A stretch of 64,000 nt of DNA. It comes from an uncultured Eubacteriales bacterium (GTDB taxonomy: Bacteria > Bacillota > Clostridia > TANB77 > UBA1234). The notes beneath the pieces were generated by a model that was not told where the DNA came from, did no database searches, and worked only from the letters and a program-made list of their open reading frames with translations. Below, piece after piece: positions 1-64,000 of the stretch; positions within the stretch are counted from its first letter, which is position 1; every line of letters begins with the position of its first letter. The translations under genes were made by a program, and so were the position numbers. The DNA is taken from the NCBI GenBank assembly GCA_959598745.1, contig CAUGFN010000001.1:3713-67712 (forward strand). Reading direction: 5' to 3'.

Positions 1-2388
1 CCAGGTATCGACCACGCAAGTATCGCAACAGAGGCAAAAATAGTTGAACAAATGCGTAAAGAGGGTATTTCAAAAGAAGACATAGGAAGAGATGGATTCT
101 TAGAAAGAGCATGGGCTTGGAAAGAAAAATATGGTGGAACAATTTTAAATCAGCTTCGTAAAATGGGTGTTTCTTGTGATTGGTCTAGAGTTAGTTTCAC
201 AATGGATGAACATTTGACAAAAGCAGTAAAGAAAGTTTTTGTTGATTTATACAATAAAGGCTTAATTTATAAAGGCGAGAGAATGATAAACTGGTGTCCT
301 AAATGTTTGACTTCTATTTCTGATGCGGAAGTTGAATACGAAGAAGAGGCTGGTCATTTATGGCACATAAGATATGATGCACCAGATAAAAGCTATTCTA
401 TAATTGTTGCTACAACAAGACCTGAGACAATGCTTGGAGATACAGCAATAGCAGTACATCCAGATGATGAAAGATACAAAGATATTGTTGGAAAAACAGT
501 TGTACTTCCAATAATGAATAAAGAAATTCCAATAATTGCAGATACATATGTAGAGAAAGAATTCGGAACAGGTGCCGTTAAAATAACTCCAGCACACGAT
601 CCAAATGACTTTGAAGTAGGCTTGCGTCACAACTTAGAGGTTATAAAAGTATTTACAGAAGACGCTCATATGAATGGTTTAGTTGCTAAGTACGAAGGAA
701 TGGATAGATTAACAGCTAGAAAAGCAATTGTTGAAGATTTAGAGAAATTAGGATGCCTAGTAAAAACAGAAAATTACACACATAATGTTGGAAAATGTTA
801 TAGATGTCATGAGACAGTTGAGCCAGCAGTTTCAAATCAATGGTTTGTGAGCATGAAAGAACTTGCAAAGCCAGCAAATGAAGCTGTTAGAAATGGTGAG
901 ATGAAATTTATACCCGAGAGATTCGATAAAATCTATTTCTCATGGATGGATAATGTTAGAGATTGGTGTATATCTAGACAATTATGGTGGGGACACAGAA
1001 TACCAGCATATTATTGTGATGATTGCGGAGAAATGGTTGTATCTGAAACAGACGTTACAACATGTCCAAAATGTGGCGGAAAAATGAGACAAGATGAAGA
1101 TACACTAGACACATGGTTTAGCTCTGCGTTATGGCCATTTGCAACACTTGGTTGGCCGGAAAAAACAAAGGATTTTGAAAAGTTCTTCCCAACAGATGTA
1201 TTAGTAACAGGTTACGATATAATATTCTTCTGGGTTGCTAGAATGTTATTCTCTAGTATCGAAAATACAGGAAAGCCACCATTTAAAGAGGTTTTAATCC
1301 ATGGATTGGTAAGAGATGAGCAAGGTAGAAAAATGTCAAAATCATTGGGAAATGGTGTAAATCCACTAGATGTTATAGATAAGTATGGTGCGGATTCATT
1401 TAGATATGCATTAGTACAAGGAACAACACCAGGTAATGATACAAGATATTTGCCAGACAAGGTAGAAGCTGGTAGAAACTTTGCAAATAAGCTTTGGAAT
1501 GCGTCAAGATTTGCAATGATGAATTTTGGAGAAGATGAATTAGTTCATGATGAAAGTAAAATGACAATTGAAGATAAATGGATAATATCTAAAGCTAATA
1601 GAACTGTAAAAGAAGTTACAGAGGCAATGGATAAATATGATTTTGGTATAGCAATTCAAAAAATAATGGACTTTACGAGAGATGAGCTTTGTGACTGGTA
1701 TATAGAGATGATTAAGCCAAGACTTTACGACATGACAAACGAAACAAGAAGCGAGGCTTTATATACAATAAACGAGATATTAAAAATTTCGCTTAAATTA
1801 TTGCATCCATTTATGCCATTTATAACAGAAGAAATATATATGAAATTAGATCATAGCGATGAAAGCATAATGATTTCAAAGTGGCCTGAATATAAGGCTG
1901 AAAACGATTATAAGGCAGAAGAAAACGATGTTGAGCTAATAAAAGAAATTATCAAAAATATAAGAAATATCCGTGCTAATATGAATGTTGTACCATCAAG
2001 AAAAGCAAGTTTGATTTTTGTTACAGAAAATGAAAAGGTAATTGAAGAGGGAAGAGGATTTATTGAAAAATTAGCATATGCAGATAAAATAACAATACAA
2101 AAAGATAAAACAGGAATCGCAGATAATGCAGTTTCAATAGCAGTTCCAGGAATAGAAATATATATTCCATTTAATGAATTAGTAGATATTAGTGCCGAAA
2201 TAGAAAGACTTGAAAAAGAAAAGTTAACATATCAAAATGAAATAAACAGAGTAGAAAAAATGCTATCAAATGAAGGATTTGTTGCAAAGGCACCAGCAGC
2301 AAAAATAGAAGAAGAAAAGAATAAAAAAATAAAATATCAAGAATTACTTGCAAAAACAGAAGAAAGAATAAATGCTTTAAAGGCATAG
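1..2388 (+). CDS. valS: valine--tRNA ligase, 5'-truncated at window edge
   Basis: Long ORF (ORF track 52..2388, reading frame open to base 1); KMSKS motif (KMSKSLGN), C-terminal coiled-coil tail and zinc-knuckle CPKC...CPKCGG typical of ValRS. Confidence 0.93.
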   Translation, partial: PGIDHASIATEAKIVEQMRKEGISKEDIGRDGFLERAWAWKEKYGGTILNQLRKMGVSCDWSRVSFTMDEHLTKAVKKVFVDLYNKGLIYKGERMINWCPKCLTSISDAEVEYEEEAGHLWHIRYDAPDKSYSIIVATTRPETMLGDTAIAVHPDDERYKDIVGKTVVLPIMNKEIPIIADTYVEKEFGTGAVKITPAHDPNDFEVGLRHNLEVIKVFTEDAHMNGLVAKYEGMDRLTARKAIVEDLEKLGCLVKTENYTHNVGKCYRCHETVEPAVSNQWFVSMKELAKPANEAVRNGEMKFIPERFDKIYFSWMDNVRDWCISRQLWWGHRIPAYYCDDCGEMVVSETDVTTCPKCGGKMRQDEDTLDTWFSSALWPFATLGWPEKTKDFEKFFPTDVLVTGYDIIFFWVARMLFSSIENTGKPPFKEVLIHGLVRDEQGRKMSKSLGNGVNPLDVIDKYGADSFRYALVQGTTPGNDTRYLPDKVEAGRNFANKLWNASRFAMMNFGEDELVHDESKMTIEDKWIISKANRTVKEVTEAMDKYDFGIAIQKIMDFTRDELCDWYIEMIKPRLYDMTNETRSEALYTINEILKISLKLLHPFMPFITEEIYMKLDHSDESIMISKWPEYKAENDYKAEENDVELIKEIIKNIRNIRANMNVVPSRKASLIFVTENEKVIEEGRGFIEKLAYADKITIQKDKTGIADNAVSIAVPGIEIYIPFNELVDISAEIERLEKEKLTYQNEINRVEKMLSNEGFVAKAPAAKIEEEKNKKIKYQELLAKTEERINALKA

Positions 2389-2605
2389 ACTACAATAATA
2401 TAAGGTGAAATTATTTGTAATATCAGATAGGAAAGACATCGAATAAATGCTTGATAAGATATTACAAATATAAAAGTTAAGTGAAAATAAGTAGGAAATA
2501 CATGTAATAAGTAGTTCCTACTTATTTTGATGATAAAAAATGGAGGATATTTATTTTTAAATCGTTAGATAGAGGTAAAAATATCCAATTGCATTACATA
2601 ATTAG

Positions 2606-2634
2606 TTGACTGCTTTTTGAAAATGTGTTATAAT
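2606..2634 (+). promoter_or_regulatory. Consensus sigma-A promoter: TTGACT - 17 nt - TATAAT
   Basis: TTGACT at 2606-2611 and TATAAT at 2629-2634 with a 17-nt spacer. Sits upstream of the GC-rich small ORF, which has AGGAGG 8 nt before its ATG. Confidence 0.55.
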
Positions 2635-2705
2635 ATAAACACGCACATACTTAATAAAAGCTAGAGGTTTATTCTTCTAGTAAGAATTTTTAGGAGGGCA
2701 TAGTT

Positions 2706-2933
2706 ATGTGTAATCCATATGAGGTCAATCGTTTTAAAGGTGCAAGAAGTCGGAAGTTTGTGGTAAGCGGTTTGCCGTTCAAGTATCCCGACATCGTCGA
2801 CCTTATCGAGAAGGCCCGATGTGAGTGTATCGAAGAGGGGAACACCAGTAAACGCGAGGAGCTGTACAAGTTCTTTTGCATTGATGGTGACTTTCCAAAG
2901 GCGGAGTTCGAAAGGCTTTGGCCGCAAGGCTAG
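2706..2933 (+). CDS. Small GC-rich ORFan (75 aa) with perfect RBS; may instead, or also, be a structured sRNA
   Basis: AGGAGG-N8-ATG, own consensus promoter, intrinsic terminator directly after the TAG stop. About 50% GC with G/C-rich third codon positions in a ~30% GC genome. No family recognised. Confidence 0.4.
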   Translation: MCNPYEVNRFKGARSRKFVVSGLPFKYPDIVDLIEKARCECIEEGNTSKREELYKFFCIDGDFPKAEFERLWPQG

Positions 2934-2958
2934 GCTTATTAGATACGCCGGATGCACC

Positions 2959-2989
2959 TTCCCCCATTTATATGGGGGTTCTTTTTTTA
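2959..2989 (+). terminator. Rho-independent terminator (CCCCCAT...ATGGGGG followed by T-run)
   Basis: Perfect GC-rich stem followed by TTCTTTTTTT immediately after the small-ORF stop codon. Confidence 0.75.
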
Positions 2990-3012
2990 TGATAAAATAA
3001 ATTTATAATAAT

Positions 3013-3040
3013 AAAAAACCTTCCATGCGGAAGGCTTTTT
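3013..3040. terminator. Bidirectional hairpin terminator (AAAAAACCTTCC-ATGC-GGAAGGCTTTTT)
   Basis: A/T runs on both sides of a GC stem, lying between convergent genes. Confidence 0.7.
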
Positions 3041-3056
3041 AAATGATAGAAGTTGA

Positions 3057-3935
3057 TTAAGCACAAAAAATATTCAGTTTATGCATAATCTCATTTTCTT
3101 TGTCAGATAAATCTACTTTTTCAAATGAATGATATTTTTCTTCAAAAAAATCATCCAAAAGAATACAAAAACTACAAAATTCGCCATTTCCCATTTTTTC
3201 ATCGAAATCATCGATGATATTGTCGAATGAGAAAGAAATTATGCTAGTCCAAAACAGATTGAAGTACGCCATTCCATCGCTGTCAAAAGTGACGGAGTCA
3301 ATTTTGTTTGTGTCCAGAATACTTTTTCCATAATATGTTTCAAGTTTATAAATTATTGATCTCTCAAAATTGTCGCTAGAAAAGATTGTATCAAACTGCT
3401 TTGTTTCATCAGTATACTCAGAAATTTTGCCAACTATAAAGAAAGCCAAGTAGTCAGCAAGCATTTCTTCTAATGATGAGCCATACGTTAAATCGTTCCC
3501 TACAAAGCGTGTTACAGCAGAATAATTTGTGCTATCATCATGTGCTTTGCCTGAGAGAGAAAAAGCGTCGTATGGATTCAAAAAGAGAAAGTGTGCAAAT
3601 TCGTGAGCAATTACATATGCTATGTACTTTGTTGAATCATTAGGATTTATAAATAGTTTAATCTCAATAGCGTTTGAACAAGCATCGTTTGTGCAAGAGC
3701 CAATAGACCTCGAAAATGCTATTGGAGAGATAGAGACTTTAAGCTCGGATAATTTGCTCTGAAAAACGAAAGCATTTTCAAGGGAGTTGATGTACTCAAG
3801 AATCACTTTATTTACAATATCTTTCGCAAACTTCACATTTTCTTTTTGGACTTCAAAGTTTTTAAACAAGGTATTAACCTTCCTTTCATTTTTTATTAAA
3901 TAATATTCCGAGATAGTATTATACCAAAAAGTCAA
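3057..3935 (-). CDS. Hypothetical protein with HExxH zinc-metallopeptidase motif (HEFAH), 292 aa
   Basis: ORF track; the motif VIAHEFAHFLF is seen in the translation. Possibly ImmA/IrrE-like, but not confidently assigned. Confidence 0.45.
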   Translation of the reverse strand: MTFWYNTISEYYLIKNERKVNTLFKNFEVQKENVKFAKDIVNKVILEYINSLENAFVFQSKLSELKVSISPIAFSRSIGSCTNDACSNAIEIKLFINPNDSTKYIAYVIAHEFAHFLFLNPYDAFSLSGKAHDDSTNYSAVTRFVGNDLTYGSSLEEMLADYLAFFIVGKISEYTDETKQFDTIFSSDNFERSIIYKLETYYGKSILDTNKIDSVTFDSDGMAYFNLFWTSIISFSFDNIIDDFDEKMGNGEFCSFCILLDDFFEEKYHSFEKVDLSDKENEIMHKLNIFCA

Positions 3936-4088
3936 GCAGAAGTCAATTATGTAAACGAAAAACTTTTAAAAATTAGTTTACTAAATTTTTTGACTTTTAC
4001 CATTATTTGTGATATAATGTAAACGTGCCGTAAGGAAAGGAAAGATTTTCTTACAATAACATAATACGGAAGTTAGGGAGTGATACTG

Positions 4089-4598
4089 ATGTTTAAAGTA
4101 GGAGACAAGATAGTATATCCAATGCATGGTGCAGGAACAATTGAATCTATAGAAGAGCGTGAAATACTAGGAGAAAAACAAAAATATTACATAATGAAGA
4201 TGCCTGTTGGAGACATAAAAGTTATGGTACCAACGAAAAATGCTGAATTAATCGGCGTAAGAGATGTAATCGGTGGAGACGTGGCAGAAAGTGTATTAGA
4301 CGTTCTTAGTGCTATGCCAACGGATATGTCTTCTAATTGGAACAAAAGATATAGAGACAATCAGGACAAGATGAAGAGTGGCGATATATGTGAAGTTGCA
4401 GATGTTGTCAGAAACTTAACTTTCAGACAAAAAGACAAAGGGCTTGCTACTGGCGAGAAAAAGATGCTATCAAATGCAAAACAAATACTTATAAGCGAGC
4501 TAGTTTTGGCTGAAGCTATGACAAAAGAACAAGTTGAAGCCTTGATTGATGAGAAAATAGAAGAAGCGTACAATTCTTCTAAAGACGTGTTAGTTTAA
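4089..4598 (+). CDS. carD: CarD/CdnL family RNA-polymerase-binding transcription factor
   Basis: N-terminal MFKVGDKIVYPMHGAGTIE... is a typical CarD_CdnL_TRCF domain. AGGGAG RBS before the ATG at 4089; consensus promoter TTGACT-17-TGnTATAAT at 3990-4018. Confidence 0.8.
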   Translation: MFKVGDKIVYPMHGAGTIESIEEREILGEKQKYYIMKMPVGDIKVMVPTKNAELIGVRDVIGGDVAESVLDVLSAMPTDMSSNWNKRYRDNQDKMKSGDICEVADVVRNLTFRQKDKGLATGEKKMLSNAKQILISELVLAEAMTKEQVEALIDEKIEEAYNSSKDVLV

Positions 4599-4906
4599 GA
4601 GCGGATTTTTTAAGAATGTAACCTCAAGTTTATATAATTTGAGGTTACATTTTTTTAATTAATTTAAGAGTAACCCCCAGTTATACGGGATAACTATTTT
4701 ATGTATAAATAAGCTTTTTTAAAATAATTTTCATGTTTGGTTCTTTTTTAGCAACTAACCATATTATTACACCTGAGATTATAAACTTTCTGCTTGTTAA
4801 TTGTAATTGATATGTTTGTATAAAATGTATTCGCTATATTTAATCTTGTAATTTTTTTTATAAAATATATAATATATCTTATATACTAATATAAGGAGAG
4901 GATTAC

Positions 4907-5413
4907 ATGTCAGAGATAGTTTATGATGATAATGGTAAAATATTGGAAGGAACTTTGATAAAATATTATGAAGATGGCAAGATATTGTCTGAGACACCAT
5001 ATAAAAATGGAATGATTAACGGAACAGTTGTTGAATATTATTACAGTGGAGTTGTAAGTAGTAAGAGCGAATATGTAGATGATGTACTAAATGGAACAAC
5101 ATATGTATATTATAATTCTGGCGTTGTTTCGGAAGAAATACCGTATAGAAATGGAAGAATTAATGGTATTAAAAAGAGATTTTTTGAAAGCGGAGCAATT
5201 GCGGAAGAAGCTAGTTATTCAAGGGATATTTTGGATGGCGAGGTAAAAACATATGATTTAAACGGAAATGTAATAGATACAAAATATTTTAGAAAAGGAG
5301 AAACAATAGAAAAAGAGGATGTTGGAAAATTGAGAGCACAACTAGAAAAAGAAAAGGAAGAAAAGACAAAGATAGAATATTTAAATGATGAAGAGATGAA
5401 AAGATTGCTATAA
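4907..5413 (+). CDS. MORN-repeat / YwqK-like repeat protein, 168 aa
   Basis: Repeated Y..G......Y.NG.ING motifs are visible in the translation. Confidence 0.5.
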   Translation: MSEIVYDDNGKILEGTLIKYYEDGKILSETPYKNGMINGTVVEYYYSGVVSSKSEYVDDVLNGTTYVYYNSGVVSEEIPYRNGRINGIKKRFFESGAIAEEASYSRDILDGEVKTYDLNGNVIDTKYFRKGETIEKEDVGKLRAQLEKEKEEKTKIEYLNDEEMKRLL

Positions 5414-5586
5414 TAACTGCTTTTATGCATATTTGAACTAACATATTAACTATTGACAACGTAAGCTTTTATAGATAAAATAGAATGGCAGTGAAATATA
5501 TTATTCAAAAGATTGTTGTGATTTTGAGTATTGGGTAGATACTTTAAATAATAATATATTGAACATTGAAAAGTAAATAAAGGGAG

Positions 5587-7179
5587 GTGGACGATATTTT
5601 TACTAGAGAAATGATTGTCCCTTCTATTATTGTCGCTATTATTACAGCAGCGATTGTAATTTTTATTTTCTTTTTGCTAGAAAAAAATAAGACCAAAAAA
5701 GGGTTATCTAAAATCAAAAATGCCGAAGAAGAAGCTGAAAGATTAAAGAATGAAGCTAGAAACAAGGCATCAGAGATTGTTAGAATAGCTGAGGCAGAAA
5801 GGAAAGAAAAAGTTATTTTAGCTAAAGAAGAAATACAAAAAGAACGTGGAGATTTAGAAGGCGAAATAAGAGAGAGAAGGGCAGAAGTAGCAAAGCAAGA
5901 GAAGAGATTACTTCAAAAAGAAGAGACTTTAGATAAAAAAATCGAAAAATTAGAAGGAAAAGAAATTGAGTTATTGGATAAGGAACGAAAATTAGAAGAA
6001 GAAAAGGACGAACTTGGAAAATTTAAGGACAAGCAATTGGCTGAATTAGAAAGAATTTCTGGTTTATCACAAGAAGAAGCGAAAAAATATCTTCTAAGCA
6101 CATTAAATGAATCTTTGGCACATGATCAAGCTGTTATGATAAAAGAGTTTGAGAATAAGACAAAGGAAGAAGCTAACAAGAAAGCGAAAGAGTTAATTAC
6201 TTATGCAGTTCAAAAGTGTGCGGCTGACCATACATCTGAAACTACAGTTTCTGTTGTACCTTTGCCAAGCGATGATATGAAAGGTAGAATTATCGGAAGG
6301 GAAGGTAGAAATATCAAAACTCTAGAAACTCTAACTGGAATTGATTTGATTATTGATGATACACCAGAGGCTGTTATTTTATCAAGCTTCGATCCTATAA
6401 GACGTGAGGTTGCTAGAATAGCTCTTGAAAACCTAGTTACAGATGGTAGAATTCATCCTGCTAGAATAGAAGAGATGGTGGAAAAAGCCAAAGAAGAACT
6501 TGAAATTATAATCAAAGAAGAAGGCGAAGAAGCATCTATGGAAACTGGTGTTATAGGCTTACATCCAGATGTAATTAAGCTAATTGGCAAGTTAAAATAT
6601 AGAACAAGTTATGGACAAAATGTATTAAATCACTCTATAGAAGTTTCGCAATTGGCTGGTATTATGGCAGAAGAGTTAGGATTTGATCCTAAGCTTGCAA
6701 AAAGAGCGGGATTACTTCATGATATTGGTAAAGCAATAGACCATGAAATAGAAGGTACACATGTTGAAATTGGTGTTGACATCCTTAGAAAATATAAGGA
6801 AAGTAATGCTGTTATCAACGCAGTACAAGCTCACCATGGTGATGTTGAGCCATTAACAATGGAGGCTGTCTTAGTTCAAGCAGCAGATGCAATCTCTGCT
6901 TCGAGACCAGGTGCTAGAAGAGAAACTTTAGAGAATTATATTAAGAGACTTGAAAAATTAGAAGAAATTGCTGATTCTTTTGAAGGCGTTGAAAAATCTT
7001 TTGCAATTCAAGCAGGTCGTGAAGTTAGAATAATTGTAAAACCTGAAACTATTGATGAAGACAAGATGACAATTATGGCAAGAGACATTGCAAAGAGAAT
7101 AGAAGAAGAAATGGATTATCCAGGACAAATAAAAGTAAATGTTATAAGAGAGACTAGAGCAATAGAATACGCAAAATAA
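5587..7179 (+). CDS. rny: Ribonuclease Y
   Basis: N-terminal TM helix, long coiled coil, KH domain ([11 protein letters not shown]) and HD domain (LLHDIGK...HH). Start codon uncertain (GTG at 5587 or ATG at 5611). Confidence 0.9.
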
Positions 7180-7302
7180 AAAAGTAGGAGATGAACTTAG
7201 AAGGTTTGTCTCCTTTTCTTTTTATTTAAATTATGATATACTTTGAAAGGTAGGAAAATACTCTATTAAAAGTATTTAGTATGAATGTTAAGGAGGCTAA
7301 TT

Positions 7303-8079
7303 ATGAATTTTTTAATTATTGGAGATATCGTTGGAAAAGTTGGCATCGAAGCTGTTAAGAAAAACATATCAAAACTAAAAGAAAAATATAATATAGATTT
7401 TACAATAGCTAATGGTGAGAATTCAGCAGATGGTATGGGAATTACTAAGAATATAGTAAATGATCTATATGCATGTGGGGTTGATGCAATAACAATGGGA
7501 AATCACACATGGGGAAAGAAGGATATTTTCTCATTTATAGATGAAGATGAACGATTAGTTAGACCAGCAAATTATGCAGAAGGAGTATGCGGAAAAGGCA
7601 GTATATTACTACACTCAAAAGACAAAAAGATTGGTATTATAAATTTAATTGGTAGAGTGGATATGGGCGGAAGTTATGATAGTCCTTTTGTTGCTGCTGA
7701 TAAAGAGGTTGATAAGCTAAAGAAAAATGGTGCAGATATAATTATTGTTGATTTTCATGCTGAAGCTACTGCAGAAAAAATTGCACTTGCATATTATTTG
7801 AAAGACAAAGTTAATATTTTTTTTGGAACTCATACTCATGTACAAACAGCAGACGAGAAGATATATGATACAGGAATGGGATACATAACAGACGTTGGTA
7901 TGACGGGACCTAAGAATTCAATTATAGGTATGAATATCGAAGCAGCAATGAAAAGATTTTTGACACAAATTCCGGAAAGATATTCTTGTGCAGAAGGACC
8001 ATTTATGTTAAATGGCGTTGTATTTAACTTTGATGAAATAAGTAAAAAGGTAACGGATATTACAAGAATAAGTCTATAA
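7303..8079 (+). CDS. ymdB: YmdB-like metallophosphoesterase (TIGR00282 family)
   Basis: MNFLIIGDIVGK...GNHTWGKK motifs; conserved position after rny; AAGGAGG RBS. Confidence 0.85.
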   Translation: MNFLIIGDIVGKVGIEAVKKNISKLKEKYNIDFTIANGENSADGMGITKNIVNDLYACGVDAITMGNHTWGKKDIFSFIDEDERLVRPANYAEGVCGKGSILLHSKDKKIGIINLIGRVDMGGSYDSPFVAADKEVDKLKKNGADIIIVDFHAEATAEKIALAYYLKDKVNIFFGTHTHVQTADEKIYDTGMGYITDVGMTGPKNSIIGMNIEAAMKRFLTQIPERYSCAEGPFMLNGVVFNFDEISKKVTDITRISL

Positions 8080-8208
8080 AGGCCTAAATATAGCGATTTT
8101 TGTCAATCGATTCTCTAAGTTTTTATTGGAAAATACTGGCTTTTTATATAAAACTTTATATAATTTATAGTGTAGTAAGTAATCAAAATAAAAACAAGGA
8201 GGAATAAC

Positions 8209-8469
8209 ATGGATATTTTAAAAATTTCAACAAAATCAAATCCAAATTCAGTAGCAGGTGCTATAGCAGGATTAATTAAAGAGAAAGGAAGAGCAGAGAT
8301 GCAAGCAATTGGAGCAGGGGCATTAAATCAAGCTATAAAAGCAATAGCTATAGCAAGAGGATTTGTTGCACCATCTGGTGTTGATTTAATTTGCATACCA
8401 GCTTTTACAGAGGTTAAAATCGAGGACGAGGAAAGAACTGGAATAAAATTAGCAGTGGAGCCTAGATAA
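8209..8469 (+). CDS. spoVS: Stage V sporulation protein S
   Basis: 86-aa product MDILKISTKSNPNSVAGAIAG... matches SpoVS. The rny-ymdB-spoVS order is conserved. Confidence 0.9.
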   Translation: MDILKISTKSNPNSVAGAIAGLIKEKGRAEMQAIGAGALNQAIKAIAIARGFVAPSGVDLICIPAFTEVKIEDEERTGIKLAVEPR

Positions 8470-8487
8470 AAATAAATATATACATAT

Positions 8488-8510
8488 GACCGCACCTAGT
8501 GCGGTTTTTT
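8488..8510 (+). terminator. Rho-independent terminator after spoVS
   Basis: GACCGCACCTAGTGCGGTTTTTTG hairpin followed by T-run. Confidence 0.75.
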
Positions 8511-8583
8511 GTTATTCACATAAAAACTTTCTTGAAAAAGATAGTTGGATATTATAGAATGATTTTGAAAAAGAGGTGATTTC

Positions 8584-10161
8584 TTGGGTAAGAAGATTGT
8601 TTTGTTTTTTATATTTGTAGCTATTGTTTTGGGACTTACTGTCGGTATAAAAAGCGTAAAGATAGAAGAAAAAGATGAAGTTGAGCCACAATCATTGTTA
8701 AAAGATGTTAATGAAATTTATAGAGATGAATTGAATATATCTATTTCTGAGTTAGATACATTTAATCCATTAAAAACTAAAAATGCAGATGTAGTAGCAA
8801 TGCTTAATTTAATTTATGAACCATTAATTGCGTACAAGAGTGATGATGAGATAGAGTATGTGCTTGCTGAAAGTTGTACAAGATTAGATGAATGCAACTG
8901 GATTATTAAACTAAGGAATAATGTAAAATGGCATAGTGGAGTAACTTTTACAGCTAATGATGTTGTATTTACGTTTAATATGTTAAGAAGCAATGAGTTA
9001 ACTTACAGTTCGAACGTGAAAAATGTCAATAATATAGAGGTAATAGGAGATGATGCAATAAAAGTTAATCTTTCTTTAGCTGATGATTTCTTTGTTTCTA
9101 AATTAAGTTTTCCAATTGTTCCTGAATACTATTTTAAAGGTGAAAATTTTAATAATGAAAATAGAATTTCTAAAATGGTTGGAACAGGTCCATACAAATT
9201 TGTCAATACGTCAGATGATGTTATAGAATTATCATTTAATAAAAATTGGTGGAAAAAAGATAATGCTAAACTTCAAAAAATTTATGTATATAAATATGCA
9301 ACGTATGGAGAAGCAATAAAAGCATTCAAGTCTGCTGATATTGATTTGATTGTAACAAACATGTCTTCTTGGAAAGAAAAGTTTGGAACAATAGGCGTTA
9401 ATTCATATAGTTTTGAAAATTCAGAATATGAATTGATTATACCGAATTGCAACAATATTTTGCTTGCTGACAATTCTGTAAGAAGAGCAATTCTTCAAGC
9501 AATAAACAGAGAAAATATAATAAACAGTATATATAATGATAATGCAAGTGTTAGTGATATTCCAATTCACACAAACTCAAAAAATAGTATTACTAATGCA
9601 GAATATGATATTGAAAAGGCAAAACAAATTTTAATAAATGCTGGGTGGAGTCAGAGTCAAGATGGTTGGCAAAAAGATATCGAAGGTAAGAAATATTCTT
9701 TACATTTTACTTTGATGGTGAATGCAGACAATAAAGAGAAAATAGCTGTAGCCGAAAAAATAAAAGAAAATCTTAGTGAAATTGGTATACCAATAAGCAT
9801 AAATAAAACATCTATAGAAAATATAAAAAACAATATAAAGCAAGATAAATTTGAGTTGGCACTGTTATCCATTGATATAAAAAACGAAATGTTTACATGC
9901 AGTTTGGTGGAGAACGAAAGTGAAAACAACTATGCAAATTATTCTTCAGAAGCAATGAATTCTATAATCGAAAATTTAAAAGTTGATAACTTGAATTACG
10001 ATGAAAATATTTATACATATTCATTATTATTTAAGAATGATGCACCATATATAGGATTGTATTTTAAGACAAGTACCATTTTAACTAATAAGAGTGTTAA
10101 AGGAAACATAGAACCAACATGGTCGAATTATTTTAGAAATATGACGACATTTTGTAAATGA
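8584..10161 (+). CDS. ABC transporter substrate-binding protein, family 5 (peptide/nickel type), membrane-anchored
   Basis: 525 aa with an N-terminal signal/TM segment and SBP_bac_5-like composition. No adjacent permease or ATPase genes (orphan). Confidence 0.55.
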   Translation: MGKKIVLFFIFVAIVLGLTVGIKSVKIEEKDEVEPQSLLKDVNEIYRDELNISISELDTFNPLKTKNADVVAMLNLIYEPLIAYKSDDEIEYVLAESCTRLDECNWIIKLRNNVKWHSGVTFTANDVVFTFNMLRSNELTYSSNVKNVNNIEVIGDDAIKVNLSLADDFFVSKLSFPIVPEYYFKGENFNNENRISKMVGTGPYKFVNTSDDVIELSFNKNWWKKDNAKLQKIYVYKYATYGEAIKAFKSADIDLIVTNMSSWKEKFGTIGVNSYSFENSEYELIIPNCNNILLADNSVRRAILQAINRENIINSIYNDNASVSDIPIHTNSKNSITNAEYDIEKAKQILINAGWSQSQDGWQKDIEGKKYSLHFTLMVNADNKEKIAVAEKIKENLSEIGIPISINKTSIENIKNNIKQDKFELALLSIDIKNEMFTCSLVENESENNYANYSSEAMNSIIENLKVDNLNYDENIYTYSLLFKNDAPYIGLYFKTSTILTNKSVKGNIEPTWSNYFRNMTTFCK

Positions 10162-10274
10162 TGTGAGACGCGAAATAGCGTATATATCATGCTTTATATT
10201 AAACGTCTTGATGATGAATTTTAAAGTTCTAAAATAATTTTCTGAATAAACGAAAAATTATTCTTGACATTTTA

Positions 10275-10286
10275 GAACGAGTGTTC
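10275..10286 (+). promoter_or_regulatory. LexA (DinR) Cheo box GAACGAGTGTTC in the recA promoter spacer
   Basis: AGAACGAGTGTTCT matches the Firmicute SOS box CGAACNNNNGTTCG. It lies between TTGACA (10265-10270) and TATTAT (10288-10293). Confidence 0.65.
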
Positions 10287-10332
10287 TATTATTTAGTTGT
10301 AGCCAAAAGAGAAGTAATAAAGGAGGTTTATC

Positions 10333-11376
10333 ATGACTGATAATAATGAAAAGAAAAAAGCTTTAGAAGCGGCACTTGGACAGATAGAAAAGCAATTTGG
10401 AAAAGGTGCGGTTATGAAATTGGGAGAAAACGCACAAATGAACATAGATGTTATACCAACTGGTGCATTAAGTTTAGATATAGCACTTGGTATCGGTGGC
10501 GTTCCAAGAGGAAGAATTGTTGAAGTATTTGGTCCAGAATCTTCTGGTAAAACAACTGTTGCTTTACACATGATTGCGGAAGCACAAAAAATGGGTGGAG
10601 AGGCTGCTTTTATAGATGCTGAACATGCATTAGATCCAGTATATGCTAAACACTTAGGCGTTGATATAGATAATTTAATTGTTTCTCAACCAGATACAGG
10701 TGAGCAGGCTTTAGAAATTGCAGAGGCTTTGGTTAGAAGTGGTGCTATAGATATTTTGGTTGTTGACTCTGTTGCTGCATTAGTTCCTAAAGCAGAAATA
10801 GATGGAGATATGGGAGATTCTCATGTTGGACTTCAAGCTAGACTTATGTCACAAGCTCTTAGAAAACTTGCAGGTGTACTTAATAAATCTAATACAGTTG
10901 CAATATTTATAAATCAGTTACGTGAAAAGGTTGGAGTAATGTTTGGAAATCCAGAAGTGACTCCTGGCGGTAGAGCTCTTAAGTTTTATTCTTCAGTTAG
11001 ATTAGATGTAAGAAGAGTAGAAGCTTTAAAGATAAATAACGAGGTTGTTGGTAATAGAACTAGAGTTAAAGTTGTAAAGAATAAAGTCGCTCCTCCATTT
11101 AGAGAAGCTGAATTTGATATAGTTTATGGAGAGGGTATTTCAAAAGAAGGAAATGTATTAGATATAGGTGTTAACTTAAACATCGTTGAAAAAGCAGGAG
11201 CTTGGTTCAGTTATAATGGTACAAGAATAGGACAAGGTAGAGAAAATGCAAAACAATATTTAAAAGACAATCCTACTGTTTGTGCAGAAATTGAAACTAA
11301 GATTAGAGAAAATTATAACGATGCTTTTGATAAAAGTTTAAGTGAAAGTATAGAAAAAATATCAGAAGATGAATAA
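10333..11376 (+). CDS. recA: Recombinase RecA
   Basis: Walker [10 protein letters not shown] and the full-length conserved RecA sequence. Confidence 0.96.
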
Positions 11377-11428
11377 AGAGAATATAAGACGGGCCATACC
11401 CGTCTTATGTTTTATGGGAGGTATGCAA

Positions 11429-11866
11429 ATGATTGTTGATGATAAAATTATGAAATATATTGTGTTCAAAAAAAGAACAGAAGAAGAACTGAAAAATAAA
11501 TGTAAAATGCTAAAATACGATGATGAAACCATAGAGCAGATTGTGGAATATTTGAAAGAAAACGGATATATAAATGATGAGGTTTATGTAGAAAAGTATA
11601 TAAAAAACGTAATGAGATTAAAAGCTTGCTCAATAAGAGAAATAAAAATTGATCTTATGAAAAGAGGGATAAATGAAGATTTAATAGATAAATATATAAC
11701 AGATGACTTGGAGAGTTTTGAGGAAAAGTCAGCTAAAGAATTGGCAATAAAAAAATCTAAAATTGGTGATATAGAAAAAGTAAAAAGATATCTTTTAAAT
11801 AAGGGTTTTTCATATACCAATGTGGCTAAAGCAATTGACAATTTAGCTGATTTAGATGATAATTAA
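11429..11866 (+). CDS. recX: Regulatory protein RecX
   Basis: Directly downstream of recA. GGGAGG RBS 7 nt before the ATG at 11429; a hairpin plus U-run at 11392-11415 precedes it. Size and composition fit RecX. Confidence 0.75.
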   Translation: MIVDDKIMKYIVFKKRTEEELKNKCKMLKYDDETIEQIVEYLKENGYINDEVYVEKYIKNVMRLKACSIREIKIDLMKRGINEDLIDKYITDDLESFEEKSAKELAIKKSKIGDIEKVKRYLLNKGFSYTNVAKAIDNLADLDDN

Positions 11867-11904
11867 TACGTACATAAAATATTTTTATAGGAGGAAATTT
11901 GAAG

Positions 11905-12783
11905 ATGAATAACATATTACAAAAGGCTTCAGAGGCAGCTACATATATTAATTCTAAAATTGATTGTAGACCTAAAATTGCAATTATATTAGGTTCAGGA
12001 CTTGGTTCATTGGCAGATGAAGTTTATGAAAACAGAGTAGAGATTCCTTATGGTGAGATTCCAAACTTTCCTTTATCAAAAGTTGAAGGACATAACAATA
12101 AATTAATCATCGGAAAGATTTATGATAAAGACGTTATAATAATGCAAGGAAGATTTCATTACTATGAAGGCTATGAGATGAATGAAGTTGCTTTTCCTAT
12201 AAGAGTATTAGCGTTACTTGGCATAGAAAGTTTAATAATATCTAATGCTGCGGGTGGAATAAATAAAAAATTCAAGCCTCAAGATTTGATGATTATAAAA
12301 GACCACATAAACATATGTGGAGAATCACCACTTAGAGGAACAAATGAAGATGCGTTTGGAACAAGATTTCCTAGCATGACGAATGCTTATTCAAAGAGAC
12401 TTATAAATCTTGCCAAAGACGTTGCATCACTTAAGGCCTATGGAGATATGCTTGATAAGAAGGCAATGAGGATTGCAAAAGATAGTGATGATTTAGCGAT
12501 TGATTTAAAAGAAGGTGTGTATGCTTTTATGCCAGGTCCACAGTATGAAACAACGGCAGAAATAAAAATGCTTGAAATTTTAGGAGCAGATGCTGTTGGA
12601 ATGTCAACAGTGCCAGAGGTTATTGCAGCATCACATTCAGGAATAGAAGTGCTAGGGATTTCTTGCATTACTAATGTTGTTGGTGGCAATGAAGTTCCTT
12701 CACATGAAGAAGTTGTTGAAAATGCTGCACAAGTTGAAGAAAAATTCAAAACATTAATTATGCGAATTATAATGAAAATGTAG
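11905..12783 (+). CDS. punA: Purine nucleoside phosphorylase (PNP/MTAP family 2)
   Basis: Motifs IAIILGSGLG and GMSTVPEV, typical of PunA-type PNP. Confidence 0.75.
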   Translation: MNNILQKASEAATYINSKIDCRPKIAIILGSGLGSLADEVYENRVEIPYGEIPNFPLSKVEGHNNKLIIGKIYDKDVIIMQGRFHYYEGYEMNEVAFPIRVLALLGIESLIISNAAGGINKKFKPQDLMIIKDHINICGESPLRGTNEDAFGTRFPSMTNAYSKRLINLAKDVASLKAYGDMLDKKAMRIAKDSDDLAIDLKEGVYAFMPGPQYETTAEIKMLEILGADAVGMSTVPEVIAASHSGIEVLGISCITNVVGGNEVPSHEEVVENAAQVEEKFKTLIMRIIMKM

Positions 12784-12798
12784 TGCTACGGGGGAAAA

Positions 12799-13536
12799 AT
12801 GGAACAATACACGATAAAGATGGAGAACTTTGAGGGCCCACTAGATTTACTTTGCCATTTGATTGACAAGAACAAAATGGATATATGTGATATAAAGATT
12901 TGTGAAATAACAGATCAATATTTAGAGTATCTAAATGAGATGCATCAAATGAATTTGGATGTTACAAGTGAATTTATAGTGATGGCTTCAAGATTAATAT
13001 ATTTAAAATCAAAATCACTTCTTCCGACTGTTGTTGAAGATGATGAGGAAGAAATTGATTTGGTACAAATGCTTATAGAATATAAAAAATATAAAGAGTA
13101 TACAAAAACATTAAAGGAACGTATTGAAGTATATGGAGGCAAATTTTATAAATTGCCTGATAAAATAGAGTTGCCAAAAGGTAAATTGGAGGGCAGTTTT
13201 GATAGCAATTTAATTCCGAGCATATATAATGATTTTGTAACGAAGGAGGAGGCTAAAAGAAATTTAAGAGCAGATAATATAAATAGACTTGCTACAAGCG
13301 AAAAGTACACGATAAAGAATAAGATAAGAGAGATATTAAAAGAATTATGGAAAAAGTCAAGCTTTGTATTTAATAAGCTTTTTAATGTGAAAAAGAAGCC
13401 GAAGGCAGAAGTTGTTACAGCTTTTTTAAGCCTTTTAGAATTATCAAAAATGAGTAGAATAAAAATTACGCAAGACTCTTTATTCGGAGATATAAATGTT
13501 ACAAAAATAAAGAAAAATAGGGGTGAAGAATCTTGA
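12799..13536 (+). CDS. scpA: Segregation and condensation protein A
   Basis: ENFEGPLDLLCHLIDKNKMDI is the ScpA signature. Confidence 0.85.
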   Translation: MEQYTIKMENFEGPLDLLCHLIDKNKMDICDIKICEITDQYLEYLNEMHQMNLDVTSEFIVMASRLIYLKSKSLLPTVVEDDEEEIDLVQMLIEYKKYKEYTKTLKERIEVYGGKFYKLPDKIELPKGKLEGSFDSNLIPSIYNDFVTKEEAKRNLRADNINRLATSEKYTIKNKIREILKELWKKSSFVFNKLFNVKKKPKAEVVTAFLSLLELSKMSRIKITQDSLFGDINVTKIKKNRGEES

Positions 13537-14402
13537 AAAATGGAATAGCTTTTAGTGGCGGAGGCTTGAAAATTTTTGCACATATAGGTGCATTAAAAGC
13601 GTTAGAGGAACTTGGAGTTGAATTTGATTATGTCTCAGGAACTAGTTCCGGAAGTGTGATTGCAGCTTTTTATGCATTAGGAATAAAACCTAATGATATG
13701 TTTAAAATAATTTCTAGCAGATATAAAGATATAGCTAAAATTAATGTTAGAAATGTGTTTGGTTCAGCCATTAAATCAATTGCTAAAAATGAACTAAAAT
13801 TAAAATCGTTGATAAATGGAAGCAAAATAGAAAATGCAATGCGAAATATGTTAATAGAAGAAAAAATCACAAAAACTGATATGAAAGACCTGGATAAAAA
13901 ACTTGCAATTGTTTCGTGTGATACAGTAAGCACAAAAGAAGTTATATTTTTATCTGATGATTTTAATATCAAAAATACAGAAAGAACTGACTATATAATT
14001 GGTGCTGAAATTTCAAAAGCTATTAGAGCAAGCATGTCATTTCCAGGAGTGCTTACACCTTGTGACTTTGAAAAGTATAATTTAATTGATGGTGGAACAG
14101 TAAATAATTTGCCAACAAAAGTTTTGAAAGAAATGGGAGCAGAAAAAGTACTTGGTGTCTGTTTTGAATTGAATTCATATGAACCCGAGGATGATATATT
14201 AAGTGTTGCTTTAAGGGCTGCAGATATATTTTCTATTTTGAATATGTCAGTTGCAAAAGAATATTTAAATTTATTGCTAGAACTTTCAATTCCGGATACA
14301 GGGTTATTGGACATAAAAGATGTGAATCATGTTATTGATTTAGGCTATAACGAAACTATGGCTCAGAAAGAATTAATTTTAAGAGAATTTAAAAATTATT
14401 AG
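13533..14402 (+). CDS. Patatin-like phospholipase
   Basis: GGGLKIFAHIGALKALEE...GTSSGS (GxSxG lipase motif) and a DGG motif. Confidence 0.8.
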   Translation: MKNGIAFSGGGLKIFAHIGALKALEELGVEFDYVSGTSSGSVIAAFYALGIKPNDMFKIISSRYKDIAKINVRNVFGSAIKSIAKNELKLKSLINGSKIENAMRNMLIEEKITKTDMKDLDKKLAIVSCDTVSTKEVIFLSDDFNIKNTERTDYIIGAEISKAIRASMSFPGVLTPCDFEKYNLIDGGTVNNLPTKVLKEMGAEKVLGVCFELNSYEPEDDILSVALRAADIFSILNMSVAKEYLNLLLELSIPDTGLLDIKDVNHVIDLGYNETMAQKELILREFKNY

Positions 14403-14443
14403 AAAGGAGTTCATAAACTTTATATAGTTTATGTAATAATGAT

Positions 14444-15196
14444 ATGAAAAAAATAATTAAATTGGTAATAGCAATTATAGTTGCACTTGCAATAATTAGT
14501 GGGATAATGATTTTAGTAGATTGTAGCTCTATAAAAAGTGAAAAAGAGCCTATATTTGCAAAGATGTCAGCAGCCTTAAATGACGGTGGTACTGTCATAT
14601 ATACAGGTTTTGGTTATAAGATAATAGATTTTCATATGCTAAATGGATATGATGAAACAAAAGTTGGTACTTTGTTTACAAAACCAGAAGATTTTAGTGA
14701 GGAATACAAAAAATATGATGTAAATCTAATACCAAAAGATGATGATAAAAACCAAAATAATGGTGATAATAAAATAAACAGTGGAGATACTGAAAAAGAA
14801 AGCGGAGACAAAAATCAAGTAAGTGGCGATACAACTATAAGTAGCGGAGAACATGAAGTTAATAGTGGAGATAACGCTACAGTAAGTGGAGAGAAAAATA
14901 ACAGCATTGAACAACCAACTCAAAGTGGCGATTTAGAGAAATCAGGTGATAAAAAGGAAGTTGAGACGTTCTTTATAGGAAGCATTATTGGAATAAAAGG
15001 AGATATTATGCTTGTTACACCTTTAGAGGATCAAGAAATACTTAAATCTTCAGATATAATTAGTTTTTCAATAAAAAATGAAAACTCAAAAGATTATATA
15101 ATTGGACAAAAGGTAAAAGTAACATATATTGGAGATGTAAAAGAAACTTATCCTGCTGGAGTAGATGCTATCAGTGTTGACATAGTAAATAATTAA
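14444..15196 (+). CDS. Membrane-anchored/secreted protein with SGD/SGE low-complexity repeats
   Basis: N-terminal hydrophobic segment. Repeated NSGD/VSGD/SSGE/VSGE units in the middle of the protein. Confidence 0.4.
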   Translation: MKKIIKLVIAIIVALAIISGIMILVDCSSIKSEKEPIFAKMSAALNDGGTVIYTGFGYKIIDFHMLNGYDETKVGTLFTKPEDFSEEYKKYDVNLIPKDDDKNQNNGDNKINSGDTEKESGDKNQVSGDTTISSGEHEVNSGDNATVSGEKNNSIEQPTQSGDLEKSGDKKEVETFFIGSIIGIKGDIMLVTPLEDQEILKSSDIISFSIKNENSKDYIIGQKVKVTYIGDVKETYPAGVDAISVDIVNN

Positions 15197-15267
15197 AATA
15201 AATAGAATATTTTTATATAAAAAAGCCCATATTATTTTTAAAGCATAAATTAAGGAGGTAAAATAAT

Positions 15268-15777
15268 ATGAGCGAGCATCCTATTGAGGGACTTATGAAT
15301 ACTGCTATGAACAACTTAAGAGATATGATAGATGTAAATACTATTATAGGAGATTCTATTGAAACTGCAAACGGTACTGTTATAATACCGATATCAAAAG
15401 TCTCATTTGGTTTTGCGGCAGGTGGCAGTGAATTTAATATGAGTACATTAGAAGAGACAAAACGAAGTGGTTCAGAAGAGGAAACCAAGCATGCACTTCC
15501 TTTTGGTGGAGGTAGTGGAGCTGGTGTGCATATTGAACCAATTGGTTTCTTAGTGATAACAGAAGGCTCAACAAAAATGATACCAGTTGACCATTGCAAT
15601 GCAATTGATAAATTATTGGATTATGTGCCTGACGTTATAGATAAAATAACACAATTGTTTGATAGAGATAGAACATATACGTATGAGTTTTATGAAGATG
15701 AAAATGGTAACACTCATGAAGAATGTTCATGCGGTTGTGGAGAAGATGTTGAAGAGAATGAAAACGAAAATGAATAG
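15268..15777 (+). CDS. ytfJ: GerW/YtfJ family sporulation protein with acidic Cys-rich C-terminal tail
   Basis: MSEHPIEGLMNTAMNNLRDMIDVNTIIGD... resembles YtfJ/GerW. The tail CSCGCGEDVEENENENE is unusual. Confidence 0.7.
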   Translation: MSEHPIEGLMNTAMNNLRDMIDVNTIIGDSIETANGTVIIPISKVSFGFAAGGSEFNMSTLEETKRSGSEEETKHALPFGGGSGAGVHIEPIGFLVITEGSTKMIPVDHCNAIDKLLDYVPDVIDKITQLFDRDRTYTYEFYEDENGNTHEECSCGCGEDVEENENENE

Positions 15778-15928
15778 CAATATATTTTAGAATAAAAATA
15801 ACCATTTACAAAAACTGTTCTTAGAATTGAGCAGAATGTAAATGGTTGTTTTTATATGACTTTATTTTGATTTTTAAATAAAAAGCCTTCAGCCATTTAC
15901 GTAGCTGAAGGTAAAATTAAAATATGTT

Positions 15929-16372
15929 TTATTTCTTTTGAAGAACAGCAACTATTGCAACAACAGCAACAACAATTACTATAGCAATTACTGCACCAAC
16001 TGTGCTAGTTTTTTGTGTAGAAGGTGTTGTTGTGTTATCATCTTTTGATGTAGTATTATCATCTGTTGTTGTAGGTGTTTTTGTATCTTCTGGAGTTTTT
16101 TCTTCACCAGAAACTTCTCCTGATACTTCGCCAGAAACTTCGCCTGAAGTTTCTCCAGAAGTCTTGTTAGATATTTCTCCTGAAACCTCACCAGAAGTTT
16201 CTCCTGAAACTAATTCTTCGCCAGATTTTTCAGCTGTATCTATAGTTTCTCCACTCTCTGTAGTTATTTGAGCAGGTGAAATTAAAAGCGTACTTCCATC
16301 TGTTTCTGCAAAAACTAATGATAAAGAAAAGATCATGACTAAAGATACTAATAAAGCTATTTTCTTTGCCAT
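15929..16372 (-). CDS. Small secreted repeat protein (signal peptide, TSGE/VSGE repeats, C-terminal TM anchor)
   Basis: ORF track translation: signal peptide, (T/V)SGE(V/T) repeats, Thr-rich stretch, C-terminal hydrophobic anchor. Hairpin terminator on the minus strand at about 15890-15925. Confidence 0.5.
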   Translation of the reverse strand: MAKKIALLVSLVMIFSLSLVFAETDGSTLLISPAQITTESGETIDTAEKSGEELVSGETSGEVSGEISNKTSGETSGEVSGEVSGEVSGEEKTPEDTKTPTTTDDNTTSKDDNTTTPSTQKTSTVGAVIAIVIVVAVVAIVAVLQKK

Positions 16373-16548
16373 CTTAAAATCATCCTCCTTATAAAATTTG
16401 ATAATTATATTGATTAATCACCTAGGACATTATACAATAATAATGTCTTAATGTCTAGTGAAATAGAAAAAAATGGGATACTTAATCGAAAATAAAAATG
16501 TTAGATATTAGGTTTTACAATAGTATTAGGATTTAAGAGGAGAAAAGA

Positions 16549-17187
16549 ATGAGATTAAAAAAAGTAAAGGATGCAAAAGAAAGAGTCGAAGCTTCTGAAT
16601 ATTACGTGAGCACTCCAAGCGAATACAAAGGAAAATGGAATGAATTTTTTAAAAACAACAATCCTATTCATATAGAAATTGGTATGGGTAAAGGAAACTT
16701 TGTTATTGGTATGGCAAAAGCACATAAAGATATAAATTATATTGGAATAGAAATGTATGATAGTGTTATGGTTAAGGCAGTAGAAAAATTAAAACAAGAA
16801 GAAAAGCCTTTAAAAAATTTAAAACTTGTGCTAATTGATGCTATGAAGATTGATGAAATTTTCGAAAACGAAATCTCACGTATATATCTCAATTTTTCGG
16901 ATCCTTGGCCAAAGGCAAAACACGAAAAAAGAAGATTAACAAGCAAGATTTTTTTAGAAAAATATGATAAAATATTTAAAGGACAAAAACAAATATTTCA
17001 AAAAACAGATAATAACGATTTGTTTGATTTTTCTATGGTATCACTTGTTGAAAATGGCTATGAATTAAGAAATGTGACAAGAGATTTGCACTCTGAAAAT
17101 GTTAGTGATAATATAATGACGGAATATGAGGAAAAGTTTTCAAATGCTGGAATAAAAATAAATAAATTGGAAGCATACAAAGACTAA
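16549..17187 (+). CDS. trmB: tRNA (guanine46-N7)-methyltransferase
   Basis: IEIGMGKGNF...FSDPWPKAKHEKRRL motifs. Confidence 0.9.
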   Translation: MRLKKVKDAKERVEASEYYVSTPSEYKGKWNEFFKNNNPIHIEIGMGKGNFVIGMAKAHKDINYIGIEMYDSVMVKAVEKLKQEEKPLKNLKLVLIDAMKIDEIFENEISRIYLNFSDPWPKAKHEKRRLTSKIFLEKYDKIFKGQKQIFQKTDNNDLFDFSMVSLVENGYELRNVTRDLHSENVSDNIMTEYEEKFSNAGIKINKLEAYKD

Positions 17188-17208
17188 AGATAAAAGTGGA
17201 GGTAATTA

Positions 17209-18393
17209 ATGAAAAAAAACGGATTGATTTTTTTGTTTATTATAATTTTAGCACTTTTAATAGGACTAATAGCATTTAGCTCTAGAAATAATGGAAATAT
17301 TATACAAAGTCCAAATGATAATATTATTGATTTGACTAAAGAGAATAAAACAAAAGTTATGTGGAATGGTAGTAATTTGCTAATGTATGATGATTATATA
17401 TATTATGTCGATAACGAAGTTGGATATAACGGCGAAAGTGAAAACAAACTATGTAGAATTAAGTTAACAGGTGAAAATAAAGTGGAAGTTATGTATAAGA
17501 CTTCGCAATACGATATTGAAAATAGATTATACATATTTAATAATAATTTATTTTTCACGGTTTTAGGTCAAACCTTGTATATGAATCTTGACGATACTAG
17601 TTACATTAAAAAATTTTGTGTTGGTAAATTGTATAGCATTCAGGATGGAAATATAATATATCTATATCAAAATAAACTATGCAAAGCAGAATATTACAGA
17701 GAAACATTAATTGTTAGAAATCCGATATCACTAGTAAGTGGAAATTCGAGTTTTATGATTGAAGATGATGTAAATTTGTACTTTTCTTCTTCAAACAGTG
17801 ATGGTAGTATTTCTATTTTTAAAGTGAATAAAGAAAAACAATACGCGAATGTGCTAGACAGAATTTATATGAAGAATGAGAGTGAACAGCAGGTAATTGA
17901 TAGTGCTGTTACAGATAATGGATTATATGTTTTAATAGAGAGAAAAATGCCGGCTGGCGGTTCAAAATATATTCTTGAAAAAGTAAAAAAAGACGGTTCA
18001 GAGACGCAATCAATAGATTTGACAGGAGATGTTTATGAAATAAAATATGCAGACAACTCAAATATATATTTTATTTGTTATGGTGAAACTGAATTGAGAA
18101 AGTATAGTGAAAAATCTGAGAAAATTGAATCTGTGAAAGAAAATGACATGCCAATCATATACTCTTTACAAAAAGAAGAAACATCATTAAAACTATATAA
18201 GAATAATTCCTTAATTTGTGATATTTGTGAAGTGTATAGAGAAAATGCTCAAAATATTAATATAAGAGAAAAGGATAATTATATCTATATCGATTTTAAT
18301 TTAATTGACGGAATGTCAAGCGTTGGAGAATATATGATTTATAGGTTAAAGAAAGACGGAACAGAGTTAGAAAGATTGAACCAAAATATTTAA
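17209..18393 (+). CDS. N-terminally anchored hypothetical protein (possibly DUF5050-like beta-propeller)
   Basis: TM helix followed by a repetitive beta-rich domain. No confident family. Confidence 0.35.
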   Translation: MKKNGLIFLFIIILALLIGLIAFSSRNNGNIIQSPNDNIIDLTKENKTKVMWNGSNLLMYDDYIYYVDNEVGYNGESENKLCRIKLTGENKVEVMYKTSQYDIENRLYIFNNNLFFTVLGQTLYMNLDDTSYIKKFCVGKLYSIQDGNIIYLYQNKLCKAEYYRETLIVRNPISLVSGNSSFMIEDDVNLYFSSSNSDGSISIFKVNKEKQYANVLDRIYMKNESEQQVIDSAVTDNGLYVLIERKMPAGGSKYILEKVKKDGSETQSIDLTGDVYEIKYADNSNIYFICYGETELRKYSEKSEKIESVKENDMPIIYSLQKEETSLKLYKNNSLICDICEVYRENAQNINIREKDNYIYIDFNLIDGMSSVGEYMIYRLKKDGTELERLNQNI

Positions 18394-18405
18394 AGGAGGA
18401 TTTAT

Positions 18406-19701
18406 ATGGATAAAAAAGAAAAGATTTTTATAGTAGCAATAACATTAGTTATATTGATAGCAGTATTTTTGGCATTTTTAGTTTCTAATTCAAAAAAGCT
18501 TCCACCAGAGCTTACCGTACAAAATGTGGATAAAAAAAGTATAACATCAGTACTTGGCGGATATTCTTGGAAAGTTTTTGGCAATATAACTTCTACTGAT
18601 GCAATTGATTTGAAAGACTTTGAGTACAATACTAATAATACATTAGTTTCTAAAACAAACGAGATAATAACAGCATCTACAACAGAAAAATTTACAATAC
18701 AAGAAGTAAAGTATGCTAGCACTCTTAATGGAGAAACTTTTGATGTTACTTCTAAATTTGATGAGGCGGGAAATTACTTTACAATATATTCTCCAGAATT
18801 AGAAGGAACATATATATGCTTAATAAAATTAGATTTCTATTCTAAGGGTTCAGCTGAATACGGGTTTAAACTTGTTGTTACAGATGAGAACATATACGAT
18901 GTTGATGAAATGCTAAAGTATAGAAATACTAAGGCTTCAGATTTAGTAAAAGTAAAAGAAATTCTAAATCAATTAGCATATTCAAAAAATATTTCTGGCA
19001 TCGTAATTGATTCAGATACGAAAACTTTGTCTGTAAAATATGCAAATACTCCAATAGATGACAGAGATGATTTAAAAAATAACACGATTGCATTATTTGC
19101 ATTAGTTCCTGAATTAAATACTATTCAGTATGAAGTTGCAAATGGTCCTGTAGCAAACTATTCATATTCTAGAGATGAAATTAATTATCAAATAGGTAGA
19201 GATGTTTTGGAATATGCTATAGATAGTGATTTATGGAAGAAGGAAGTCATATACGGAGAGAAAGAGGCTGCAAATGAAGATATTTCATTATATTCATCTT
19301 TAATTTCATCAGCACTTTCAAAAATTTCTGAAAAGGACATAGGTGAGTATATAGCTATTGATATAAATGAAAATAATACAAGTGGTGAAATAAATTTAAG
19401 TCAATATGATTTTGAAAAAGTTTGCAAAGGTCTAATGAATGAACAAAAAGATTGGATAAAACTAGAGTCTGGTGATTCTAATCATAACAAAGGAACTTTA
19501 ATTAAGATAAGTGTAAATAGAGCTGAAGAAGAAAATGAATTTATTTTGAATGTAACGTTAATTACTTCAAAAAATAATAAAATTGATGCAGTTTATAGAG
19601 CTTTAAAACATGAAAGAGCAATCACGATAAGAGAAGGAATTGAGCCAATTGCAAGTGTAAGTGGCGAAGAAATGATTAGTGGAGAAGTAAACAAGGATTA
19701 A
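18406..19701 (+). CDS. N-terminally anchored hypothetical protein
   Basis: ORF with TM helix; hairpin terminator at about 19708-19745. Confidence 0.35.
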   Translation: MDKKEKIFIVAITLVILIAVFLAFLVSNSKKLPPELTVQNVDKKSITSVLGGYSWKVFGNITSTDAIDLKDFEYNTNNTLVSKTNEIITASTTEKFTIQEVKYASTLNGETFDVTSKFDEAGNYFTIYSPELEGTYICLIKLDFYSKGSAEYGFKLVVTDENIYDVDEMLKYRNTKASDLVKVKEILNQLAYSKNISGIVIDSDTKTLSVKYANTPIDDRDDLKNNTIALFALVPELNTIQYEVANGPVANYSYSRDEINYQIGRDVLEYAIDSDLWKKEVIYGEKEAANEDISLYSSLISSALSKISEKDIGEYIAIDINENNTSGEINLSQYDFEKVCKGLMNEQKDWIKLESGDSNHNKGTLIKISVNRAEEENEFILNVTLITSKNNKIDAVYRALKHERAITIREGIEPIASVSGEEMISGEVNKD

Positions 19702-19784
19702 TAAGGGAAACCTCAAATGGTGCGTCAAAGCACTGTTTGAGGTTTTACTTGTATGAAAAATTCAAAGTCACAAGGAAGAAATCT

Positions 19785-20327
19785 ATGAAGAAAATAACTA
19801 AGAATAATAAATTGATTATTTGGAAAAATATTCTTATGAAAATCTTGTGTATAATTATTTTTATTGTTAGTAGTATTTTGATTTTAAAAATTAAAATCCA
19901 AGTGAATATAGAGAGCCGTGGAATGAATGCATTTTTAAAACTAAAAGTAGGACCAGTAGAAATAAAGAAAAATGGCAGAGTGGTTGGCAAAAGAAAAAAA
20001 GGTAATAATTTAAAAGGAGAGAAGAAAAAGAAAATTAGCGCAAATGAGATAAAACAAATTATGAAAAGCGTTGAATTAACATATTTTGATGCAAATCTAA
20101 AAGTTGGCCTACTTTTTTTATTTCCGACTGTATTTTCGATTCCCATACTATCTACTCTTTTAGAATGTTTAAAAATGTTGCCTTTTAAAAAGATTGGTCA
20201 TTATAAGTACGTGATTTTGCAGGAGTATGATAGATTAATATTTGACACCAATATTAATATTGTATTAAAGATGAGGGTATTTGATGTGTTGAAATTGGCA
20301 ATAAAGCACCAAAATAAGCTAGCATGA
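19785..20327 (+). CDS. Hypothetical membrane protein (180 aa)
   Basis: ATG at 19785 with AAGGAAG RBS, downstream of the previous gene's terminator. The ORF-track start at 19737 would run through that terminator. Confidence 0.4.
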   Translation: MKKITKNNKLIIWKNILMKILCIIIFIVSSILILKIKIQVNIESRGMNAFLKLKVGPVEIKKNGRVVGKRKKGNNLKGEKKKKISANEIKQIMKSVELTYFDANLKVGLLFLFPTVFSIPILSTLLECLKMLPFKKIGHYKYVILQEYDRLIFDTNINIVLKMRVFDVLKLAIKHQNKLA

Positions 20328-20405
20328 ATGATGTAAATATATGTTGATTTTAGTCAAAAATTATTGTATTATGTATAGTAGTTCTTAAAAAGGAGATGAA
20401 ATGGA

Positions 20406-21078
20406 ATGAGTTTGGTTGAGGCAAAAGATGTACATTTTAGTTATCCTGCGAAAAAAGATGCTTTGAATGGAGTAAGTTTTAAAATAGAAGAAGGAGATTT
20501 TGTTTGTGTATTTGGTGAGAACGGCTCTGGTAAAAGTACACTTATGAAGTGCATTTTGGGTTTATACAAGCCACAGTCTGGAGAAATAATTGTTAACGAT
20601 AGAATCCGGATATTTACCACAAAAAACTGAAATACAAAGTAATTTTCCAGCATCGATTGAAGAGGTTGTTCTAAGCGGTACAATTGTTAATAATATAAAT
20701 AAAATTTGGTACAGCAAAAGAGATATAGCTATAGCAAACAAGGTTATGAAAGAGTTGGATTTGTTTGATATAAAAAATAAGTGTTTTAGAGATTTATCTG
20801 GTGGCCAGCAGCAAAGAGTTTTAATAGCTAGAGCGATATGTGCAACAGAAAAAGTTATCATTCTAGATGAACCGACAAATGGCCTTGATCCTGCTATTTC
20901 TACTCAAATATATGAAATCTTAGAAAGACTAAATAAAAAAAGAGGCTTGACAGTTATAATGGTTTCACATGATATTTCAAGGGCTATAAAATATTGTAGT
21001 AGGGTTATAGAAATTAAAGATGGAAGAGTTACATATATAGGCGATGCAAAAAGCTACAAAGGTGGAGGTGTTGCTTAG
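20406..21078 (+). pseudogene. Metal (Zn/Mn-type) ABC transporter ATP-binding protein, interrupted by a frameshift near 20610-20625
   Basis: The Walker A half (GENGSGKST, ORF 20406..20630) and the Q-loop/signature/Walker B half (LSGGQQQRV, ILDEPT, ORF 20590..21078) are in different frames and overlap. Read across the frames, the sequence fuses (SGEIIVNDRI/GYLPQK). Confidence 0.6.
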
Positions 21079-21900
21079 ATGATTACAACTATTACAGAAA
21101 TGTTAAGTTTTGCTTTTATACAGAGAGCAGCATTGGTTGGAATTCTAGTAAGTTTATGCGCAGCTCTTCTGGGAGTAAGCTTAGTTTTGAAAAGATACGC
21201 AATGATTGGTGATGGACTTTCACATGTTGGTTTTGGTATATTGACGATAGCTACTGCACTTGGCATTACTACACCTTTATACATCGCAATACCAGGAGTT
21301 ATAATTGCAGCTGTTGTGCTACTAAAAATAGGTGATGATAGCAAGATTAAGGCGGACAGTGCAATTGCTCTTATATCAAGTACAGCCTTAGCTTTAGGTG
21401 TGGCGGTCACTTCTTTAACTACGGGTATGAATACGGATGTATGTAATTTTATGTTTGGTAGTATCCTTGCTATGAGTGCTTCTGATGTTTATTTAAGTGT
21501 AACGGTTAGTGTTATTGTTGTAATTTTATTCGTCATCTATTACAGAAAATTGTTTGCAATTACATTTGACGAAGAATTTTCTAAAGCAGTTGGCTTGAAT
21601 GTAAAATGGTATACAAATTTGATTGCTATTTTGACAGCCGTTGTTATCGTCGTTGGAATGAGAATGATGGGAACCATGCTTATAAGTAGCATCATAATTT
21701 TCCCGGCACTTACATCAATGAGATTATTTAGGTCTTTTAAAAAGGTTGTAATAAGTTCGTCAATTGTTAGTGTGGTATCATTTTTAATTGGTTTATACAT
21801 ATCTTATGCATATAATATTAGTACAGGTGCGACAATTGTTTTAGTGAATGTTGTTATGTTTATAATATTTAGCATACTTGATAAAATAGTACATGATTAG
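21079..21900 (+). CDS. Metal ABC transporter permease (ZnuB/MntB-like)
   Basis: 273-aa polytopic membrane protein immediately after the ATPase. Terminator hairpin TGGCATA...TATGCCA followed by a T-run at about 21925-21965. Confidence 0.75.
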   Translation: MITTITEMLSFAFIQRAALVGILVSLCAALLGVSLVLKRYAMIGDGLSHVGFGILTIATALGITTPLYIAIPGVIIAAVVLLKIGDDSKIKADSAIALISSTALALGVAVTSLTTGMNTDVCNFMFGSILAMSASDVYLSVTVSVIVVILFVIYYRKLFAITFDEEFSKAVGLNVKWYTNLIAILTAVVIVVGMRMMGTMLISSIIIFPALTSMRLFRSFKKVVISSSIVSVVSFLIGLYISYAYNISTGATIVLVNVVMFIIFSILDKIVHD

Positions 21901-22140
21901 AAAATTTAAGTAATTAATATTGGCATATAATGCTTTTCTTGAAGAGTATTGTATGCCATTTTTTTATTTTAAAGATTTATAACAAAAATGGTAAACGTTG
22001 GCAGAATCATTATTTAAAGTTAGAATTTGATTGAAATAAGGTTTCATTTAATATAGAATATAAGAAAACTTGAGCTTTATGAGACTTTTTGATGTTTGAA
22101 TTGTCTAATTGGTGTAAGGCATTAAAAGGAGGGAAAATTT

Positions 22141-22683
22141 ATGGATAACGGCGCAAGTAGCTACCGTCGTTTCCTAAATGGAGATGAAAGTGGTCTTGAA
22201 GATATAGTTAAAATGTATGGCGATAGTCTTATGTTTTTTATAAATGGTTTTGTAAATAATCTTTCTTTGGCTGAAGAATTAATGGAAGATGTTTTTATGG
22301 AATTGGTTGTAAAAAAGCATAATTTTAAAGAAGAATCTTCATTTAAAACTTATTTGTTTCAAATTGGAAGAAATAAAGCTTTCAATGTTCTAAAAAAGAA
22401 TAAAAAATGTAGCTTTTTAGAAGATGAAATACTTGAGGATGAAGAAAGATTTGAAGAGAGTGTAATAAAAGATGAAGAACACAGAAATATACGCAGAATA
22501 ATAAAGACTTTACCAAAAGATTATGAAACAGTGTTGTTTTTAATATACTTTGAAGATATGTCTTATGATGAAATATCGAAGGTTATGCATAAAAATAATA
22601 AACAAGTAAAGAACCTTGCGTATAGGGCAAGGCTTGCTCTTAAAGAAAATTTAAGAAAGGAGGGATTTTCTTATGAAGAGTAA
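22141..22683 (+). CDS. ECF-type RNA polymerase sigma-70 factor
   Basis: Sigma-70 region 2 (FQIGRNKAFNVLKK) and region 4 (MSYDEISKVMHKNNKQVKNLAYRAR) are recognisable. Confidence 0.85.
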   Translation: MDNGASSYRRFLNGDESGLEDIVKMYGDSLMFFINGFVNNLSLAEELMEDVFMELVVKKHNFKEESSFKTYLFQIGRNKAFNVLKKNKKCSFLEDEILEDEERFEESVIKDEEHRNIRRIIKTLPKDYETVLFLIYFEDMSYDEISKVMHKNNKQVKNLAYRARLALKENLRKEGFSYEE

Positions 22684-24739
22684 TGAGGAGAGAGTTAAAA
22701 GTATACTTAAGAAAGCGAGTGAGTATAAAATGAAAAAAAGAAGAGAGGGATATGCACTTATTACTTGTATATGTGCAGTTGCAATAGCAGTGCTTGTTGG
22801 CGTTGATGCAACTAAAATACATCATGTTGAAGATGTGGAATTAAGCGTGCTAAAGGTAAATCAAAAAGAAGTTGAGTTTGAAAATCAAAAAGAATTGAAA
22901 CTTACAACTTTTAAAACGAAAGATGAATTAGTGAAAAAACTAGAAAATAGTAGGGAACGTATTAATAGAAAAACTATATTTAATTCTTTAGGCGATTTGA
23001 GATATGCAGATTCTATTTCAATTGATTCTGCAACGCAGGAATTATCAGCGACAGAAAATGTAGCTGGTGATAGCGGGGGTCAAAAATCTTCAGATGAATA
23101 TTCAGAAACCAACACACAAGTTCAAGGCGTTGATGAAGCAGATATAGTAAAGACTAATGGAGATTACATTTATTACTTATCAAATAATACTTTAAAGATA
23201 GTTAATAATAAAGGCGAAAAATTAGAGCTAGAGAAAGAAATTGATTTTAAGCTAAAAAATGACAATGACATATATCAAAGACCAAGAGAGTTATATTTGA
23301 GTGACGATTATATAATAGTAATAGCAACTAGTAGTATGAGTAGACCAATAATAGTAGAAAATGATATGGTTACTACGTATGGCTTTTACAGGGGTTTCTA
23401 TGATACAACATCAACAAAGGTTATGATTTATGATATAAATAATTATGATTTGGTTAGAGAGATAGAGACAGAAGGAAGCTATTGTTCATCAAGAAAAGTT
23501 GATGATGATATATATGTAATAAGCAATAAGTATGTATATTTTTATAACGACATTAATCCTGAAGATGTTGTACCACTTTTCAAAGATACTTGTGTCGAGA
23601 ATGGAAAAACTAAAGAAGTTGATATTGCATCAATAAAATGTTTTCCGGATATTGAGGATGATGACGAATGTTCATACATGATGATTACTTCATTTAGCTT
23701 GGACAATATATCTGAAAAAGCAAATGTAGAAACTTTTATAGGTACAGGTGAAGAAATATATTGTTCAAAAGAAAATCTATATGTAACGAAGTCAAGTTAT
23801 CCAGGCTGGTTAAGATATGATAATACTAATGGAAAAACTAAGATAAGAAAATTTGCTATATACAATGGAAAAATAAAATATGTGGCAGAAGGCGAAGTTA
23901 AAGGAACTTTATTAAATCAATTTTCAATGGATGAATATGATGGAAACTTTAGAATAACAACTACCAAAGAAAGTTCATGGAATAGTGATACATCTGAAAA
24001 TAATTTATATGTCTTGAATAAAGATTTAAAAGTTATTGGAAAGCTAGAAGGTTTGGCAAAAGGTGAGAGAATATACAGCACACGTTTTATGGGAGACAAA
24101 TGTTATGTTGTAACATATAAAACTGTGGATCCACTTTTTGTAATAGATTTAAGTGAGCCAACCAATCCGGAAGTTTTAGGAGAATTAAAGATACCAGGAT
24201 ATAGCAGTTACTTACATCCATTTGGCGAAAACTATTTAATCGGTTTTGGAGAAGATTCAATAGAGAAGATTGTTAAAAACTATGATGGAACAGAACGTGT
24301 AACAGCATATTCAACAGGATTAAAACTTGCTATATTTGACGTTAGTGATTATAACAATCCAAAAGAATTAGACTCTGTAAAGATAGGCGGAAGAGGAAGC
24401 TATTCTGAGTTATTGTACAATCATAAATCACTTCTATTCAAACAAGATGAAGGGTTATTTGCTTTTCCAGTTAGATTATATGATGAAAATGCAGGAACAT
24501 ATGAAAATGGAGTCCCAAGGTATGGAAAGTTAGAGTTTTGTGGAGCAGTTATATTTAATATAGATACAGAAAATGGTATAACATTGCTTGGCAAAGTTTC
24601 AAATGAAAATACTGAAAATCCTTATAGCAATATTGAAAGAATAATATATATAGGAGATAAGCTTTATACAATATCAAGTAATATGATAAAAGTATTAGAT
24701 ATGGATACAATGAAAGAAGTATCGAAAATAGAATTTTAA
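22673..24739 (+). CDS. Putative anti-sigma / membrane-anchored beta-propeller domain protein (688 aa)
   Basis: Overlaps the sigma gene by 11 nt (translational coupling). Short cytoplasmic N-terminus, one TM, then a large extracytoplasmic domain resembling the Firmicute 'beta propeller' family. Confidence 0.5.
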   Translation: MKSNEERVKSILKKASEYKMKKRREGYALITCICAVAIAVLVGVDATKIHHVEDVELSVLKVNQKEVEFENQKELKLTTFKTKDELVKKLENSRERINRKTIFNSLGDLRYADSISIDSATQELSATENVAGDSGGQKSSDEYSETNTQVQGVDEADIVKTNGDYIYYLSNNTLKIVNNKGEKLELEKEIDFKLKNDNDIYQRPRELYLSDDYIIVIATSSMSRPIIVENDMVTTYGFYRGFYDTTSTKVMIYDINNYDLVREIETEGSYCSSRKVDDDIYVISNKYVYFYNDINPEDVVPLFKDTCVENGKTKEVDIASIKCFPDIEDDDECSYMMITSFSLDNISEKANVETFIGTGEEIYCSKENLYVTKSSYPGWLRYDNTNGKTKIRKFAIYNGKIKYVAEGEVKGTLLNQFSMDEYDGNFRITTTKESSWNSDTSENNLYVLNKDLKVIGKLEGLAKGERIYSTRFMGDKCYVVTYKTVDPLFVIDLSEPTNPEVLGELKIPGYSSYLHPFGENYLIGFGEDSIEKIVKNYDGTERVTAYSTGLKLAIFDVSDYNNPKELDSVKIGGRGSYSELLYNHKSLLFKQDEGLFAFPVRLYDENAGTYENGVPRYGKLEFCGAVIFNIDTENGITLLGKVSNENTENPYSNIERIIYIGDKLYTISSNMIKVLDMDTMKEVSKIEF

Positions 24740-24856
24740 TATGTAAAGGTGGAAAAATACTTCCACCTTTTTATTGTTTTATGATATAATGTGAGCATTA
24801 AAAAAGGTTCTATAAAATTATTTTAGGAAGTTGATACATAAAGAGGTGAATGTGGG

Positions 24857-25054
24857 ATGAGAGTTATATTAGATAGATATGAAGGAGATTATGCTGTTGT
24901 TGAACTTGAAAGTGGGGAGCTTGTAAATATGCCTAGAATGCTTGCTATGAATGCTGAAGAGGGAGATATTATAGAACTAAGAATTTTAGAAAAAGAAACG
25001 GATGAAAGAAAAGCATATATACAAAATTTAGCTAATCAACTTTTCGAAGATTAA
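24857..25054 (+). CDS. DUF3006 family protein
   Basis: MRVILDRYEGDYAVVELESGE... matches the DUF3006 pattern. Confidence 0.6.
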   Translation: MRVILDRYEGDYAVVELESGELVNMPRMLAMNAEEGDIIELRILEKETDERKAYIQNLANQLFED

Positions 25055-25127
25055 AAATAAATGTTGGAATTATAAACGAAATATAGTATTATAATTATAG
25101 TGTATAAAGAGTATAGGAGGAAAAGAT

Positions 25128-25700
25128 ATGAAAAAACTTAGAATAGTCGGAATTGTTTTAATAATGGCTTTGTGTATTTTAGGAATGGTTGGTTGTAATA
25201 AAAAAGAAGAGAATCTAGACACTGGATTAAATAATGATATTAGTGATAAGGTTAATACAAGCTCAAAAGATGATGAGAAGGACTTAGAAAATATTATAGG
25301 TGGTTCTAAAATAGAAGAAAATACTAGCGGAAATAATGAGAGCGGAGATTCAGGCGATGTTTCAGGAAAAATAGGTTTATCAACAACAGAGGATAGAGCA
25401 GTTTTTAATTTTGGAAATGCTTATTATATAATATTTGATTTTAGTGGAGACCAAGTAGTAAATTATAGTTATTGTTATATGTATGATAATGAGGAAGCGG
25501 GAAAACAAGCATATGAGCAATATATGAATGAGTTAAAAGATGTTAATAATAGCGAGCTAACAGGGCTAGAAAATATAAAAGAAATTAAGAGAGATGGAAA
25601 GTATGTAACGATTACTATGAAAGAATCAGTAAGTCAAGATATGACAAGAGAAGAAGTAATGGAGACATACAAATATTTAGAAAAAATATCTCAAAAATAG
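25128..25700 (+). CDS. Lipoprotein (lipobox MVGC)
   Basis: Signal peptide ending ILGMVGC, followed by a polar region. Confidence 0.5.
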   Translation: MKKLRIVGIVLIMALCILGMVGCNKKEENLDTGLNNDISDKVNTSSKDDEKDLENIIGGSKIEENTSGNNESGDSGDVSGKIGLSTTEDRAVFNFGNAYYIIFDFSGDQVVNYSYCYMYDNEEAGKQAYEQYMNELKDVNNSELTGLENIKEIKRDGKYVTITMKESVSQDMTREEVMETYKYLEKISQK

Positions 25701-25909
25701 TTTTAGATTAAAATTTGTATGCGAAAAAATTTAAAAATAGGATTTGAATCAAATCAACGATTCAAATCCTATTTTTTAGTCAACTTATAAATGAGAATTT
25801 TTTAAAGCCGTTTTTACATTATAAAGAAACATTAATTTTTTTGATTTAAGTTTGAAATATATTAAAATTACACTGTTTCGATTAATGGTTATAATTTTCT
25901 TAAATGATG

Positions 25910-26314
25910 TTACCAAGGCTTTTTATCGCAATGGTCTTTTGGGCAAATGTCTTTTTGACAAGTGTCGCAGTGGTCTTTTTCACAATGATCTTTGTCGCAG
26001 TGGTCCTTGTCATGCTTAAATTCACAATCAACAAATAAATCATCAACTTTAGTGTCAGCAGTAAAGTCGATAGGAATCTCAACTTTCATCTTTTGAATAA
26101 TAGTGTACTTACAGCAACCGTTCTTTTGCATTTCATCACAACAAATATCATGCTTTCTTGGAACAACGATTGGTGTGCCACAGCATTCTGTTTTAATGTT
26201 TCCAACTTTTGCGCAAGGTGTTGTTGTTACAGGTAAACATATCGTTAGGAATTTTTCAATTATTGTTTTAAAATCGCAAAAATCAGGACGGTCAAATTTT
26301 TCATTTTCAAACAT
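25910..26314 (-). CDS. Cys/His-rich small protein with tandem KDHC repeats (possible spore coat/exosporium or metal-binding protein)
   Basis: Translation contains HDKDHCDKDHCEKDHCDTCQKDICPKDHCDKK plus CC pairs. Confidence 0.5.
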   Translation of the reverse strand: MFENEKFDRPDFCDFKTIIEKFLTICLPVTTTPCAKVGNIKTECCGTPIVVPRKHDICCDEMQKNGCCKYTIIQKMKVEIPIDFTADTKVDDLFVDCEFKHDKDHCDKDHCEKDHCDTCQKDICPKDHCDKKPW

Positions 26315-26474
26315 AGCATTTCCTCCTTTTCTAATTATAGAATATGAAGAAAATAAGAGAAATGTGAATGTTTAAGTCTGTTAATAAAAGAGATTTTTCA
26401 ATAAAAATAACTTACAACTAAAATTTTTATAGCTGATGTAATTATATTTGTGAAATTGCTTTCATACAATATGT

Positions 26475-27275
26475 ATGGGGGTGTTTAATTTGAAAAATAA
26501 GTTTGTTGTTATAAATGCAAAAATGTTTTTATTTGCAGTAATAAGCATATTCGTTTTAATATTAGCATGCGGTTGTGGGAATACAATAGTTGAGAAGATA
26601 TTAGAAACGGCGGCAAATTATAGATTGCTTCCGATATATAGCGTAGAAACAGAAGATAAAGTTGTAGCATTAACATTTGATTGTGCATGGGGAGCTGATG
26701 ACATACCAGATATCATAAACACATTGACCGAAAACGATGTGAAAGCAGCGTTCTTCATGGTAGGAGACTTTGTTAAAAAATACCCAGATGAAGTAAAATT
26801 AGTACATGATAATGGAATGGACATAGGCAATCATTCAAATTCACATGCACATGTAAATACCTTATCTTTCGATACAAATGTTGATGATATGAAAAAGTGC
26901 AATGAGAAAATAAGGAATATAACTGGTGAAGAAGTAAAACTATATAGAGGTCCTTATGGTGAATATAATAATACTGTAATAGAGGCGGCTAAAAGTTTAG
27001 AAATGCAAGTTATTCAATGGGATATAGACACATTAGATTATACAGGAAAAACACCAGATGAAATGTGCAAAAGAATAAAAGAGAAAATAAGAAATGGAAG
27101 TATAATTTTGATGCATAATGATACAAAGCATACGGCAGAGGGATTAAACCAAATAATAAGGACAATAAAAGATTTAGGTTACGAAATAGTTCTGGTTTCT
27201 GAAATGATTTATCAAGATAACTATGAAATAAATCACGAAGGGAGACAAATTTTAAAAGTGGTTGGGGCTAATTGA
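26475..27275 (+). CDS. Polysaccharide deacetylase family (NodB domain) sporulation-type protein
   Basis: TFDCAWGADD...GNHSNSHAH NodB motifs; N-terminal TM. Confidence 0.8.
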   Translation: MGVFNLKNKFVVINAKMFLFAVISIFVLILACGCGNTIVEKILETAANYRLLPIYSVETEDKVVALTFDCAWGADDIPDIINTLTENDVKAAFFMVGDFVKKYPDEVKLVHDNGMDIGNHSNSHAHVNTLSFDTNVDDMKKCNEKIRNITGEEVKLYRGPYGEYNNTVIEAAKSLEMQVIQWDIDTLDYTGKTPDEMCKRIKEKIRNGSIILMHNDTKHTAEGLNQIIRTIKDLGYEIVLVSEMIYQDNYEINHEGRQILKVVGAN

Positions 27276-27359
27276 TATTTTGAAACAACCCAAAATATCA
27301 ACGACTAAAAATAAAAAGAATAAAACTTATGGCACAAAAATAAACTTAAAAAGAGGAGA

Positions 27360-28510
27360 GTGATTTTTATGCCAGTTTTAAGATATGGTTCGAGTGGTGC
27401 TTATGTTGAATGGTTACAAAGCACCTTAAAAAAGTTGGAATACTATGCAGGAAATGTGGATGGAATATATGGAAATCAAACAATGGAGGCAGTAAAGAAC
27501 TTTCAAAAAGAATTTGGGCTACAACTGGATGGAATCGTTGGCATAGCGACTTGGAATGCACTAATGCCGTATTTAAATGGTAAACTTTTTGATATAGTTC
27601 CTACAGATATAATATATCCATATAGCATTATGATGAGAAATATAAATGCTTTAGTTACAAAGTATCCTTTTTTAGAATATAGCTATTATGGCAGAAGTAT
27701 AATGGGAAAGAATTTGCCAGTAATAAAAATAGGAAACGGAAGCAAAGAAGTTTTTTATAGTGCATCAATCCATGCAAACGAATGGATTAATTCGGTTGTG
27801 TTTATGAAATTTATTGAGGATTTTGCAAAGGCATATGAAAGTGAAGGAAATATATTTGGCTATGATGCAAAAAAGATATTTAATGAAACAACAATTTATA
27901 TAGCACCTATGGCAAATCCAGATGGAGTGGATTTAGTGCTTTGGCAATTGCCAGTGCGTTCGTCAGCATATATGAATGCCAGAAATATAGCTAGTGGATA
28001 TCCCAATATTCCTTTTCCAAACGGTTGGAAAGCTAATATTGTGCGGAGTAGATTTGAATTTGCAATTTCCCGCCGAATGGCAACTTGCACGTGAAAACAA
28101 GTTTAAACAAGGTTTTGTAAGACCAGCACCAAGAGATTTTGTTGGTTACCGGACCTTTAACTGAGCCGGAATCATTAGCTTTGTACAATTATACACTTGC
28201 ACATGATTTCAAATTGATTTTATCATATCATACACAAGGAGAAATAATATATTGGAGATATTTGGAATTCGAGCCGGTAGGTGCAGAAGAATTGGGAAAA
28301 GAATTTGCCAGAATTAGTACATACACATTAGATGATGAGAAAGAAACAAATAGTTATGCAGGATATAGAGATTGGTACATATCAAAATACAATAGACCTG
28401 GATACACGTTCGAAACAGGCATGGGACAAAATCCGCTACCAATTTCTCAGTTCGAAAAGATATACAAAGACAATGTAGGAGTTTTAGTGACGGCGGCTGT
28501 AAAAACATAG
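27360..28510 (+). pseudogene. Gamma-D-glutamyl-L-diamino acid endopeptidase (M14 peptidase with PG-binding domain), two frameshifts
   Basis: PG_binding_1 domain followed by M14 (SIHANEW). The conserved stretch VDLNLQFPAEWQLARENKFKQGFVRPAPRDFVGY is read only in a third frame between ORFs 27360..28094 and 28139..28510. Frames therefore run 0 -> 1 -> 2, with shifts near 28045 and 28140. Confidence 0.6.
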
Positions 28511-28520
28511 ATAAATTATG

Positions 28521-28549
28521 TTGACTGTATGCGGGAAATATGCTATAAT
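28521..28549 (+). promoter_or_regulatory. Consensus sigma-A promoter TTGACT-17-TATAAT driving the GC-rich bicistronic cassette
   Basis: TTGACTgtatgcgggaaatatgcTATAAT. Followed by an 11-codon uORF (ATGGGCGAAAAAACATGGACTTTGAAGGAGGCATAA) whose last codons contain the RBS of the next gene. Confidence 0.5.
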
Positions 28550-28629
28550 CTATGTCGAAGTTTATCGCTATAGGAGGAAAGCCCATAACTATGGGCGAAA
28601 AAACATGGACTTTGAAGGAGGCATAATTT

Positions 28630-29037
28630 TTGGAAACAACAGCACAGCGGTTAGCAGACATTGAGGAAGTATGGTTAGAAAACGCAGGAGATGTGGCATG
28701 TATTTCGAACCAGTGTGGTATAAGCCAAGGGATGGTGTATTACACAATGCGGAAATATTGCTATAAAAATGGGAAGGACTATCAAAGCTATCTTAGACAT
28801 CCGCATAAACCACATAAACCATATGAACGGCATGTTTATAAGACGCAAAAAAGTGCATCATTAGGAAGAATACAAAGGAAAGAGTACATTCTGACGAAAA
28901 CAAGCGAAGAAATGTCTGAGCAAGTAAGTGAGCTACTTAAAAGTTCGAGTAGTAAAGACATTCTTGCAGGAATTGACTTGCTCATCAGGATGGTTGAAAA
29001 GGAGATTTGTAGAAATGGGAACAACATTGTACATTAA
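28630..29037 (+). CDS. GC-rich ORFan 1 (135 aa, TTG start, HTH-like segment)
   Basis: GAAGGAGG RBS; HTH-like ISNQCGISQGMVYYTMRKY; repeated HKPHKPY. Roughly 41% GC against ~30% background. Confidence 0.45.
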   Translation: METTAQRLADIEEVWLENAGDVACISNQCGISQGMVYYTMRKYCYKNGKDYQSYLRHPHKPHKPYERHVYKTQKSASLGRIQRKEYILTKTSEEMSEQVSELLKSSSSKDILAGIDLLIRMVEKEICRNGNNIVH

Positions 29038-29908
29038 TGGTCGTTCTAAGGAATTAAGGTCCATCAGAGAGTACGTCAAAGCAGGATATACAAAGACGCA
29101 ACTCGCCAACGAGTTTAACTGCTCGGCAGAAACGTTTCTCGAAGCTTTGAAGGAAAAGACTGGTGTCAGATTCAAGGAGTACAACCGTGATTTGGAGCGA
29201 AATGAAAGTCGGTATAAGAGAAAAACAGGTCTTGAGATAAAGAGAAAAGAGGTAAATAGTATGTCAGAAACAACTGAAATCATTGAAAGCGAGCCGAATG
29301 TGAGTTACGAAAAGGAAAGTGCTCCGACGTTCCGGAATCGCGAAAGCGAACTAAACGAGCAGGCGGAGGAAAGCAAAAAAAATCTTTCTGAGATGAAAGA
29401 AAAACTTGAAAGAGCCAAAGTAAATCTCACAGAAATACAAAATGAAAAAGAAGAGATTCGAAACAAGGCTAACCAATGCAATGAAGAGTACGTGAGACTA
29501 AAAGTGGAGTTAGAAGAACTCAGAAAGAGTTTTGCCGAAGTTACTGCGCGATTAGAGACTCGTAAGGATGATGTCGAATCTTTGGAACATAATATAAGCG
29601 AAGAAGAAGAAAAGCTCTACAAAATAAACAAAGAGCTTGAAAGCTACAAGACGGTTGAAATCTATTGTGATGAGACCGGGTTCCACATCTCAAACGTGGA
29701 ATATATGCCTGACGATGATACCATCGATGAAATTCTTTGCAAACTGCGTAAAGATCCTAGGATGGAGCAGTATATGTTCAAAACGGTCCAGAACGTTGCT
29801 AAAATAAAGGCAGCCATCGCACTTGTGGAGATTGTCGGATTGGTGGAGTATTCTGTACAGCTCGAAAAGTGCAGTAAGGATGTTCAGGACGCATACTCTT
29901 GCGATTGA
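29015..29908 (+). CDS. GC-rich ORFan 2 (about 297 aa: N-terminal HTH-like domain, long coiled coil, C-terminal Cys-containing domain)
   Basis: AAGGAG-N9-ATG at 29015, overlapping the 3' end of ORFan 1. Coiled-coil heptads; weak hairpin after the stop. Confidence 0.45.
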   Translation: MGTTLYINGRSKELRSIREYVKAGYTKTQLANEFNCSAETFLEALKEKTGVRFKEYNRDLERNESRYKRKTGLEIKRKEVNSMSETTEIIESEPNVSYEKESAPTFRNRESELNEQAEESKKNLSEMKEKLERAKVNLTEIQNEKEEIRNKANQCNEEYVRLKVELEELRKSFAEVTARLETRKDDVESLEHNISEEEEKLYKINKELESYKTVEIYCDETGFHISNVEYMPDDDTIDEILCKLRKDPRMEQYMFKTVQNVAKIKAAIALVEIVGLVEYSVQLEKCSKDVQDAYSCD

Positions 29909-30326
29909 AAAATTGCACATAATTGTGCATAAGTTCTAATCGCTTCTAAAGTTTAAGTGCTAGAATGGAATGTAAATTCTTTTCTGGCACTTTTTCTATG
30001 CTAGAAAACATCATGTCTATTTTTAATATATGTTATAAAATGTAATGTATATACAAAAATTAATCGGATTTTGAATAAAATGTGTGTTAAATCGGCATGA
30101 ACGTATTTTTGTGAAGGCTAAAGCAAGTAATATTAAAATGAATAAGGTAGATAATAATAAGTAAAAATAATACTTTTACAAAAAAAGTAGACATTTTTGT
30201 AAAATTATGTAGACAAGAATATAAAATTATGGTAAAATAAGACTTGTGTTCAGGAATAAAATTCCTATAATGGGAATAAGATTACATTAGAAAACATATT
30301 AAAATGCGAATGAGGGGGATAAAAAA

Positions 30327-30989
30327 GTGGTAAATTATAGTGATAACAACATAATTACACTTATTGGTACTATTGTTTCTGATAAACAATTTAGCCATGA
30401 AGTATACGGAGAGGGATTCTATACATTTGATTTAGAAGTTCCTAGATTAAGTGAGAATAGTGACATCATTCCAGTTACTGCATCAGAGAGAATTCTAGAT
30501 GAAAATTTTAAAGTAGGTCAAAAAGTTATTATTGATGGCCAATTTAGATCTTACAATAATTATGAGAACGAAAAGAATAAACTTGTTTTGACAGTATTTG
30601 TTAAGGACATGAAAGAAGTAGAAGAAATTAGTGAAGATCAAAACCCTAATGAAATAATTTTAGATGGTTTCATATGTAAAAAACCTATTTATAGAACAAC
30701 ACCATTTGGTAGAGAAATTGCAGATATCTTGCTTGCAGTTAATAGAGCATACAACAAGTCAGATTATATACCATGTATAGCATGGGGCAGAAACGCAAGA
30801 TTTTGCCAAAACATGAGTGTTGGTGAAAGAATTAAGATTTGGGGAAGAATTCAAAGTAGATTGTACGAAAAGAAATTTGAAGACGGAACATCTGAAACAA
30901 GAAGAGCTTATGAAGTGTCTATTTCAAAACTAGAAGTTGAAAAAGACGAAAATATAGAAAATAGTAATGTCGAGGAACAAAACGCGTAG
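30327..30989 (+). CDS. SSB-family protein with two tandem OB folds
   Basis: The second half (GRIQSRLYEKKFEDG...) resembles canonical SSB; the first half is a divergent OB fold. Preceded by a 420-nt AT-rich region. Confidence 0.5.
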   Translation: MVNYSDNNIITLIGTIVSDKQFSHEVYGEGFYTFDLEVPRLSENSDIIPVTASERILDENFKVGQKVIIDGQFRSYNNYENEKNKLVLTVFVKDMKEVEEISEDQNPNEIILDGFICKKPIYRTTPFGREIADILLAVNRAYNKSDYIPCIAWGRNARFCQNMSVGERIKIWGRIQSRLYEKKFEDGTSETRRAYEVSISKLEVEKDENIENSNVEEQNA

Positions 30990-31133
30990 AGTATTCATAA
31001 TAATCATCCTCTTAACAAGGCTAGGTAAGTTAGTTGATTTACCTAGCCTTTAAAACTGCCTAAAAATTAATATTTTAAATACATTTGCGATTTTATCTAA
31101 TATATGATACTATGTTTCGGGGTGAATGTACAA

Positions 31134-31763
31134 ATGAGAGAAGAAGAAAGAGAAAGACTTATTGAACTTAGTAAATTTGAAAAAGAAGCATACGAAAAAG
31201 GATATAAATGCATAGCTGGAATTGATGAAGCTGGAAGAGGACCACTTGCGGGTCCTGTAGTAGCTGCCGCAGTAATTTTACCGAAAGATGCATTAATAGA
31301 AGGTGTAAATGATTCTAAAAAGCTTTCCGAGAAGAAGAGAGAGAAACTTTATGATGATATAATAAATAATGCATTGGCATGGGGTGTAGGAATAGTTGAT
31401 CATACAGTAATAGATGAAATAAATATTCTTAATGCAACTAGAAAAGCTATGAAACTTGCAATTGAAGATTTAAAAGTCAAACCAGATTTTATTTTAATAG
31501 ATGCTGAAAAGAAAGTAGATACAGATGGAATACCATACTTGCCTATAATAAAAGGAGATGCTCTTAGCATTTCAATAGGTGCAGCATCAATAATTGCAAA
31601 AGTCACAAGGGATAGAATGATGAGAGAATATGATAAAATCTTTCCAATGTATGGGTTTGAAAAGCATAAGGGGTATGGGACTAAGGCGCACGTCAAGGCA
31701 TTAAAAGAATTTGGTCCATGTATGATACACAGACAAAGTTTTTTGAAAAAGATATTAAAATAG
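31134..31763 (+). CDS. rnhB: Ribonuclease HII
   Basis: GIDEAGRGPLAGPVV motif. Confidence 0.88.
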   Translation: MREEERERLIELSKFEKEAYEKGYKCIAGIDEAGRGPLAGPVVAAAVILPKDALIEGVNDSKKLSEKKREKLYDDIINNALAWGVGIVDHTVIDEINILNATRKAMKLAIEDLKVKPDFILIDAEKKVDTDGIPYLPIIKGDALSISIGAASIIAKVTRDRMMREYDKIFPMYGFEKHKGYGTKAHVKALKEFGPCMIHRQSFLKKILK

Positions 31764-31857
31764 ACACAAACCATATTTTTACATTTATGTTACAATTGTG
31801 TTACAATGGTTGACATTTTTTGAAAATATATTAAAATATAGCATAGAGAGGTTATAT

Positions 31858-32406
31858 ATGCGAGTAGTTTCAGGAAATTTAAGAGGTATGAAATTAAATA
31901 CAATTGATGGTGATTCAACAAGACCAACACGTGAGGTGGTAAAAGAAGCATTGTTTAGTATATTAACTATAGATGTTCTTGATGCTACGTTTTTAGACTT
32001 ATTTGCTGGTAGCGGTGCAATAGGCATTGAAGCGATAAGCAGAGGAGCCAAAAGTGCAATACTAATTGATTTGAATCCAGCATGTGTAAAGGTTATAAAG
32101 GAAAACGTTAAAAAGGGAAGAATTGAAGATTGTACTCGTATTTATAATACAGACTATAAGGTAGCCTTGAAAAAGTTGAAAGGCGAAAAGATAGATATTG
32201 CGTATATAGATCCTCCATATAATAAAGAGATGGGCGTAGACGCAATAAGGAAAATGTGGGAATACGAATTGTTATCAGACAACGGTATAATTATAATGGA
32301 AACAGATACTAATGAAGATGCACCTGACGAGATTGAAGGGTTTACAAAGTATAACTACAAAAGATATGGAAGAAATATATTGAGTTTTTATAAACGAAAG
32401 GAGTAG
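31858..32406 (+). CDS. rsmD: 16S rRNA (guanine966-N2)-methyltransferase RsmD
   Basis: MRVVSG...DLFAGSGAIGIEAISRGA...DPPY motifs. Confidence 0.8.
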   Translation: MRVVSGNLRGMKLNTIDGDSTRPTREVVKEALFSILTIDVLDATFLDLFAGSGAIGIEAISRGAKSAILIDLNPACVKVIKENVKKGRIEDCTRIYNTDYKVALKKLKGEKIDIAYIDPPYNKEMGVDAIRKMWEYELLSDNGIIIMETDTNEDAPDEIEGFTKYNYKRYGRNILSFYKRKE

Positions 32407-32412
32407 GACGTT

Positions 32413-32850
32413 ATGGAGGTTTTAACGTTATTAGAAACATTAGAAGAAATGTTAGATAGAAGTTCTAATATACCACTAACTAAAAAATCTTTAGTTGATA
32501 AAGATGCCATTATCGATGTAGTTAATGAAATAAAAATGAAATTACCAGATGAATTAAAACAAGCAAAATGGGTAAAAGAAGAAAGGCAAAAGATTTTAGT
32601 TGATGCTCAAAAAGAAGCTAATCAACTTATAAAAGAGGCAGAAAATAGAATAATTGCAATGATTGATGAACATGAGATAACAAAGAAAGCATATGAACAA
32701 AAGGCAGAAATAATAGATAGTGCAAATGCCTTTTCAAAAGATTTGATAAATGGAACGAAGAAGTACGCAGATGAAATACTTGCTGAATTGGAACAGAATT
32801 TACAAGAAAAGATTGACGTAATAAAAGAAAACAGAAGTGAACTAAAATAA
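32413..32850 (+). CDS. Coiled-coil hypothetical protein (145 aa)
   Basis: ORF; heptad-rich; no family assigned. Confidence 0.35.
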   Translation: MEVLTLLETLEEMLDRSSNIPLTKKSLVDKDAIIDVVNEIKMKLPDELKQAKWVKEERQKILVDAQKEANQLIKEAENRIIAMIDEHEITKKAYEQKAEIIDSANAFSKDLINGTKKYADEILAELEQNLQEKIDVIKENRSELK

Positions 32851-33065
32851 AGTATTATACATAGAGTTAACGTGGGCCTCAAATTGTTATGAGAAAGATT
32901 TAACAATTAAGGTCCACTTTTTTATACAACAGTTTAGTGAAGAATTAAATCTCTCAAAAGATTTAAAAATAGAGTAGAGTCTAATATTTTGCGTAGTATC
33001 AACAATTCCGATTGAATTATGCTAAATATTATGCTATACTATGAAGCGTGAAAAGAGGTGAGAAA

Positions 33066-34109
33066 ATGTCTTATTATGATACACAGGATGAGAAAATTGC
33101 AGCTTTGCATCAAATCTATTCGGAAAAAGTGCCAGAGTTTATAAAGGAAATTGTTGACTTCCCGGAACTTGCTAGATTAAATGGAATTGATATAAATGCG
33201 GGAATAAATCTTAGTGGTTTTAACTTATATAAATATAAATACTCTGTATTAGACCATAGCATTGGTTTAGCGCTAATATTGAATAATTTTATTACCAATA
33301 AAAATAAGGTGCTATCAGCAATGCTTCATGATATTTCTGTGCCGGCATTTTCTTATGCTACAACATATATCGATGAGATTAATTTTGACAAGAATGACAA
33401 TGCACTAACTAATTATGATGTAATTGTCGGTTCTGACAAACTTTTTGCATATTTATTTGATAATAATATAAATATCGATGAAATTTGCGATTATACAGAT
33501 TTTCCGCTTGGCTATAACATTAGACCAACACTTTGTGCACATACATTAGAATATTTTTTGCATACAGCATATTTATCAAACATTTGCACGTTAGATGAAA
33601 TTAAAGAGTTTTATGAAGATTTGGTTGTAGTGCCGAATGATGATAATATGCCGGAATTTTGCTTTAATACCGTACATTTGGCCAAAAAATTCTGCTTAGT
33701 AAGTATTGAGTGCGGAGAAAAATATAGGTCATATGAAGCAAAAATGGCAATGAAATTTATAACTGATACGTTGGCTCCGATGGTAAGAAGAGGCGTAATT
33801 AGAAGAAGAGATTTGTATACGTCAACCGATAAAGTTATTATGGATATTGGATTGAATTGCAGTGATAAACGTATTAGCGATAGATGGCGTTATTTACCTG
33901 AGTTGCGTAAGGTCTATACTAAGTTTAATAAAGTTGAAAAAAAGTATTGTACAAAGATAGGAATGGATTTAAGATATGTTGATCCGCTTGTAAAGATAGG
34001 AAATAACTATATTAGAATTAGCAAACTTGATACAGATGTTGATAAAAAGATAAACGAATTTTTAGATTCAGACACAGATTTATATATGTATATAGATTAC
34101 GAGGATTAA
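33066..34109 (+). CDS. HD-domain-containing protein
   Basis: LDHSIGLA...MLHDISV motifs. Confidence 0.55.
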   Translation: MSYYDTQDEKIAALHQIYSEKVPEFIKEIVDFPELARLNGIDINAGINLSGFNLYKYKYSVLDHSIGLALILNNFITNKNKVLSAMLHDISVPAFSYATTYIDEINFDKNDNALTNYDVIVGSDKLFAYLFDNNINIDEICDYTDFPLGYNIRPTLCAHTLEYFLHTAYLSNICTLDEIKEFYEDLVVVPNDDNMPEFCFNTVHLAKKFCLVSIECGEKYRSYEAKMAMKFITDTLAPMVRRGVIRRRDLYTSTDKVIMDIGLNCSDKRISDRWRYLPELRKVYTKFNKVEKKYCTKIGMDLRYVDPLVKIGNNYIRISKLDTDVDKKINEFLDSDTDLYMYIDYED

Positions 34110-34290
34110 AAAGAATTAGATGGAAAACATTTAATTCTTTTTTTGATAGTAAAAATAAGTAGGGAGGTTACAATGTGATAATGTTTACAAAAAATTCACA
34201 CAAAAATTTTAAATCTACAACCTTTAAAATTCTTGTAGCTCTAAGCTTACAATTAAAGATAAAAATTAAATAAAAAGTTGGTACAAATTT

Positions 34291-34317
34291 TTAGCACTTG
34301 GTATTGACAAGTGCTAA
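34291..34317 (+). promoter_or_regulatory. CIRCE operator 1 (TTAGCACTT-N9-AAGTGCTAA)
   Basis: Matches the HrcA operator consensus TTAGCACTC-N9-GAGTGCTAA; overlaps a TTGACA -35 element. Confidence 0.75.
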
Positions 34318-34342
34318 AAGAAGTGATATTTTTATTATGTTG

Positions 34343-34369
34343 TTAGCACTTAGGTATGTCGAGTGCTAA
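34343..34369 (+). promoter_or_regulatory. CIRCE operator 2 (TTAGCACTT-N9-GAGTGCTAA)
   Basis: Second near-perfect CIRCE, 26 nt downstream of the first. Confidence 0.75.
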
Positions 34370-35447
34370 TGCAAAGAAGGTGAAAAAATTGATTTTGGAT
34401 GATAGAAAAAAGAAGATATTGGAGGCTGTCATAGAAGAATATAATGCGACAGCAGAGCCGGTCGGTTCTACAAAAATAGCAAATGAATATAACTTAGGTT
34501 TTAGTCCTGCTACTATAAGAAATGAAATGGCTAGCTTGGAGGAACTTGGATATTTGGAACAACCTCATACTTCAGCAGGAAGAATTCCATCAAGCAAAGG
34601 ATACAGATTGTATGTCGATTTGATTATGAAGGAAAAGACATTGACACCAAAAGAAAAAGAAATTATTGATAACACATTGAAGGAAGACGTAATAAAGCTT
34701 GATGAATTAATAAAAGAAGCATCAAATGTTTTATCTAGAATCACAAATTACGCATCAATTGCTGCTGGACCACAAATAGAGTCATGTACAGTTGAAGAAA
34801 TAAAATTAGTAAAAATTGGACATGATAGACTTATGATTGTGATTTTGGCAGACAACGGAATTATAAAAGAGAGCGTTGTAAGGTATGATGGCGATATCCC
34901 AAACGAAAATATTGAAATATTTAATAACTTTTTAAATTATAAATTTAAAGGCATGAACTTCAAAGAAGTATATGACAATATAAATACTCATATAGAAAAC
35001 GAGCTTTACAATATTAGCAACACAGTAATACCTTTAGTTATGGAGTTGAACAATTTACTTACAGAAGAAAATTCTGAGATATACTTAGATGGAACTAGAA
35101 ACATGCTTAACTTGCCGGAACTAAAGAAAGAAAAGACACTTAAAAACTTCTTAAACATAATAGAAACTCAAGATGCAATAAAAGAACTTATAAAGTCTGG
35201 TTATGACGGAAATATTAATGTGTATATCGGACAAGAAACAGCATTTGACGATTTGAAAGATTTTACAATAATAACATATAAGCAATCAATAAACGAAAAA
35301 GAAGTTGGAACGATAGGCATAATAGGACCAAAGAGAATGGATTACAAAAAAGTAATTCCAGTAATTAAGTATATAGGAGATTCTATACAAGAAAAAATAA
35401 AACAAGGGGGAGAAGTTGATGGCAGAAAACGAGAAGATAAAGAATGA
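34356..35447 (+). CDS. hrcA: Heat-inducible transcription repressor HrcA
   Basis: ILDDRKKKILEAVIEEY...EPVGS winged-helix N-terminus. The true start is probably TTG at 34389 (RBS GAAGGTG); the ORF-track ATG at 34356 lies inside CIRCE 2. Confidence 0.85.
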   Translation: MSSANAKKVKKLILDDRKKKILEAVIEEYNATAEPVGSTKIANEYNLGFSPATIRNEMASLEELGYLEQPHTSAGRIPSSKGYRLYVDLIMKEKTLTPKEKEIIDNTLKEDVIKLDELIKEASNVLSRITNYASIAAGPQIESCTVEEIKLVKIGHDRLMIVILADNGIIKESVVRYDGDIPNENIEIFNNFLNYKFKGMNFKEVYDNINTHIENELYNISNTVIPLVMELNNLLTEENSEIYLDGTRNMLNLPELKKEKTLKNFLNIIETQDAIKELIKSGYDGNINVYIGQETAFDDLKDFTIITYKQSINEKEVGTIGIIGPKRMDYKKVIPVIKYIGDSIQEKIKQGGEVDGRKREDKE

Positions 35448-35928
35448 AGAATTAGAGGAAAAAGAGGAAATATCTATCAAGGACCTAAACAACGAAATAG
35501 AAAAACTAAAGAAGGAAAACGAAAAATATTATGAACATTTACAAAGAACAGCGGCAGAATTTGATAATTATAAGAAAAGAGTGATGAAAGAAAAAGAAAA
35601 GATATATTCACTTGCTGTTGGAGATGTTGTTACAAAGTATATAGCTGTTTTGGATAACTTAGACAAAGCAGTTGCAGCAGAAACAACAGATCCTAAGGCA
35701 AAAGAAGGTTTTGAGCTTATACATAAGCAAATGCAAGATGTAATGAAAGAATTCAATGTCGAACTTATACCAACTGTTAAAGAAACATTTAATCCAGAGT
35801 TTCATGATGCAGTAATGCATATTGAAAGTAAGGATTATGGAGAACAAGAAATTGTTGAAGAACTTAGATCAGGGTATAAAATAGGCGATAGAGTATTAAG
35901 ACATGCAATGGTTAAAGTGGCAAACTAA
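35416..35928 (+). CDS. grpE: Nucleotide exchange factor GrpE
   Basis: Position between hrcA and dnaK; GrpE-like coiled coil plus C-terminal beta domain. Confidence 0.88.
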   Translation: MMAENEKIKNEELEEKEEISIKDLNNEIEKLKKENEKYYEHLQRTAAEFDNYKKRVMKEKEKIYSLAVGDVVTKYIAVLDNLDKAVAAETTDPKAKEGFELIHKQMQDVMKEFNVELIPTVKETFNPEFHDAVMHIESKDYGEQEIVEELRSGYKIGDRVLRHAMVKVAN

Positions 35929-35996
35929 GTTAAAAAATAAAATTAAATATATATATAGTGCCATTAGAAAATGGCAGGAAAGAAAGGATGATTATT

Positions 35997-37847
35997 ATGT
36001 CAAAAATTATTGGTATTGATTTAGGAACAACAAACTCATGCGTAGCAGTTATGGAAGGTGGAGAACCAGTTGTTATACCTAATGCAGAAGGAGATAGAAC
36101 AACTCCATCAGTTGTAGCATTTACAAAAACAGGAGAAAGATTAGTTGGTAAAATTGCTAAAAGACAAGCAGTAACAAACCACGACAGAACAATATCTTCT
36201 ATTAAAAGAGATATGGGTACAGATAGAAAAGTAAAAATAGATTCTGCAACATATACACCACAAGAAATCTCAGCAATGATACTTCAAAAATTAAAGTCAG
36301 ATGCAGAAAACTATTTAGGACAAAAAGTAACTCAAGCTGTTATAACAGTTCCAGCTTACTTTAGTGATTCTCAAAGACAAGCAACAAAAGATGCAGGTAG
36401 AATTGCAGGACTTGAAGTTTTAAGAATTATAAACGAGCCAACAGCAGCATCACTTGCTTATGGTCTAGATAAAGGCGATGAGCAAAAGATAATGGTTTAT
36501 GACTTAGGTGGTGGTACATTTGATGTATCTATCCTAGAAATTGGTGATGGCGTATTCGAAGTTTTAGCAACAAGTGGTAACAACAGACTAGGTGGAGATG
36601 ACTTCGATGAAAGAATAATGAAATACTTAATCGATGAATTCAAGAAAGACCAAGGAATAGATTTATCAACAGATCCAGCGGTTATGCAAAGATTAAAGGA
36701 AGCTAGTGAGAAGGCTAAAATAGAATTATCTAGCATGAGCCAAACAGATATCAATTTGCCATATATTACAGCTGATAGCACAGGACCAAAACATATGAAC
36801 ATTACACTTACAAGAGCAAAATTTGAAGAATTAATCAGAGACCTAGTTGATTCAACAGTTGGTCCAATGAATCAAGCTTTGAAAGATGCTAACTTGACAG
36901 CAGATAAACTAGATAAAATAATTCTAGTAGGTGGTTCATCAAGAGTACCTCTAGTACAAGAAACAGTTAAGAGAGTTACGGGTAAAGAGCCACACAAAGG
37001 TATAAACCCAGATGAATGTGTTGCAATTGGTGCAGCAATTCAAGCAGGTGTATTATCTGGTGATGTTAAAGACCTAGTTTTACTAGACGTAACACCATTA
37101 TCACTTGGTATTGAAACATTTGGTGGTGTATTTACTAAGTTGATTGAAAGAAATACAACAATCCCAACAAAGAAATCACAAATATTCTCAACAGCTGCAG
37201 ATGGTCAAACAAGTGTAGAAGTTCACGTATTACAAGGCGAAAGAGAAATGGCAGCATACAACAAGACACTTGGTAGATTCCAATTAACAGGAATTCCAGC
37301 AGCTCCAAGAGGAGTACCACAAATCGAAGTTACATTCGATATAGATGCTAACGGTATTGTTCACGTATCAGCTAAAGATATGGGAACAGGTAACGAGCAA
37401 AAGATTGTTATCACAGCAAGTACAAACTTAACAGAGAATGAAATAGAGCAAGCTGTTAAAGAGGCTGAAGCACATGCTGAAGAAGATAGAAAGAATAAAG
37501 AAGCTATTGAAGTTAGAAACAATGCTGACTCACTTGTATACAATACAGAAAAAACATTGAATGATTTAGGAGATAAAGTAAGTGCAGAAGAGAGAGCTAA
37601 AGTTCAAGCTGAGCTAGATAATGTTAAGAAAACATTAGAAGGAACAGACGTTGAAGCTATTAAATCTGCAACAGAGAAATTAACTCAAGAATTCTATAAA
37701 ATTTCTGAAAAGTTATATGCTAACGCTGGTGCAAATGCGGCAGGAGCAAATGCAGATCCTAACGCAGCAAATGGAAATAATGCAAACAGCAACCCAAACC
37801 AAGGTAATGATGGCACGGTATATGATGCAGATTACAAAGTTGAGTAA
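35997..37847 (+). CDS. dnaK: Chaperone DnaK (Hsp70)
   Basis: [18 protein letters not shown]..., full-length Hsp70. Terminator hairpin AGGGCGGATTTTATCCGCCCT at 37861-37885. Confidence 0.96.
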
Positions 37848-37994
37848 TTAATTAAAAAATAGGGCGGATTTTATCCGCCCTTGGTTTAGAAAAGACAGTT
37901 ATATATTTGAATAAGGCGACATTTTTGTCGTCTATTCGTGTAAATATATAATTTGCGAGATTAAGTGCTTTTAAGTGCTAAGGGGGATTAATTA

Positions 37995-39143
37995 ATGGCA
38001 GAACAAAAAAGAGATTATTATGAGGTTTTGGGTGTTTCAAAAACAGCAACGGATGAAGAATTAAAGAAAGCATATAGAAAATTGGCTAAAAAATATCATC
38101 CAGACGCAAATCCGGATAATAAAGAAGAAGCAGAAAAGAAATTCAAAGAAGTAAATGAGGCTTATGAAGTTTTATCAGATAAGCAAAAACGTAATATGTA
38201 TGACCAATTTGGGCATAGCGGAGCTAATGGTTATTCTAGTGATTTTAGTGGCTTCAGCGGGTTTGATGGTTTCTCTGGTGGTGCAGGATTCTCAGGAGTG
38301 GACTTTGATTTGAACGATATATTCTCATCTTTTTTCGGAGGTGGCAGTTCAAGAGGACGTAATTCTAGAAATGGTCCAGTAAGAGGAAGAGATTTAAAAG
38401 TAAGAGTTGAAATAACTTTTGAAGAGGCAGCTTTTGGTGTTAACAAAGAAATAACAATAAATAGAGAAGAGCAATGCGATACTTGTGGAGGAACAGGTGC
38501 TAAACCAGGCACAAAACCAGAGACTTGTAAGGTTTGTAATGGTACAGGACAAGTAAGAGTTACTCAAAATACGATACTTGGATCTTTTGCAAGTGTTAGA
38601 ACTTGTGATAACTGTGGAGGAACAGGAAGCGTTATAAGCAATCCATGTGATACTTGCAAGGGCAGAGGTACTGTTAGAAACCAAAGAAGAATTAAAGTAT
38701 CAATACCAGCTGGAATTGATAATGGTCAAGTTATATCATTAAATGGCGAAGGTGAACCAGGACTTCGTGGTGGTCCAGCTGGAAATTTATATATAACTGT
38801 AGCTGTTAGAAATCATGCAATATTCACAAGAAAAGGCGATAGTATATTCTGCAATGTCCATGTTTCATTTGCTGAAGCAGCATTAGGTGCGATAATAAAA
38901 GTACCTACATTGACTGGCGAGGAGCAATATGATTTGACAGAAGGAACGCAAACAGGTTCAATATTTACTTTAAAGGGTAAAGGAATAAAGAACATAAATG
39001 GCAGAGGCGTTGGTGACTTGTACTTTACTGTGATTGTAGATGTGCCTAAAAAGTTAAATAATGAGCAAAGAGAACTACTAAAGAAATTTGCAGAAATTAG
39101 TGGAGAAAACTTTGAAACTGGAAAAAGAAGAAGATTCTTTTAA
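37995..39143 (+). CDS. dnaJ: Chaperone DnaJ
   Basis: J domain (HPD), G/F region, four CxxCxGxG zinc-finger repeats. Confidence 0.95.
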
Positions 39144-39152
39144 AAGGAGAGA

Positions 39153-39899
39153 TTGATGTCTACTTTTTATATAAAAAATAATCAAACAGAAGGAAATAAA
39201 ATAATTATACAAGGTGAAGACTTAAATCATATAAAAAATGTTTTAAGATATCAAAATGGAGATAAATTAGAGGTTTGTAATGAAGGTGGTACTAGATTCT
39301 ACACTAAAATAAGTGATATGAATCAAAACGAGATAATATTAGATATCTTAGAAATATCAAATGACACGACGGAGCCTAATGTGAATGTCGTACTTTTTCA
39401 AGGCTTGCCAAAAGCAGGTAAGATGGAATTAATTGTACAAAAGTGTACAGAATTAGGCGTAAGTGGTATTGTGCCAGTGATTATGGATAGAGTAATTGTT
39501 AAATTAGATGAGAAGAATGAAAGTAAAAAAATCGAACGTTGGCAAAAAATAGCAAAAGAGGCCGCTACACAAAGTGGTAGACAAAAGATTCCATATGTTG
39601 AAAAAGCAATTAATTTAAAAAATAGCATTGAAAAACTTTCAAAATATGATATAGTTATAGTGCCATATGAGTGTGAAAAAGAAAATTATATAAAAAATGT
39701 GTTGAGAAATATGGATGAAAATGTTAAAAATATAGCTATTGTCGTAGGTCCAGAGGGCGGTTTTTCTGATGGTGATATAGAAATATTGTCGGAATTAACC
39801 AACATGAAGAAAGTTTCTTTAGGTCCTAGAATATTAAGGACTGAAACAGCAGGTTTTATAACTCTTGCGATGGCTATATATGAATTAGATAAGCTTTAG
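39153..39899 (+). CDS. rsmE: 16S rRNA (uracil1498-N3)-methyltransferase RsmE
   Basis: Position after dnaJ; C-terminal GPEGGFS and LGPRILRTETA motifs. Confidence 0.8.
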   Translation: MMSTFYIKNNQTEGNKIIIQGEDLNHIKNVLRYQNGDKLEVCNEGGTRFYTKISDMNQNEIILDILEISNDTTEPNVNVVLFQGLPKAGKMELIVQKCTELGVSGIVPVIMDRVIVKLDEKNESKKIERWQKIAKEAATQSGRQKIPYVEKAINLKNSIEKLSKYDIVIVPYECEKENYIKNVLRNMDENVKNIAIVVGPEGGFSDGDIEILSELTNMKKVSLGPRILRTETAGFITLAMAIYELDKL

Positions 39900-39923
39900 T
39901 AATTATTAAAAGGAGTAAGAAGA

Positions 39924-40346
39924 ATGAATTATACGGATAAGAACAAATTAATAGATTCACTTTGTGGAGTTGGATTAATGTTACTTTTAGTAGAAGTATT
40001 TTATGGAATAGTAGATAGTGCTTTTACTATATACAATTATAACTATCCAACCGTAACTAAATGGATTAATGTGTTTGGCATAATATTTTTATTGGCAGCT
40101 ATTATTACATTTATAAGAGCATATAAGAAAGATAGTATGTCAACTGGTATGTACGGAATCGAATTGACGGTGCTTGCTATATCAGCAGCATTGCTACCAG
40201 GAACATATTTAGAGTTTGCTTTTCCGTTTAATAAATTGAATGTTGTTTTTCCAATAGGATTTTTAATATATTATATTATAAAATTAATTGTTGTATTCGT
40301 AAAAGCGAAAGAGAAAGATAATAAATCGAAGGGAAAGAAAAAATAA
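39924..40346 (+). CDS. Small polytopic membrane protein (140 aa)
   Basis: ORF with three or four hydrophobic helices and a lysine-rich tail. Confidence 0.35.
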   Translation: MNYTDKNKLIDSLCGVGLMLLLVEVFYGIVDSAFTIYNYNYPTVTKWINVFGIIFLLAAIITFIRAYKKDSMSTGMYGIELTVLAISAALLPGTYLEFAFPFNKLNVVFPIGFLIYYIIKLIVVFVKAKEKDNKSKGKKK

Positions 40347-40348
40347 TT

Positions 40349-41224
40349 ATGATTAAAAGTATGACAGGTTTTGGACTTGGAAAATACGAGAGCAATTCTA
40401 GAGAGTATACTGTTGAAATAAAGGCAGTAAATCATAGATATAATGATATATCAATAAGAATGCCAAGATATCTTTCTTCGATTGAAGATAAAGTAAGAAG
40501 TTATATTTCCAAGAATCTTTCAAGAGGAAAAATAGATGTTTCAATTTCTTTGGTAAATATGAGTAGTGAGGGCAGAAATATAAGAGTAGACAAAGGTTTG
40601 GCAGAAATATACGTCAAAGAGATGAGAGAGTTAGTTAATACTTTAGGAATCACGGATGATATTACTGCAACGTCTATTATGAGAATGCCGGATATAGTTA
40701 CTATTGATGTTGACTCGGACGAGGACCTATATTGGAACGAGCTTCAAAAAGCTTTGGAGATGGCTATAAATAGTATTTCTTTAGCTCGTGAAGTAGAAGG
40801 AAAAAGATTGGCGGATGATATAAAAAATAGGCTAGCAAAGATAAGTTGTTATGTAGAAAAGGCCGAGGAAAGGTCTTCAAACTTATTAGAAGAGTATAGA
40901 GAAAAGCTATTAAACAGAGCAATAGAGCTTAAGGCGAATGAAATTATGGATGAAAATAGATTAGGACAGGAGATAGTTTTATTTGCAGATAAGTCAAGTA
41001 TATGTGAAGAAGTAACAAGACTTAAAAGTCATATAAAATCATTAGAAAATATGTTAGATTCTGATGGACCAATAGGTAAAAAATTGGACTTTTTACTTCA
41101 AGAAATGAATCGAGAGACAAATACGATTGGTTCAAAAGCAAATTGTCTAGATATTACTCAATTGGTTGTTGAGATGAAAAATGAAATAGAAAATATAAGA
41201 GAGCAAATACAGAATATAGAGTAA
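40349..41224 (+). CDS. yicC: YicC family stress-induced protein
   Basis: MIKSMTGFG...EIKAVNHRY signature. Confidence 0.8.
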
Positions 41225-41238
41225 TAAGGAGTGATATA

Positions 41239-41514
41239 ATGAAGTTTATAAACATAGGTTTTGGAAACATAATTTCAGCAGATAGACTTATTGCTATAGT
41301 TTCACCGGAGTCAGCACCAATAAAAAGAATAATACAAGATGCAAGAGATAATGGAAAATTGGTAGATGCTACTTATGGAAGAAGAACAAGGGCAGTTATT
41401 ATGATGGACAGTGATCATGTTGTTTTGTCTGCTGTTCAACCAGAAACAGTTGCAAATAGATTAGAAAAAGATACAGATGAGGATATTGAGGAAAGTATAA
41501 ACAATGAAGATTAA
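41239..41514 (+). CDS. remA: DUF370 / RemA-like extracellular matrix regulator
   Basis: [30 protein letters not shown] signature. Confidence 0.8.
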
Positions 41515-41534
41515 TTTTTAAAGGAGGAATAAAA

Positions 41535-41726
41535 ATGATAGTTAGACCTACATTACAAAGTTTATTAAAGAGAAATCCAAGCAAGTATTCTTTAGTAATT
41601 GGAACAGCTAAAAGAGCAAGACAAATTTCACAAGGAAGTCCAAAATTAACAAATGTTAAGGCAGAATCAGACGTCACAACTGCTGCTTGTGAAATAGATG
41701 AAGGAAAAGTAATATTAGAAAAATAA
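41535..41726 (+). CDS. rpoZ: DNA-directed RNA polymerase subunit omega
   Basis: 63-aa product, LLKRNPSKYSLVIGTAKRARQI. Confidence 0.8.
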   Translation: MIVRPTLQSLLKRNPSKYSLVIGTAKRARQISQGSPKLTNVKAESDVTTAACEIDEGKVILEK

Positions 41727-41939
41727 TTAAAAAGAGGACTTCTTTAAATTTGTTAGATGGTAAAAGAGGGTAAGATAATTCATCTAACAAGTTTTAAGTT
41801 GTCCTTATTTTATATAAAAAAACAATAAAAGCAAAATGCAATTCATGTTGTTTTTGCTAGTATTTAATTGCTAGAGATTGTTCATCCTATAGAGAATCTA
41901 AGGCAATAAAGAGAAACATTCAGTTACAGGAGGATAAAG

Positions 41940-44669
41940 ATGGGTTTTTTAAGTAAACTTTTTAAAAGTTATAGTGAGAAAGAAATTAATAAAATAAGAC
42001 ATTACGTAGATGACATAAATAAATTAGAACCAGAGATGGAGAAATTATCAGATGCAGAGCTAAGAGCAAAAACAGATGAATTCAAAAGCAGACTTGCAAA
42101 TGGGCAAACACTAAATGATATTTTAGTTGAAGCATATGCGGTTGCAAGAGAAGGCTCAAAGAGAGTATTTGGCAAAAGACCTTTTGATGTTCAATTAATG
42201 GGTGCAATAATTTTGCATCAAGGAAGAATAGCAGAAATGAAAACAGGTGAAGGAAAAACATTAACAGCTTCACTAGCATTGTATTTAAATGCGTTAGAGG
42301 GAAAAGGTGCACACTTAGTTACAGTAAATGATTACTTAGCTAGAACACAAGGAGAAGAAATGGGAAAACTATATAATTTCCTTGGTTTGAGCGTAGGACT
42401 TATATTACATGATTTATCTCCAGAAGATAGAAAAGCTGCATATGCTGCAGATATAACATATGGAACAAATAATGAATTTGGTTTCGATTATTTAAGAGAC
42501 AATATGGTTATACAAAAAAATCAAATGGTTCAAAGAGAGTTAAATTATGCGATTGTCGATGAGATAGATAGTATTTTAATTGATGAAGCTCGTACACCGC
42601 TTATTATTTCAGGACCATCAGATAAAGCTAATGAATTATATAAAACAGCGGATAAATTTGTAAAGGGCTTGAAAGCTAAAGTAATAACTAAAGACGATAA
42701 TAAAGAAGAAGAATCTGAAGAGGATATGCAATATGACTATATTGTAGATTTGAAAACAAGAAGAGCTACATTAACAAGTACTGGTACAAGGAAGGCTGAG
42801 AAATATTTCGGCGTTGAAAACTTATCAGATTTGGATAATATGACACTACTTCACCATATAAATAAAGCATTAGCTGCAAATGGTGTAATGAAGAAAGATG
42901 TAGATTACATTGTTAAAGATGGAGAAGTTTTAATAGTTGACGAGCATACAGGAAGAATAATGTATGGAAGAAGATATAGCGAAGGATTACACCAAGCTAT
43001 AGAAGCTAAAGAAAACGTAAAAGTTGCAAATGAAAATAAAACACTTGCAACAATCACTTTCCAAAATTACTTCAAGCTATACAATAAGCTTTGTGGTATG
43101 ACAGGTACAGCCCTTACAGAAGAAGAGGAATTTAGAGAAATATATGGCCTAGATGTTGTAGAAATTCCAACTAACAGACCTATGATAAGAGATGATAAAA
43201 ACGACTTAGTATATAGAACTAGAAGAGCAAAACTTCGTGAAGTTGTAAAGGATATTAGAGCTAGTAATGAAAAAGGACAACCAGTGCTAGTTGGTACTAC
43301 AAATATAGAAAAATCTGAAGAACTAAGTGATATGCTAAAAAAAGAAGGAATAAAGCATGAAGTGTTGAATGCTAAATATCACGAGAAAGAAGCTGAAATT
43401 GTTGCCCAAGCAGGTAAGTTTGGTGCTGTTACAATAGCTACAAACATGGCAGGTAGAGGTACAGATATAATGCTTGGTGGTAATACAGAAGCACTTGCAA
43501 AACATGAACTGAAAAAACGTGGATATACAGAAGATGTTATCATGAATGCCATAAGTTTAAATGAGACAGATGATGAAGATATTTTAGCAGTTAGAAAAGA
43601 GTATAAAGAAATATATGATAAGCTAGATAAAAACGTAAAAGAAGACAGAGAAAAAGTAATAAATGCAGGTGGTTTAAAAATCATAGGTACTGAAAGACAC
43701 GATTCAAGAAGAATAGATAATCAGCTTAGAGGACGTAGTGGTCGTCAAGGTGATGTTGGTGAATCAAGATTTTATATTTCACTTGAAGATGATTTGATGA
43801 AATTATTTGGTGGTGAAAGAATACAAACACTTGCAAGTGCTATGAATATGCCGGAAGATATGCCACTTGAAATGGGAATGCTTACTAGTGCAATACAAAG
43901 AGCTCAAAAGAATATTGAATCTATACATTATCAAGCTAGAAAGAATGTCCTTCAATATGACAATATAATGAATGAACAAAGACATATAATTTATGATGAG
44001 AGAAGAAAAGTATTAGAAGGTGAAAACTTAAGAGACAACATAATGAATATGTTGAAGAGAACTGTTGAGGAAGTTGTTGACTCATACTTTAATGTTTATG
44101 ATAGTTCAACAATAAATACAGAAGCTTTTGAAAATTACTTAGAAACAACATTTACAGTAGAATACAAAGTTGGAGAAGAAAGAGATCCAGAAGTAATAAA
44201 AGAGAAAGTATTAGAATTAGCTAAAGAAAAATATGAAGAAAAAGAAAAAGAACTTGGCGATAGAGTAAGAGAATTAGAAAGAATTGTAGTTTTAAGAACT
44301 GTTGATGAAAAATGGATTGATTATCTAGATGCAATGGAACAATTAAAGGAAAGCGTAAGATTACAAGGATATGCACAAAAGGATCCAGTTGTAGAATTCC
44401 AAAGAGAGAGCTATGATTACTTTAATGAAATGACATCAAGTATAGACGAAACTGTTGTGAAAACGATGTTGCATTTAGTACCAAGAGAAAAAGTAGAAAG
44501 AGTAAACCTAATTAGAAACATGGTAATGAACATGCAAGCCGCACAACAAGCTGGTGGTCCAGAAAAACCACAACCAAAAACAAATAAATCAGAAAAAGTA
44601 GGAAGAAATGACCCTTGTCCATGTGGAAGTGGAAAGAAATACAAGCAATGCTGTGGTAAAAACGCATAA
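41940..44669 (+). CDS. secA: Preprotein translocase ATPase SecA
   Basis: 909 aa; DEAD motor domains; C-terminal zinc-binding CPCGSGKKYKQCCG. Confidence 0.96.
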   Translation: MGFLSKLFKSYSEKEINKIRHYVDDINKLEPEMEKLSDAELRAKTDEFKSRLANGQTLNDILVEAYAVAREGSKRVFGKRPFDVQLMGAIILHQGRIAEMKTGEGKTLTASLALYLNALEGKGAHLVTVNDYLARTQGEEMGKLYNFLGLSVGLILHDLSPEDRKAAYAADITYGTNNEFGFDYLRDNMVIQKNQMVQRELNYAIVDEIDSILIDEARTPLIISGPSDKANELYKTADKFVKGLKAKVITKDDNKEEESEEDMQYDYIVDLKTRRATLTSTGTRKAEKYFGVENLSDLDNMTLLHHINKALAANGVMKKDVDYIVKDGEVLIVDEHTGRIMYGRRYSEGLHQAIEAKENVKVANENKTLATITFQNYFKLYNKLCGMTGTALTEEEEFREIYGLDVVEIPTNRPMIRDDKNDLVYRTRRAKLREVVKDIRASNEKGQPVLVGTTNIEKSEELSDMLKKEGIKHEVLNAKYHEKEAEIVAQAGKFGAVTIATNMAGRGTDIMLGGNTEALAKHELKKRGYTEDVIMNAISLNETDDEDILAVRKEYKEIYDKLDKNVKEDREKVINAGGLKIIGTERHDSRRIDNQLRGRSGRQGDVGESRFYISLEDDLMKLFGGERIQTLASAMNMPEDMPLEMGMLTSAIQRAQKNIESIHYQARKNVLQYDNIMNEQRHIIYDERRKVLEGENLRDNIMNMLKRTVEEVVDSYFNVYDSSTINTEAFENYLETTFTVEYKVGEERDPEVIKEKVLELAKEKYEEKEKELGDRVRELERIVVLRTVDEKWIDYLDAMEQLKESVRLQGYAQKDPVVEFQRESYDYFNEMTSSIDETVVKTMLHLVPREKVERVNLIRNMVMNMQAAQQAGGPEKPQPKTNKSEKVGRNDPCPCGSGKKYKQCCGKNA

Positions 44670-44895
44670 TAGAGCCATTTGTTAAAATTAAATAATCAAA
44701 AATTAGTAGTAAAATTGATATTTGTCCACCCAAAATCAATCGATGTGGTTGTTACTAGATAAATAAAAATGTGGACAAAATCAATTGAAATTAAAGGATG
44801 TCAGCGAAATAAAATTTGTTGACATCCTTTTTAACAAACATATAGGAAGTTAATACTTATAATATAAAATATATTTAAATTTAGGAGAAACAGGC

Positions 44896-45921
44896 ATGGA
44901 TAATAAATTGATTGGAAATGAGAAAAATATTTTATTTTATAGCGATGAAGAAGGGAATACAAAGGTAGAAGTATTATTAGAAAACGAAGATGTATGGCTA
45001 AATACGGATGCATTAGCATCACTTTTTAATATTGATAGAAGTGGAATTGTAAGACATATTAACAATATTTATAAAGATGAAGAATTAAACGAAAATGTAA
45101 CTTGTGCAAAAATTGCACAAGTTCAAATAGAAGGAACTCGTGAAGTTAAAAGAATTTATCCATACTACAATTTGGATATGATTATTTCAATAGGTTTTAG
45201 GGTTAACTCTAAGAAAGCGATTAAATTTAGAACTTGGGCAAATAAAATAATTAAAGATTATATGGTTCAAGGTTTCGCCTTGAATGACGAAAGATTTTTA
45301 AAAGCCCAGAAATTTGATCAAGAGTATTTTAAAAGATTACTTGAAAGAATTAAATTAATTCGTACAAGTGAGAGAATGTTTTATCAAAAAATTACTGATA
45401 TATTTGCTGAATGTTCTGTTGATTATGATAAAAATAGTGATACTGCAATAACTTTTTATAAAACTATTCAAAACAAATTTCATTATGCAATTACAGGAAA
45501 AACTGCTGCTGAAATAGTTTATAGCAGAGTAGATTCTAAAAAAGAACATATGGGCCTTACTGCCTGGGAAAACTCACCTAATGGAAAAATTTTAAAATCT
45601 GATGTAATTATTGCTAAGAATTATTTAAATGAAAAAGAAATTAAAAATTTGAATAATTTAGTAAACTTATTTTTGGATATTGCCGAAAATAATGCAGAAA
45701 GAAATATAACTATGTATATGGAGGATTGGAAAAATGAAGTAGAAAATGCTTTGAAAGTTTTTCATTATGAAGTTATAGAAGGAAAAGGAAAGATTTCACA
45801 TAAACAAGCAGTCGAAAAAGCGGAAAATGAATATGAAAAATATAAAGTTATACAGGATAAAAATTATGTATCAGATTTTGATAGACTGTTAAGCGAAACA
45901 AAGCAAATTGAAAATAAATAA
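44896..45921 (+). CDS. RhuM-family (virulence-associated) protein
   Basis: Recalled family signature across the length of the 341-aa product. Inserted between secA and prfB. Confidence 0.7.
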   Translation: MDNKLIGNEKNILFYSDEEGNTKVEVLLENEDVWLNTDALASLFNIDRSGIVRHINNIYKDEELNENVTCAKIAQVQIEGTREVKRIYPYYNLDMIISIGFRVNSKKAIKFRTWANKIIKDYMVQGFALNDERFLKAQKFDQEYFKRLLERIKLIRTSERMFYQKITDIFAECSVDYDKNSDTAITFYKTIQNKFHYAITGKTAAEIVYSRVDSKKEHMGLTAWENSPNGKILKSDVIIAKNYLNEKEIKNLNNLVNLFLDIAENNAERNITMYMEDWKNEVENALKVFHYEVIEGKGKISHKQAVEKAENEYEKYKVIQDKNYVSDFDRLLSETKQIENK

Positions 45922-46039
45922 ATTGTACATGTATAAAAATCGAAAAAATATTGACTTTTTATGTCGACATGATATAATATCCAACGTAAACGATAAGTTT
46001 ATAAAATATAAAAAAACTTTTTTATAGGAGGACTTCACA

Positions 46040-46399
46040 ATGATTGAAGTTACTTTTTTACGTTTGGACTGGCTTAAAGGCAGACACCTTTGGAAGAATG
46101 AAATCGATAACGTTGCTATTCCAGAAAACGCAGTTGAGACAAAAGACGGAAATGGATACTCTTTACCAGCAGAATTGAATTTAACTGTTAAGGAAACAAA
46201 TGGTTCTGCTGTGTACACATGGGACATATATGAGTTCGTAAAAGAGGTAAATGGCTGGGAACGGTTATCAACACCACGGTTTACTGCTTTACAAGAGGCT
46301 TTCAGACGGCAAAGAACCTTAAAGTTAGATGAGGATATTCCAACTTGGTCTTATTATTCACTGGTAGGGCTAAAAGAAATAGTCGAGAGTTGCAAGTAG
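46040..46399 (+). CDS. GC-richer ORFan (119 aa)
   Basis: Own promoter TTGACT-16-TGaTATAAT (about 45953-45983), GGAGGA RBS, hairpin terminator at 46405-46450. No family recognised. Confidence 0.4.
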   Translation: MIEVTFLRLDWLKGRHLWKNEIDNVAIPENAVETKDGNGYSLPAELNLTVKETNGSAVYTWDIYEFVKEVNGWERLSTPRFTALQEAFRRQRTLKLDEDIPTWSYYSLVGLKEIVESCK

Positions 46400-46544
46400 T
46401 CAAACCCTAATATAAAAAGCATGATATAGAGAGATTTCTCTACATCATGCTTTTTATGTTTTGATAGATGAATAATATATGAGATTGCAACATTTGGTAA
46501 TTTGTAATATAATAAATAAACAATATTTAGAAGGATGTGATTTA

Positions 46545-47649
46545 ATGCTAGAGTTAGAAGAAGCAAATCTAACACTTAAAGAATATGAGAAAAAGCTAAA
46601 TGAATTAAGGGATTCTCTTTGACATCGATGGCAAGAAAAATAAAATCGTCGAACTAGAAGAAAAAACAAAAGACAACGATTTTTGGCAAGATACGGAAAA
46701 ATCAACTAAGGTATTACAAGAAATAAAAACATTAAAAAACAGCGTAACGAAATTTGAAGATATATATAATATGCTTTCTGATACAATGGTTCTTATCGAA
46801 CTTGGCAATGAAGCAAATGACGAGAGTGTTGTTCCAGAAGTAAAAGGCAATGTGAAGAAATTATCTAAAAAAATAGATAATCTAGAAGTTGAAAGTTTAC
46901 TTTCTGGTAAACATGATAAGGATAATGCAATAATTACAATTCATCCAGGTGCAGGAGGAACTGAATCACAAGATTGGGCAGAAATGCTTTATAGAATGTA
47001 TTCTATGTGGGCTGAAAAAAACGATTACAAGTTAGAAGAACTTGATTATTTAGAAGGTGATGGTGCAGGTTTAAAAAGTGTTACTTTTAGTGTTTCAGGT
47101 GAAAATAGCTATGGTTATTTAAAAGGCGAAAGTGGCGTACATAGATTAGTAAGAATTTCTCCTTTTGATTCTGCAGGTAGAAGACATACATCTTTTGCAT
47201 CAGTCGAGGTAATACCTGAGATTTCAGATGATGTAGAAGTTATAATAAATCCTGAGGATTTAAGAGTAGATACTTATCGTTCAAGTGGGGCTGGTGGACA
47301 GCACGTAAATAAAACAGAATCTGCAATAAGAATAACTCATATACCAACAAATATAGTTGTTTCTTGTCAGACTCAACGTTCACAAATACAAAACAGAGAA
47401 ACAGCAATGAAGATGTTAAAATCTAAACTTTTAGAATTAAAAGAGAGAGAAAATAAAGAAAAGATAGAAGATTTAAAGGGTGTTCAAAGAGAAATTGCTT
47501 GGGGAAGCCAAATTCGTTCATACGTATTTTGCCCATATACAATGGTAAAAGATCATAGAACAAATTATGAAACAGGAAATGTAGAAGCTGTTATGAATGG
47601 TGAAATAAATGAATTTATAAATGCTTATTTGAAATCTCTAATAAAGTAA
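46545..47649 (+). CDS. prfB: Peptide chain release factor 2 with programmed +1 ribosomal frameshift
   Basis: ORF0 MLELEEANLTLKEYEKKLNELRDSL ends at the classic CTT TGA C slippery site (46617-46623), preceded by an SD-like AGGGA. The downstream frame continues as RF2 with GGQHVNKTESAIRITHIPT. Confidence 0.9.
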
Positions 47650-47861
47650 AATGTTTTTTATATTTGTGATAATGATAAGCATAAACTTTTTGCAAAGAAA
47701 CAATACATGAAACTAAAAATAATAATTATAAAAATGTTTTAATCAAAAGTAAACACTTCTTGCTATAAATTTTAGCAAGGGGTGTTTATATTTTTATGTA
47801 ACATGGAATAAAAATAGAAGACACATACCAAACTAACAATCGGTACGTGCCTTCTACATAA

Positions 47862-47933
47862 CTACTTCCATACTGCCTCCTCTATGATTATTAATACACC
47901 AATCAAGTATACAACCACGGCATCTAAAACCAT
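47862..47933 (-). CDS. Speculative 23-aa hydrophobic peptide ORF (MVLDAVVVYLIGVLIIIEEAVWK) in the polC upstream region
   Basis: Minus-strand ATG preceded by AGGAG about 12 nt upstream (GTG 3 nt further upstream gives 8-nt spacing). Lies in a GC-rich patch of an otherwise ORF-free 750-nt intergenic region. Resembles type-I toxin-like small membrane peptides, but is very short. Confidence 0.2.
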   Translation of the reverse strand: MVLDAVVVYLIGVLIIIEEAVWK

Positions 47934-48401
47934 CACCGGAATTTTCTCCTAGGTAAGATTACCAATAAATCGATATCTGTGAGGATACGCTCATCAGTAT
48001 CAGGTAAGATATACCTTATGTATGTATTTCTATTATTGTAGCATACTTAACATAAAAAATCAACTAATTTTTAACACTATTCAAATTTATATATGTTCGA
48101 GTAAAAAGAATTTCATTTTTTAAGGCGAGTTCTTCGCTTAGCAATATGTGATGTTCTTAGCATAAAGCTTTTTCTTTTGAAGTCTTATGTCTTGCTCATG
48201 CTAAAGAACATCCATAGTGCTTGGCGAAGCTGTTTGAGATCTAAAAAATGAAAACTTTTTGCGAAGATAAAATATATAAATTTGAATAGCATCAATACTA
48301 AATATTGCCCTAAAAATATTTGTCGTTTTTTCAAATTTTTACCTTTGTATATTCTGATTATTGTGGTAATATTTATATGGACTATTTTTTGGAGGACTTA
48401 A

Positions 48402-51400
48402 ATGATGGATAATAATGAAGTTAATTGGGGAGAAGTAATTGATTTCTTCTCTAAAAAATATATATCACTTAGAGCAATGCTTATGGGTAGTGAAATTAGT
48501 GTCGAAAACGATAATATAAATGTTATGCTTAAATCGAAAGGTAAATTTATGTTGGAGCAAAAAAATGCTAACAAAACTATTAGTGAATTTTTGCATAATA
48601 CAACAGGCAAAACATATAGCGTTGCTTTTCTTGAACCTGATAAAATTGAGCAATGTGAAAACAAAGAAGAAACTATTATAAAAAATATTTTGGCAGAGAA
48701 TGCAAAACTTGCTGAAGAACATGCAAAGAATCCACCTAAAGAGGCAAAGCAAGATATACCAAATATGAAGATGGGTTTTGCACCTAAGCAAAATTCGGAT
48801 AATGCAAAGCCAAATTTCGTGCCACAACAAAATTGGAACAATAATCAAAATGCAGAAAATCAGGGAGAAAAGAGAGCTCCTAGAAAGCGTTCAATGGCAT
48901 ATATAGAAAATGAGGAAAATCTTATTTACAAAGGCTATAGAGACACAAAAGATCCAAAGGATGTTAAGATAATAAATCTATCGCCAGAGCAACCGGGGGT
49001 AATTATAAAAGGTAAGATTAGTAATTATGATAGCAGAGAAACGAAAAATGGTGGTTTCTTAATATCTTTTGATATCTATGATGGTACTAGTTCTATAAAT
49101 GTCAAAGCCTTTTTGAAAGCTAATGAATTTTCTGAGGTTAATCCTAAAATGAAATCTGTTAAAGCTGTTAGACTTGTTGGAACATATGAGTATAATACTT
49201 TTTCAAAAGAGTTTGGCGTTATAGCAGATTCGCTTGAAGAGACAACGATTGAAGAGCACATTAGAATGGATAATTCAGAAGAGAAACGTGTTGAGCTTCA
49301 TATGCATACGCAAATGAGCACAATGGACGGAATGACTTCTGCAACTGACCTTATTAAAAGGGCGATTAAATGGGGACATAAGGCAATTGCAGTTACGGAC
49401 CATGGTGTTGTGCAAGCATTTCCAGAGGCTAAAAAAGCTGCAAAAGATTCAGATATTAAAATCATTTATGGCGTTGAGGCATACTTAGTACCTGATAGGA
49501 TTACTTCGGTAAACAACGGTAAAAATCAAAATATAGATGACATTGTTTATTCTGTACTAGATATTGAAACAACAGGACTTTCAAAGCAAACAGAGAAAAT
49601 AACAGAGTTTGGTATCATGAAGGTAAAGAATGGTGAAGTTATTGATACTTTTGAATGTTTTGTAAATCCTGAAAAGCCAATACCACCAAGAGTTGTAGAG
49701 GTAACTAATATCACAGATGACATGGTAAAAGATGCCGAAACAATTGATAAAGTTTTGCCGAGAGTATTAGAGTTTGTTGGCGATTCTGTAATTGTTGCGC
49801 ATAATGCTGATTTTGATGTTGGATTTATAAAGTATAATGCAGAAAAATTGGGATTAGAGTTTGACAATACATATATTGATACACTTGCACTTGCAAAAGA
49901 ATTGTTTCCCAATTTTAAAAAGTATAAATTGGGAATTATAGCTGAGAATTTAAATATAGAAGTTGATGTTGCACATAGAGCGCTAGCTGATGTTGATACA
50001 CTTGTAAAAGTTTTTAATGTGATGCTTAAAATGCTTGCTGAAAAAGAAATACATACATTAAACGAAGTCGATGATAAATTATCAGAAGGCATAAATTTTA
50101 AAACTTTGCCATCCTATCATGCGATAATACTTGCAACCAATAAAGCTGGTCTTAAAAATTTGTATAAGTTAATATCAATATCTCATTTAGACTATTTTTA
50201 TAAAAAGCCTAAAATACTAAAAAGCATATACAAGCAATATTCAGAAGGCTTAATAATTGGTAGTGCGTGCGAGCAAGGAGAACTATATAGAGCAATTGTT
50301 GAAGATAAACCTGAAGAAGAAATTGAATCAATTGCAGATTTTTATGATTATCTAGAAATTCAGCCTTTAGGTAATAATATGTTTATGGTTAGAAATGGCA
50401 CTGTTACAGGTGTTGATGTTTTAAAAGATTTTAATAAGAGAATTGTAGATTTAGCGGATAAACAAGGAAAGCCATGTGTTGCAACATGTGATGTGCATTT
50501 TATGGATCCCGAAGATGAAATATATAGAAGAATTTTGCAAGCTGGACAAGGTTACGAAGATGCAGATGAGCAACCACCTTTGTATTTGAGAACAACAGAA
50601 GAAATGCTAAAGGAATTTGATTATTTAGGTGAAGAAAAAGCCTATGAAGTTGTTGTTACAAATACAAATAAAGTTGCAGATATGTGCGAAAAAATTAGTC
50701 CAATAGCCGACTACAAAGCTACTCCTCACATTGATGGATGTGAAGACATGATTAGAAATATAACAATGAAAAGAGCAGTAGAATTGTATGGAGATCCACT
50801 TCCAGAGATAGTAAAAGCAAGAATAGATAAAGAACTTGAATCTATTATAAAAAATGGTTTTTCCGTTATGTATATTATTGCGCAGAAGCTAGTTGCTAAA
50901 TCAAATGAAGATGGATACTTGGTTGGTTCAAGAGGTAGTGTTGGTTCATCATTTGTTGCTAACATGACAGGAATAACAGAAGTTAATTCACTTCCGCCAC
51001 ATTATAGATGTCCAAAGTGTAAGTATTCAGATTTCACTGACTATGGAATAAAAAATGGATTCGATTTACCAGATAAAATTTGTCCAAATTGTGGCGAAAA
51101 ATTAGCTAAAGATGGTATGGATATCCCGTTTGAAACATTCTTGGGATTTGATGGAGATAAAGAGCCTGATATAGACCTTAACTTCTCTGGTGAATATCAA
51201 GCGAAAGCACATAGGTACACAGAGGTTATATTCGGTAAAGGAACAACATTTAAAGCAGGAACAATAGGCACAATAGCGGATAAAACAGCATTTGGATACG
51301 TTAAAAAATATTATGAAGAGAGACATATACCAGTTAATAATGCAGAAATAACAAGACTAGCATTAGGTTGTACAGGTGTTAAGAGAACAACAGGACAGCA

Positions 51401-52595
51401 CCCAGGTGGAATTATAGTAGTTCCAATGGGTAACGAAATTTATGAGTTCTGTCCAGTGCAGCACCCAGCAGATGACCCTGATACAGATATAAAAACAACA
51501 CACTTCGATTATCACTCAATAGACCAGAATCTATTGAAACTTGATATACTAGGCCATGATGACCCTACAATGATAAGAATGCTTCAAGATATAACAGGTG
51601 TGGACCCACAAAAAATACCACTAGATGATAAAGAGACAATGTCAATATTCTGCTCGACAGAAGCACTTGGCGTAACACCAGAGCAAATTCATTCAGAAGT
51701 TGGAACATATGGTGTGCCAGAGTTTGGTACAAAATTTGTTCGAGGAATGTTAGTAGATACAAAGCCAACACTTTTCGAAGAATTGCTTAGAATATCAGGA
51801 CTTTCTCATGGTACAGACGTGTGGCTAAACAATGCTCAAACACTAATTGAAGATGGAACAATAAAATTGGAAGACGCAATATGTACAAGAGATGATATAA
51901 TGCTTTACTTAATAAAACAAGGGTTGCCACCAAAACCTTCATTTAAGATAATGGAATCAGTTCGTAAAGGAAAAGGGTTATCGGAAGAGCAAGAAACACT
52001 TATGAAAGAAAATAATGTTCCTGATTGGTACATAGCATCTTGCAAAAAGATTAAATACATGTTCCCTAAAGCCCATGCTGCGGCTTATGTAACGATGGCT
52101 TTTAGAATTGCATGGTTTAAAGTGCATATTCCACTTGCTTACTATGCTGCATTCTATTCAATAAGAGCCGATGAATTTGATAGTGATTGCATGATATATG
52201 GAAAAGAAAAAGTTATAAACAAGATGCGTGAAATAGATATACAAGGTAATGCGGCATCAACAAAAGACAAAAATATGTATTCAATACTGGAACTAGTTTT
52301 AGAAATGTATGAAAGAGGATTTAGTTTCTTGCCAATAGACTTGTATGAATCAGATGCAAAGAAATTTAAAATAGAGGGCAATCAAATAAGACCACCACTA
52401 AATAGTATAGGAGGCCTTGGAACTGTTGCGGCAGAGAATATCCAAAGGGCAAGAGAAGTCGATGGAAAATTTACATCGGTAGAAGAATTAAAAATAAGAT
52501 GTGGAATAGGCAAGTCAACAGTAGAGCTACTAGAAAAAGCAGGCTGTTTAAAAGGCATGATGCAAAGCAACCAAATGAGCTTATTTACAATGTAA
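48402..52595 (+). CDS. polC: DNA polymerase III PolC-type
   Basis: 1397 aa with OB domain, PHP domain, DEDD exonuclease (YSVLDIETTGLS), polymerase core and C-terminal HhH. Confidence 0.96.
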   Translation: MMDNNEVNWGEVIDFFSKKYISLRAMLMGSEISVENDNINVMLKSKGKFMLEQKNANKTISEFLHNTTGKTYSVAFLEPDKIEQCENKEETIIKNILAENAKLAEEHAKNPPKEAKQDIPNMKMGFAPKQNSDNAKPNFVPQQNWNNNQNAENQGEKRAPRKRSMAYIENEENLIYKGYRDTKDPKDVKIINLSPEQPGVIIKGKISNYDSRETKNGGFLISFDIYDGTSSINVKAFLKANEFSEVNPKMKSVKAVRLVGTYEYNTFSKEFGVIADSLEETTIEEHIRMDNSEEKRVELHMHTQMSTMDGMTSATDLIKRAIKWGHKAIAVTDHGVVQAFPEAKKAAKDSDIKIIYGVEAYLVPDRITSVNNGKNQNIDDIVYSVLDIETTGLSKQTEKITEFGIMKVKNGEVIDTFECFVNPEKPIPPRVVEVTNITDDMVKDAETIDKVLPRVLEFVGDSVIVAHNADFDVGFIKYNAEKLGLEFDNTYIDTLALAKELFPNFKKYKLGIIAENLNIEVDVAHRALADVDTLVKVFNVMLKMLAEKEIHTLNEVDDKLSEGINFKTLPSYHAIILATNKAGLKNLYKLISISHLDYFYKKPKILKSIYKQYSEGLIIGSACEQGELYRAIVEDKPEEEIESIADFYDYLEIQPLGNNMFMVRNGTVTGVDVLKDFNKRIVDLADKQGKPCVATCDVHFMDPEDEIYRRILQAGQGYEDADEQPPLYLRTTEEMLKEFDYLGEEKAYEVVVTNTNKVADMCEKISPIADYKATPHIDGCEDMIRNITMKRAVELYGDPLPEIVKARIDKELESIIKNGFSVMYIIAQKLVAKSNEDGYLVGSRGSVGSSFVANMTGITEVNSLPPHYRCPKCKYSDFTDYGIKNGFDLPDKICPNCGEKLAKDGMDIPFETFLGFDGDKEPDIDLNFSGEYQAKAHRYTEVIFGKGTTFKAGTIGTIADKTAFGYVKKYYEERHIPVNNAEITRLALGCTGVKRTTGQHPGGIIVVPMGNEIYEFCPVQHPADDPDTDIKTTHFDYHSIDQNLLKLDILGHDDPTMIRMLQDITGVDPQKIPLDDKETMSIFCSTEALGVTPEQIHSEVGTYGVPEFGTKFVRGMLVDTKPTLFEELLRISGLSHGTDVWLNNAQTLIEDGTIKLEDAICTRDDIMLYLIKQGLPPKPSFKIMESVRKGKGLSEEQETLMKENNVPDWYIASCKKIKYMFPKAHAAAYVTMAFRIAWFKVHIPLAYYAAFYSIRADEFDSDCMIYGKEKVINKMREIDIQGNAASTKDKNMYSILELVLEMYERGFSFLPIDLYESDAKKFKIEGNQIRPPLNSIGGLGTVAAENIQRAREVDGKFTSVEELKIRCGIGKSTVELLEKAGCLKGMMQSNQMSLFTM

Positions 52596-52691
52596 GAGGG
52601 CAATTGCAGTAAAAAAGCTATTGCAAATTGCATATTTATGGTATAATAGAAATATCATCAGGATTATTTTTGAAAGGTGGTGTAGTATAAA

Positions 52692-53069
52692 TTGGCGGAT
52701 AACGAAGTAGTAGATGGAATTTTAGACAAGGCTTTATCACCAATATTAGCAGTACTAAAATGGATAATAAGTATTATTTTTTCTAGTAGAATTACTATAG
52801 TATTAGTATTTTTAATAGCTATAAATGTAATAGCAATCATTCTTATGAAAAAGGACAAAGAGTATGCACAAAATGGTGAGAGAAGGATTAGGGAGATAAC
52901 GCTACTACTTGTCGCTCTAGTAGGAGGTTCTTTAGGAATGTATTACGCAATGTTTAAGTATAAGCATAAGACATTGCATAATAAATTCAGATATGGTGTT
53001 CCAATAATTATGGTTATGCAGTTTGCATATGTCGCCTTTTTGGTAGCGAATGGAATACTTTATAACTAA
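52692..53069 (+). CDS. DUF1294 family membrane protein
   Basis: RIREITLLLVALVGGSLGMYYAMFKYKHKTLHNKF resembles the DUF1294 core. Start uncertain. Confidence 0.55.
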   Translation: MADNEVVDGILDKALSPILAVLKWIISIIFSSRITIVLVFLIAINVIAIILMKKDKEYAQNGERRIREITLLLVALVGGSLGMYYAMFKYKHKTLHNKFRYGVPIIMVMQFAYVAFLVANGILYN

Positions 53070-53102
53070 AGTGTTTGTTAAAGAGATTGAGGAGGAATTA
53101 TT

Positions 53103-53630
53103 ATGAATATTAAAGTAACAGGTAAAAATATTGAAATTACAGATGCAATTAGAGAATATATTGAAAAAAGATGTGAAAGATTAGAAAAATTCGAAGGAAA
53201 AAATACAGATGTAAATGTAGTATGTAGCATTGAAAGAGAAGATCAAATAGTAGAAATTCAAATTAATCATGACGGAGAATTTTTAAGAGTAGAAGAGAAA
53301 AATGCAGATCTTTATGCTTCTATAGACTTAGCAATGGACAGAGCAGAAAGACAACTTAGAAAAGAAAAAGAAAAGAAGATTGGAAAAAATAGAGATGCAT
53401 CTTTAAAGGATAAAATAATGGGAATGTTCAAAGGCGAAGATAAAGAGAATGCAGGAAAAATCACAAAGACAAAAACATATGAAATAAAGCCAATAACTGT
53501 AGAAGATGCAAAATTAAAAATAGAAGAAAGCAAAGATATGTTTTTAACATTTATAAATGTTGAGACAAATGCAGTAAATGTTATATATCAAAGAGGAGAT
53601 GGAACATTCGGAATAGTAGTTCCAGAATAA
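53103..53630 (+). CDS. hpf: Ribosome hibernation-promoting factor (long HPF/RaiA)
   Basis: MNIKVTGKNIEITDAIREYIEKR... with a C-terminal dimerisation domain. Bidirectional terminator at 53639-53669. Confidence 0.88.
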   Translation: MNIKVTGKNIEITDAIREYIEKRCERLEKFEGKNTDVNVVCSIEREDQIVEIQINHDGEFLRVEEKNADLYASIDLAMDRAERQLRKEKEKKIGKNRDASLKDKIMGMFKGEDKENAGKITKTKTYEIKPITVEDAKLKIEESKDMFLTFINVETNAVNVIYQRGDGTFGIVVPE

Positions 53631-53688
53631 TATAAAAAACAAGTGGTCAAATAGGCCACTTGTTTTTTATATAGAATTGGGCAATGGC

Positions 53689-54060
53689 TCAAGTGCTATA
53701 AGGGTACAATCTGTTTAAAAGCAAGTCGATTTCTCTAACAAGCTTTTCTTTGTCATAAGTTGAAAAGTCAGATTCTAAGATAGACTGTACCATATTTAAA
53801 TACTTTTTGCTGGCTTCCTCATAGAGATTTTCACGGCTTTTAAGATAATGTGCAAATCTTTTGGTAAAGGTAACATCAACATCGTTACGACCGAAAAGCA
53901 TGTTCGTCAATCGATCTTTGTTGCTTTGAAAAGGCTCATAAATTTTGTATTGCCAATTAAATGGGTAATCCAAGAGGCAAGATTGTAAATCGATGACATC
54001 AATTGTGCCGTCTTCATTTACGTTAGGCATATCAATAGTATATGATAAGAAAGTTGCCAT
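53689..54060 (-). CDS. Hypothetical protein (123 aa)
   Basis: ORF only. Confidence 0.35.
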   Translation of the reverse strand: MATFLSYTIDMPNVNEDGTIDVIDLQSCLLDYPFNWQYKIYEPFQSNKDRLTNMLFGRNDVDVTFTKRFAHYLKSRENLYEEASKKYLNMVQSILESDFSTYDKEKLVREIDLLLNRLYPYST

Positions 54061-54269
54061 GGTATAAGCCCTCCTAAGAAAAATAAAATTACAACTACAT
54101 ATTATAATATTTATTTTACAAGTGCAATAGTAAATGCGAAAAGTTTAGATTTTATGATTTAAAAGTATTTGTATGCAAAAGTATTCTTTGAGAAAATAAT
54201 ATATAAAAAGGTCCACTGCAACAGAGGACCTTTTTATTACTCAAAGTGTCATTTTACAAAATAACAAAA

Positions 54270-54650
54270 TTATTTTGCAAAATCGTATGGATGGCGCTGG
54301 TGAATTTCTTCGTTGATGATTGCGAGGAGTGTGGATTTGCAATTAAGATTGCTATCCTTAATTGCCTTGATGGTTCCGAGAAGTTCGGCATACTCTTCAG
54401 TCTGGCAAATTGCTTCGCGGTCGCTCAAGTAGTCAAGTAACTTCTTGTCTATAGTGTACGAAACTCTATCGTGTCCATAAACAAGCAATTCTAGAGCTCT
54501 TACATTCTCCTTCGGAGAACAAGTGAAGTTGTATCTCCATTCATGGGCGTCTTCAGACCAACAGGAATTTTCGTCAGCCACCCTCATTGTTGCATTTCTT
54601 CCATCCTTAACCATTACAATGGTTCGCTTTAAATTTGCCAACATAGACAA
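54270..54650 (-). CDS. GC-richer ORFan (126 aa), minus strand
   Basis: AGGAGG-N8-ATG on the minus strand; promoter TTGATT-17-TATAAT; bidirectional terminator at about 54205-54235. Roughly 42% GC. Confidence 0.4.
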   Translation of the reverse strand: MSMLANLKRTIVMVKDGRNATMRVADENSCWSEDAHEWRYNFTCSPKENVRALELLVYGHDRVSYTIDKKLLDYLSDREAICQTEEYAELLGTIKAIKDSNLNCKSTLLAIINEEIHQRHPYDFAK

Positions 54651-54891
54651 ATCCTCCTATAAATTTATTTTGGAACTTTATTATATAATAGAAATCTAAA
54701 TAAATCAAGTGATTTCCAAAAATTTCATATAAAGTTTACAAAACGTAATTAGTGTGGGGTAAATATGCCTTAAAACTATAATTTATTTGCTAAATTTTTA
54801 TAAATTATGTAATTTCTGTGCCTTCGGACAAATTTATTGCAAAATTAGACCTATTTCGATATAATTATAATTGATTTAGGAGTGATACATT

Positions 54892-57800
54892 ATGAAAAGA
54901 GTTTTGCATATAGGGTTAGATGTTGGATCTACAACTGTTAAGGTTATAGTTATGGATGAAAGTTTGAAAATAATTTACAGCTCGTATGAACGACATTTTT
55001 CAGATACTAAAAATACGGTTTGTACGTGTTTAGAAAATTTAATAGAAAAATTCCCAGGTTATGATTTTAATATTGCATTAACTGGTTCAGGTGCAATGTT
55101 CGTTTCGAAATTATTGGATTTACCTTTTATACAAGAAGTTATATCATGTAAAAGAGCAGTAGAAAAATATATTCCAAGAACTGATGTTGTAATAGAATTA
55201 GGTGGAGAAGATGCAAAAATTATATATTTTGATAAATCAATAGAACAAAGAATGAATGGTACTTGTGCTGGTGGAACAGGTGCTTTTTTAGACCAAATGG
55301 CACTGCTATTGGATACTGATACACAAGGTTTAAATGAACTTGCTAAAAAACACAATACTATTTATCCAATTGCCTCTCGTTGTGGAGTGTTTGCTAAGTC
55401 AGATATTCAACCACTTTTAAATGAAGGTGCTGCAAAGGAGGACATAGCGGCTTCTATTTTTCAAGCTGTAGTTAATCAAACTATAAGTGGTTTGGCTTGT
55501 GGCAGACCAATAAAGGGCAATGTAGCGTTTTTAGGAGGACCACTTAATTATTTGCCTGAACTTAGAAAAAGATTTATAGAAACTTTGAAGTTATCAGATG
55601 ATGAAATAATAATTCCGGAGGATGCACATCTTTTTGTTGCAAAGGGAGCTGCACTTGATTCTGTGAATTACAATGCAATAAATGCAGAAAAATTGAGAGC
55701 CAAAATCCAAATGTTAAAATATGCTCATGACGACACGACGGTGCCTCTAAATCCGCTTTTTACAGTTGATGCAGAGTATGAAGAATTTAAAAAGAGACAC
55801 GAAGCTGATAAGATAAAAAGAAAACCTTTAAACAATTATAAAGGAGATGCTTTTTTAGGAATAGATGCAGGTTCGACAACAAGTAAGCTTGTTTTAATTT
55901 CATCGGATGGAAAATTACTATATGAAAGTTATAAAAGTAACGAAGGAAGTCCTCTTCAAAGTGTAATTAAGATGATGGAAAAACTATATGATGTTTTGCC
56001 GAAGCAAGTTACAATTAGATATGCCGGTGTTACAGGCTATGGTGAAAAATTGATTCAGTCCGCTTTAAATATTGAATTAAATGAAATAGAGACTATAGCA
56101 CATTATAGTGCTGCTAAGAAATTTATGCCAAACGTTACAAGTATAGTAGACATTGGTGGTCAAGATATGAAATATATAAGTATCAAGGACGGTGCGATTG
56201 ATAACATCATGTTAAATGAGGCATGTTCATCAGGCTGTGGTTCATTTATTGAGACTTTTGCGAAAAGTTTGAATTTGAGCATACAAAAATTTGTTGATGA
56301 AGCTATTAAGGCAAGAAAACCAGTAAATTTGGGTTCAAGATGTACTGTGTTTATGAATTCGAAAATTAAGCAGGCACAAAAGGAGGGCTATACTGTTGGC
56401 GATATTTCAGCAGGTCTTTCATACTCAGTTATAAAGAATGCAATACAGAAAGTTATGAAAGTAAGAGATGTTGCGACTCTTGGAGACAATATAGTTGTGC
56501 AAGGCGGAACTTTTTACAATGATGCCGTATTAAGAGCTTTTGAAATTATAGTTGGAAAAAATGTTGTAAGACCAGATATTGCAGGACTTATGGGAGCCTA
56601 TGGTGTAGCTATACTTGCAAAAGAAAAGTTCGATGCATTAAATGATAAAAACTATGTTTCAAAAGTATTTAAAAAAGATGAATTAGAAACTTTAACTGTA
56701 AGCATAACTCACACAAGGTGTAAGGGATGCGAAAACAATTGCTTTTTAACAATAAATGAATTTTCAAATGGTAAGAAGTTTATATCGGGAAATAGATGTG
56801 AAAAAGGTGCTGGAAGAGATAAGGCTAATTTGAATTTGCCTAATATGTATGCATACAAATACAAAAGGATTTTTGATTATGAACCACTTAGCGAAGAAAA
56901 AGCTTATAGAGGAACGATAGGAATACCAAGAGTTTTGAATATGTATGAAGATTATCCTTTCTGGTTTACATTTTTAACAAAACTTGGCTTTAGAGTTCTA
57001 ATATCTGAAAAGAGTAATAGAAAAACTTATGAAAAAGGCATGGAATCAATGCCTTCTGAATCCGTGTGCTATCCGGCAAAACTAAGCCATGGACATGTTA
57101 TGAGCCTTATAGAACAAGGAATAAAAACAATATTTTATCCATGTGTACCGTATTCTAGGAAAGAGTTCAAGGATTCAGATAATCATTATAATTGTCCAAT
57201 TGTAATTTCATATCCTGAAGTTTTGAAAAACAATGTGGAAGAATTAAATGAAATTAAATTTATAAACAGTTTCTTACCATTCGACACTAAAAAACTTGTA
57301 AAGACAATTTTAGAGCTACCTGAGTTTAGTGAATATAGGTTTAGTAAGAGTGAACTTACAGAAGCAGCCGAAGAAGCAGAAAAAGAATATCAAAAATGTA
57401 AAAAAGATATTTTAGAAAAAGGAAAAGAAACATTAAAATATATAAATGATAATAATTTAAAAGGAATCGTGCTTGCAGGAAGACCATATCATATAGATCC
57501 GGAAATAAATCATGGAATAGATAAGATGATTACGAGTCTGGGACTTTGTGTGCTAACAGAAGACAGTGTTGCAGGACTAGTCGAACCAAAAAGACCACTT
57601 AGAGTCGTAGACCAGTGGACATATCATGCAAGACTATATGCTGCAGCGGATTTTGTTGGTAAACACGAAAATATAGAACTAGTTCAATTAAACTCATTTG
57701 GTTGTGGTGTTGATGCAGTAACAACTGACCAAGTCGAAGAAATATTAAAAAGTTTCGGGAAGATGTATACATTAATAAAAATAGATGAAGTAAACAATTT

Positions 57801-59199
57801 AGGCGCAATAAGAATCAGAATAAGATCGCTTTTAGCAAGTATGAATAAGCATGAAACTTGTATAGTGCCAAAAGAAACTCAAGTTGGCGAATATGAAATA
57901 GAAAAAAAGATATTTGATAAAGAAATGAAAAAAGATTATACAATATTGATACCGCAAATGGCACCAATACATTTCGAGTTATTGCAAGCAGTACTTAGAA
58001 AATATGGATATAATGTTAAACTGCTTCGTGAGTGTACAGCACATACGGTAGAAGTAGGACTAAAATATGTTAATAACGATGCATGCTATCCATCAATATT
58101 AACGACAGGACAAATGATAGAAGCACTTGAATCTGGTGAGTATGATGTGGAAAAAACAGCGCTTATGATGTCACAAACTGGTGGAGGTTGTAGAGCAACA
58201 AATTATATAGCTTTCATTAGGAAAGCTTTAAAAGATGCTGGATTTACAAATGTACCTGTAATATCATTTAACTTTAGTGGTATGGAGAAAATGCCAGGTT
58301 TTAAACTTACACCAAAGATGATAGACAAACTATTAAAAGCAGTTGTGTATGGCGATTTATTGCAAAAACTATTGCTAAAAAATAGAGCTTATGAAGTACA
58401 CAAAGGTGATACAGAAGAAACATACGAAAAATGGATGGCAAAATGCAAAGATATCCTAGAAAACGGAAGTATAAAAGATTTCAGAAAAAGTATTTATGAA
58501 ATGGTTGAAGATTTTGAAAAGATAGAGGTTAATTTGTATCAAAGAAAGCCGAAAGTGGGAATAGTTGGAGAGATTTTAATAAAATATCATCCATTTGGAA
58601 ATAACAACATAATAGAAAAGCTAGAAGCAGAAGGTGCAGAAGTTACAATGCCAGACTTCATGGGATTTGTAAAATATGCGGCAACACCGAGCATAACATG
58701 GCATAAACTAATGAACTTGGACAAAAACAAATCAGAAATATTCAAATTTGCACTTAAAATAATAAACTCATTTGAAAAAGACTCTCGTAGAGCACTTCAA
58801 ATGTCAAATAGAGATTATTTATTACCAATAGATATATGGAAGTTATCAGAAAAAGTCGACAAGATATTGTCGCTTGGAAATCAAACCGGAGAAGGCTGGT
58901 TCTTAACAGCAGAGATGATAGAGTATATAGAACATGGAATTGACAACATAGTTTGCGTTCAGCCATTTGCGTGTCTTCCCAACCATGTAGTGGGTAAAGG
59001 AATGATAAAGAAAATAAGAAGCAAATATCCAGAGGCTAACATAGTGCCAATTGACTATGATCCAGGTGCAAGTGAAGCAAATCAAACTAATAGAATAAAG
59101 CTGATGATGACAGTTGCAAAGGATAATATGCCAAAAACAGAAAATATAAAGAAAGATTTTTATAGTGAAAAACAAACTATTTTAGAAACAAAAAAATAA
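54892..59199 (+). CDS. CoA-substrate-specific enzyme activase fusion (two BadF/BadG/BcrA/BcrD-type ATPase domains plus a 2-hydroxyacyl-CoA dehydratase-like domain), 1435 aa
   Basis: Two acetate/sugar-kinase-type ATPase N-termini (IGLDVGSTTVK..., LGIDAGSTTSK...) followed by a large C-terminal domain. Matches the large activase-related proteins known from Clostridia. Confidence 0.7.
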   Translation: MKRVLHIGLDVGSTTVKVIVMDESLKIIYSSYERHFSDTKNTVCTCLENLIEKFPGYDFNIALTGSGAMFVSKLLDLPFIQEVISCKRAVEKYIPRTDVVIELGGEDAKIIYFDKSIEQRMNGTCAGGTGAFLDQMALLLDTDTQGLNELAKKHNTIYPIASRCGVFAKSDIQPLLNEGAAKEDIAASIFQAVVNQTISGLACGRPIKGNVAFLGGPLNYLPELRKRFIETLKLSDDEIIIPEDAHLFVAKGAALDSVNYNAINAEKLRAKIQMLKYAHDDTTVPLNPLFTVDAEYEEFKKRHEADKIKRKPLNNYKGDAFLGIDAGSTTSKLVLISSDGKLLYESYKSNEGSPLQSVIKMMEKLYDVLPKQVTIRYAGVTGYGEKLIQSALNIELNEIETIAHYSAAKKFMPNVTSIVDIGGQDMKYISIKDGAIDNIMLNEACSSGCGSFIETFAKSLNLSIQKFVDEAIKARKPVNLGSRCTVFMNSKIKQAQKEGYTVGDISAGLSYSVIKNAIQKVMKVRDVATLGDNIVVQGGTFYNDAVLRAFEIIVGKNVVRPDIAGLMGAYGVAILAKEKFDALNDKNYVSKVFKKDELETLTVSITHTRCKGCENNCFLTINEFSNGKKFISGNRCEKGAGRDKANLNLPNMYAYKYKRIFDYEPLSEEKAYRGTIGIPRVLNMYEDYPFWFTFLTKLGFRVLISEKSNRKTYEKGMESMPSESVCYPAKLSHGHVMSLIEQGIKTIFYPCVPYSRKEFKDSDNHYNCPIVISYPEVLKNNVEELNEIKFINSFLPFDTKKLVKTILELPEFSEYRFSKSELTEAAEEAEKEYQKCKKDILEKGKETLKYINDNNLKGIVLAGRPYHIDPEINHGIDKMITSLGLCVLTEDSVAGLVEPKRPLRVVDQWTYHARLYAAADFVGKHENIELVQLNSFGCGVDAVTTDQVEEILKSFGKMYTLIKIDEVNNLGAIRIRIRSLLASMNKHETCIVPKETQVGEYEIEKKIFDKEMKKDYTILIPQMAPIHFELLQAVLRKYGYNVKLLRECTAHTVEVGLKYVNNDACYPSILTTGQMIEALESGEYDVEKTALMMSQTGGGCRATNYIAFIRKALKDAGFTNVPVISFNFSGMEKMPGFKLTPKMIDKLLKAVVYGDLLQKLLLKNRAYEVHKGDTEETYEKWMAKCKDILENGSIKDFRKSIYEMVEDFEKIEVNLYQRKPKVGIVGEILIKYHPFGNNNIIEKLEAEGAEVTMPDFMGFVKYAATPSITWHKLMNLDKNKSEIFKFALKIINSFEKDSRRALQMSNRDYLLPIDIWKLSEKVDKILSLGNQTGEGWFLTAEMIEYIEHGIDNIVCVQPFACLPNHVVGKGMIKKIRSKYPEANIVPIDYDPGASEANQTNRIKLMMTVAKDNMPKTENIKKDFYSEKQTILETKK

Positions 59200-59369
59200 G
59201 ATATTTCACAGACAAAGTTATAGGTTTAAAATAAATATGCCATAGAAAAAGTGAAATTGACATAAATAAAGATAAATGGTATAATGAATCTGTGCTTATA
59301 TCTTTATACACTCCTTGGCAGCATGTATGGACATAAGTAATATTTGATAATTAAAAGGAGAAAAACGTT

Positions 59370-60038
59370 ATGCAACAATGGATGACCAATTACACAGAGG
59401 TGCAGTTAGAATTCTTGGACTACAAGCGAGAAATGGAAAGCTTACCTTGGCAGGAAAGAGAGCACGATTATAGGCTTTCAAGGGAACTGTACGTAAGTAT
59501 AAAACACCAACTTCGTGACAAATTCCCGAGAACAGCAATGTACACCTCTAACGAGCGACTTTTGGATTTTTCCGAAAAGCTTGCGAGCATGGTCGAGGAC
59601 TATCAAGTGGCTGTGATGTCTTATGAGGCATTGGCACAGGTTGTGGCTGAACAGAGTTACCGGATTCGTCCGATTATAGGAATAATCCGGAAAGACGAAC
59701 TCTTTGCACTTGTGGATAAGAGAGCAAGGATAATCGGTGTTCACGTACCGAAAAGCAAGAAACTGAAAGCTTTGGAACAGAGAGTAGAGAAAGCTTTAGT
59801 GCAGCTTGATGGCTTCATTACGGGGAAAGGTGGAACACCTAACGCGTTCGTCCGTGTGGCTCTCGAAAACTTTATTTTCGAACAGAAGCATGATTCCAAT
59901 GTGCCGGAAATCAAGATTGTTGCCGTAAAAAAGCCGATTAAAGGAGGCAAAGAGGTTGACATCCGTGGTTTTGGAGGACTTCAAATGAGCTTCAAGGTAT
60001 TTGAAGGAAGAGAGGTAGTATATTACCATATCATTTGA
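59370..60038 (+). CDS. GC-rich ORFan (222 aa)
   Basis: Promoter TTGACA-17-TATAAT (59266-59294); AAAGGAG RBS; terminator GCAGTGAGA...TCTCACTGC followed by TTTTT (60040-60075). Roughly 45% GC. Confidence 0.4.
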   Translation: MQQWMTNYTEVQLEFLDYKREMESLPWQEREHDYRLSRELYVSIKHQLRDKFPRTAMYTSNERLLDFSEKLASMVEDYQVAVMSYEALAQVVAEQSYRIRPIIGIIRKDELFALVDKRARIIGVHVPKSKKLKALEQRVEKALVQLDGFITGKGGTPNAFVRVALENFIFEQKHDSNVPEIKIVAVKKPIKGGKEVDIRGFGGLQMSFKVFEGREVVYYHII

Positions 60039-60161
60039 TGTCGCGAAAGCAGTGAGATTTTTCTCACTGCTTTTTGAATATGTCACCATTGAAAAAAATA
60101 TAAAAGTATGATATAAGTATATCTATGTAAACAAGAATATAAGAAAAGAGGATTAGATATT

Positions 60162-61802
60162 ATGAGTAAAGAATTAGCGGAATTGATGTTTCCAAATATC
60201 GACAAAACGCCAGATTATTATGAAAAATTATATCCAAAAAGAAATTTGCCAGAAGGTGCTGTTGTAACACGTTTTGCACCTAGCCCAACAGGTTTTATTC
60301 ATGTAGGTTCACTTTTTGGAGCAAATTTAGATAGAAGATTTGCCACACAAAATAATGGTATATGCTACTTAAGAATAGAAGATACTGATGGAAAAAGAGA
60401 AGTTGAAGATGGCATAAACTTAATTATAAATGGCTTGAAAGTATTTGGCATAGAGTTTGATGAGGGACCTATCGATGGAAAAACAAAAGGCGATTACGGT
60501 CCATATATTCAAAGTGAAAGAAAAGAAATATATCAAACATATGCTAAAGATTTGGTTGAAAAAGGATTAGCTTATCCATGTTTCTGCAGTGCAGATGAAC
60601 TTAACCAAATTAGAGAAAGACAAGAAAAATTAAAAATAGTGCCTGGATATTATGGAGAATTCGCAAATTGTAGAAAATTAAGCGAGGCCCAAATGGTAGA
60701 AAGAGTTAAAAATGGAGATCCATTTATAGTTAGACTTAAATCTATGGGAAGCACATCTAAAAAAATTAGATTTAAGGATATGATAAGAGGAATAATTGAA
60801 TTTCCAGAGAATGTACAAGATGTAGTAATCATAAAATCTGATGGACTTCCAACATACCATTTTGCACATGCAGTTGATGATCATTTGATGAGAACAACAC
60901 ATGTTGTAAGAGGTGAAGAGTGGTTGCCATCAGTTCCAATCCATGTAGAATTATTCAAAACACTTGGATTTGAAATGCCAGAATTTATTCATACACCAAC
61001 AATAATGAAAGAAGATGGCGGAAGCAAGAGAAAGATAAGCAAAAGAAAAGATCCAGAGGCTGCAGCGTCATATTATAAAGAAAACGGAATACCAAAAGAG
61101 GCAGTTATAGATTATCTTATGAATATACTAAATTCTAACTTCGAAGAATGGAGAAAGAATAATCCACACGGAGATTTAAAAGAATTCAAAATAGATTTAA
61201 ACAAGATAAGTTCAAGTGGTGCTTTATTTGATTTAGTAAAATTAGCAGATGTATCCAAAAATACAATCGCAACATTTACAGCTGAAAAGGTATATGAAGA
61301 TGGTCTTGAATGGGCAGAAGAGTTTGATAAAGACTTAGCAGAACTTATGAAAAAGCATAAAGAATTTACAATTAATATTTTAAATATAGAAAGAACAGGA
61401 ACAAAAATAAGAAAAGATATAGCTAAATGGTCAGAGCTAAGAGAAAACCTTGAGTATTTATATGATGAAGTATTCTTTACAAAAGAGCATGAAGATGAAT
61501 GGCAAAATATAACAGATAAAGAAGAAATTAAGAAAATAATAACAGAGTATTTAAATGTATATGATGAAAATGACGATAAGGATACATGGTTTAACAAAGT
61601 AAAAGATGTTGCAGAAAAATTTGGTTATGCTAGAGAAGTAAAAGAATATAAGAAAAATCCAGAGAATTATAAAGGCCATGTTGGAGACATAAGCACAGTA
61701 ATAAGAGTGGCACTTACTGGAAGAAGAAATACTCCAGACTTATACGAAATACTTAAAAATCTTGGAAAAGAGAGAATTGAAAAAAGATTTGCAAGAATAT
61801 AA
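60162..61802 (+). CDS. gltX: Glutamate--tRNA ligase (long form)
   Basis: RFAPSPTGFIHVG (HIGH region), RIEDTD, KISKRK (KMSKS-like). Confidence 0.8.
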   Translation: MSKELAELMFPNIDKTPDYYEKLYPKRNLPEGAVVTRFAPSPTGFIHVGSLFGANLDRRFATQNNGICYLRIEDTDGKREVEDGINLIINGLKVFGIEFDEGPIDGKTKGDYGPYIQSERKEIYQTYAKDLVEKGLAYPCFCSADELNQIRERQEKLKIVPGYYGEFANCRKLSEAQMVERVKNGDPFIVRLKSMGSTSKKIRFKDMIRGIIEFPENVQDVVIIKSDGLPTYHFAHAVDDHLMRTTHVVRGEEWLPSVPIHVELFKTLGFEMPEFIHTPTIMKEDGGSKRKISKRKDPEAAASYYKENGIPKEAVIDYLMNILNSNFEEWRKNNPHGDLKEFKIDLNKISSSGALFDLVKLADVSKNTIATFTAEKVYEDGLEWAEEFDKDLAELMKKHKEFTINILNIERTGTKIRKDIAKWSELRENLEYLYDEVFFTKEHEDEWQNITDKEEIKKIITEYLNVYDENDDKDTWFNKVKDVAEKFGYAREVKEYKKNPENYKGHVGDISTVIRVALTGRRNTPDLYEILKNLGKERIEKRFARI

Positions 61803-61847
61803 TAAAAATTGTTGACAACAAATAATAAATGTTGTAGAATAATAAAC

Positions 61848-61961
61848 GTGGTGAGGATATAGACGAGGTCACACCTGTTCCCATACCGAACACAGAAGTT
61901 AAGCTCGTATGTAGCCGAAGATAGTAATGGGTCGCTCATTGTGAAAATAGGAACTTGCCGC
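61848..61961 (+). rRNA. rrf: 5S ribosomal RNA (orphan; no 16S/23S nearby in this window)
   Basis: GGTGAGGATATAGACGAGGTCACACCTGTTCCCATACCGAACACAGAAGTTAAGCTCG... matches the conserved 5S core. Own promoter TTGACA-17-TAGAAT at 61812-61840. Confidence 0.75.
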
Positions 61962-61969
61962 TTTTATAT

Positions 61970-62045
61970 TCCTCTTTAGCTCAGTTGGTAGAGCGTCCGG
62001 CTGTTAACCGGCAGGTCGTAGGTTCGAGTCCTACAAGGGGAGCCA
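61970..62045 (+). tRNA. tRNA-Asn (GTT), CCA encoded
   Basis: Cloverleaf: acceptor TCCTCTT/AAGGGGA, D arm GCTC-AGTTGGTA-GAGC, anticodon loop CTGTTAA, T arm GTAGG-TTCGAGT-CCTAC, discriminator G plus CCA. Confidence 0.85.
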
Positions 62046-62049
62046 ATTT

Positions 62050-62085
62050 AAACTAGTTCATTGATTGAACTAGTTTATTTTTTTC
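62050..62085 (+). terminator. Rho-independent terminator after the 5S-tRNA unit
   Basis: AAACTAGTTCA-TTGA-TTGAACTAGTTT followed by ATTTTTTT. Confidence 0.75.
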
Positions 62086-62243
62086 TAAAATTCTAGAAAA
62101 CATAAGGTTCATGTAATATATCTGTAATAAAAACTTAATATTTCTGTAATTGTAATAAAACCATGAAAAATGTATAATCTAAGTAAATGATTACTAATGA
62201 AGATGGGAGGAAGTTTAAGTTTTACTATAGTAGACTTAGATGA

Positions 62244-62999
62244 TTGCGTATGGAAAATAATGATGTTAATGTTACTTCAGTTGAGTTACAAAGATGTATT
62301 CAAAAGCTAGATAAATTAGAAAAAATGATTAATCCTAATAGCAAAAAGTCACTTATTCTATGGGAAGAAGATGATGCATTTAAAAATTTAATTTCTGATA
62401 TTAAAGATTATGCGATGAACTGTGAAACTTCGGAATTCCCAATAGAGTTACTAGATAAATTAAAGGCATTACAAAAAGATGCAACTAATCAAATAATAGA
62501 GGGAACAAGCAAGATTGTTTCTTTGAATGAACAAGCAAAAACTAATTTAGAACTTAGCAGAACATTGTCTACAATGTATATTTCAGCAATGGCTGCTAAT
62601 CCTTTAGATGAGTATGAAGAGGAACTTTCTAATCCAGAACTTGCACCAATGAAAGAGCATTTGGAAACTATTTGTACTGCTGTTCCAGAGTCTGAAGAAT
62701 ATGCAAAGGCTGAAAAGACAATAAAATCTAAAATAAGCAATTTGGAAAATAGTGTTCATATAACTATTGACTTAGAGAGAACAACAAGTAAGGCTAGTGC
62801 TTTAGAGTATATTAAAGCTGAAATAGTTCCAGCAATAGACAGACTACAAGCTGAATATGATGCTAAGTATGTAATTGTTGATCAAGAACCGGACGAAGAG
62901 GTGTCTCTTGCTCTTAGAAAAACATTCAAAGAGAAGATGTATGATGCAATTGTTAAACCATTTGCAAGTTTATTCAAAAAGAAATCAAAAGCTAAATAA
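62244..62999 (+). CDS. Hypothetical protein (251 aa, acidic, helical)
   Basis: ORF; start may be ATG at 62250. Confidence 0.35.
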   Translation: MRMENNDVNVTSVELQRCIQKLDKLEKMINPNSKKSLILWEEDDAFKNLISDIKDYAMNCETSEFPIELLDKLKALQKDATNQIIEGTSKIVSLNEQAKTNLELSRTLSTMYISAMAANPLDEYEEELSNPELAPMKEHLETICTAVPESEEYAKAEKTIKSKISNLENSVHITIDLERTTSKASALEYIKAEIVPAIDRLQAEYDAKYVIVDQEPDEEVSLALRKTFKEKMYDAIVKPFASLFKKKSKAK

Positions 63000-63202
63000 A
63001 AATGTAGAATTTATTGAACTTCTATTATTAAACAGAAAATGTTTAATGATAGAAGTTCTTTTTACTTAAATCTCTATTAATGCATTAATAGAGATGATTA
63101 TACTAAAAATGATAAAAGATTTATGCAAAAATCAAAGCCATATAACCACTTGAAATTTAAGGCTTTTTATGACATAATGTAGTTGTTATAAGGAGAATTG
63201 AT

Positions 63203-64000
63203 ATGAAAGAAAGAGATTTTAAATCGTTAGAATACAATAAAATAAAGGATAAAGTAAGTGAAAAATGTGTTACATATCTTGGAAAAGAACTAGTAAAAGA
63301 ACTTATTCCATCAACTGAAATTTATAGAGTGAAAAAGTGGCAAAAAGAGACAACAGAGGCAGTATCTATTTTACTTAGAAAAGGCGAAGCACCACTATTT
63401 AGTGTGCCTAATTTTGATGAGACATTTAAAAAGATTAATGTTGTCGCAATGCTTAATATGAAGGAGCTTTTACAAATTGCAACTTTGCTTTCTAATATGA
63501 AGAGGCTTAAAAATTATTTTAAGAATGATGATATTAATGATTCTGACTTTGAGATTGTTTCGGAATATTTTGAAAATTTATATTCTAATCCAAACGTAGA
63601 AAATGAAATTTTTAGGTGTATAAAATCAGAGGAATTGATGGATGACAGAGCAAGCAAAGCTTTGTATGATATAAGACGTCAAATAAATGACAGTGAATCA
63701 AAGATAAAAGAAAAATTGAATAATTTAATAAAGTCTAGTACTACATCAAAGTATTTACAAGATGCAGTTGTTACTTTTAGAAATGATAGATATGTTATTC
63801 CGATTAAGCAAGAATATAGAAATGAGATTCCTGGATTGGTGCATGATTCTTCAGCTTCTGGAAACACAATATTCGTAGAACCAACAGCTGTGTTTAATAT
63901 AAATAATGAGATAAAAGAATTGAAGATAAAGGAACAATTAGAAATTGAAAGAATTTTGGCTCTTTTAACACAAATGGTTTTACCTATAGTTGAAGATATA
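63203..64000 (+). CDS. mutS2: Endonuclease MutS2, 3'-truncated at window edge
   Basis: ATG at 63203 after AAGGAG. N-terminal MKERDFKSLEYNKIKDKVSEKC... matches MutS2. The reading frame is open to the end of the window. Confidence 0.8.
   Translation, partial: MKERDFKSLEYNKIKDKVSEKCVTYLGKELVKELIPSTEIYRVKKWQKETTEAVSILLRKGEAPLFSVPNFDETFKKINVVAMLNMKELLQIATLLSNMKRLKNYFKNDDINDSDFEIVSEYFENLYSNPNVENEIFRCIKSEELMDDRASKALYDIRRQINDSESKIKEKLNNLIKSSTTSKYLQDAVVTFRNDRYVIPIKQEYRNEIPGLVHDSSASGNTIFVEPTAVFNINNEIKELKIKEQLEIERILALLTQMVLPIVEDI

Follow-up and report, generated by a model that had tools for sequence, protein, structure and literature searches.

The stretch of DNA analysed here, referred to as the window (64,000 nucleotides), belongs to a naturally occurring genome that lies close to "Clostridiales bacterium UBA4698", from the uncultured, AT-rich gut Clostridia. 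Among its genes lie six small transcription units, c1, c2, c3, n123, c4 and c5, with seven open reading frames that stand apart in base composition (Table 1). The original prediction had announced six such units but listed only five; the unlisted sixth outlier is n123. The units are flanked, in the order of the window, by valS and carD (c1), a split M14-like peptidase gene and an SSB-like gene (c2), secA and prfB (c3), hpf and a BcrAD-like gene (n123 and c4), and the same BcrAD-like gene and glnS (c5). Some details of the first reading had to be changed. The c2 unit does not end at 29930, its real terminator lying outside that limit, and the most likely start of c4 is the ATG at 54644, which gives 124 instead of 126 residues. 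The uORF assigned to c2 is not conserved, as the alleles of the related assemblies L105 and L110 lack its ATG. The c2 pair was considered as a candidate type II toxin-antitoxin pair; its two genes overlap at 29015-29037. With its length and its coiled coil, c2b is unlike typical toxins. As to the description of c2 as an HTH/coiled-coil pair, every match to HTH_7 or to a coiled coil stays below cutoff. Neither c2 gene matches a toxin or antitoxin family in Pfam, NCBIfam or PADLOC.

Table 1. Positions in the window, strand, product length and third-position GC of the units and of associated features.
Feature	Position	Strand	Length (aa)	GC3	z	Details
Strain-variable segment at c1	2407-2961
Unit c1	2606-2990	+				promoter 2606-2634, RBS, terminator 2961-2990
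c1 CDS	2706-2933	+	75	0.579	7.8
c1 companion gene	3057-3869	-	270	0.31		HEFAH (HExxH) motif in translation
Unit c2	28521-29995	+				bicistronic; promoter 28521-28549, terminator about 29955-29995
c2a CDS	28630-29037	+	135	0.360	3.2
c2b CDS	29015-29908	+	297	0.443	4.9	N-terminal HTH-like matches sub-threshold, coiled coil, conserved C-terminal domain
RhuM / PADLOC PDC-S05 gene	44896-45921
Unit c3	45951-46458	+				promoter 45951-45978, terminator 46413-46457
c3 CDS	46040-46399	+	119	0.342	2.8
Unit n123	53636-54140	-				weak promoter-like site 54140-54113, terminator 53636-53672 (folding)
n123 CDS	53689-54060	-	123	0.355	3.1
Unit c4	54203-54708	-				promoter 54708-54680, terminator 54203-54238
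c4 CDS	54270-54644	-	124	0.440	4.9
Unit c5	59257-60078	+				promoter 59257-59285 (12/12), terminator 60044-60078
c5 CDS	59370-60038	+	222	0.462	5.3

The units had been singled out as GC and codon outliers, and the statistics bear this out. GC3 is 0.34-0.58 in the seven reading frames, compared with a mean of 0.207 (sd 0.048) in the 53 neighbouring genes of the window, none of which exceeds 0.306. Host-rare codons account for 6.7-16% in the cassettes; in the background genes they average 2.5% and reach 5.9% at most. Whole-gene GC ranges from 0.385 to 0.48, so the previously estimated 40-50% is slightly generous for c2a and c3. The cassette promoters and UTRs are AT-rich, as in the host, and high GC3 is retained in paralogs and in alleles already saturated at synonymous sites. 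Two comparison sets showed no significant correlation between dN and GC3 (rho 0.007 and 0.40), and the third set, with a rho of 0.94, comprised only six genes. In the cassette coding sequences, the excess of GC3 is stable and runs through the whole gene, and it does not point to recent acquisition; either it has been left over from an ancient foreign origin or a locus-specific force keeps it up.

Sequence scans and folding place a sigma-A-like promoter and a terminator hairpin around each unit, and a strong, properly spaced AGGAGG-type RBS is present in every one, in agreement with what had been predicted for RBS and terminators. Near-perfect promoters, each preceded by TG, were found for c1 and c2 (TTGACT-17-TATAAT), c3 (TTGACT-16-TATAAT) and c5 (TTGACA-17-TATAAT, 12/12), but the c4 promoter is weaker (TTGATT-17-TATAAT, 10/12). 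Such promoters are not specific to the cassettes, as only four of the 18 sites scoring at least 11/12 in a window-wide scan are located at them. The terminators consist of a stable hairpin followed by a U run (-12 to -24 kcal/mol; -20.8 kcal/mol for c2), with fold z-scores of -5 to -8 in five of the six units (-7.2 for c2) and -2.0 in c1. Judged by these predicted signals, the units are autonomous transcription units, and in this independent transcription they resemble morons. Beyond the generic promoter and RBS consensus, no common sequence or motif was found between the units.

No unit matched a family above threshold in Pfam, NCBIfam, PHROGs or PADLOC, and no product reached the threshold for Imm, TA, defence, toxin or regulator families. 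The strongest PHROG matches (E 4e-4 to 9e-4) involved coiled-coil regions or families without an assigned function and were backed by neither Pfam nor NCBIfam, and the sole cassette matches in PADLOC-DB 2.0 were coiled-coil noise for c2b and c1 at E 0.004. The products are orphans, as had been suspected from the lack of a recognisable family: c5 is represented by three clusters among 5.8 billion proteins (98, 96 and 68% identity) and the c4/n123 family by 16 representatives among 1.84 billion, and neither c5 nor c4 has homologs outside the lineage in these respective collections. The further claim that the products are mutually dissimilar fails for c4 and n123, because these are tandem paralogs (25% identity, E 5e-10). 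The AlphaFold2 model of the c4 family is confident (pLDDT 88, pTM 0.80) and has no fold match in PDB or BFVD; the c5 model is unusable (pLDDT 38). We rejected HU/IHF (DNABII) as a candidate for the c5 C terminus, for which the only match was to single-chain IHF at E 0.08 over residues 133-207; the protein ends before the beta-arm, and Pfam gives no Bac_DNA_binding match in c5. The confident c4-family model, dN/dS below 1 and in-frame indels indicate that the genes do encode proteins.

Prophage morons share with these units the autonomous promoter-gene-terminator organisation and a composition unlike the surroundings. However, the units described here are located outside a prophage, without phage neighbours or phage homologs. 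A combined tblastn search with all six proteins returned nothing from plasmid collections or from phage collections (50,697 phage records), and IMG/VR scans with c2b and c5 as queries were likewise empty. No integrase or transposase gene adjoins the units, no phage or mobile-element genes flank them, and no cassette sequence is repeated elsewhere within the 64 kb window. With housekeeping genes as neighbours and empty phage and plasmid searches, we do not retain the earlier designation as morons or moron-like genes.

Most of the comparison data are metagenome assemblies. The exact cassette proteins recur on 20-90 contigs from independent samples, and the units occur together not only in the window but also in the closest assemblies, such as on a 288,662-bp contig of GCA_964308015.1. 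Every related assembly examined carries the units in their slots, apart from n123 in L009 (UBA4698) and a module swap at c1. The same slots are occupied in lineages with core-gene dS of 0.3-1.1 (L089, L104, L110, L112), and the c4/n123 tandem pair is found again beside hpf in the more distant relative L112, which speaks against the proposal of strain-specific insertions. Conserved core genes would have refuted the original prediction, and the result goes only half of that way: the units are conserved in position within the lineage, but are neither core-like nor slow-evolving. Their alleles have only 50-84% protein identity, compared with 93-100% for the flanking genes, and in an unbiased sliding-identity scan the cassettes were the sole low-identity coding windows. 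The alleles change slot by slot, independently of one another.

The diverged segments have their limits at the promoter-terminator boundaries or within them, sometimes in the midst of a coding sequence. The c3 allele of L009 has a near-identical promoter, 5'UTR and first codons, and the same is true of the last 33 codons and the terminator. The central codons 9-86 have dN 0.25 and dS 1.45, above the dS of the 3' block (0.10) and of the flanking genes (0.15-0.24), and c5 likewise reaches dS 2.2 against L089 (67.6% protein identity) with flanks at 0.6-1.1, bearing in mind that NG86 estimates are unreliable above dS 1. The c3 proteins are 70.6% identical between alleles, and the single 3-nt indel relative to L009 is in frame. 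We also considered the cassettes as targets of a diversity-generating retroelement and rejected this candidate: no cassette segment has a copy elsewhere in the 64 kb, and substitutions between c3 alleles are of all types. The called genes of the related loci include no reverse transcriptase family in their Pfam annotations; in the window, the Pfam scan covered mainly the parts outside about 35-49 kb. Protein identity of the c2 alleles is 65-84% (c2a 65-82%, c2b 84%), compared with 94-100% in the neighbours. Against L105, the c2 operon is divided into blocks, with dS 0.048 in the 5' half of c2a (codons 1-75) and 0.48-0.79 downstream; the remainder of c2a has dN 0.37 and dS 0.48, and the C-terminal domain of c2b has dN 0.01 and dS 0.79, a dN/dS of about 0.013. 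The c4 proteins of L009 and L089 are only 51-52% identical to that of the window, while neighbours are at 93-99%. L009 shares the c4 promoter and 5'UTR without a difference; from the start codon on the two alleles diverge, with about 64% identity over the coding sequence, and the dN of c4 (0.37) exceeds the dS of the flanking genes (0.04-0.34). The paralog n123 is 72% identical in L089 and missing from L009, which keeps c3 and c4. The opposite pattern was observed for c5 against L092, in which dS (0.0185) is below that of the adjacent BcrAD-like and glnS genes (0.075-0.118), with a dN/dS of 0.88. In most of the diverged comparisons dN/dS is 0.08-0.27, higher for c2a (0.24-0.69), and the indels are in frame.

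At the valS-carD slot of L095 and L096, the c1 segment is swapped for ~1 kb carrying a diverged 77-aa homolog (MCNFRA..., GC3 0.55-0.59), and the slot contains extra small hydrophobic ORFs. The c1 protein of L104 is 100% identical with dS 0.023, against 0.3-0.5 in the flanking genes, even though L095 and L096, with the far more diverged homolog, are closer relatives than L104. The c1 alleles therefore do not track genome relatedness. The product of the companion gene resembles a metalloprotease by its motif; its profile matches to SprT-like and M78 are weak and both below cutoff. In L097, L098 and L102, a pair of genes for 213 and 99 residues replaces both the companion gene and c1.

The slots are conserved, and their alleles are far more diverged than the surrounding genome or, clearly for c1 and more weakly for c5, far more similar, with sharp borders, raised dN and dS, and some domains under strong purifying selection. 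We lean, with modest confidence, towards the explanation that the units are old, resident, lineage-restricted accessory genes of the UBA4698-like complex, whose alleles are exchanged by homologous recombination. Recombination is suggested by pairwise mosaics in a handful of genomes. Each unit would supply one or two small, soluble, probably cytoplasmic proteins from a fixed intergenic slot between housekeeping genes; no signal peptide or transmembrane segment was found in the unit products. Through the conserved flanks, lineages would swap alleles and, at the valS-carD slot, entire alternative modules, and imported variants would be preferentially retained at the cassette loci, which points to diversifying or frequency-dependent selection. 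The raised dS could partly result from weaker codon selection or from faster (AT-biased) mutation of G/C third positions, the effect of which we estimate at only about 1.5-fold. A purely vertical history of fast evolution under weak constraint without any exchange, in which GC content results from gene-specific selection such as for mRNA stability, would agree with dN/dS values 3-10 times those of the neighbours and about 0.9 for c5 against L092, and with proteins that are small and lineage-specific; orphan genes of gut bacteria have been reported to diverge rapidly while synteny is kept (PMC11293555). We consider it rather unlikely, since it leaves unexplained the sharp divergence blocks within single genes or operons (c3, c2a), the raised dS even where dN/dS is as low as in the c2b C-terminal domain, the pairs in which c1 and c5 are far closer than their flanks, and the c1 alleles that depart from genome relatedness; moreover, fast evolution in other neighbours does not go with GC-richness.

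A genome of 31% GC would as a rule receive DNA from GC-richer donors, and recent, independent acquisition of each autonomous, orphan unit with its own promoter, in a moron-like manner, from such a donor could account for the foreign-looking codon usage, in which host-rare codons are 3-6 times enriched. The occupation of the slots across the same range of core divergence, including the pair beside hpf in L112, makes this quite unlikely, as do the absence of outside homologs for c4 and c5, the empty phage and plasmid searches and IMG/VR scans (the latter for c2b and c5), the lack of adjoining integrases, transposases or repeats, the host-like promoters and UTRs, and the high GC3 of synonymously saturated alleles and paralogs. 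The common architecture and compositional signature, together with co-occurrence in the closest assemblies, might suggest dispersed parts of one co-working system, as had also been proposed. We regard this as very improbable, because one scaffold, sampled as L097 and L106, has a different module in the c1 slot with c2 still in place, n123 is missing beside retained c3 and c4, and alleles vary independently by slot with only generic signals in common. GC-rich islands in AT-rich genomes are a classic sign of structured RNA, and whole-transcript folds with z-scores of -2.9 and -3.8 as well as long antisense ORFs could be cited for non-coding RNA genes or chance ORFs in GC-rich DNA. Such an origin is extremely improbable with same-length ORFs kept across alleles 50-70% identical, in-frame indels, dN/dS below 1, a well-spaced RBS everywhere and the confident c4-family model. 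In the cassette coding parts, Rfam gave no match at gathering thresholds, nor when E values up to 1 were admitted; sub-threshold matches nearby overlap only the c1 and c3 terminator hairpins, and the fold z-scores come largely from terminator and leader hairpins. The compositional contrast alone would speak for engineered inserts, assembly chimeras or contamination, a chance that we deem negligible: copies, identical or allelic, recur in the same context across numerous assemblies that were made independently, by various studies and with various assemblers (ENA, Logan, NCBI), and the natural allelic series in dozens of independent metagenomes excludes the engineered inserts suggested earlier.

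The persistent GC3 excess lies outside what allele exchange explains. Species-specific orphans of gut bacteria that originate by diverging rapidly while synteny is kept (Vakirlis & Kupczok 2024, PMC11293555) are like the present units in being short, restricted to a species or genus, without database homologs, with signs of purifying selection and among conserved neighbours. However, the GC and GC3 of the surveyed orphans closely track the host, and virus-like orphans are AT-richer (PMC11293555), whereas the units have 2-3 times the host GC3 across saturated alleles and paralogs. An unlikely idea is that a locus-specific force, such as GC-biased gene conversion at accessory loci prone to recombination or mRNA selection (for example, avoidance of AU-specific RNases or toxins), holds synonymous GC at 2-3 times the genome equilibrium despite complete turnover, in new protein families kept diverse by frequency-dependent selection. 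If true, the lineage would offer an unusually clean natural test of the determinants of GC content within a genome.

Hypervariable loci with conserved flanks include the Staphylococcus aureus agr specificity region, Bacillus comQXP pherotypes and pneumococcal blp/com. The units are similar to them in fixed position, deeply diverged alleles, sharp borders in near-identical genomes and, as proposed here, exchange by homologous recombination. The products of those loci are secreted peptide signals with membrane receptors, or bacteriocin/immunity pairs, and the loci are not compositional outliers; the units differ in their small soluble products without signal peptide, transmembrane segment or recognisable family.

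With low confidence, we suggest that the products might act in genetic conflict, for instance as immunity, phage-exclusion or regulatory factors. Like orphan immunity or antitoxin genes and defence-island genes, they are small, probably cytoplasmic, fast-evolving, tandem-duplicated in the case of c4/n123, and near strain-variable defence or toxin genes. The likeness is a functional analogy only, as the units lack a toxin partner, an Imm, TA or PADLOC match and a matching fold; an immunity protein would be expected directly downstream of a toxin-domain gene, and none of the units in the window has such a neighbour. The slots would also gather strain-specific defence and toxin-related genes. In this strain alone, the RhuM / PADLOC PDC-S05 gene (5e-135) sits as an insertion immediately upstream of c3, and an Ntox35 toxin gene is present upstream of valS in L101 and L104, ~3.7 kb upstream of the c1 slot. 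Where the window has c5, downstream of the BcrAD-like gene, L009 carries a cluster in which the Mom-like and Ham1-like matches are sub-threshold and a further match is to HhH-GPD.

The gene-by-gene recomputation was made on a window that is a housekeeping stretch of 31% GC, with valS, carD, rny, spoVS, recA, hrcA-grpE-dnaK-dnaJ, secA, prfB, polC, hpf and glnS. The original prediction of orphan units with outlying composition held: the flagged ORFs have GC3 values of 0.34-0.58 (z of 2.8-7.8), against 0.207 ± 0.048 and a maximum of 0.306 for the 53 background genes, and codons that host genes hardly use (CGN, CTC/G, CCC/G, TCC/G, ACC and GCC) are 3-6 times more frequent in these cassettes. There are indeed six units, but only five had been listed; the missing one is n123, a tandem paralog of c4 according to BLASTP. 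As had been claimed, each unit is predicted to be autonomous, with a promoter matching the consensus at 10 or more of 12 positions (with an extended -10 element in four units), an RBS of the AGGAGG type placed 6-9 nt before the start codon, and a hairpin terminator. Such promoters are not cassette-specific, as 4 of the 18 best promoter sites of the window belong to cassettes. Two details of the c2 operon required correction: other alleles lack the ATG of the proposed uORF, and the real terminator lies beyond the end first assigned to the unit.

None of the units had an above-threshold match in Pfam, NCBIfam, PHROGs or PADLOC. A combined tblastn search with all six proteins found no match in phage and plasmid collections, and IMG/VR gave none for c2b or c5, the two scanned. 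Only three clusters among 5.8 billion proteins correspond to c5, and a profile search found 16 representatives of the c4/n123 family among 1.84 billion. These searches confirm the units as orphans. Rfam matched nothing within the cassette coding sequences, and we rejected their reading as rRNA or ncRNA relics. Sequence searches of the PDB returned no significant match for c2a, both ends of c2b, c3, c5 or the c4 profile. The AlphaFold2 model of c5, from a four-sequence alignment, was not usable (pLDDT 38); one cassette protein family gave a confident model, whose predicted structure matches no known fold. The set amounts to at least five new protein families, from gut bacteria of an abundant, uncultured group.

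Coordinates of the cassettes and other features in the window and in related loci (L-numbers; L009 is 'Clostridiales bacterium UBA4698')
Feature	Location	Strand	Remark
c1	window 2706-2933		
c2a, c2b	window 28630-29037, 29015-29908		one operon, c2
c3	window 46040-46399		
n123	window 53689-54060	minus	
c4	window 54270-54644	minus	
c5	window 59370-60038		
270-aa protein	window 3057-3869	minus	HEFAH motif, metalloprotease-like; swapped together with c1
carD/168-aa-gene intergenic region	window 4500-4950		AT-rich; 66-77% identity to L099 and L104, surroundings about 96%
Fast-evolving gene	window 19737-20327		75% protein identity in L110, dN 0.14, GC3 0.29; intermediate between background and cassettes
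ABC-transporter ATPase	window 20406-21078		two ORFs (74 and 162 aa) in every strain examined
Orphan 134-aa protein	window 25910-26314	minus	16 cysteines; many population variants (90% cluster: 47 members); GC3 0.30, top of background range
M14 peptidase with PG-binding domain	window 27360-28510		two ORFs (244 and 123 aa) in every strain examined
RhuM/PDC-S05 insertion	window 44670-45928		between secA and the c3 promoter
RhuM-family gene	window 44896-45921		341 aa; Pfam 1e-101; PADLOC candidate defence PDC-S05 5e-135; low GC
prfB	window 46545-47649		+1 frameshift site CTT TGA C near 46610-46620; downstream part 46771-47649
5S rRNA and tRNA-Asn	window 61812-62045		5S 61847-61963; tRNA-Asn 61970-62045
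Ntox35-domain polymorphic-toxin gene, then about 138-aa gene	L101 1-826; L104 1-832		just upstream of valS
Possible modification or defence cluster	L009 14474-17695		in place of the window's c5 and glnS
Replacement gene pair (213 and 99 aa)	L097 4694-5701		weak DUF3232 match for the 213-aa product
Two small, very hydrophobic ORFs	L095 3923-4298; L096 4031-4406	minus	67 and 47 aa, in the c1 slot
Lipoprotein-like gene	L092 2670-3665; L112 2253-3251		331-332 aa, between DUF1294 and hpf; not in the window
Conserved lineage-specific ORF pair	L087 7913-9123; L085 8083-9458		two other genera; just upstream of BcrAD-like gene; secreted 202-231 aa, and 140-145 aa; GC3 0.27-0.35 against about 0.12

The 1435-aa BcrAD/DUF2229 protein was used in a scan of species-representative genomes: its best match is UBA4698 (98% identity), followed at 72-76% by uncultured gut Clostridia, e.g. 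Clostridium sp. CAG:245 and Candidatus Merdicola. Tens of contigs assembled from unrelated metagenomes carry the exact cassette proteins; the window sequence is therefore natural, and the proposal of engineered inserts was not borne out. In contigs of related lineages, gene order is kept and the cassettes lie in the same intergenic slots. The order is valS, c1, 270-aa gene, carD in L099-L104; split M14-like peptidase gene, c2a, c2b, SSB-like gene in L105-L111; and polC, DUF1294, hpf, two minus-strand genes, BcrAD-like gene, c5, glnS in L089. In L112, which is more distant, the c4/n123 tandem pair also adjoins hpf, and a tandem pair is found in L115, a 971-bp contig without flanking genes. Synteny was not kept in the relatives scanned around the BcrAD-like gene (80 species) or prfB (80 metagenome loci), so that these say nothing about slot occupancy at greater evolutionary depth. 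This shared occupancy in an unchanged gene order contradicts the idea of recently acquired morons, and the alternative of one scattered system likewise found no support. Our verdict is that the units represent GC-rich orphan gene slots, both resident and hypervariable. The usual bacterial orphan gene has a composition equal to that of its genome or richer in AT, and the common interpretation is recent import; the present set is both old in the lineage and stably GC-richer. 'Compositionally foreign' is separable from 'recently acquired', which calls for caution in calling islands by GC alone.

Within these slots, the proteins differ strongly between strains. Protein identity to L089 is 67.6% for c5, 51.6% for c4 and 72% for n123 against 93-99% for the neighbours (85% for the small DUF1294 gene). 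The corresponding values are 70.6% for c3 and 50.9% for c4 against 98-99% in UBA4698, and 65-82% for c2a and 84% for c2b against 94-100% in L105-L111. A sliding-identity scan blind to the original prediction picked out no coding windows of low identity other than c2, n123/c4 and c5, and the cassettes are the only hyper-diverged coding segments of the 64-kb housekeeping region. The divergence begins and ends sharply. Between the window and L009, c3 has a near-identical promoter, UTR and first codons as well as a near-identical terminator and last 33 codons, whereas codons 9-86 have dN 0.25 and dS 1.45 (dS is 0.10 for the 3' block and 0.15-0.24 for the flanking genes). Unit c4 shares about 110 nt of identical promoter and UTR with L009 and diverges from the start codon on. 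Compared with L105, dS is 0.048 over codons 1-75 of c2a and 0.48-0.79 in all that follows in the operon; the C-terminal domain of c2b is strongly constrained, as its dN/dS is about 0.013. High dS combined with such constraint points to old alleles and not simply to relaxation, and breakpoints within one transcript argue against transcription-linked mutagenesis. Diversification of the DGR type was rejected.

The reverse pattern was also observed. In L104, c1 is 100% identical (dS 0.023) while the flanking genes of L104 have dS 0.3-0.5. In the closer strains L095 and L096, the c1 homolog is far more diverged and is accompanied by about 450 bp of extra sequence. In L097, L098 and L102, a module of a 213-aa and a 99-aa gene replaces c1 and the 270-aa HExxH gene. 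Similarly, dS of c5 relative to L092 is below that of the adjacent BcrAD-like and glnS genes. From the blocks of divergence and the reverse similarity of c1 and c5 in these pairwise mosaics, we infer that alleles and modules are probably exchanged by homologous recombination, independently of the clonal frame. The loci could serve as a concrete test of allele exchange under diversifying selection. The hydrophobic ORFs of L095 and L096 are possibly membrane peptides or toxins.

GC3 is 0.30-0.59 in all cassette alleles, compared with 0.09-0.22 in core genes on the same contigs, and remains high even in paralogs and alleles saturated at synonymous sites. An old import that has ameliorated only in part cannot easily explain the saturated cases. 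We rejected the idea that GC-richness follows recombined blocks, since the excess is gene-wide, covering the whole coding sequence and ending at AT-rich promoters and UTRs, and is not confined to the swapped blocks. The cassettes might be the tail of a trend from weak constraint to higher GC3; among background genes, dN and GC3 correlated in one comparison set (rho 0.94, n=6 genes) but not in the other two of the three, leaving this account mostly unsupported. In 80 related species, ORFs with outlying GC3 occur several times less often. A large survey of orphan genes in gut bacteria reports that their GC and GC3 normally follow those of the host, with virus-like orphans being richer in AT (PMC11293555). 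Possible causes of the excess are selection on the mRNAs or, at loci prone to recombination, GC-biased conversion. The stable GC3 excess is the one real puzzle of the slots. The loci could also serve as a concrete test of what maintains local GC content.

The slots also gather strain-variable conflict genes. The RhuM/PDC-S05 gene is present in the window strain and absent from UBA4698. The Ntox35 gene of L101 and L104 is separated from the c1 slot by about 3.7 kb. After the BcrAD-like gene, L009 carries cytidylate-kinase fragments and ORFs with an HhH-GPD match and with Mom-like and Ham1-like matches below threshold, possibly a DNA-modification or defence cluster. Given these genes together with the tandem duplication, the turnover of alleles and the fast evolution of the proteins, the most economical guess is that the cassette products could act in immunity, exclusion or regulation within genetic conflict; no family match, partner or fold was found in support of such a role.

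Several features of the host region were noted in passing. The split M14 peptidase and ABC-transporter ATPase genes may be conserved frameshifts or pseudogenes. The ORF list shows the downstream part of prfB alone because of its classical programmed frameshift site. The lone 5S rRNA gene and tRNA-Asn follow glnS directly and lie behind a near-consensus promoter of their own; no 16S or 23S gene of the window lies nearby.

Follow-up and report, generated by a model that had tools for sequence, protein, structure and literature searches.

GC islands in AT-rich genomes are usually read as structured non-coding RNAs, and one such island, located 3' of valS in an uncultured human-gut Firmicute, raises the question of whether it is a small protein gene or a structured RNA. 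Among all 200-nt segments of the window, i.e., the whole stretch of 64,000 nucleotides that was analysed, this unit has the highest GC content (0.525, against a mean of 0.314 with a standard deviation of 0.048), exceeding even the 5S rRNA/tRNA region (up to 0.49). The GC-rich body of about 50% noticed in the original prediction corresponds to GC of 0.43-0.52 across 2700-2950 against 0.21-0.3 in the flanks, and the excess is limited to the coding sequence (CDS) and the terminator. That prediction named a small protein gene or a structured sRNA and leaned towards a closed RNA; the protein gene has been established by comparison of orthologues, and the RNA part has been retained only as signals at the mRNA level or as a possible second function. 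With moderate confidence, we regard the unit as a new orphan small-protein gene, the GC-rich and tightly folded mRNA of which has probably been selected for structure. The features are listed in Table 1.

Table 1. Features of the GC-rich unit and its neighbours, with positions in the window
Feature	Position	Strand	Basis
valS, 5'-truncated by the window edge	52-2388	+	ORF list; own terminator hairpin 2484-2528
-35 hexamer TTGACT	2606-2611	+	promoter scan
Extended -10 element TGTTATAAT	2626-2634	+	promoter scan
Predicted 5' UTR, about 65 nt	2641-2705	+	transcription start inferred from -10 position
5'-end segment GCACAUA, predicted to pair with the start-codon region 2705-2711 (UAUGUGU)	2643-2649	+	prediction
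5'-proximal hairpin GCUAGAGG-UUUAUU-CUUCUAGU, likely 5' mRNA stabiliser	2660-2681	+	MFE and centroid folds
Shine-Dalgarno AGGAGG, 8 nt 5' of ATG	2692-2697	+	sequence
CDS, 75-aa protein, MCNPYEVNRFKGARSRKFVVSGLPFKYPDIVDLIEKARCECIEEGNTSKREELYKFFCIDGDFPKAEFERLWPQG	2706-2933	+	ORF list, conservation, codon-position pattern
Predicted hairpin over REELYKFFC codons; Glu GAGGAG pairs with Phe UUCUUU	2852-2881	+	RNAalifold, A3 columns 246-275
Hairpin with GCAA (GNRA) tetraloop, core GGCC-GCAA-GGCU 2920-2931, spanning TAG 2931-2933	2912-2938	+	
Intrinsic terminator CCCCCATTTATATGGGGG + TTCTTTTTTT; 7-bp stem with 5 G-C pairs, then UUCUUUUUUU	2961-2988	+	
Bidirectional terminator between unit and convergent gene	3012-3041	none	
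Convergent 270-aa gene, invariant HEFAH motif, putative Zn metallopeptidase	3057-3869	-	

Units of the same design have been found in eight diverged lineages at the same position, between valS and the convergent HExxH gene, and were divided into subfamily A (the window type, L105, L088/L092, L095, and L096) and subfamily B (L090, L091, L099, and L101). Each is a self-contained arrangement of promoter, Shine-Dalgarno sequence (AGGAGG in the window), ORF and terminator, which spans about 348 nt in the window. The promoter, AGGAGG and strong terminator described in the original prediction were all recovered; the promoter is near-consensus (11 of 12 positions) with an extended -10, having TGT before TATAAT (2629-2634) and a 17-nt spacer. 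TGnTATAAT was also read in L088, L090, L091, L096, and L101, in each case with a 17-nt spacer and with TTGACT, TTGAAA or TTGTAA as the -35 hexamer. AGGAGG is kept across subfamily A, and a weaker GGAAAG(G) occurs in subfamily B. Promoter aside, the sole non-coding block common to both subfamilies is a CCCCA...UGGGG stem followed by (C)UUCU, and terminator-like sites in the region number 4 against 0.6 expected from shuffled sequences. Because the unit stops at a terminator of its own and is followed by a gene of opposite orientation, it is not a leader or riboswitch and does not have the position of a cis-regulatory element, as had been argued originally.

The unit is not a member of a known RNA family (6S, tmRNA, RNase P, SRP, raiA, OLE, or known sRNAs). 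For 2606-2990, Rfam 15 gave no family at the gathering score, the matches with E up to 10 being terminator- or hairpin-driven chance matches far below the cut-offs, and six orthologous loci gave no Rfam match. SRP RNA, RNase P RNA, tmRNA, and 6S RNA had already failed to match in the original prediction, and the Rfam scan proposed there was empty as well.

The frame read originally is the only one without an internal stop in all ten orthologous sequences from the eight lineages, and differences by codon position are dominated by the third (14/17/42 for L090-L091, 10/10/24 for L088-L095, and 1/1/4 for the window and L001). In within-subfamily pairs, uncorrected pN/pS is 0.18-0.6 at pS of 0.4-0.8, which is near saturation. 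Because only the sense frame is open everywhere, substitutions favour third positions and pN/pS is low, the ORF is a real CDS; on these sequence patterns, 2706-2933 is a fast-evolving small-protein gene under purifying selection on amino acids, with predicted translation.

It is accordingly very improbable that the unit is a purely non-coding structured RNA with a 75-codon frame open by chance, a reading that the codon-position pattern contradicts. Its appeal comes from the several frames open on both strands of the window copy (98, 63, and 54 aa on the minus strand and 59 aa on the plus strand), which the original prediction had rightly reported, from the lack of a protein homologue beyond the clade in single-sequence searches of 5.8 and 1.84 billion proteins, in which only the same species was found, and from the absence of the ORF from NCBI-derived protein sets, which do contain rny, carD, and recA from this organism. 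The 75-aa ORF is included in ENA and Logan protein sets, and identical copies of the protein were located in ENA and Logan assemblies (98 index blocks, from which 23 contigs were read). Besides the single frame open in 10 of 10 sequences, the third-position substitutions, and pN/pS well below 1 in every within-subfamily pair, a chance frame is opposed by the proper spacing of the start codon from the Shine-Dalgarno sequence, by replacements in the C-terminal motif that are conservative (K/R, F/Y, D/E, and L/V), and by a confident, compact AF2 fold. The antisense 98-aa ORF (2661-2957) was rejected as a gene, its frame being broken in L001, L091, and L101; the openness of the antisense frame is due to avoidance of A-ending codons.

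The protein has 75-77 aa across the family (about 8.8 kDa) and is predicted to consist of a disordered, basic, Gly/Arg-rich N-terminus, a beta-hairpin and three helices. AF2 models have the same predicted topology in the window protein (pLDDT 77, pTM 0.60) and in the other subfamily (pLDDT 73, pTM 0.59). Common to both subfamilies is a charge dipole, with the N-terminal third basic and the remainder acidic, and the sole family-wide motif, (K/R)EE(L/F)xxF(F/Y)...P...(F/L)(E/D)(R/Q)(L/V)W, lies in the predicted helices. One peptide of the predicted window protein is EELYKFFCIDGDFPK. The protein is an orphan without a Pfam, NCBIfam or PDB relative: searches of Pfam and NCBIfam with 10 members gave nothing meaningful, a PDB profile search had a best E of 0.24, and Foldseek against PDB and BFVD found no fold match (best E about 0.5 or higher). 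Since no relative or fold match is detectable, its function is a guess; it most likely would act through binding of a partner, for which the candidates are the convergent, equally fast-evolving HExxH protein and, via the basic tail, nucleic acid.

Members of the family occur only within a narrow clade of uncultured gut bacteria. The case for homology of subfamilies A and B is built mainly on position and unit architecture and is weak by sequence: hhalign aligned only 22 C-terminal columns at a reported probability of 5% (P = 0.0075), and the DNA profile of either subfamily did not detect the other. A valS-anchored scan of GTDB species genomes, using nhmmer, DNA profiles, and a protein profile on six-frame translations, covered at least 80 loci, and the unit was absent among the matches listed, where the best valS identity was 60%. 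A scan of JGI metagenomes gave nothing beyond sequences already known, and blastn of the unit against phage and plasmid collections gave no match.

The window copy has a GC3 of 0.58 and the orthologues have 0.43-0.56, with normal GC1 and GC2, against 0.13-0.3 in housekeeping genes (e.g., recA 0.14, dnaK 0.18, and valS 0.21). Translational codon optimisation was rejected as its cause since highly expressed genes use AT-ending codons (GC3 of recA, dnaK, and hpf is only 0.13-0.18), and thus optimisation does not predict 0.58. Horizontal transfer was likewise rejected: in syntenic orthologues, GC3 is held at 0.43-0.58 despite near-saturated synonymous sites, and it is therefore maintained rather than a fading trace of transfer. 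A translation-related rather than structural cause is conceivable for high GC3 confined to the CDS.

Folding is in excess of composition. Relative to dinucleotide shuffles, the sense strand has MFE z-scores from -2.3 to -5.9 in seven lineages, with mostly weaker values on the antisense strand, while 14 control gene segments give -0.08 +/- 0.99; against synonymous-codon permutation, z is -1.9, -1.9, -3.6, and -3.1. In absolute terms, stability is -66 to -79 kcal/mol per about 230 nt, compared with -30 to -45 for other genes. The signals are clearest in subfamily B, where 94.6% of cells of the structure alignment are paired and both partners have changed in 10 pairs, compared with 4.0 +/- 1.5 pairs in shuffles (none of 500 reaching 10) and 1-4 in slid controls; this alignment has four sequences, and the structure was derived from it. 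Runs without synonymous change are found in both subfamilies (KAQAEGCDREE in A and EVLER in B), and the latter falls on a GUACUC-GAAA-GAGUAU hairpin. When the window is compared with L105, the UTRs have changed less than synonymous sites, the 5' UTR differing at 1 of 65 positions and synonymous CDS sites at about 16% (a hand count from the alignment). Independently computed MFE structures share 37% of pairs in subfamily B against 22% in a codon-permuted control, and 21% against 8% in subfamily A, a weak indication, as in both comparisons the control also removes inherited sequence identity.

Evidence for one specific conserved fold is weak in the lineage of the window itself. The CDS-only folding z in subfamily A is -0.15 to -1.8, which is not significant, of the substitutions that hit MFE-paired positions, about half disrupt the pairing (2 kept and 3 broken in L001, 4 kept and 6 broken in L105), and the L088 group has only one doubly compensated pair; because of the weak CDS-only z and the broken pairs, no specific fold is demonstrated for the window copy. 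These two points, together with the restriction of the GC excess to CDS and terminator and the fact that much of the absolute stability follows from composition, speak for an ordinary small-protein gene without selection on RNA structure, in which foreign origin, codons chosen for slow translation or a local GC bias linked to recombination, for example, would have produced the GC-richness as a by-product, with stability following GC. Such a by-product would also agree with other GC3-rich orphan ORFs in the window (54270-54650 and 59370-60038) and with a recombination breakpoint at the 3' end of valS. Nevertheless, we consider this quite unlikely, in view of the GC3 kept at 0.43-0.58 in syntenic orthologues, of z-scores that lie below zero in all lineages, and far below in subfamily B, against composition-preserving shuffles and synonymous permutations, of the compensatory pairs and the runs without synonymous change, and of the AT-ending codons used by highly expressed genes. 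The original prediction had held that conservation only at the protein level would refute the RNA idea. Conservation is not limited to the protein, and the idea therefore survives only as a property of the mRNA or as a possible second function.

The predicted structure includes several local elements. The hairpin at 2660-2681 has a counterpart at the corresponding position in every orthologue, and compensatory changes are seen in subfamily B. The original prediction had proposed a closing helix between the 5' and 3' ends (AAGCUAG/CUAGGCUU), the 5' CUAG of which lies in this hairpin; the closing helix was rejected in favour of the conserved local hairpin. An 8-nt long-range repeat (2737-2744/2953-2960) was dismissed too, as it is not kept in L105. 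The GNRA-type hairpin GGCC-GCAA-GGCU of the original prediction is present, and in L105 its tetraloop is GUAA, which is still GNRA, the change giving an earlier stop. The 5'-end segment is predicted to pair with the region of the start codon, with a probability at AUG of 0.72 for the window and 0.88 for L088; both arms are invariant in subfamily A. The hairpin over the REELYKFFC codons has a predicted counterpart in subfamily B at the homologous GGKEEFxSFY codons (alignment columns 220-250), and Glu-Glu codons (GAGGAA) are predicted to pair with Phe-Tyr codons (UUCUAY) at homologous positions in both subfamilies. A bifunctional RNA, in which the GC-rich, multi-hairpin body itself is a regulator or a protein-binding scaffold and the conserved amino-acid motif and hairpins constrain each other, as in this codon pairing, is doubtful; such an RNA might work jointly with the adjacent, co-diverging HExxH protein.

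We also consider it rather unlikely that the unit is a dual-function RNA encoding the small protein and having an RNA role of its own, whether in regulation by base pairing, in protein binding or as a sponge, with the second function keeping the body GC-rich and folded in the arrangement of SR1/SR1P and RNAIII/hld. This would fit the abnormal, conserved GC3, the folding excess, the synonymous-constraint runs, and the compensatory pairs within the CDS, as well as the layout of the unit, which stands alone between a strong promoter and a terminator as an sRNA gene does, and the kept hairpins with GNRA tetraloops (GCAA and GAAA). However, no conserved single-stranded seed region was identified and none is common to both subfamilies, and there is no family-wide RNA sequence element besides promoter and terminator since DNA profiles of one subfamily miss the other. 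The structural signals are equally explained by a role in cis, in mRNA stability or translation control. Moreover, the ORF of 75-77 aa takes about 65% of the transcript, which, to our knowledge, leaves less non-coding room than in known dual-function sRNAs.

Dual-function RNAs are an established class (PMC12612679, PMC3526287). Like the present unit, SR1/SR1P and SR7/SR7P of Bacillus subtilis and RNAIII/hld of Staphylococcus aureus are stand-alone promoter-to-terminator transcripts of a few hundred nt, with a small ORF (translated in them and predicted here) and RNA structure overlapping or flanking it; for SR1, both peptide and RNA features are reported as conserved (PMC3526287). SR7P has 39 aa (PMC7834092), and such proteins are usually below 50 aa (PMC12310071), whereas the ORF of 75-77 aa here is longer than SR7P and fills about two thirds of the transcript. 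Unlike for SR1 and RNAIII, no base-pairing target, trans partner or regulatory role is known for the unit, which has no sequence or Rfam similarity to SR1, SR7 or RNAIII and belongs to a narrow uncultured gut clade. A further comparison is the "sORF" class in the Breaker-lab GC-IGR surveys, which had 3 sORF candidates among 4714 IGRs and defined them by conserved start and stop, coding-compatible conservation, and no position to regulate a main ORF (PMC11109978). The unit, a GC-rich island in apparent intergenic space of an AT-rich genome, corresponds to this definition, with its frame open in 10 of 10 sequences and third-position-dominated differences; unlike a plain sORF, it adds folding-stability, covariation, and synonymous-constraint signals.

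In the preferred reading of a small-protein gene with a selected mRNA structure, transcription would proceed from a near-consensus sigma-70-type (housekeeping), extended -10 promoter, starting at about 2641, and end at about 2988 at the intrinsic terminator, giving a single-gene mRNA of about 350 nt. The hairpin about 20 nt from the 5' end and the compact, GC-rich fold would probably shield this mRNA from the ribonucleases attacking 5' ends and AU-rich single strands in Firmicutes, and the mRNA would be long-lived. The rate of translation in subfamily A may be set by base pairing between the 5' terminus and the region around the start codon.

Highly structured, long-lived mRNAs encoding small proteins are found in Firmicutes among type I toxins. 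The mRNAs of txpA, bsrG, and fst resemble the unit in that a small ORF lies on a compact mRNA with strong folding, next to a transcription unit that converges on it, with possible occlusion of the start by the 5' end (predicted here). In contrast to these toxins, the protein is hydrophilic without a transmembrane helix, and no antisense RNA gene is evident, the convergent partner being a 270-aa protein gene past a bidirectional terminator. A type I toxin was therefore not supported, given GRAVY of -0.41 to -0.87, the basic N-terminus, the acidic C-terminal domain, and the soluble alpha/beta fold predicted by AF2.

As a GC-island candidate resolved as an orphan small-protein gene missing from NCBI-derived protein sets, the locus provides a natural case in which synonymous sites are apparently selected for G/C and folding where housekeeping genes use AT-ending codons. 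The interplay of mRNA structure, stability, and coding could conveniently be studied on it, and it is also a candidate dual-function RNA of the human gut microbiota. The narrow uncultured clade and a protein without an assigned role limit its practical importance.

On the valS side, a recombination breakpoint was observed at the 3' end of that gene. On the other side, the convergent HExxH gene adjoins the small gene at every locus with that flank visible. Its product has weak, sub-cut-off matches to SprT-like proteins, Peptidase_M78 (14.9-17.7 bits, cut-off 22), CapP (E = 0.002-0.015), and PDB 4qhi; the last entry is MJ1213, deposited as an uncharacterised protein. A small, fast-evolving gene adjoining an HExxH gene is reminiscent of ImmA/IrrE (Peptidase_M78) or CapP with a small repressor (ImmR, DdrO, or CapH). 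Unlike in ImmA/IrrE and CapP, the neighbour here matches below every family cut-off, with little beyond the zinc-binding motif, and, unlike ImmR, DdrO, and CapH, the small protein gave no match to a helix-turn-helix; the two genes converge and form no operon, each having its own promoter and terminator, and on these three grounds a protease-repressor pair of the ImmA/IrrE or CapP type was not supported. A defence-system reading was not supported either, since searches with PADLOC and PHROGs gave chance-level matches only and no defence or mobile-element genes were seen near the unit. The small gene and the HExxH gene both diverge far faster than their housekeeping neighbours, the identity of the HExxH protein falling to 78% and 43% where carD and rny hold at 87-93%.

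What follows valS is an orphan small-protein gene, new and of narrow distribution, that is missing from the NCBI-derived protein sets; its mRNA has an atypically high GC content and is probably under selection for structure. The promoter, ribosome-binding site, ORF, terminator and GC-rich body named in the original prediction were described accurately and lie where they had been placed (Table), and open frames besides the 75-aa ORF are seen on both strands in the ORF list. A helix closing the 5' and 3' ends, which had also been proposed, is without support because its 5' arm sits in a local, conserved 5' hairpin. The Rfam scan suggested there matched no known RNA family: the unit had no hit at the gathering score of Rfam 15 and, at E up to 10, low-scoring matches only, driven by terminators and hairpins, and six orthologous loci gave no match. 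Nothing similar to the unit was found in phage and plasmid collections.

Table. Elements of the unit after valS and their positions in the window
Feature	Position	Details
valS	52-2388	own terminator hairpin at 2484-2528
-35 hexamer TTGACT	2606-2611	followed by 17-nt spacer
-10 hexamer TATAAT	2629-2634	TGT before it (extended -10); promoter 11/12 matches
5' UTR		about 65 nt; hairpin within at 2660-2681
Shine-Dalgarno AGGAGG	2692-2697	ATG at 2706, 8 nt on
75-codon ORF	2706-2933	TAG at 2931-2933
Hairpin with GCAA loop		spans the stop codon of the small gene
Intrinsic terminator	2961-2988	

Searches of 5.8 billion and 1.84 billion proteins with the 75-aa protein as single query yielded same-species copies only. 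ENA and Logan assemblies list the exact protein in 98 index blocks, and all 23 contigs read contain it; the order valS, small gene, convergent 270-aa gene, carD, MORN-repeat gene, rny, ymdB and spoVS is kept at the six places shown, and the recorded source of one related contig is a human gut metagenome. Scanning GTDB species genomes with valS as the anchor gave, among the matches listed, only distant genomes (<=60% valS identity), none with the unit. Orthologues were reached through homologues of the convergent neighbour (78%, 43% and 42% identity), whose contigs bear a unit of the same design in the same place, and a profile built from these orthologous ORFs recovered six more proteins with their contigs, including L092, a 75-kb contig with the gene order of the window.

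The proteins form two subfamilies of 75-77 aa: subfamily A, including the window copy, starts MCN and ends REEL..F(F/Y)C..G.FP...F(E/D)(R/Q)LWP, and subfamily B starts MKK.N..GYATNHK and ends GGKEEF.SFYQQIAP.EVLERVWKHVHG. A -35 element, a 17-nt spacer and TGnTATAAT occur in every sequence read for unit design (loci L088, L090, L091, L096 and L101), as do a hairpin some 20 nt from the 5' end, an ORF of the same length and a terminator CCCCA...UGGGG followed by (C)UUCU. At the sequence level A and B show weak homology: hhalign aligned no more than the final 22 columns, which sit at equivalent positions (reported probability 5%, P = 0.0075); the grounds for their relatedness are mainly position and the common unit design. 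The small gene is systematically under-annotated, since NCBI-derived protein sets are without the exact protein, though those sets do contain rny, carD and recA from this organism, and gene callers missed the ORF in two subfamily B contigs.

That the ORF is a coding sequence, one of the two alternatives originally offered, was borne out by the comparison of 10 sequences, across which its frame is the only one without internal stops. Substitutions fall mostly at third codon positions (differences at positions 1/2/3: L090-L091 14/17/42, L088-L095 10/10/24, L095-L096 6/6/13, window-L001 1/1/4), and this pattern contradicts the view that the unit is a purely non-coding RNA. Uncorrected pN/pS is 0.18-0.6, with pS of 0.4-0.8 and therefore near saturation, so that corrected values would be lower, and replacements in the common C-terminal motif are conservative (K/R, F/Y, D/E, L/V). 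Seven of the 10 sequences also keep the in-register antisense frame open, as A-ending codons are rare; it is broken in L001 (the lineage of the window), L091 and L101. The small gene falls under the 'sORF' definition of surveys of GC-rich intergenic regions (PMC11109978), a class into which the unit formally fits.

No family match for the small protein was found in Pfam, NCBIfam, PHROGs or PADLOC, and no relative by PDB sequence search. AlphaFold2 with an 8-sequence alignment predicted for the window protein (pLDDT 77, pTM 0.60) a disordered segment 1-12, a beta-hairpin 17-26 and helices 27-44, 48-59 and 65-71; the same topology (disordered N-terminus, small beta bridge, three helices; pLDDT 73) was obtained with a subfamily B target, from the same alignment and thus not independently. 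Both subfamilies have a charge dipole, with +2.6 to +7.5 in the first 28 residues, which are rich in Gly and Arg, and -1 to -5 in the remainder. The proteins are hydrophilic along their whole length, which rules out a type I toxin mRNA.

The window is AT-rich (31.4% GC), and GC peaks in the unit: its 0.525 per 200 nt is the highest value of the 64 kb (mean 0.314, sd 0.048), above the 5S rRNA/tRNA locus with up to 0.49 in the same scan; GC is 0.43-0.52 over 2700-2950 vs 0.21-0.30 in both flanks. GC1 (0.50) and GC2 (0.37) of the small gene are normal. The window copy has a GC3 of 0.58, and orthologues have 0.56, 0.43 and 0.53, opposite to the codon preference of housekeeping genes of the same genome (valS 0.21, recA 0.14, dnaK 0.18, hpf 0.13). 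Since turnover of synonymous sites between lineages has been extensive, the alignments indicate that this third-position preference is maintained and not merely inherited. Raised GC3 (0.36-0.46 vs about 0.2 for the genome) is also seen in window ORFs 54270-54650 (-), 59370-60038 (+) and 28630-29908 (+), which match no Pfam family save coiled-coil noise for 28928-29908 and may be foreign or lineage-specific genes.

Whole-transcript folding energies gave z-scores against dinucleotide shuffles, in two runs, of -2.9/-3.1 (window), -2.4/-2.7 (L088), -4.8/-4.6 (L090) and -6.4/-5.9 (L091), and of -2.3, -4.0 and -3.5 for L096, L099 and L101; antisense strands were mostly weaker (window -0.7), and 14 segments of other genes gave -0.08 +/- 0.99. 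When synonymous codons were permuted with protein and codon content kept, z was -1.9, -1.9, -3.6 and -3.1. An ordinary gene with incidental GC-richness is the less likely explanation, because GC3 is maintained and z-scores are negative in every lineage. The maintained GC3 excess and a general excess of folding stability are robust family-wide.

For subfamily B, RNAalifold predicted 88 pairs (94.6% of cells paired), 10 of them altered on both sides vs 4.0 +/- 1.5 in column shuffles (0 of 500 reach 10) and 1-4 in slid controls, in a test on four sequences with the structure taken from the same alignment. Three of the 10 lie in one CDS hairpin (columns 162-181), one pair involving a Phe-to-Ala codon change, and two in a hairpin nested within the terminator loop. 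This nested hairpin, in the stem CCCCAGU...ACUGGGG, has a conserved loop AACCA (GACCA in L101) and the changes CUUCAU/AUGAAG vs CUCUAU/AUAGAG; it lies at L090 1099-1170 (-), L091 1057-1128 (-) and in the L099 and L101 3' UTRs (A2 columns 323-373), and the window copy is without so unusually elaborate a 3' end. Codon runs without synonymous change are KAQAEGCDREE in A (11 codons) and EVLER in B (5 codons), the latter coinciding with a GUACUC-GAAA-GAGUAU hairpin, and base-pairing within the codons of the conserved EE...F(Y/F) motif, GAGGAA with UUCUAY, is predicted in A as well as in B. Pairs common to independent MFE structures of orthologues amount to 37% in B vs 22% in codon-permuted controls, and 21% vs 8% in A, a weak sign of shared structure given that the control also destroys inherited sequence identity.

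L105, a ~90% variant of the window, departs from it by a single substitution and a single indel over the 120 nt of the two UTRs, and at about 16% of synonymous CDS sites (hand count on the alignment). Of the substitutions that fall on MFE-paired positions within the window's own lineage, about half disrupt the pair; G-C/G-U alternations are frequent in the L088 group, with one double compensation only, and CDS-only z is weak in subfamily A (-0.15 to -1.8). On this evidence, with covariation from four sequences, a specific fold is plausible in subfamily B; for the copy in the window it is unproven. The structured-RNA idea is partly supported, by the stability excess and, from the proposed covariation check, the compensatory pairs of subfamily B. 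The most interesting reading, a dual-function RNA that codes for the small protein and also acts as RNA, we consider improbable. As far as the available descriptions go, the Firmicute coding sRNAs SR1/SR1P, SR7/SR7P and RNAIII/hld are closest in layout; the likeness is confined to layout, a trans role here being only hypothetical, and membership is not claimed. The resolution of the GC island is sound and instructive and of moderate interest, which would increase if an RNA-level function were true.

Firmicutes degrade mRNA by 5'-end-dependent and AU-directed ribonucleases, including RNase Y, which is encoded here three genes downstream. We suppose that a strong constitutive promoter yields an mRNA of about 350 nt, whose 5'-proximal hairpin and compact GC-rich body would shield it from such enzymes and make it long-lived. 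For subfamily A, folding predicts pairing of the extreme 5' end (2643-2649) with bases at the start codon (2705-2711; AUG pairing probability 0.72-0.88 in window and L088), and this may throttle initiation; in subfamily B a weak Shine-Dalgarno region tends, by prediction, to pair with the 3' tail. The protein product would be soluble and about 9 kDa in size, probably acting by partner binding, with the co-diverging HExxH neighbour, or nucleic acid via the basic tail, as candidates.

Table. Identity of genes of the locus between the window and related contigs
Gene	Window vs L092	Window vs L089/L090
carD	93%	92%
rny	90%	87%
MORN-repeat protein	70%	64%
270-aa neighbour	78%	43%
Small protein	37.5%	29%, 28-column local alignment only

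The small-protein family evolves very fast: as judged from these comparisons, the small gene and its convergent neighbour are the two fastest-diverging genes of the locus, the neighbour diverging in step with the small gene. The neighbour (3057-3869, -) has an invariant HEFAH and conserved blocks SGK..D.STN and FN.FW.SIISFSF, just four homologues among 5.8 billion proteins, and weak matches to SprT-like, Peptidase_M78, CapP, a phage 'metallo-protease' PHROG and PDB 4qhi (MJ1213, deposited as uncharacterised protein). An ImmA/IrrE-type protease-repressor pair was ruled out, there being no HTH, the genes being convergent and the neighbour's matches below family cut-offs.

Against L092, valS (window 1-2403, L092 6858-9259) is 98.9% identical in DNA and 99.6% in protein, downstream DNA (2962-8482, L092 10264-15563) only 81-83%, and no DNA similarity is detectable over 2404-2961, the stretch with the unit; this jump points to recent recombination or transfer with a breakpoint at the valS 3' end, or to a chimeric assembly. 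Subfamily B loci have, between valS (a ygjV-like gene in L091) and the unit and on the strand opposite to the small gene, an extremely hydrophobic 56-aa ORF (L090 1640-1810, +; L091 1565-1735, +; MFSLL.G..S.I.......LFIL...FL..ILKK.LS.IL....), which could be a small membrane protein or toxin-like peptide and is without a counterpart in the window. In L096 (subfamily A) the valS-to-unit spacer (110-640) is longer and partly GC-rich, with a called 75-aa ORF at 110-337 (GC 0.43) unrelated to the small protein. Since no 16S or 23S rRNA match was found anywhere in the window, the 5S rRNA gene appears to be an orphan; a tRNA gene follows it after 6 nt, and the pair (61847-62042, +) lies directly 3' of a 546-aa ORF (60162-61802) resembling an aminoacyl-tRNA synthetase.

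What the first reader, a model, noticed from the sequence alone, without database searches (positions are those of the whole stretch)
28521..29930. Bicistronic GC-rich cassette encoding two HTH-like proteins, the second with a long coiled coil and a Cys-containing C-terminal domain
The unit runs: consensus promoter, an 11-codon uORF whose 3' end contains the RBS of gene 1, gene 1 (135 aa, TTG start, helix-turn-helix-like ISNQCGISQGMVYY, HKPHKPY repeat), then an overlapping gene 2 (about 297 aa). Gene 2 has an N-terminal HTH-like segment, a coiled coil of roughly 150 residues, and a C-terminal domain with CDETGFH...C...C. The cassette sits immediately after a decayed M14 peptidase gene and before a 420-nt AT-rich spacer. 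The architecture (small DNA-binding protein plus coiled-coil effector) resembles regulatory or abortive-infection-like phage-derived modules, but I cannot assign a family. This is the best candidate here for an undescribed two-gene system.
Basis: partly seen in the sequence, partly recalled or inferred. Interest (0 to 1): 0.7.

Follow-up and report, generated by a model that had tools for sequence, protein, structure and literature searches.

The report
Fast-evolving orphan DNA-binding gene pair
This is a real two-gene operon for two small predicted DNA-binding proteins, found only in a narrow group of uncultured gut Clostridia; every strain sampled carries it at the same chromosomal site, yet it evolves about ten times faster than its neighbours, is reshuffled by recombination, and has no known function.

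Summary
The cassette is real. It has a near-consensus sigma-A promoter, gene 1 (28630-29037, 135 aa, TTG start), an overlapping gene 2 (29015-29908, 297 aa) and an intrinsic terminator. Both genes are under purifying selection (dN/dS 0.1-0.8; gene 2 C-terminal domain 0.02-0.07). Neither matches any Pfam, NCBIfam, PHROG or PADLOC family beyond coiled-coil noise and sub-threshold HTH hits.

Searches of billions of proteins found only close alleles plus five or six distant clusters, all from uncultured gut Clostridia. There were no phage hits. The pair is not strain-specific or mobile: 10 of 10 contexts sharing the identical downstream SSB gene carry it. In related species it again lies upstream of the same SSB-rnhB-rsmD block.

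Flanking proteins are 96-100% identical between strains, whereas gene 1 is 62-82% and gene 2 79-85% identical. Allelic dS reaches 0.7-1.6. Blocks of near-identity abut blocks of 66-75% identity, which indicates recombination.

Best reading: an autoregulated, lineage-specific DNA-binding regulatory or nucleoid-associated pair. A defence or abortive-infection role is unsupported.

The parts
28514..28549 (+). Promoter. AATTATG lies directly upstream of the -35 TTGACT (28521-28526), followed by a 17-nt spacer and a TG-extended -10 TGCTATAAT (28541-28549).
   Evidence: scores it 11/12, the best site in the region. The hexamers and the AATTATG extension are conserved in all six lineages, including distant ones and the solo gene 2, while the spacer varies.
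28553..28565 (+). Invariant element TGTCGAAGTTTAT at or near the transcription start. It contains a perfect Spo0A-box-like heptamer TGTCGAA. Function unknown.
   Evidence: GTCGAAGTTTAT is identical in 31 loci, including the related species L019-L022. TGTCGAA occurs 7 times in 64 kb against 4.2 expected, so the Spo0A reading is only a lead.
28581..28596 (+). 5' UTR hairpin GCCCATAACTATGGGC between a decoy SD-like AGGAGG (28573-78) and the real RBS.
   Evidence: the 6-bp stem is kept in most alleles, and two pairs change on both sides (C-G to G-U or U-A). The evidence is modest.
28591..28626 (+). Probably not functional.
   Evidence: In other alleles the ATG is replaced by ATT and a 1-nt indel changes the frame.
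28614..28621 (+). RBS of gene 1 (GAAGGAGG).
   Evidence: Invariant in all alleles and in L019.
28630..29037 (+). Gene 1 (135 aa, TTG start). It has a conserved N-terminal HTH-like domain (residues ~10-56) ending in YLRxPHKxH, a basic variable and disordered middle (57-90, net charge +7), and a conserved acidic C-terminal amphipathic helix (ELLxSxxxxDxxxGIxLL).
   Evidence: alignments; dN/dS 0.10-0.30 in the N half, 0.28-0.80 in the C half; AF2 model, pLDDT 65; weak HTH matches; charges.
29015..29908 (+). Gene 2 (297 aa). It has a basic N-terminal beta-hairpin plus three-helix HTH domain (1-62, with a basic tail to 80), an acidic disordered linker (81-104), a 15-heptad coiled coil (105-212), and a conserved alpha/beta C-terminal domain (213-297; order beta-beta-alpha-alpha-beta-alpha).
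   Evidence: alignments; dN/dS 0.11-0.26 overall, 0.02-0.07 in the C-terminal domain; AF2 model, pLDDT 79; sub-threshold HTH_7, YlxM and 2lvs matches; single heptad register with 84% hydrophobic a/d positions; N-terminal domain charge +7.
29913..29929 (.). Perfect palindrome TTGCACAtaatTGTGCA, 5 nt after the gene 2 stop codon. It is either a stem-loop or a site for a dimeric protein.
   Evidence: Palindromes of different sequence sit at the same place in L019 (CGCAtaatTGCG) and L025 (TAGAGA...TCTCTA).
29956..29997 (+). Intrinsic terminator of the operon: stem AGTGCTAGAA/TTCTGGCACT followed by a T-run.
   Evidence: Read. One search shows the stem is kept across alleles, with changes at different positions on the two arms. 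The simple scan missed it because the loop is long.
30000..30150 (.). Hypervariable AT-rich spacer, the 3' end of the variable island.
   Evidence: Identity between alleles is 40-67% here against 93-100% from 30163 onward.
30150..30326 (+). Conserved promoter and leader of the downstream PRK05813-type SSB gene. This is not part of the cassette but may be linked to it. AAATTATGTAGAC overlaps its -35, and GTAGAYA repeats start at 30147, 30187 and 30209.
   Evidence: The region is 92-95% identical to related species whose coding sequences are 83-90% identical.

Best explanation
The locus is a chromosomal (core-genome) bicistronic operon restricted to a narrow clade of uncultured, probably spore-forming, gut Clostridia. 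A strong sigma-A promoter drives one mRNA that ends at an intrinsic terminator.

Gene 2 encodes a cytoplasmic protein that most likely forms a parallel coiled-coil dimer. Two basic N-terminal HTH domains would bind DNA. About 15 nm of coiled coil would separate them from a strongly constrained acidic C-terminal domain that contacts a conserved host partner. Gene 1 encodes a small HTH protein with a basic linker and an amphipathic C-terminal helix. I infer that it acts with or on gene 2 as a co-regulator or modulator. It is dispensable in at least one lineage.

The most likely job is sequence-specific DNA binding for regulation or nucleoid-associated function. This would include autoregulation through the conserved AATTATGTTGACT element that overlaps the operon's own -35. 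It may also include control of the adjacent SSB promoter, which carries AAATTATGTAGAC at its -35.

The locus evolves exceptionally fast. Deeply diverged alleles are shuffled by homologous recombination within and between sister species. That recombination could also account for the raised GC3 through biased gene conversion (my inference; not tested).

Shown: the operon anatomy, coding status, selection pattern, distribution, synteny and mosaicism. Inferred: DNA binding, dimerisation, the operator, the gene 1-gene 2 partnership and the target genes.
For: Anatomy and expression signals:
- The promoter, RBS and TTG/GTG start are conserved, and the terminator stem is kept despite changes on both arms.

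Coding status and constraint:
- Gene 2 dN/dS is 0.11-0.26 overall and 0.02-0.07 in the C-terminal domain.
- Gene 1 N-terminal half dN/dS is 0.10-0.30.

DNA-binding domains:
- HTH_7 is hit by 4 of 8 gene-2 family members (best E 7e-5) and 2 of 7 gene-1 family members.
- A PDB profile search gave 2lvs (E 0.017) and the YlxM-type 1xsv (E 0.055), aligned over the HTH plus the following helix.
- Foldseek returned SpoIIID, YlxM, GerE and LysR-type DNA-binding domains at E 0.7-3.
- The AF2 models show three-helix units.
- The gene 2 N-terminal domain has net charge +7.

Coiled coil:
- One heptad register runs over 108 residues with 84% hydrophobic a/d positions.
- AF2 predicts a single helix at pLDDT about 90.

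Core, syntenic and co-conserved:
- (10 of 10 contexts).

Candidate operator:
- AATTATGTTGACT is conserved at the -35 in six lineages whose proteins are only 27-47% identical.
- The 13-mer AAATTATGTWGAC occurs only twice in 64 kb, both times at the -35 of the two adjacent promoters.
- Four of the nine AATTATGT copies in the window lie within 1.85 kb here.

Fast evolution and mosaicism:
-.
- Fisher p values from 1e-5 to 1e-14, and Hudson-Kaplan Rm of at least 40.
Against: - No HTH hit reaches a curated threshold. For example, HTH_7 scores 16.5 bits against a 23.8-bit cut-off for the window protein.
- By count alone the operator motif is not significant: 15% of shuffles give at least 2 hits. It could simply be an extended promoter element.
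- A purely housekeeping regulator would not be expected to show allelic dS of 0.7 where the flanks show about 0.08. Such deep polymorphism points to some form of balancing or frequency-dependent selection, which a plain regulator model does not explain.
- There is no expression or binding data.
Confidence: 0.45

Rival explanations
1. The pair is a conflict or specificity module kept polymorphic by balancing or frequency-dependent selection. Examples would be phage or plasmid exclusion, an immunity-region-like repressor pair, a toxin-antitoxin-like pair, or an incompatibility determinant. Under this model the variable blocks (gene 1 C-terminal half plus gene 2 N-terminal domain, and the coiled coil) are the specificity surfaces. 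The invariant C-terminal domain is the effector or output.
For: - Allelic dS is far above the flanks. The closest genome by its flanks (L001, flank dS about 0.08) has one of the most divergent gene 2 alleles (dS 0.69).
- The alleles are mosaic and recombining.
- Across related species the proteins are 35-45% identical where the neighbours are 84-98% identical.
- The layout is two small overlapping genes behind a constitutive-looking promoter, with an HTH protein first.
- The codon usage is atypical.
Against: - No toxin, nuclease, NTPase or other effector domain was found. PADLOC hits are coiled-coil matches only.
- There are no phage or plasmid-borne relatives.
- The locus is core, not accessory, and is not in a defence island.
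- Gene 2 exists without gene 1 in one lineage.
- dN/dS is below 1 in every segment, with no signature of positive selection.
Confidence: 0.22
2. Gene 2 is a structural DNA tether or chromosome-organisation factor of a spore-former, working like RacA or MatP. The HTH heads would bind chromosomal sites, the coiled coil would act as a spacer, and the C-terminal domain would dock onto a conserved cell-pole, divisome or replisome partner. Gene 1 would modulate it.
For: - The architecture is HTH, long dimeric coiled coil, then a highly constrained C-terminal domain.
- The host has sporulation genes: a GerW/YtfJ-family protein above cut-off and a PdaB-like protein. SpoIVB lies next to the solo gene 2.
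- The locus is stably linked to replication and repair genes: SSB and rnhB here, uvrC in L039.
- By background knowledge, cell-biological factors of sporulation such as RacA, SirA and RefZ are typically lineage-restricted.
- A Spo0A-box-like TGTCGAA is invariant at the transcription start region.
Against: - There is no sequence or fold similarity to RacA, MatP or any known tether.
- Deep within-species polymorphism and mosaicism are not expected for such a factor.
- The promoter looks like a strong vegetative sigma-A promoter, not a sporulation-specific one.
- No binding sites or partner are known.
Confidence: 0.18
3. The cassette is a decaying remnant of a mobile element or a pair of spurious ORFs with no present function. 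On this view the GC richness reflects foreign origin.
For: - GC3 and CGG usage are atypical for the genome.
- The family is orphan with a tiny distribution.
- One allele (L015) has a frameshift in an A-run of gene 1.
Against: - There is purifying selection throughout, extreme in the C-terminal domain at 0.02-0.07.
- The ORFs, promoter, RBS and terminator have been maintained across species whose neighbouring proteins have diverged to 78% identity.
- There are no integrase, repeat or att-like boundaries and no paralog in the window.
- The L015 frameshift lies in a homopolymer of a single short-read assembly. The downstream frame is still intact, so it is either very recent or an error.
Confidence: 0.04

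Closest known systems
Resolvase/invertase-type and sigma-70-region-4-like trihelical HTH domains (Pfam HTH_7; YlxM/UPF0122, PDB 1xsv; SpoIIID, PDB 2l0k)
   Same: Both N-terminal domains have the pattern helix, G, T/S-x-x-x-(I/L)-A, (F/Y)-x-(V/C/I)-S, then a recognition helix. Several family members give sub-threshold hits. Foldseek aligns the gene 2 N-terminus to SpoIIID with 26% identity over 91 columns at E 0.66.
   Different: No hit passes a curated cut-off. Gene 2 adds an N-terminal beta-hairpin, a 108-residue coiled coil and a novel C-terminal domain. Gene 1 adds the YLRxPHKxH motif and a C-terminal helix. Neither has a recombinase or sigma context.
RacA (Bacillus subtilis) and MatP (E. 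coli): DNA-binding heads on a coiled coil that tether chromosome regions
   Same: Both combine a DNA-binding domain with a long dimeric coiled coil. RacA is also restricted to a lineage of spore-formers (background knowledge).
   Different: RacA has a MerR-type winged helix and MatP a ribbon-helix-helix. Neither has the C-terminal alpha/beta domain or a small partner gene. No similarity was detected. Neither is known to be hyperpolymorphic.
Type II toxin-antitoxin and Abi-type two-gene modules
   Same: Two short overlapping genes under their own promoter, with the first encoding an HTH protein, and fast-evolving strain-variable sequences.
   Different: No toxin or effector family matches. Gene 2 itself carries an HTH. 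Gene 2 occurs alone. The locus is core and syntenic rather than accessory.
Polymorphic specificity loci with mosaic alleles, such as agr and com pherotype loci or temperate-phage immunity regions (CI/Cro)
   Same: Conserved flanks surround a short island of deeply diverged, recombining alleles shared across sister species. Like an immunity region, the island encodes two HTH proteins.
   Different: There is no signal peptide, secreted peptide, sensor kinase, divergent promoter pair or prophage context. dN/dS stays below 1.
H-NS/Hha and Rok-type nucleoid-associated proteins
   Same: A coiled-coil oligomerisation element joined to a DNA-binding domain, with a small partner protein in the H-NS/Hha case. 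Both have a restricted phyletic distribution.
   Different: The domain order is reversed, there is no sequence or fold match, and an extra conserved C-terminal domain is present. This is a purely architectural analogy from background knowledge.

Membership tests
Pfam HTH_7 (PF02796), resolvase-type HTH | Whole-protein score at or above the gathering cut-off of 23.8 bits | tested here: not met
   Window gene 2 scores 16.5 bits (E 0.0098) over residues 13-41, and gene 1 has no hit. Across the families, 4 of 8 (best E 7.2e-5) and 2 of 7 (best E 0.002) members hit the model. This suggests the fold class but not membership.
Generic trihelical HTH DNA-binding fold | Three-helix bundle with helix-turn-helix geometry and a basic surface | tested here: inconclusive
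   AF2 gives gene 2 helices at 14-22, 27-33 and 38-49 (pLDDT about 86) and gene 1 helices at 11-17, 22-29 and 33-46 (pLDDT about 78). Foldseek's best matches are HTH DNA-binding domains but only at E 0.7-3. The gene 2 N-terminal domain has net charge +7.
Type II toxin-antitoxin / abortive-infection pair | A recognisable toxin or effector domain in one partner | tested here: not met
   Pfam, NCBIfam, PHROGs and PADLOC give only coiled-coil or weak HTH matches. A profile of the C-terminal domain finds nothing in the PDB.
Type II toxin-antitoxin / abortive-infection pair | Obligate co-occurrence of the two genes, and an accessory or mobile distribution | tested here: not met
   Gene 2 sits alone behind the same promoter in L023 and L039, with no gene 1 detectable by tblastn. 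The locus is present in 10 of 10 contexts of the identical SSB gene.
Known anti-phage defence systems (PADLOC: JetC, LmuB, PbeC and others) | The ATPase/SMC head or other catalytic domain of the matched component, and the partner genes of the system | tested here: not met
   Hits of E 1e-6 to 1e-3 align only to the coiled-coil arms of models 588-1473 positions long. There is no P-loop, and the neighbours are housekeeping genes.
YabA (PF06156) | Score of at least 30 bits and a conserved C-terminal Zn-binding Cys/His cluster | tested here: not met
   The score is 17 bits in 1 of 8 members, mostly over the coiled coil. Only C286 is invariant; C218, H224, C242 and C296 vary.
Phage- or mobile-element-derived module | Homologs on viral or plasmid-like contigs, or flanking integrase/att features | tested here: not met
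   None were found in IMG/VR or INPHARED. There are no flanking repeats or paralogs. Plasmids were not searched.
RacA/MatP-like chromosome tether | Binding to clustered chromosomal sites, and docking of the distal end to a polar or divisome partner | not testable with these tools
   Only the architecture (DNA-binding head plus coiled coil plus distal domain) could be checked, and it is compatible. No sequence or fold similarity was found.

The most novel reading that the evidence does not exclude
The operon is a previously unrecognised kind of chromosomal specificity or immunity locus. It would be a core-genome pair of DNA-binding proteins whose interaction or recognition surfaces are kept as ancient alleles shared across sister species. 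Those alleles would be maintained by frequency-dependent selection and shuffled by recombination. Possible roles include excluding or silencing particular phages or plasmids, or discriminating kin DNA. The invariant C-terminal domain would be the common output.
Probability: 0.18. Interest if true: 0.7.

Novelty: new variant of a known kind. Interest (0 to 1): 0.45.

Why it matters
If the reading is right, this is an undescribed protein family pair with an HTH, coiled-coil and new C-terminal domain architecture, confined to an uncultured lineage of human-gut Clostridia.

Its main value is as an evolutionary outlier. It is a core, syntenic locus whose proteins are 35-45% identical between species whose neighbouring proteins are 84-98% identical. 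Its alleles differ by dS 0.3-1.6 within a species complex and are visibly mosaic.

Loci that behave this way, such as pherotype, immunity and restriction-specificity loci, usually mark a biological conflict or recognition function. The pair is therefore a concrete handle for finding such a function in organisms that cannot yet be grown.

It does not by itself overturn anything or open a long-standing question. No effector activity is evident.

Tried and rejected
- **Family assignment.** I scanned Pfam, PHROGs, NCBIfam and PADLOC. Only coiled-coil noise (SMC, Rad50, JetC, LmuB, ATG16 and similar) and sub-threshold HTH hits came back.
- **Solved structures by sequence**. Nothing was significant. 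The apparent E=2.5e-16 hit of the gene 2 N-terminal domain to 8vd6 'CAP repeat' is an artefact. That protein is a de novo designed fivefold repeat (PMC12339374). Each repeat scores only 13-14 bits against the same 27-residue HTH segment.
- **Paralogy of the two N-terminal HTH domains.** hhalign aligns the expected segments but at E 0.07-0.15, which is not significant.
- **Non-coding RNA explanation for the GC-rich block.** Rfam gave no hit at E up to 1, and the coding frames are under selection.
- **Phage or mobile origin**. No support.
- **Zn-binding Cys cluster.** Rejected because the residues are not conserved.
- **Functional uORF.** Rejected because it is not conserved.
- **P0013** (gene 1 fused to a zinc-ribbon N-terminus). 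It looks like a chimeric assembly on a 1.25-kb contig, so I ignored it.
- **Organism and literature.** 'UBA4698' appears in no paper, and no source names either protein.
Full report
**1. What is in the sequence**

The region 28514-29997 is a compact transcription unit on the + strand.
- The promoter is TTGACT, 17 nt, TG-extended TATAAT (28521-28549). It scores 11 of 12, the best site in the surrounding 3 kb.
- Gene 1 runs 28630-29037 (135 aa) from a TTG start, 8 nt after a GAAGGAGG RBS.
- Gene 2 starts at ATG 29015 inside the end of gene 1 (23-nt overlap, AAGGAG RBS) and ends at 29908 (297 aa).
- A perfect palindrome (29913-29929) and then an intrinsic terminator (29956-29997) follow.
- The block is 38-41% G+C in a roughly 30% G+C chromosome.
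- Nothing in Rfam matches it. It has no paralog or flanking repeats in the window.

**2. The signals and the genes are real**

I aligned alleles from independent metagenome assemblies.
- Both promoter hexamers, the TG, the RBS and the 12-mer GTCGAAGTTTAT after the -10 are invariant. The promoter spacer and UTR vary.
- The start codon is TTG in four of the five alleles aligned and GTG in the fifth.
- The terminator stem is maintained through changes at different positions on each arm.
Its ATG is ATT in other alleles, and an indel shifts its frame.

Pairwise Nei-Gojobori estimates confirm that both genes are coding.

| Segment | dN/dS |
|---|---|
| Gene 2, overall | 0.11-0.26 |
| Gene 2, residues 211-297 | 0.02-0.07 |
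| Gene 1, N-terminal half | 0.10-0.30 |
| Gene 1, C-terminal half | 0.28-0.80 |

**3. The proteins**

AF2 models gene 2 at mean pLDDT 79. Its parts are:
- a beta-hairpin plus three short helices (residues 4-49);
- a basic helix to residue 80;
- a disordered acidic linker (82-103);
- one continuous helix from 105 to 212;
- a small beta-beta-alpha-alpha-beta-alpha domain (213-297).

A single heptad register over residues 105-212 puts hydrophobic residues at 84% of a/d positions, against 30% overall. This is a genuine coiled coil of about 15 heptads, roughly 108 residues rather than about 150. The N-terminal 80 residues carry net charge +7.

Gene 1 is modelled at pLDDT 65. It has an N-terminal helical HTH-like unit, a disordered basic middle and a C-terminal amphipathic helix.

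No curated family is matched.
- The many SMC, Rad50, JetC and LmuB hits align only to the coiled coil.
- HTH-likeness rests on recurring sub-threshold evidence. HTH_7 is hit in 4 of 8 gene-2 family members and 2 of 7 gene-1 family members.
- PDB profile hits are 2lvs and the YlxM-type 1xsv. Foldseek returns SpoIIID, YlxM, GerE and LysR-type DNA-binding domains at E 0.7-3.
- A seemingly strong PDB hit (8vd6) is a designed repeat protein and is an artefact.
There is no metal-binding cluster.

**4. Distribution and context**

A word-indexed search of 5.8 billion proteins found only 5 clusters for gene 2 (84-100% identity) and 11 for gene 1 (63-99%).

An exhaustive HMMER search of 1.84 billion representatives with the C-terminal domain found five distant full-length homologs. 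They are 287-313 aa, 36-53% identical in that domain, and have the same architecture. A profile search added one more. JGI metagenomes added one near-identical locus. No source names any of them. No phage or viral contig encodes a relative.

The hosts are uncultured human-gut Clostridia. The GTDB representatives are a Hadza MAG and 'Clostridiales bacterium UBA4698', which are 93-96% identical to the window over 20 kb. Sporulation-type genes are nearby.

Every close allele sits in the same place: PdaB-like, split M14, gene 1, gene 2, PRK05813-type SSB, rnhB, rsmD, then on to hrcA-grpE-dnaK. All 10 distinct contexts that carry the identical SSB protein also carry the pair. It is therefore core, not strain-specific.

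The distant homologs show the following contexts.
- In two more distant lineages (L019 and L025) the pair again lies directly upstream of SSB-rnhB-rsmD.
- In L027 it follows an intact M14 gene.
- Gene-1 homologs precede gene 2 in 4 of the 5 distant lineages.
- In the fifth lineage, gene 2 stands alone behind the same promoter, between uvrC and spoIVB.

**5. The unusual part: evolutionary rate and mosaicism**

The table gives amino-acid identity to the window proteins.

| Comparison | Neighbouring proteins | Gene 1 | Gene 2 |
|---|---|---|---|
| Strains of the same species complex | 96-100% | 62-82% | 79-85% |
| L019 (more distant related species) | 93-99% | 44% | 45% |
| L025 (more distant still) | 84-97% | 45% | 35% |

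- Allelic dS is 0.3-0.8 for gene 2 and up to 1.6 for gene 1. The flanks show dS 0.01-0.36 and dN 0-0.025.
- The genome closest by its flanks (L001, flank dS about 0.08) has one of the most divergent gene 2 alleles (dS 0.69).
- Divergence is blocky. The window and L001 differ at 6 of 252 sites up to 28851, then at 80 of 353 sites beyond it (Fisher p 2e-14). The window and L007 alternate 15%, 5%, 26% and 5% divergence along the operon, with p from 5e-5 to 1e-14 between adjacent blocks.
- Among 17 haplotypes the segment types re-assort, and the four-gamete bound is Rm of at least 40. Recurrent mutation inflates that figure at this level of divergence.
- The variable island runs from the M14 stop codon to about 30150.
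- GC3 is 0.36 for gene 1, 0.44 for gene 2 and 0.51 in the C-terminal domain. The 43 other ORFs average 0.21 +/- 0.05. GC3 is raised in every lineage.
- The rare codon CGG is used about 60 times more often here than elsewhere in the window.
- I read this as old alleles exchanged by homologous recombination, with GC-biased gene conversion as a plausible cause of the GC3 excess. That last step is inference.

**6. Candidate cis-elements**

- The heptamer AATTATG abutting the -35 (AATTATGTTGACT) is retained in six lineages whose proteins are only 27-47% identical to the window's; the L028 copy differs by one or two bases (GTTATGTTGACT). This includes the solo gene 2.
- The 13-mer AAATTATGTWGAC occurs only twice in 64 kb. 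Both copies overlap the -35 hexamers of the operon promoter and of the adjacent SSB promoter.
- Four of the nine AATTATGT copies in the window fall within 1.85 kb here.
- The counts alone are not significant. The argument rests on position and conservation.
- GTCGAAGTTTAT contains a perfect Spo0A-box heptamer and is identical in 31 loci. It may be a regulatory site, the 5' end of the mRNA, or a partner of the RBS in a weak fold.

**7. Interpretation**

*Best supported (confidence about 0.45).* The locus encodes an autoregulated, lineage-specific pair of DNA-binding proteins. Gene 2 is a coiled-coil dimer whose heads bind DNA and whose strongly constrained C-terminal domain contacts a conserved host partner. 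Gene 1 is a dispensable co-factor. The pair possibly also acts on the neighbouring SSB promoter.

*Rivals.*
- A conflict or specificity module under balancing selection (about 0.22). This is the only model that naturally explains the deep polymorphism. It lacks any effector domain, mobile context or accessory distribution.
- A RacA/MatP-like chromosome tether of a spore-former (about 0.18).
- A functionless remnant (about 0.04). Selection and synteny contradict this.

The phage-derived, abortive-infection and strain-specific suggestions find no support.

**8. Comparison with known systems and novelty**

The N-terminal domains belong, at best, to the broad class of resolvase or sigma-region-4-like trihelical HTH domains. 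Membership of any curated family was tested and not met. The overall architecture, the C-terminal domain and the gene-1 family are undescribed.

I rate the locus a new variant of a known kind: HTH DNA-binding proteins with a coiled coil. Interest is moderate at 0.45. It is a striking evolutionary outlier in an uncultured gut lineage, but it has no demonstrated activity.

**9. Side observation that may deserve its own follow-up**

The 'decayed' M14 peptidase gene is interrupted by two single-base insertions relative to the intact 379-aa ortholog in L027.
- The two sites are ATT GTG [C] GGA and GGT TAY [C] GGA.
- At both sites the 0-frame codon is CGG, which occurs only 3 times in 16,021 codons of the other ORFs.
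- CGGA is invariant in all 10 loci checked.
- All three frame segments remain about 78% identical to the ortholog.
- dN/dS within the species complex is 0.05-0.15.

This is the signature expected of two programmed +1 frameshifts at a 'hungry' codon, each reading GGA as the glycine found in the intact ortholog. It is not the signature of a pseudogene.

Noticed in passing
window 27360-28510 (junctions at ~28038-28050 and ~28146-28158): The upstream M14 peptidase gene (PG_binding_1 + Peptidase_M14) is split into three frame segments by two 1-nt insertions relative to the intact 379-aa ortholog in L027. The sites are ATT GTG [C] GGA and GGT TAY [C] GGA. At both, the 0-frame codon is CGG, which is nearly unused in this genome (3 of 16,021 codons). 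CGGA is invariant in all 10 loci checked. All three segments stay about 78% identical to the ortholog, and dN/dS is 0.05-0.15. This looks like a double programmed +1 frameshift at a rare codon rather than decay.
   Followed up: partly
window 30150-30326: The 177 nt upstream of the 220-aa double-OB SSB gene (NCBIfam PRK05813, above cut-off) are 92-95% identical to related species whose coding sequences are only 83-90% identical. The stretch holds a TAGACA-17-TG-TAAAAT promoter, three GTAGAYA repeats starting at 30147, 30187 and 30209 (40 and 22 nt apart), and an AGGAAT/ATTCCT hairpin in the leader. Rfam has no match.
   Followed up: partly
window 59257-60075: This is a second GC-rich orphan cassette. 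It is a 222-aa ORF (59370-60038) with GC3 0.46, the highest of 43 ORFs. It carries two of the three in-frame CGG codons found outside the cassette and M14 gene. It has its own TTGACA-17-TATAAT promoter and a hairpin terminator. It has no Pfam family.
   Followed up: no
window 25910-26314 (- strand): A 134-aa Cys-rich ORF with KDHC/DKDHC repeats and CC pairs has no Pfam match. It is called as a gene in all related contigs and may be a spore-coat-type protein.
   Followed up: no
L031:1-971: In one strain a large serine recombinase (Resolvase + Recombinase + Zn_ribbon_recom, 568 aa) lies where the PdaB-like gene normally sits, just upstream of M14. An integrated element therefore borders this region in some strains.
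   Followed up: no
L020:1-4608: In a related species the region upstream of the pair carries a tyrosine integrase, an HTH_17 excisionase-like gene, a PemK toxin, a sigma-70 r4 protein and Dnd-associated/SMC-like genes. L019 has secA and housekeeping genes there instead. This is an integration hotspot about 3 kb upstream of the pair.
   Followed up: no
L015:5380-5760: One allele of gene 1 has a frameshift in an A-run (A7 against A6). The rest of the gene is intact in the new frame. It is either a very recent inactivation or a homopolymer error in a single short-read assembly.
   Followed up: partly

Follow-up and report, generated by a model that had tools for sequence, protein, structure and literature searches.

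Within the window, a stretch of 64,000 nucleotides from an uncultured Eubacteriales bacterium, secA and prfB are separated by two genes and several non-coding features (Table 1). The initial annotation took prfB to follow secA closely as a rule, and a survey of 80 related species agrees with it: the two genes are directly adjacent in 15 of the 80 and stand 0.7-10 kb apart in 16 more, and in many of the others prfB is missing or the contig ends there. The intervening sequence had been described as an accessory insertion of two genes, one of them an ORFan, flanked by inverted repeats. The sequence features on which that description was built do exist; the words 'flanked' and 'ORFan' and the idea of a two-gene insertion have to be given up.

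Table 1. Features of the secA-prfB region, in window coordinates
Feature	Position	Strand	Remark
secA	41940-44669	+	left flank
secA 3' end, last ~50 nt	44620-44669	+	codes for the SEC-C zinc-finger tail (CGSGKKYKQCCGKNA, then stop)
Element-derived leader ('module')	44670-44835	+	carries the inverted repeat and hairpin; missing in the RhuM-less strain
Inverted repeat, left arm AATTGATATTTGTCCAC	44713-44729	+	contains TTTGTCCAC, a putative integrase-binding motif
CAAAATCAATCGA, partial direct copy of the repeat unit's distal half	44731-44743	+	92% identical to 44776-44788
Inverted repeat, right arm (GTGGACAAAATCAATTG; also given as GTGGACAAAATCAATT)	44771-44787	+	
Hairpin, 16-bp stem and T run	44793-44832	+	presumed intrinsic terminator for secA, supplied by the element
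RhuM-family gene, intact, 341 aa	44896-45921	+	cassette cargo; candidate single-gene anti-phage defence
Right junction of the cassette	45922-45947	+	from comparison with cassette copies and the RhuM-less chromosome
Promoter of the 119-aa gene, TTGACT-16-TGnTATAAT	45951-45978	+	11/12, near-consensus, with TG
119-aa gene	46040-46399	+	outside the RhuM cassette; family proteins ~105-127 aa
Terminator hairpin of the 119-aa gene	46409-46460	+	24-nt arms, 92% complementary, then Ts
prfB (RF2)	46545-47649	+	conserved right flank; programmed +1 frameshift CTT TGA C at 46617-46623

The gene that follows secA is a full-length member of the RhuM family (PF13310) and of PDC-S05. The Pfam profile is matched over positions 2-250 of 252 (E=1e-101; 339.9 bits, cut-off 33.7), and residues 1-338 align with positions 1-337 of 342 in the PADLOC model for PDC-S05, PDLC04851 (E=5.3e-135). 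A search of solved structures with the RhuM sequence gave nothing meaningful. PADLOC lists PDC-S05 as a candidate single-gene system, and one representative lowered the plating of T7 and T5 on E. coli B by ~1000-fold and that of T4 by ~10-fold (bioRxiv 10.1101/2024.09.26.614923). The RhuM family has also been reported to be associated with defence loci, often in fusion with DOC/Fic domains (PMC3710099). The window gene resembles this group in its full-length match and in a context that fits the association with defence loci, and differs from it in standing alone, neither within a restriction-modification operon nor fused to a DOC domain. It is most likely a single-gene anti-phage defence of the toxin type, the family being assigned here and the activity of the window gene presumed.

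Between secA and RhuM, AATTGATATTTGTCCAC and GTGGACAAAATCAATT form 16 base pairs and leave a single A bulged; the arms are 58 nt apart, and the partial copy CAAAATCAATCGA lies between them in direct orientation, as first described. TTGTCCAC and GTGGACAA each occur once within the 64 kb, 50 nt apart. The repeat region folds with -44 kcal/mol (z = -6.7 to -7.1), a value that 0 of 200 shuffles equalled. The terminator-like hairpin reported behind it is also present, with a stem at 44793-44830 and then Ts; a simple terminator scan had missed it because the T run lies partly within the stem. Both arms of the repeat are located at the secA end, and no counterpart was found at the prfB end. Elsewhere in the window there are no copies of the repeat beyond chance. 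Likewise, neither a direct repeat nor a duplicated target site was found around the window cassette, and there were no repeats of at least 11 nt beyond chance between the secA tail and the 10 kb downstream of it. Rfam covariance models, run over the whole window at the gathering threshold and over 44600-48450 at E<=1, gave no match to the junction (44670-44895), and a known RNA family was accordingly rejected for it; the only matches at E<=1 were chance hairpin matches at the terminator of the 119-aa gene.

Alignment with related strains sets the limits of the insertion at 44670 to ~45928. Locus L011 belongs to the same species (99% and 100% protein identity in SecA and PrfB, respectively; DNA ~96-97%) and is without exactly this segment, in place of which it has ~110 bp with a different terminator. 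Divergence between the two begins at the first base past the secA stop, so that there is a presence/absence polymorphism with a sharp edge at the target end, as in integrative elements that insert at gene 3' ends. On the right, likeness to cassette copies elsewhere stops at 45939-45947 and likeness to the RhuM-less chromosome starts at 45929. Because L011 is without the repeat, the hairpin and RhuM yet has the 119-aa gene, the insertion consists of the former three only. In further strains (L009, L012, L115 and L099/L131) the slot has contents other than RhuM, which, with L011, supports the proposal that RhuM is accessory. Strain variation is confined to RhuM and its leader, and the 119-aa gene is combined freely with varied slot contents. 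In L012 (secA 99%), L013 (93%) and L014 (76%) the secA tail itself is replaced, reading CCGK and stop followed by CCCATAAAATAAGG.

The 119-aa gene is located outside the cassette, has a promoter and a terminator of its own, and is independently transcribed and constrained. Its GC content is 0.39 versus 0.25-0.27 in RhuM, in agreement with the earlier description of it as GC-richer, and its promoter is conserved in L011, L009, L098, L099, L131 and L132. Although the protein has no match in Pfam, PHROG or PADLOC, it is not an ORFan: a profile search at E<=1e-3 recovered a family of 57 homologue clusters, with invariant residues W11, K13, P28, P43, L46, W73 and R80. Five large repetitive proteins that also matched the query (P0012, P0014, P0016, P0019 and P0025) were discarded as spurious Ig/cadherin-repeat matches. 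The predicted fold is confident (pLDDT 91) and without a match among solved and viral structures, and a sequence search of solved structures with the family gave nothing meaningful. There is consequently one supposed ORFan fewer, now placed in a small, unnamed family with a confident, structurally unmatched fold. The gene is under purifying selection and exists as two old alleles rather than as a product of fast adaptive change, since dN/dS is 0.11-0.19 with dS saturated at 1.2-1.9; the same dN/dS values rule out diversifying selection. Some of the closer family members adjoin conjugation or mobilisation genes, and none was found in other secA loci by profile search. Our best guess is that a mobile element left it behind as an accessory gene, possibly with an anti-defence or regulatory role.

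RhuM and the 119-aa protein could alternatively be a single two-gene module that was inserted as a whole, for example a toxin with its antitoxin or immunity protein, or a sensor with its effector. The two genes are neighbours in the same orientation, separated by 118 nt, and every RhuM copy seen in the window species is accompanied by the 119-aa gene. Moreover, a distant member of the 119-aa family adjoins a Fic gene (L105), and RhuM is reportedly often found in DOC/Fic fusions (PMC3710099). However, the 119-aa gene has a promoter and a terminator of its own, and occurs without RhuM in L011, L009 and L099/L131. Conversely, the RhuM gene of L030 and the cassettes of L128 and L109 have no member of the 119-aa family nearby. 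RhuM combines with either allele of the 119-aa gene (in the window and in L098), allele A is found with other cargo as well (L009), and PDC-S05 is handled in PADLOC as a system of one gene. A joint module is therefore very unlikely, and a toxin-antitoxin pair, for which obligate co-occurrence and co-transcription would be expected, was rejected.

The origin of the RhuM cassette becomes clearer from its relatives. The module, whose repeat has one copy in the window, recurs in metagenomes at 22 loci, always behind secA or behind a secA-tail copy standing alone, with the right arm kept as AATGTG(G/A)AC(G/A)AAAT; a scan of viral contigs gave 0 matches. Positions 44759-44834 are 91% identical to L024 (secA 61%) and 93% identical to L128 and L116, and the 3' part of RhuM is 90-95% identical to remnants in L128 and L109. 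As the secA genes of the genomes sharing this DNA are only ~59-61% identical, the module and RhuM were most probably acquired horizontally. RhuM is also found behind secA in L030, where it is 47% identical to the window protein. The cargo behind the module includes defence-type genes, namely a CBASS cyclase with a 2TM effector, a Stk2/PD-T4-6-like kinase, a NucC-like nuclease and RhuM/PDC-S05. In L017 a PBECR2 nuclease occupies the slot, yet this is a different kind of insertion, without the module. Several of the cargo proteins behind the module belong to no known family.

Several of the module loci have two or three copies of the secA tail, 0.8-5 kb apart, in arrays that breaks or chimeras could distort, almost all comparison sequences being metagenome assemblies. 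Internal copies, which lack the rest of secA, start at C(A/T)TGTGG (L128, L113, L130, L110, L109, L116, L119, L124 and L108). Because the last ~50 nt of secA are duplicated in this way at the ends of integrated elements, we take them to be the attB/core region. In nine loci (L012, L014, L034, L038, L041, L044, L047, L052 and L054) an integrase follows secA directly, behind an equivalent leader of repeat and hairpin. Phage_integrase and SAM_3 were identified among them with Pfam, along with a borderline match to Arm-DNA-bind_4 (22.1 bits against a cut-off of 22.3). L012 (secA 99%) and L014 (secA 76%) have an integrase-bearing tail in common that is 98% identical. The L128 cassette (L128:6240-7073) carries RhuM without an integrase, has a secA-tail copy on each side and fits the definition of a cis-mobilizable element (CIME). 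Its right arm contains GTGGACA/TGTCCAC motifs, and it runs on into GTGGACAATGTCCACAAGAAGTCCAC and a copy of the secA 3' end, both of which are missing from the window.

What the leaders have in common is the motif and the position of the hairpin rather than the upstream stem. L024, L030, L038 and L044 have a hairpin of different sequence in the equivalent position, the upstream stem is not kept across modules, and in L024 the arms fail to pair. The motif, in contrast, is retained: in L047 the interval from secA to the integrase contains TTTGTCCAC and GTGGACA three times each, and L115, from the same species as the window, has an additional TATTTGCCCAC copy. Conservation of the motif and not of the stem favours protein binding over an RNA structure, and the motifs, which the window shares with integrase-bearing loci beside the attachment site, are putative recombinase sites. 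Equivalent inverted repeats in L030 and L038 have spacers of 6-7 bp, as in core sites, and the TTTGTCCAC-type motif resembles TTGTCCATGTGGA of secA itself; the motifs may therefore serve as either core-type or arm-type sites. That the bulged stem might be an integron attC-like site was considered and dropped on grounds of conservation, as the stem is not kept across modules.

The same comparisons bear on other readings of the repeat. It might act as RNA, forming a long stem-loop in the 3' untranslated region of secA that stabilises the mRNA or gives a small RNA; lying between the secA stop and the terminator it is expected to be transcribed, and its folding is very stable. There is little likelihood of this, however, as no Rfam family was matched even at E<=1, the long stem is lost in homologous modules, where only the terminator hairpin is kept as a structure, and the RhuM-less strain manages without it. 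The initial annotation had suggested an operator; in that case the N-terminal DNA-binding region of RhuM, or another repressor, would bind there and control RhuM expression. The near-perfect 16-bp dyad upstream of RhuM fits this suggestion, as do weak HTH_11 and Bro-N-like signals in residues 23-117 (E=0.02-0.05, both under the cut-offs) and a different dyad upstream of the RhuM gene of L030. Yet the dyad is located upstream of a strong terminator hairpin, with no promoter underneath. In addition, modules 91-93% identical to that of the window head a kinase, a nuclease and unrelated proteins in place of RhuM, and equivalent motif clusters stand in front of integrases, all of which makes an operator improbable. 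That the repeat is a MITE or the scar of one, another early idea, in favour of which are its terminal-looking arms of 16-17 nt, is extremely unlikely: this class calls for inverted repeats at each terminus, duplication of the target site and multiple dispersed copies, whereas here the arms flank nothing, no flanking duplication was found, there is one copy in 64 kb, and all 22 real matches outside the window sit at secA tails and are not dispersed.

Of the interpretations first offered, the accessory nature of RhuM and the remnant of an integration site are thus retained, and the operator, the MITE and the inclusion of the 119-aa gene are set aside. The remnant is favoured because in many relatives the motif and hairpin separate secA from tyrosine integrases or from other cargo. 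From these sequence comparisons, 44670 to ~45928 is probably a stranded cassette derived from small site-specific integrative elements that, in gut Clostridia, attach at the secA 3' end. In relatives, a full element begins with a copy of the secA tail, followed by the leader, a terminator hairpin and a single defence-type cargo gene; a tyrosine integrase usually comes next, then the right arm and a further copy of the secA tail. The leader has short TTTGTCCAC-like motifs in direct and inverted orientation, the N-terminal domain of the integrase is of the arm type (the borderline Arm-DNA-bind_4), and the elements measure 0.8-5 kb and are stacked in tandem arrays. The window retains the leader and an intact RhuM cargo; the integrase, the right arm and the right-hand copy of the secA tail are all missing, and it is for this reason that we regard it as a stranded remnant. 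The absence of an integrase had been remarked on before, and indeed the 64-kb window contains no homologue of the relevant integrase family, in contrast to the relatives. The direct repeats that would mark attL and attR, present in L128, L113, L130 and L110, are also absent. As the window copy has no integrase, no right arm and no direct repeat of at least 11 nt, its origin from an element rests on homology to elements elsewhere. Further points against this reading are that no clear sigma-70 promoter for RhuM could be recognised from the hairpin to the start codon, and that excised or circular forms were seen for none of the elements.

Having lost these parts, the window cassette would no longer be able to excise, and strain variation at the site would now arise only through homologous recombination in the flanks or through new integrations. 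The inverted repeat would represent two putative binding sites, for the integrase or for an excisionase, in what was once the attL arm, and the hairpin may serve to end secA transcription and insulate the cargo. A broader proposal, which we advance tentatively and with somewhat less than even confidence, is that in gut Clostridia the secA zinc-finger tail is a platform on which defence cassettes are shuffled. It would be served by undescribed minimal tyrosine-integrase elements (0.8-5 kb) with a leader of binding motifs and terminator and typically one anti-phage gene, stacked in tandem and loosely integron- or tycheposon-like. A conserved A8 frameshift site may keep their integrases in check, and the RhuM gene of the window would be a cassette fixed after loss of its right end.

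On the stranded-cassette reading, site-specific integration left the split secA-prfB pair and the puzzling dyad behind as its footprint, so that a new regulatory device is unnecessary. The reading singles out the secA tail as a place of repeated docking, at which uncultured gut Clostridia swap anti-phage genes over wide phylogenetic distances, and the site could be used for mining new defence genes. It also explains why many assemblies of these organisms end just after secA.

Integrative mobilizable elements (IMEs) and CIMEs of Firmicutes, such as ICESt1/CIME and the streptococcal IMEs, enter housekeeping genes at their 3' ends and build up tandem accretions. The secA elements are similar in having the integrase beside the attachment site, a target 3' end restored by the element, direct 3'-end repeats around the units, tandem arrays and some units without an integrase. 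L054 additionally has a relaxase (Mob_Pre), an HTH_17 protein that resembles excisionases, and AAA_25. They differ in their target, the SEC-C tail of secA, for which a search of the available literature on secA as an attachment site returned no relevant report, and in the very small size of the units (0.8-5 kb), in which a conserved leader is typically followed by a single defence gene. The window copy falls outside the CIME definition, which requires intact attL and attR without an integrase, because attR is missing along with the right arm. In lambda-type attachment sites, arm-type integrase sites lie in the P and P' arms. The secA leaders are comparable, with short motifs in both orientations within ~150 bp of the crossover region and an integrase with a borderline Arm-DNA-bind_4 domain; unlike those arms, the motif of the leader, a putative binding site, is similar to the core sequence in secA and may have a core-type role. 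Known defence islands and hot spots of integration include the P2/P4 hot spots in E. coli and the tycheposon arrays in Prochlorococcus. The secA slot shares with them a fixed site between core genes, strain-variable anti-phage genes brought by integrase-bearing elements and tandem build-up, and differs from them in host clade and target gene and in its minimal elements, from which phage and satellite structural genes are absent. The case as a whole is ordinary in kind, though useful in detail.

The DNA between secA and prfB holds a genuine accessory insertion, but a smaller one than the initial annotation had proposed when it described a RhuM-family gene and a 119-aa ORF as an insertion flanked by inverted repeats. 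L011 ('Clostridiales bacterium UBA4698') is 99% identical to the window in secA, 100% in prfB and 98% in polC at the protein level, with ~96-97% DNA identity over 20 kb. The window comes from an uncultured species of gut Clostridia. RhuM is absent from the L011 slot between the two genes; the two sequences diverge immediately past the secA stop, where L011 carries ~110 bp with a different terminator, and they rejoin at ~45929, shortly before the -35 box of the 119-aa gene. These two points delimit a variable unit from 44670 to ~45928 that comprises the repeat, the hairpin and RhuM. L011, although RhuM-less, has the 119-aa gene, which lies outside this unit, contrary to the view that both genes were inserted together. 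The features that the initial annotation described are real, with 16 bp paired and a single bulged A between the arms of the inverted repeat, but the repeat does not flank the genes: both arms lie at the secA end and enclose neither. The folding stability of the spacer after secA far exceeds that of shuffled sequences (z = -6.7; 0 of 200 shuffles equally good), and the 8-mers TTGTCCAC and GTGGACAA occur once apiece in the 64 kb, 50 nt apart. After the 119-aa ORF comes prfB with its CTT-TGA-C frameshift.

Coordinates of features in the window and in comparison loci (L-numbers) from other strains and species
Feature	Position	Remarks
secA	ends 44669	909 aa
Spacer after secA		226 bp; holds inverted repeat and hairpin
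Inverted repeat, left arm	44713-44729	AATTGATATTTGTCCAC
Partial direct copy of the repeat's outer half	44731-44743	
Inverted repeat, right arm	44771-44787	GTGGACAAAATCAATT
Hairpin	44793-44830	16-bp stem, leads into T tract
RhuM	44896-45921	PF13310, E=1e-101
Promoter of 119-aa ORF	45951-45978	near-consensus extended -10
119-aa ORF	46040-46399	GC content above that of neighbours
Terminator of 119-aa ORF	46409-46460	strong
Stretch between prfB and polC	47780-48050	GC-richer, negative GC skew, no ORF
Segment upstream of polC	48077-48289	171 bp between 21-nt inverted repeats (95% complementary)
Second strain-variable patch	53667-54389	downstream of polC and DUF1294 gene
Putative phase-variable surface-protein locus	L009:1-7900	~200-bp segment with inverted ends at 1025-1238
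Nuclease-like cassette	L017:12743-13676	~0.9 kb
Two-integrase region	L054:12960-18880	
Distant 119-aa family member and neighbouring Fic gene	L105:7001-8552	
Split integrase	L110:2925-3010	A8 run
CBASS pair	L110:3805-5227	second cargo of secA-site element
Transposase-like ORF	L130:5950-6400	92 aa
Integrase-less unit	L128:6240-7073	between two secA-tail copies

Within the species, the slot is filled in several ways. RhuM occurs at 96-100% identity in L001-L008, L010 and L098, while other strains carry an integrase gene directly behind a modified secA tail (L012), the window leader but different DNA behind it (L115), a different gene that has a terminator of its own (L099, L131), or what looks like a phase-variable surface-protein locus (L009). 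In the last, a XerC-like integrase lies upstream of the 119-aa gene beside the segment with inverted ends, after which come LRR, CUB and 1244-aa Ig-like/SLH surface protein genes.

The slot also varies across 80 species-representative loci found with secA. prfB lies at most 700 bp from secA in 15 and 0.7-10 kb away in 16; at least 3 kb of DNA without prfB follows secA in 24, 1-3 kb in 7, and the contig ends within 1 kb in 18. Nine of the 80 have a tyrosine integrase no more than 1 kb from secA, with Phage_integrase and SAM_3 domains confirmed by Pfam; the integrase of L054 gave a borderline Arm-DNA-bind_4 match (22.1 bits, cut-off 22.3). Two tyrosine integrases follow secA in L054 and enclose genes assigned by Pfam to an AAA_25 protein, a Mob_Pre relaxase and an HTH_17 excisionase-like protein, which suggests two accreted mobilizable elements. 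The integrase-bearing tail is 98% identical between L012 (secA 99%) and L014 (secA 76%), showing that transfer was recent. Between the secA stop and the integrase stands a locus-specific short motif in direct and inverted repeats, followed by a hairpin; the motif is TTTGTCCAC/GTGGACA in L047 (three times each), TTGTCAAC in L044 and L034, TTGTTGGC in L041, and TTGTTTGC in L054, L015 and L016. The window spacer has the same architecture, and its motif is that of L047. Another kind of insertion in this slot is seen in L017, where a cassette encoding a 129-aa PBECR2 nuclease-like protein lies between perfect 37-nt direct repeats of the secA terminator and has no such leader module.

The module moves between genomes. 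Window positions 44759-44834 are 91% identical to the post-secA DNA of Clostridium sp. CAG:571 (L024), where secA is just 61% identical and a protein kinase, not RhuM, comes after the module. When metagenomes were scanned with 20 nt of the hairpin flank, 22 of the 24 loci recovered were real, and in all 22 the module stands behind secA or behind a stand-alone ~50-nt duplicate of its 3' end. These secA-tail copies begin at C(A/T)TGTGG; a conserved, AT-rich right-end sequence stands ahead of most of them and usually ends in GGGAGCATCCACT. Several contigs contain two or three copies, 0.8-5 kb apart, in the order module, one variable gene, integrase, sometimes extra cargo, and next copy. Such contigs hold small integrative elements arrayed in tandem, with repeats of the secA 3' end as their boundaries. 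Among their cargo are a complete CBASS pair (cyclase E=3e-125, 2TM effector E=2e-70), a kinase resembling Stk2/PD-T4-6, a nuclease resembling NucC and several unmatched proteins. In L110 a pair of oligonucleotide cyclase and 2TM effector forms the second cargo, and in L130 an ORF that resembles IS200/IS605-type transposases, as assigned by eye from its N-terminal sequence only, replaces the cargo gene. At a conserved A8 run (TTAAAAAAAACA) the integrase reading frame of these elements breaks into two ORFs; the site is the same in L110, L113, L117, L120, L122, L128, L130 and L038, and a -1 shift there restores the full-length frame. Because eight independent contigs retain the run, programmed slippage or phase variation seems likelier than random decay.

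The inverted repeat had been offered as an operator, a MITE or an integration-site remnant. As an operator it would serve RhuM, yet the same module stands before unrelated genes, and a MITE is not supported; the reading as a remnant is. The long stem is not kept as a structure in homologous modules, which retain the motif and the terminator hairpin, and no Rfam family matched the junction. Given also the unrelated genes behind the module, we read the repeat as putative recombinase-binding sites from what was once an attL arm, and the hairpin would be a terminator supplied to secA by the element. The putative sites may be arm-type or core-type: the motif is similar to TTGTCCATGTGGA in secA itself, and in L030 and L038 the dyads have spacers of 6-7 bp, as core sites do.

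RhuM cassettes also occur in other loci. The L128 unit consists of leader, hairpin, promoter, a RhuM with an internal deletion and a 3' part that matches the window's (92% DNA, 95% protein identity), and a right arm with GTGGACAATGTCCACAAGAAGTCCAC. A similar remnant lies ~150 nt ahead of a secA-tail copy in L109, and a 47% identical RhuM directly follows its own dyad-plus-hairpin leader in L030. Similarity of the window to these cassettes ends at 45939-45947, and similarity to the RhuM-less chromosome begins at 45929, indicating that the right arm and right secA-tail copy were lost. Neither a direct repeat around the cassette nor an integrase was found in the window. The variable unit is thus likely to be a decayed, integrase-less cassette of this family of site-specific integrative elements. 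Its cargo is a candidate anti-phage gene: RhuM matches the PADLOC candidate PDC-S05 over its full length (E=5e-135), and a gene of that type lowered plating of T7 and T5 ~1000-fold and of T4 ~10-fold in a preprint (bioRxiv 10.1101/2024.09.26.614923). An earlier comparative study had proposed that RhuM is a toxin domain found in restriction-modification and defence neighbourhoods and frequently fused to DOC (PMC3710099). A sequence search of solved structures returned none related to RhuM. We infer anti-phage activity for the window protein.

The 119-aa protein is no ORFan, as exhaustive HMMER and profile searches found homologues in ~57 clusters. Members are mostly 105-127 aa long, share invariant W11, K13, P28, P43, L46, W73 and R80, and lack any Pfam domain; AlphaFold gives a confident model (pLDDT 91.4) with no significant structural match in PDB or BFVD. 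Closer homologues adjoin mobile-element genes, either between chromosomal genes and a conjugation module (TraG/VirD4 coupling protein, TrbC, TrbL; L091-L094) or, in two distinct chromosomal contexts (L095-L097), beside a Mob_Pre relaxase and a serine recombinase. Distant members stand alone amid housekeeping genes or beside a Fic gene; in L105 the family member precedes a Fic/HTH_24 gene by 176 nt, a neighbourhood of note given the reported association between RhuM and Fic/DOC domains (PMC3710099). The other secA loci contain no family member. Two alleles occur within the species, differing solely in codons 1-85 (dS 1.2-1.9, dN 0.21-0.23, dN/dS 0.11-0.19); the remaining codons (dS ~0.1-0.15, dN 0.013-0.026, dN/dS 0.09-0.27) can be set beside secA, prfB and polC (dS 0.14-0.24, dN 0.001-0.007, dN/dS 0.007-0.030). 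These values indicate a gene that is real and under constraint; its dimorphism is old and was probably maintained or brought in through recombination. Second-allele contigs break ~120-140 nt upstream of the gene, at the slot edge. RhuM occurs with allele A and with allele B, the RhuM-less slot with B and other cargo with A; allele and slot content assort independently.

Further features lie downstream. The segment ~110 bp upstream of polC is reversed in L011 between collinear flanks and looks like an invertible DNA switch. The adjacent GC-richer interval may encode a minus-strand non-coding RNA; it has no Rfam match at E<=1. At the second variable patch, identity to L011 collapses, and in L006 and L007 a 224-231-aa gene replaces a 175-aa ribosome-hibernation-factor gene.

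A literature search found no report of the secA-tail docking pattern, which may be undescribed so far. The insertion itself is of a familiar kind; the more interesting by-product is the pattern of mini-elements with defence genes that dock and stack at the secA tail.
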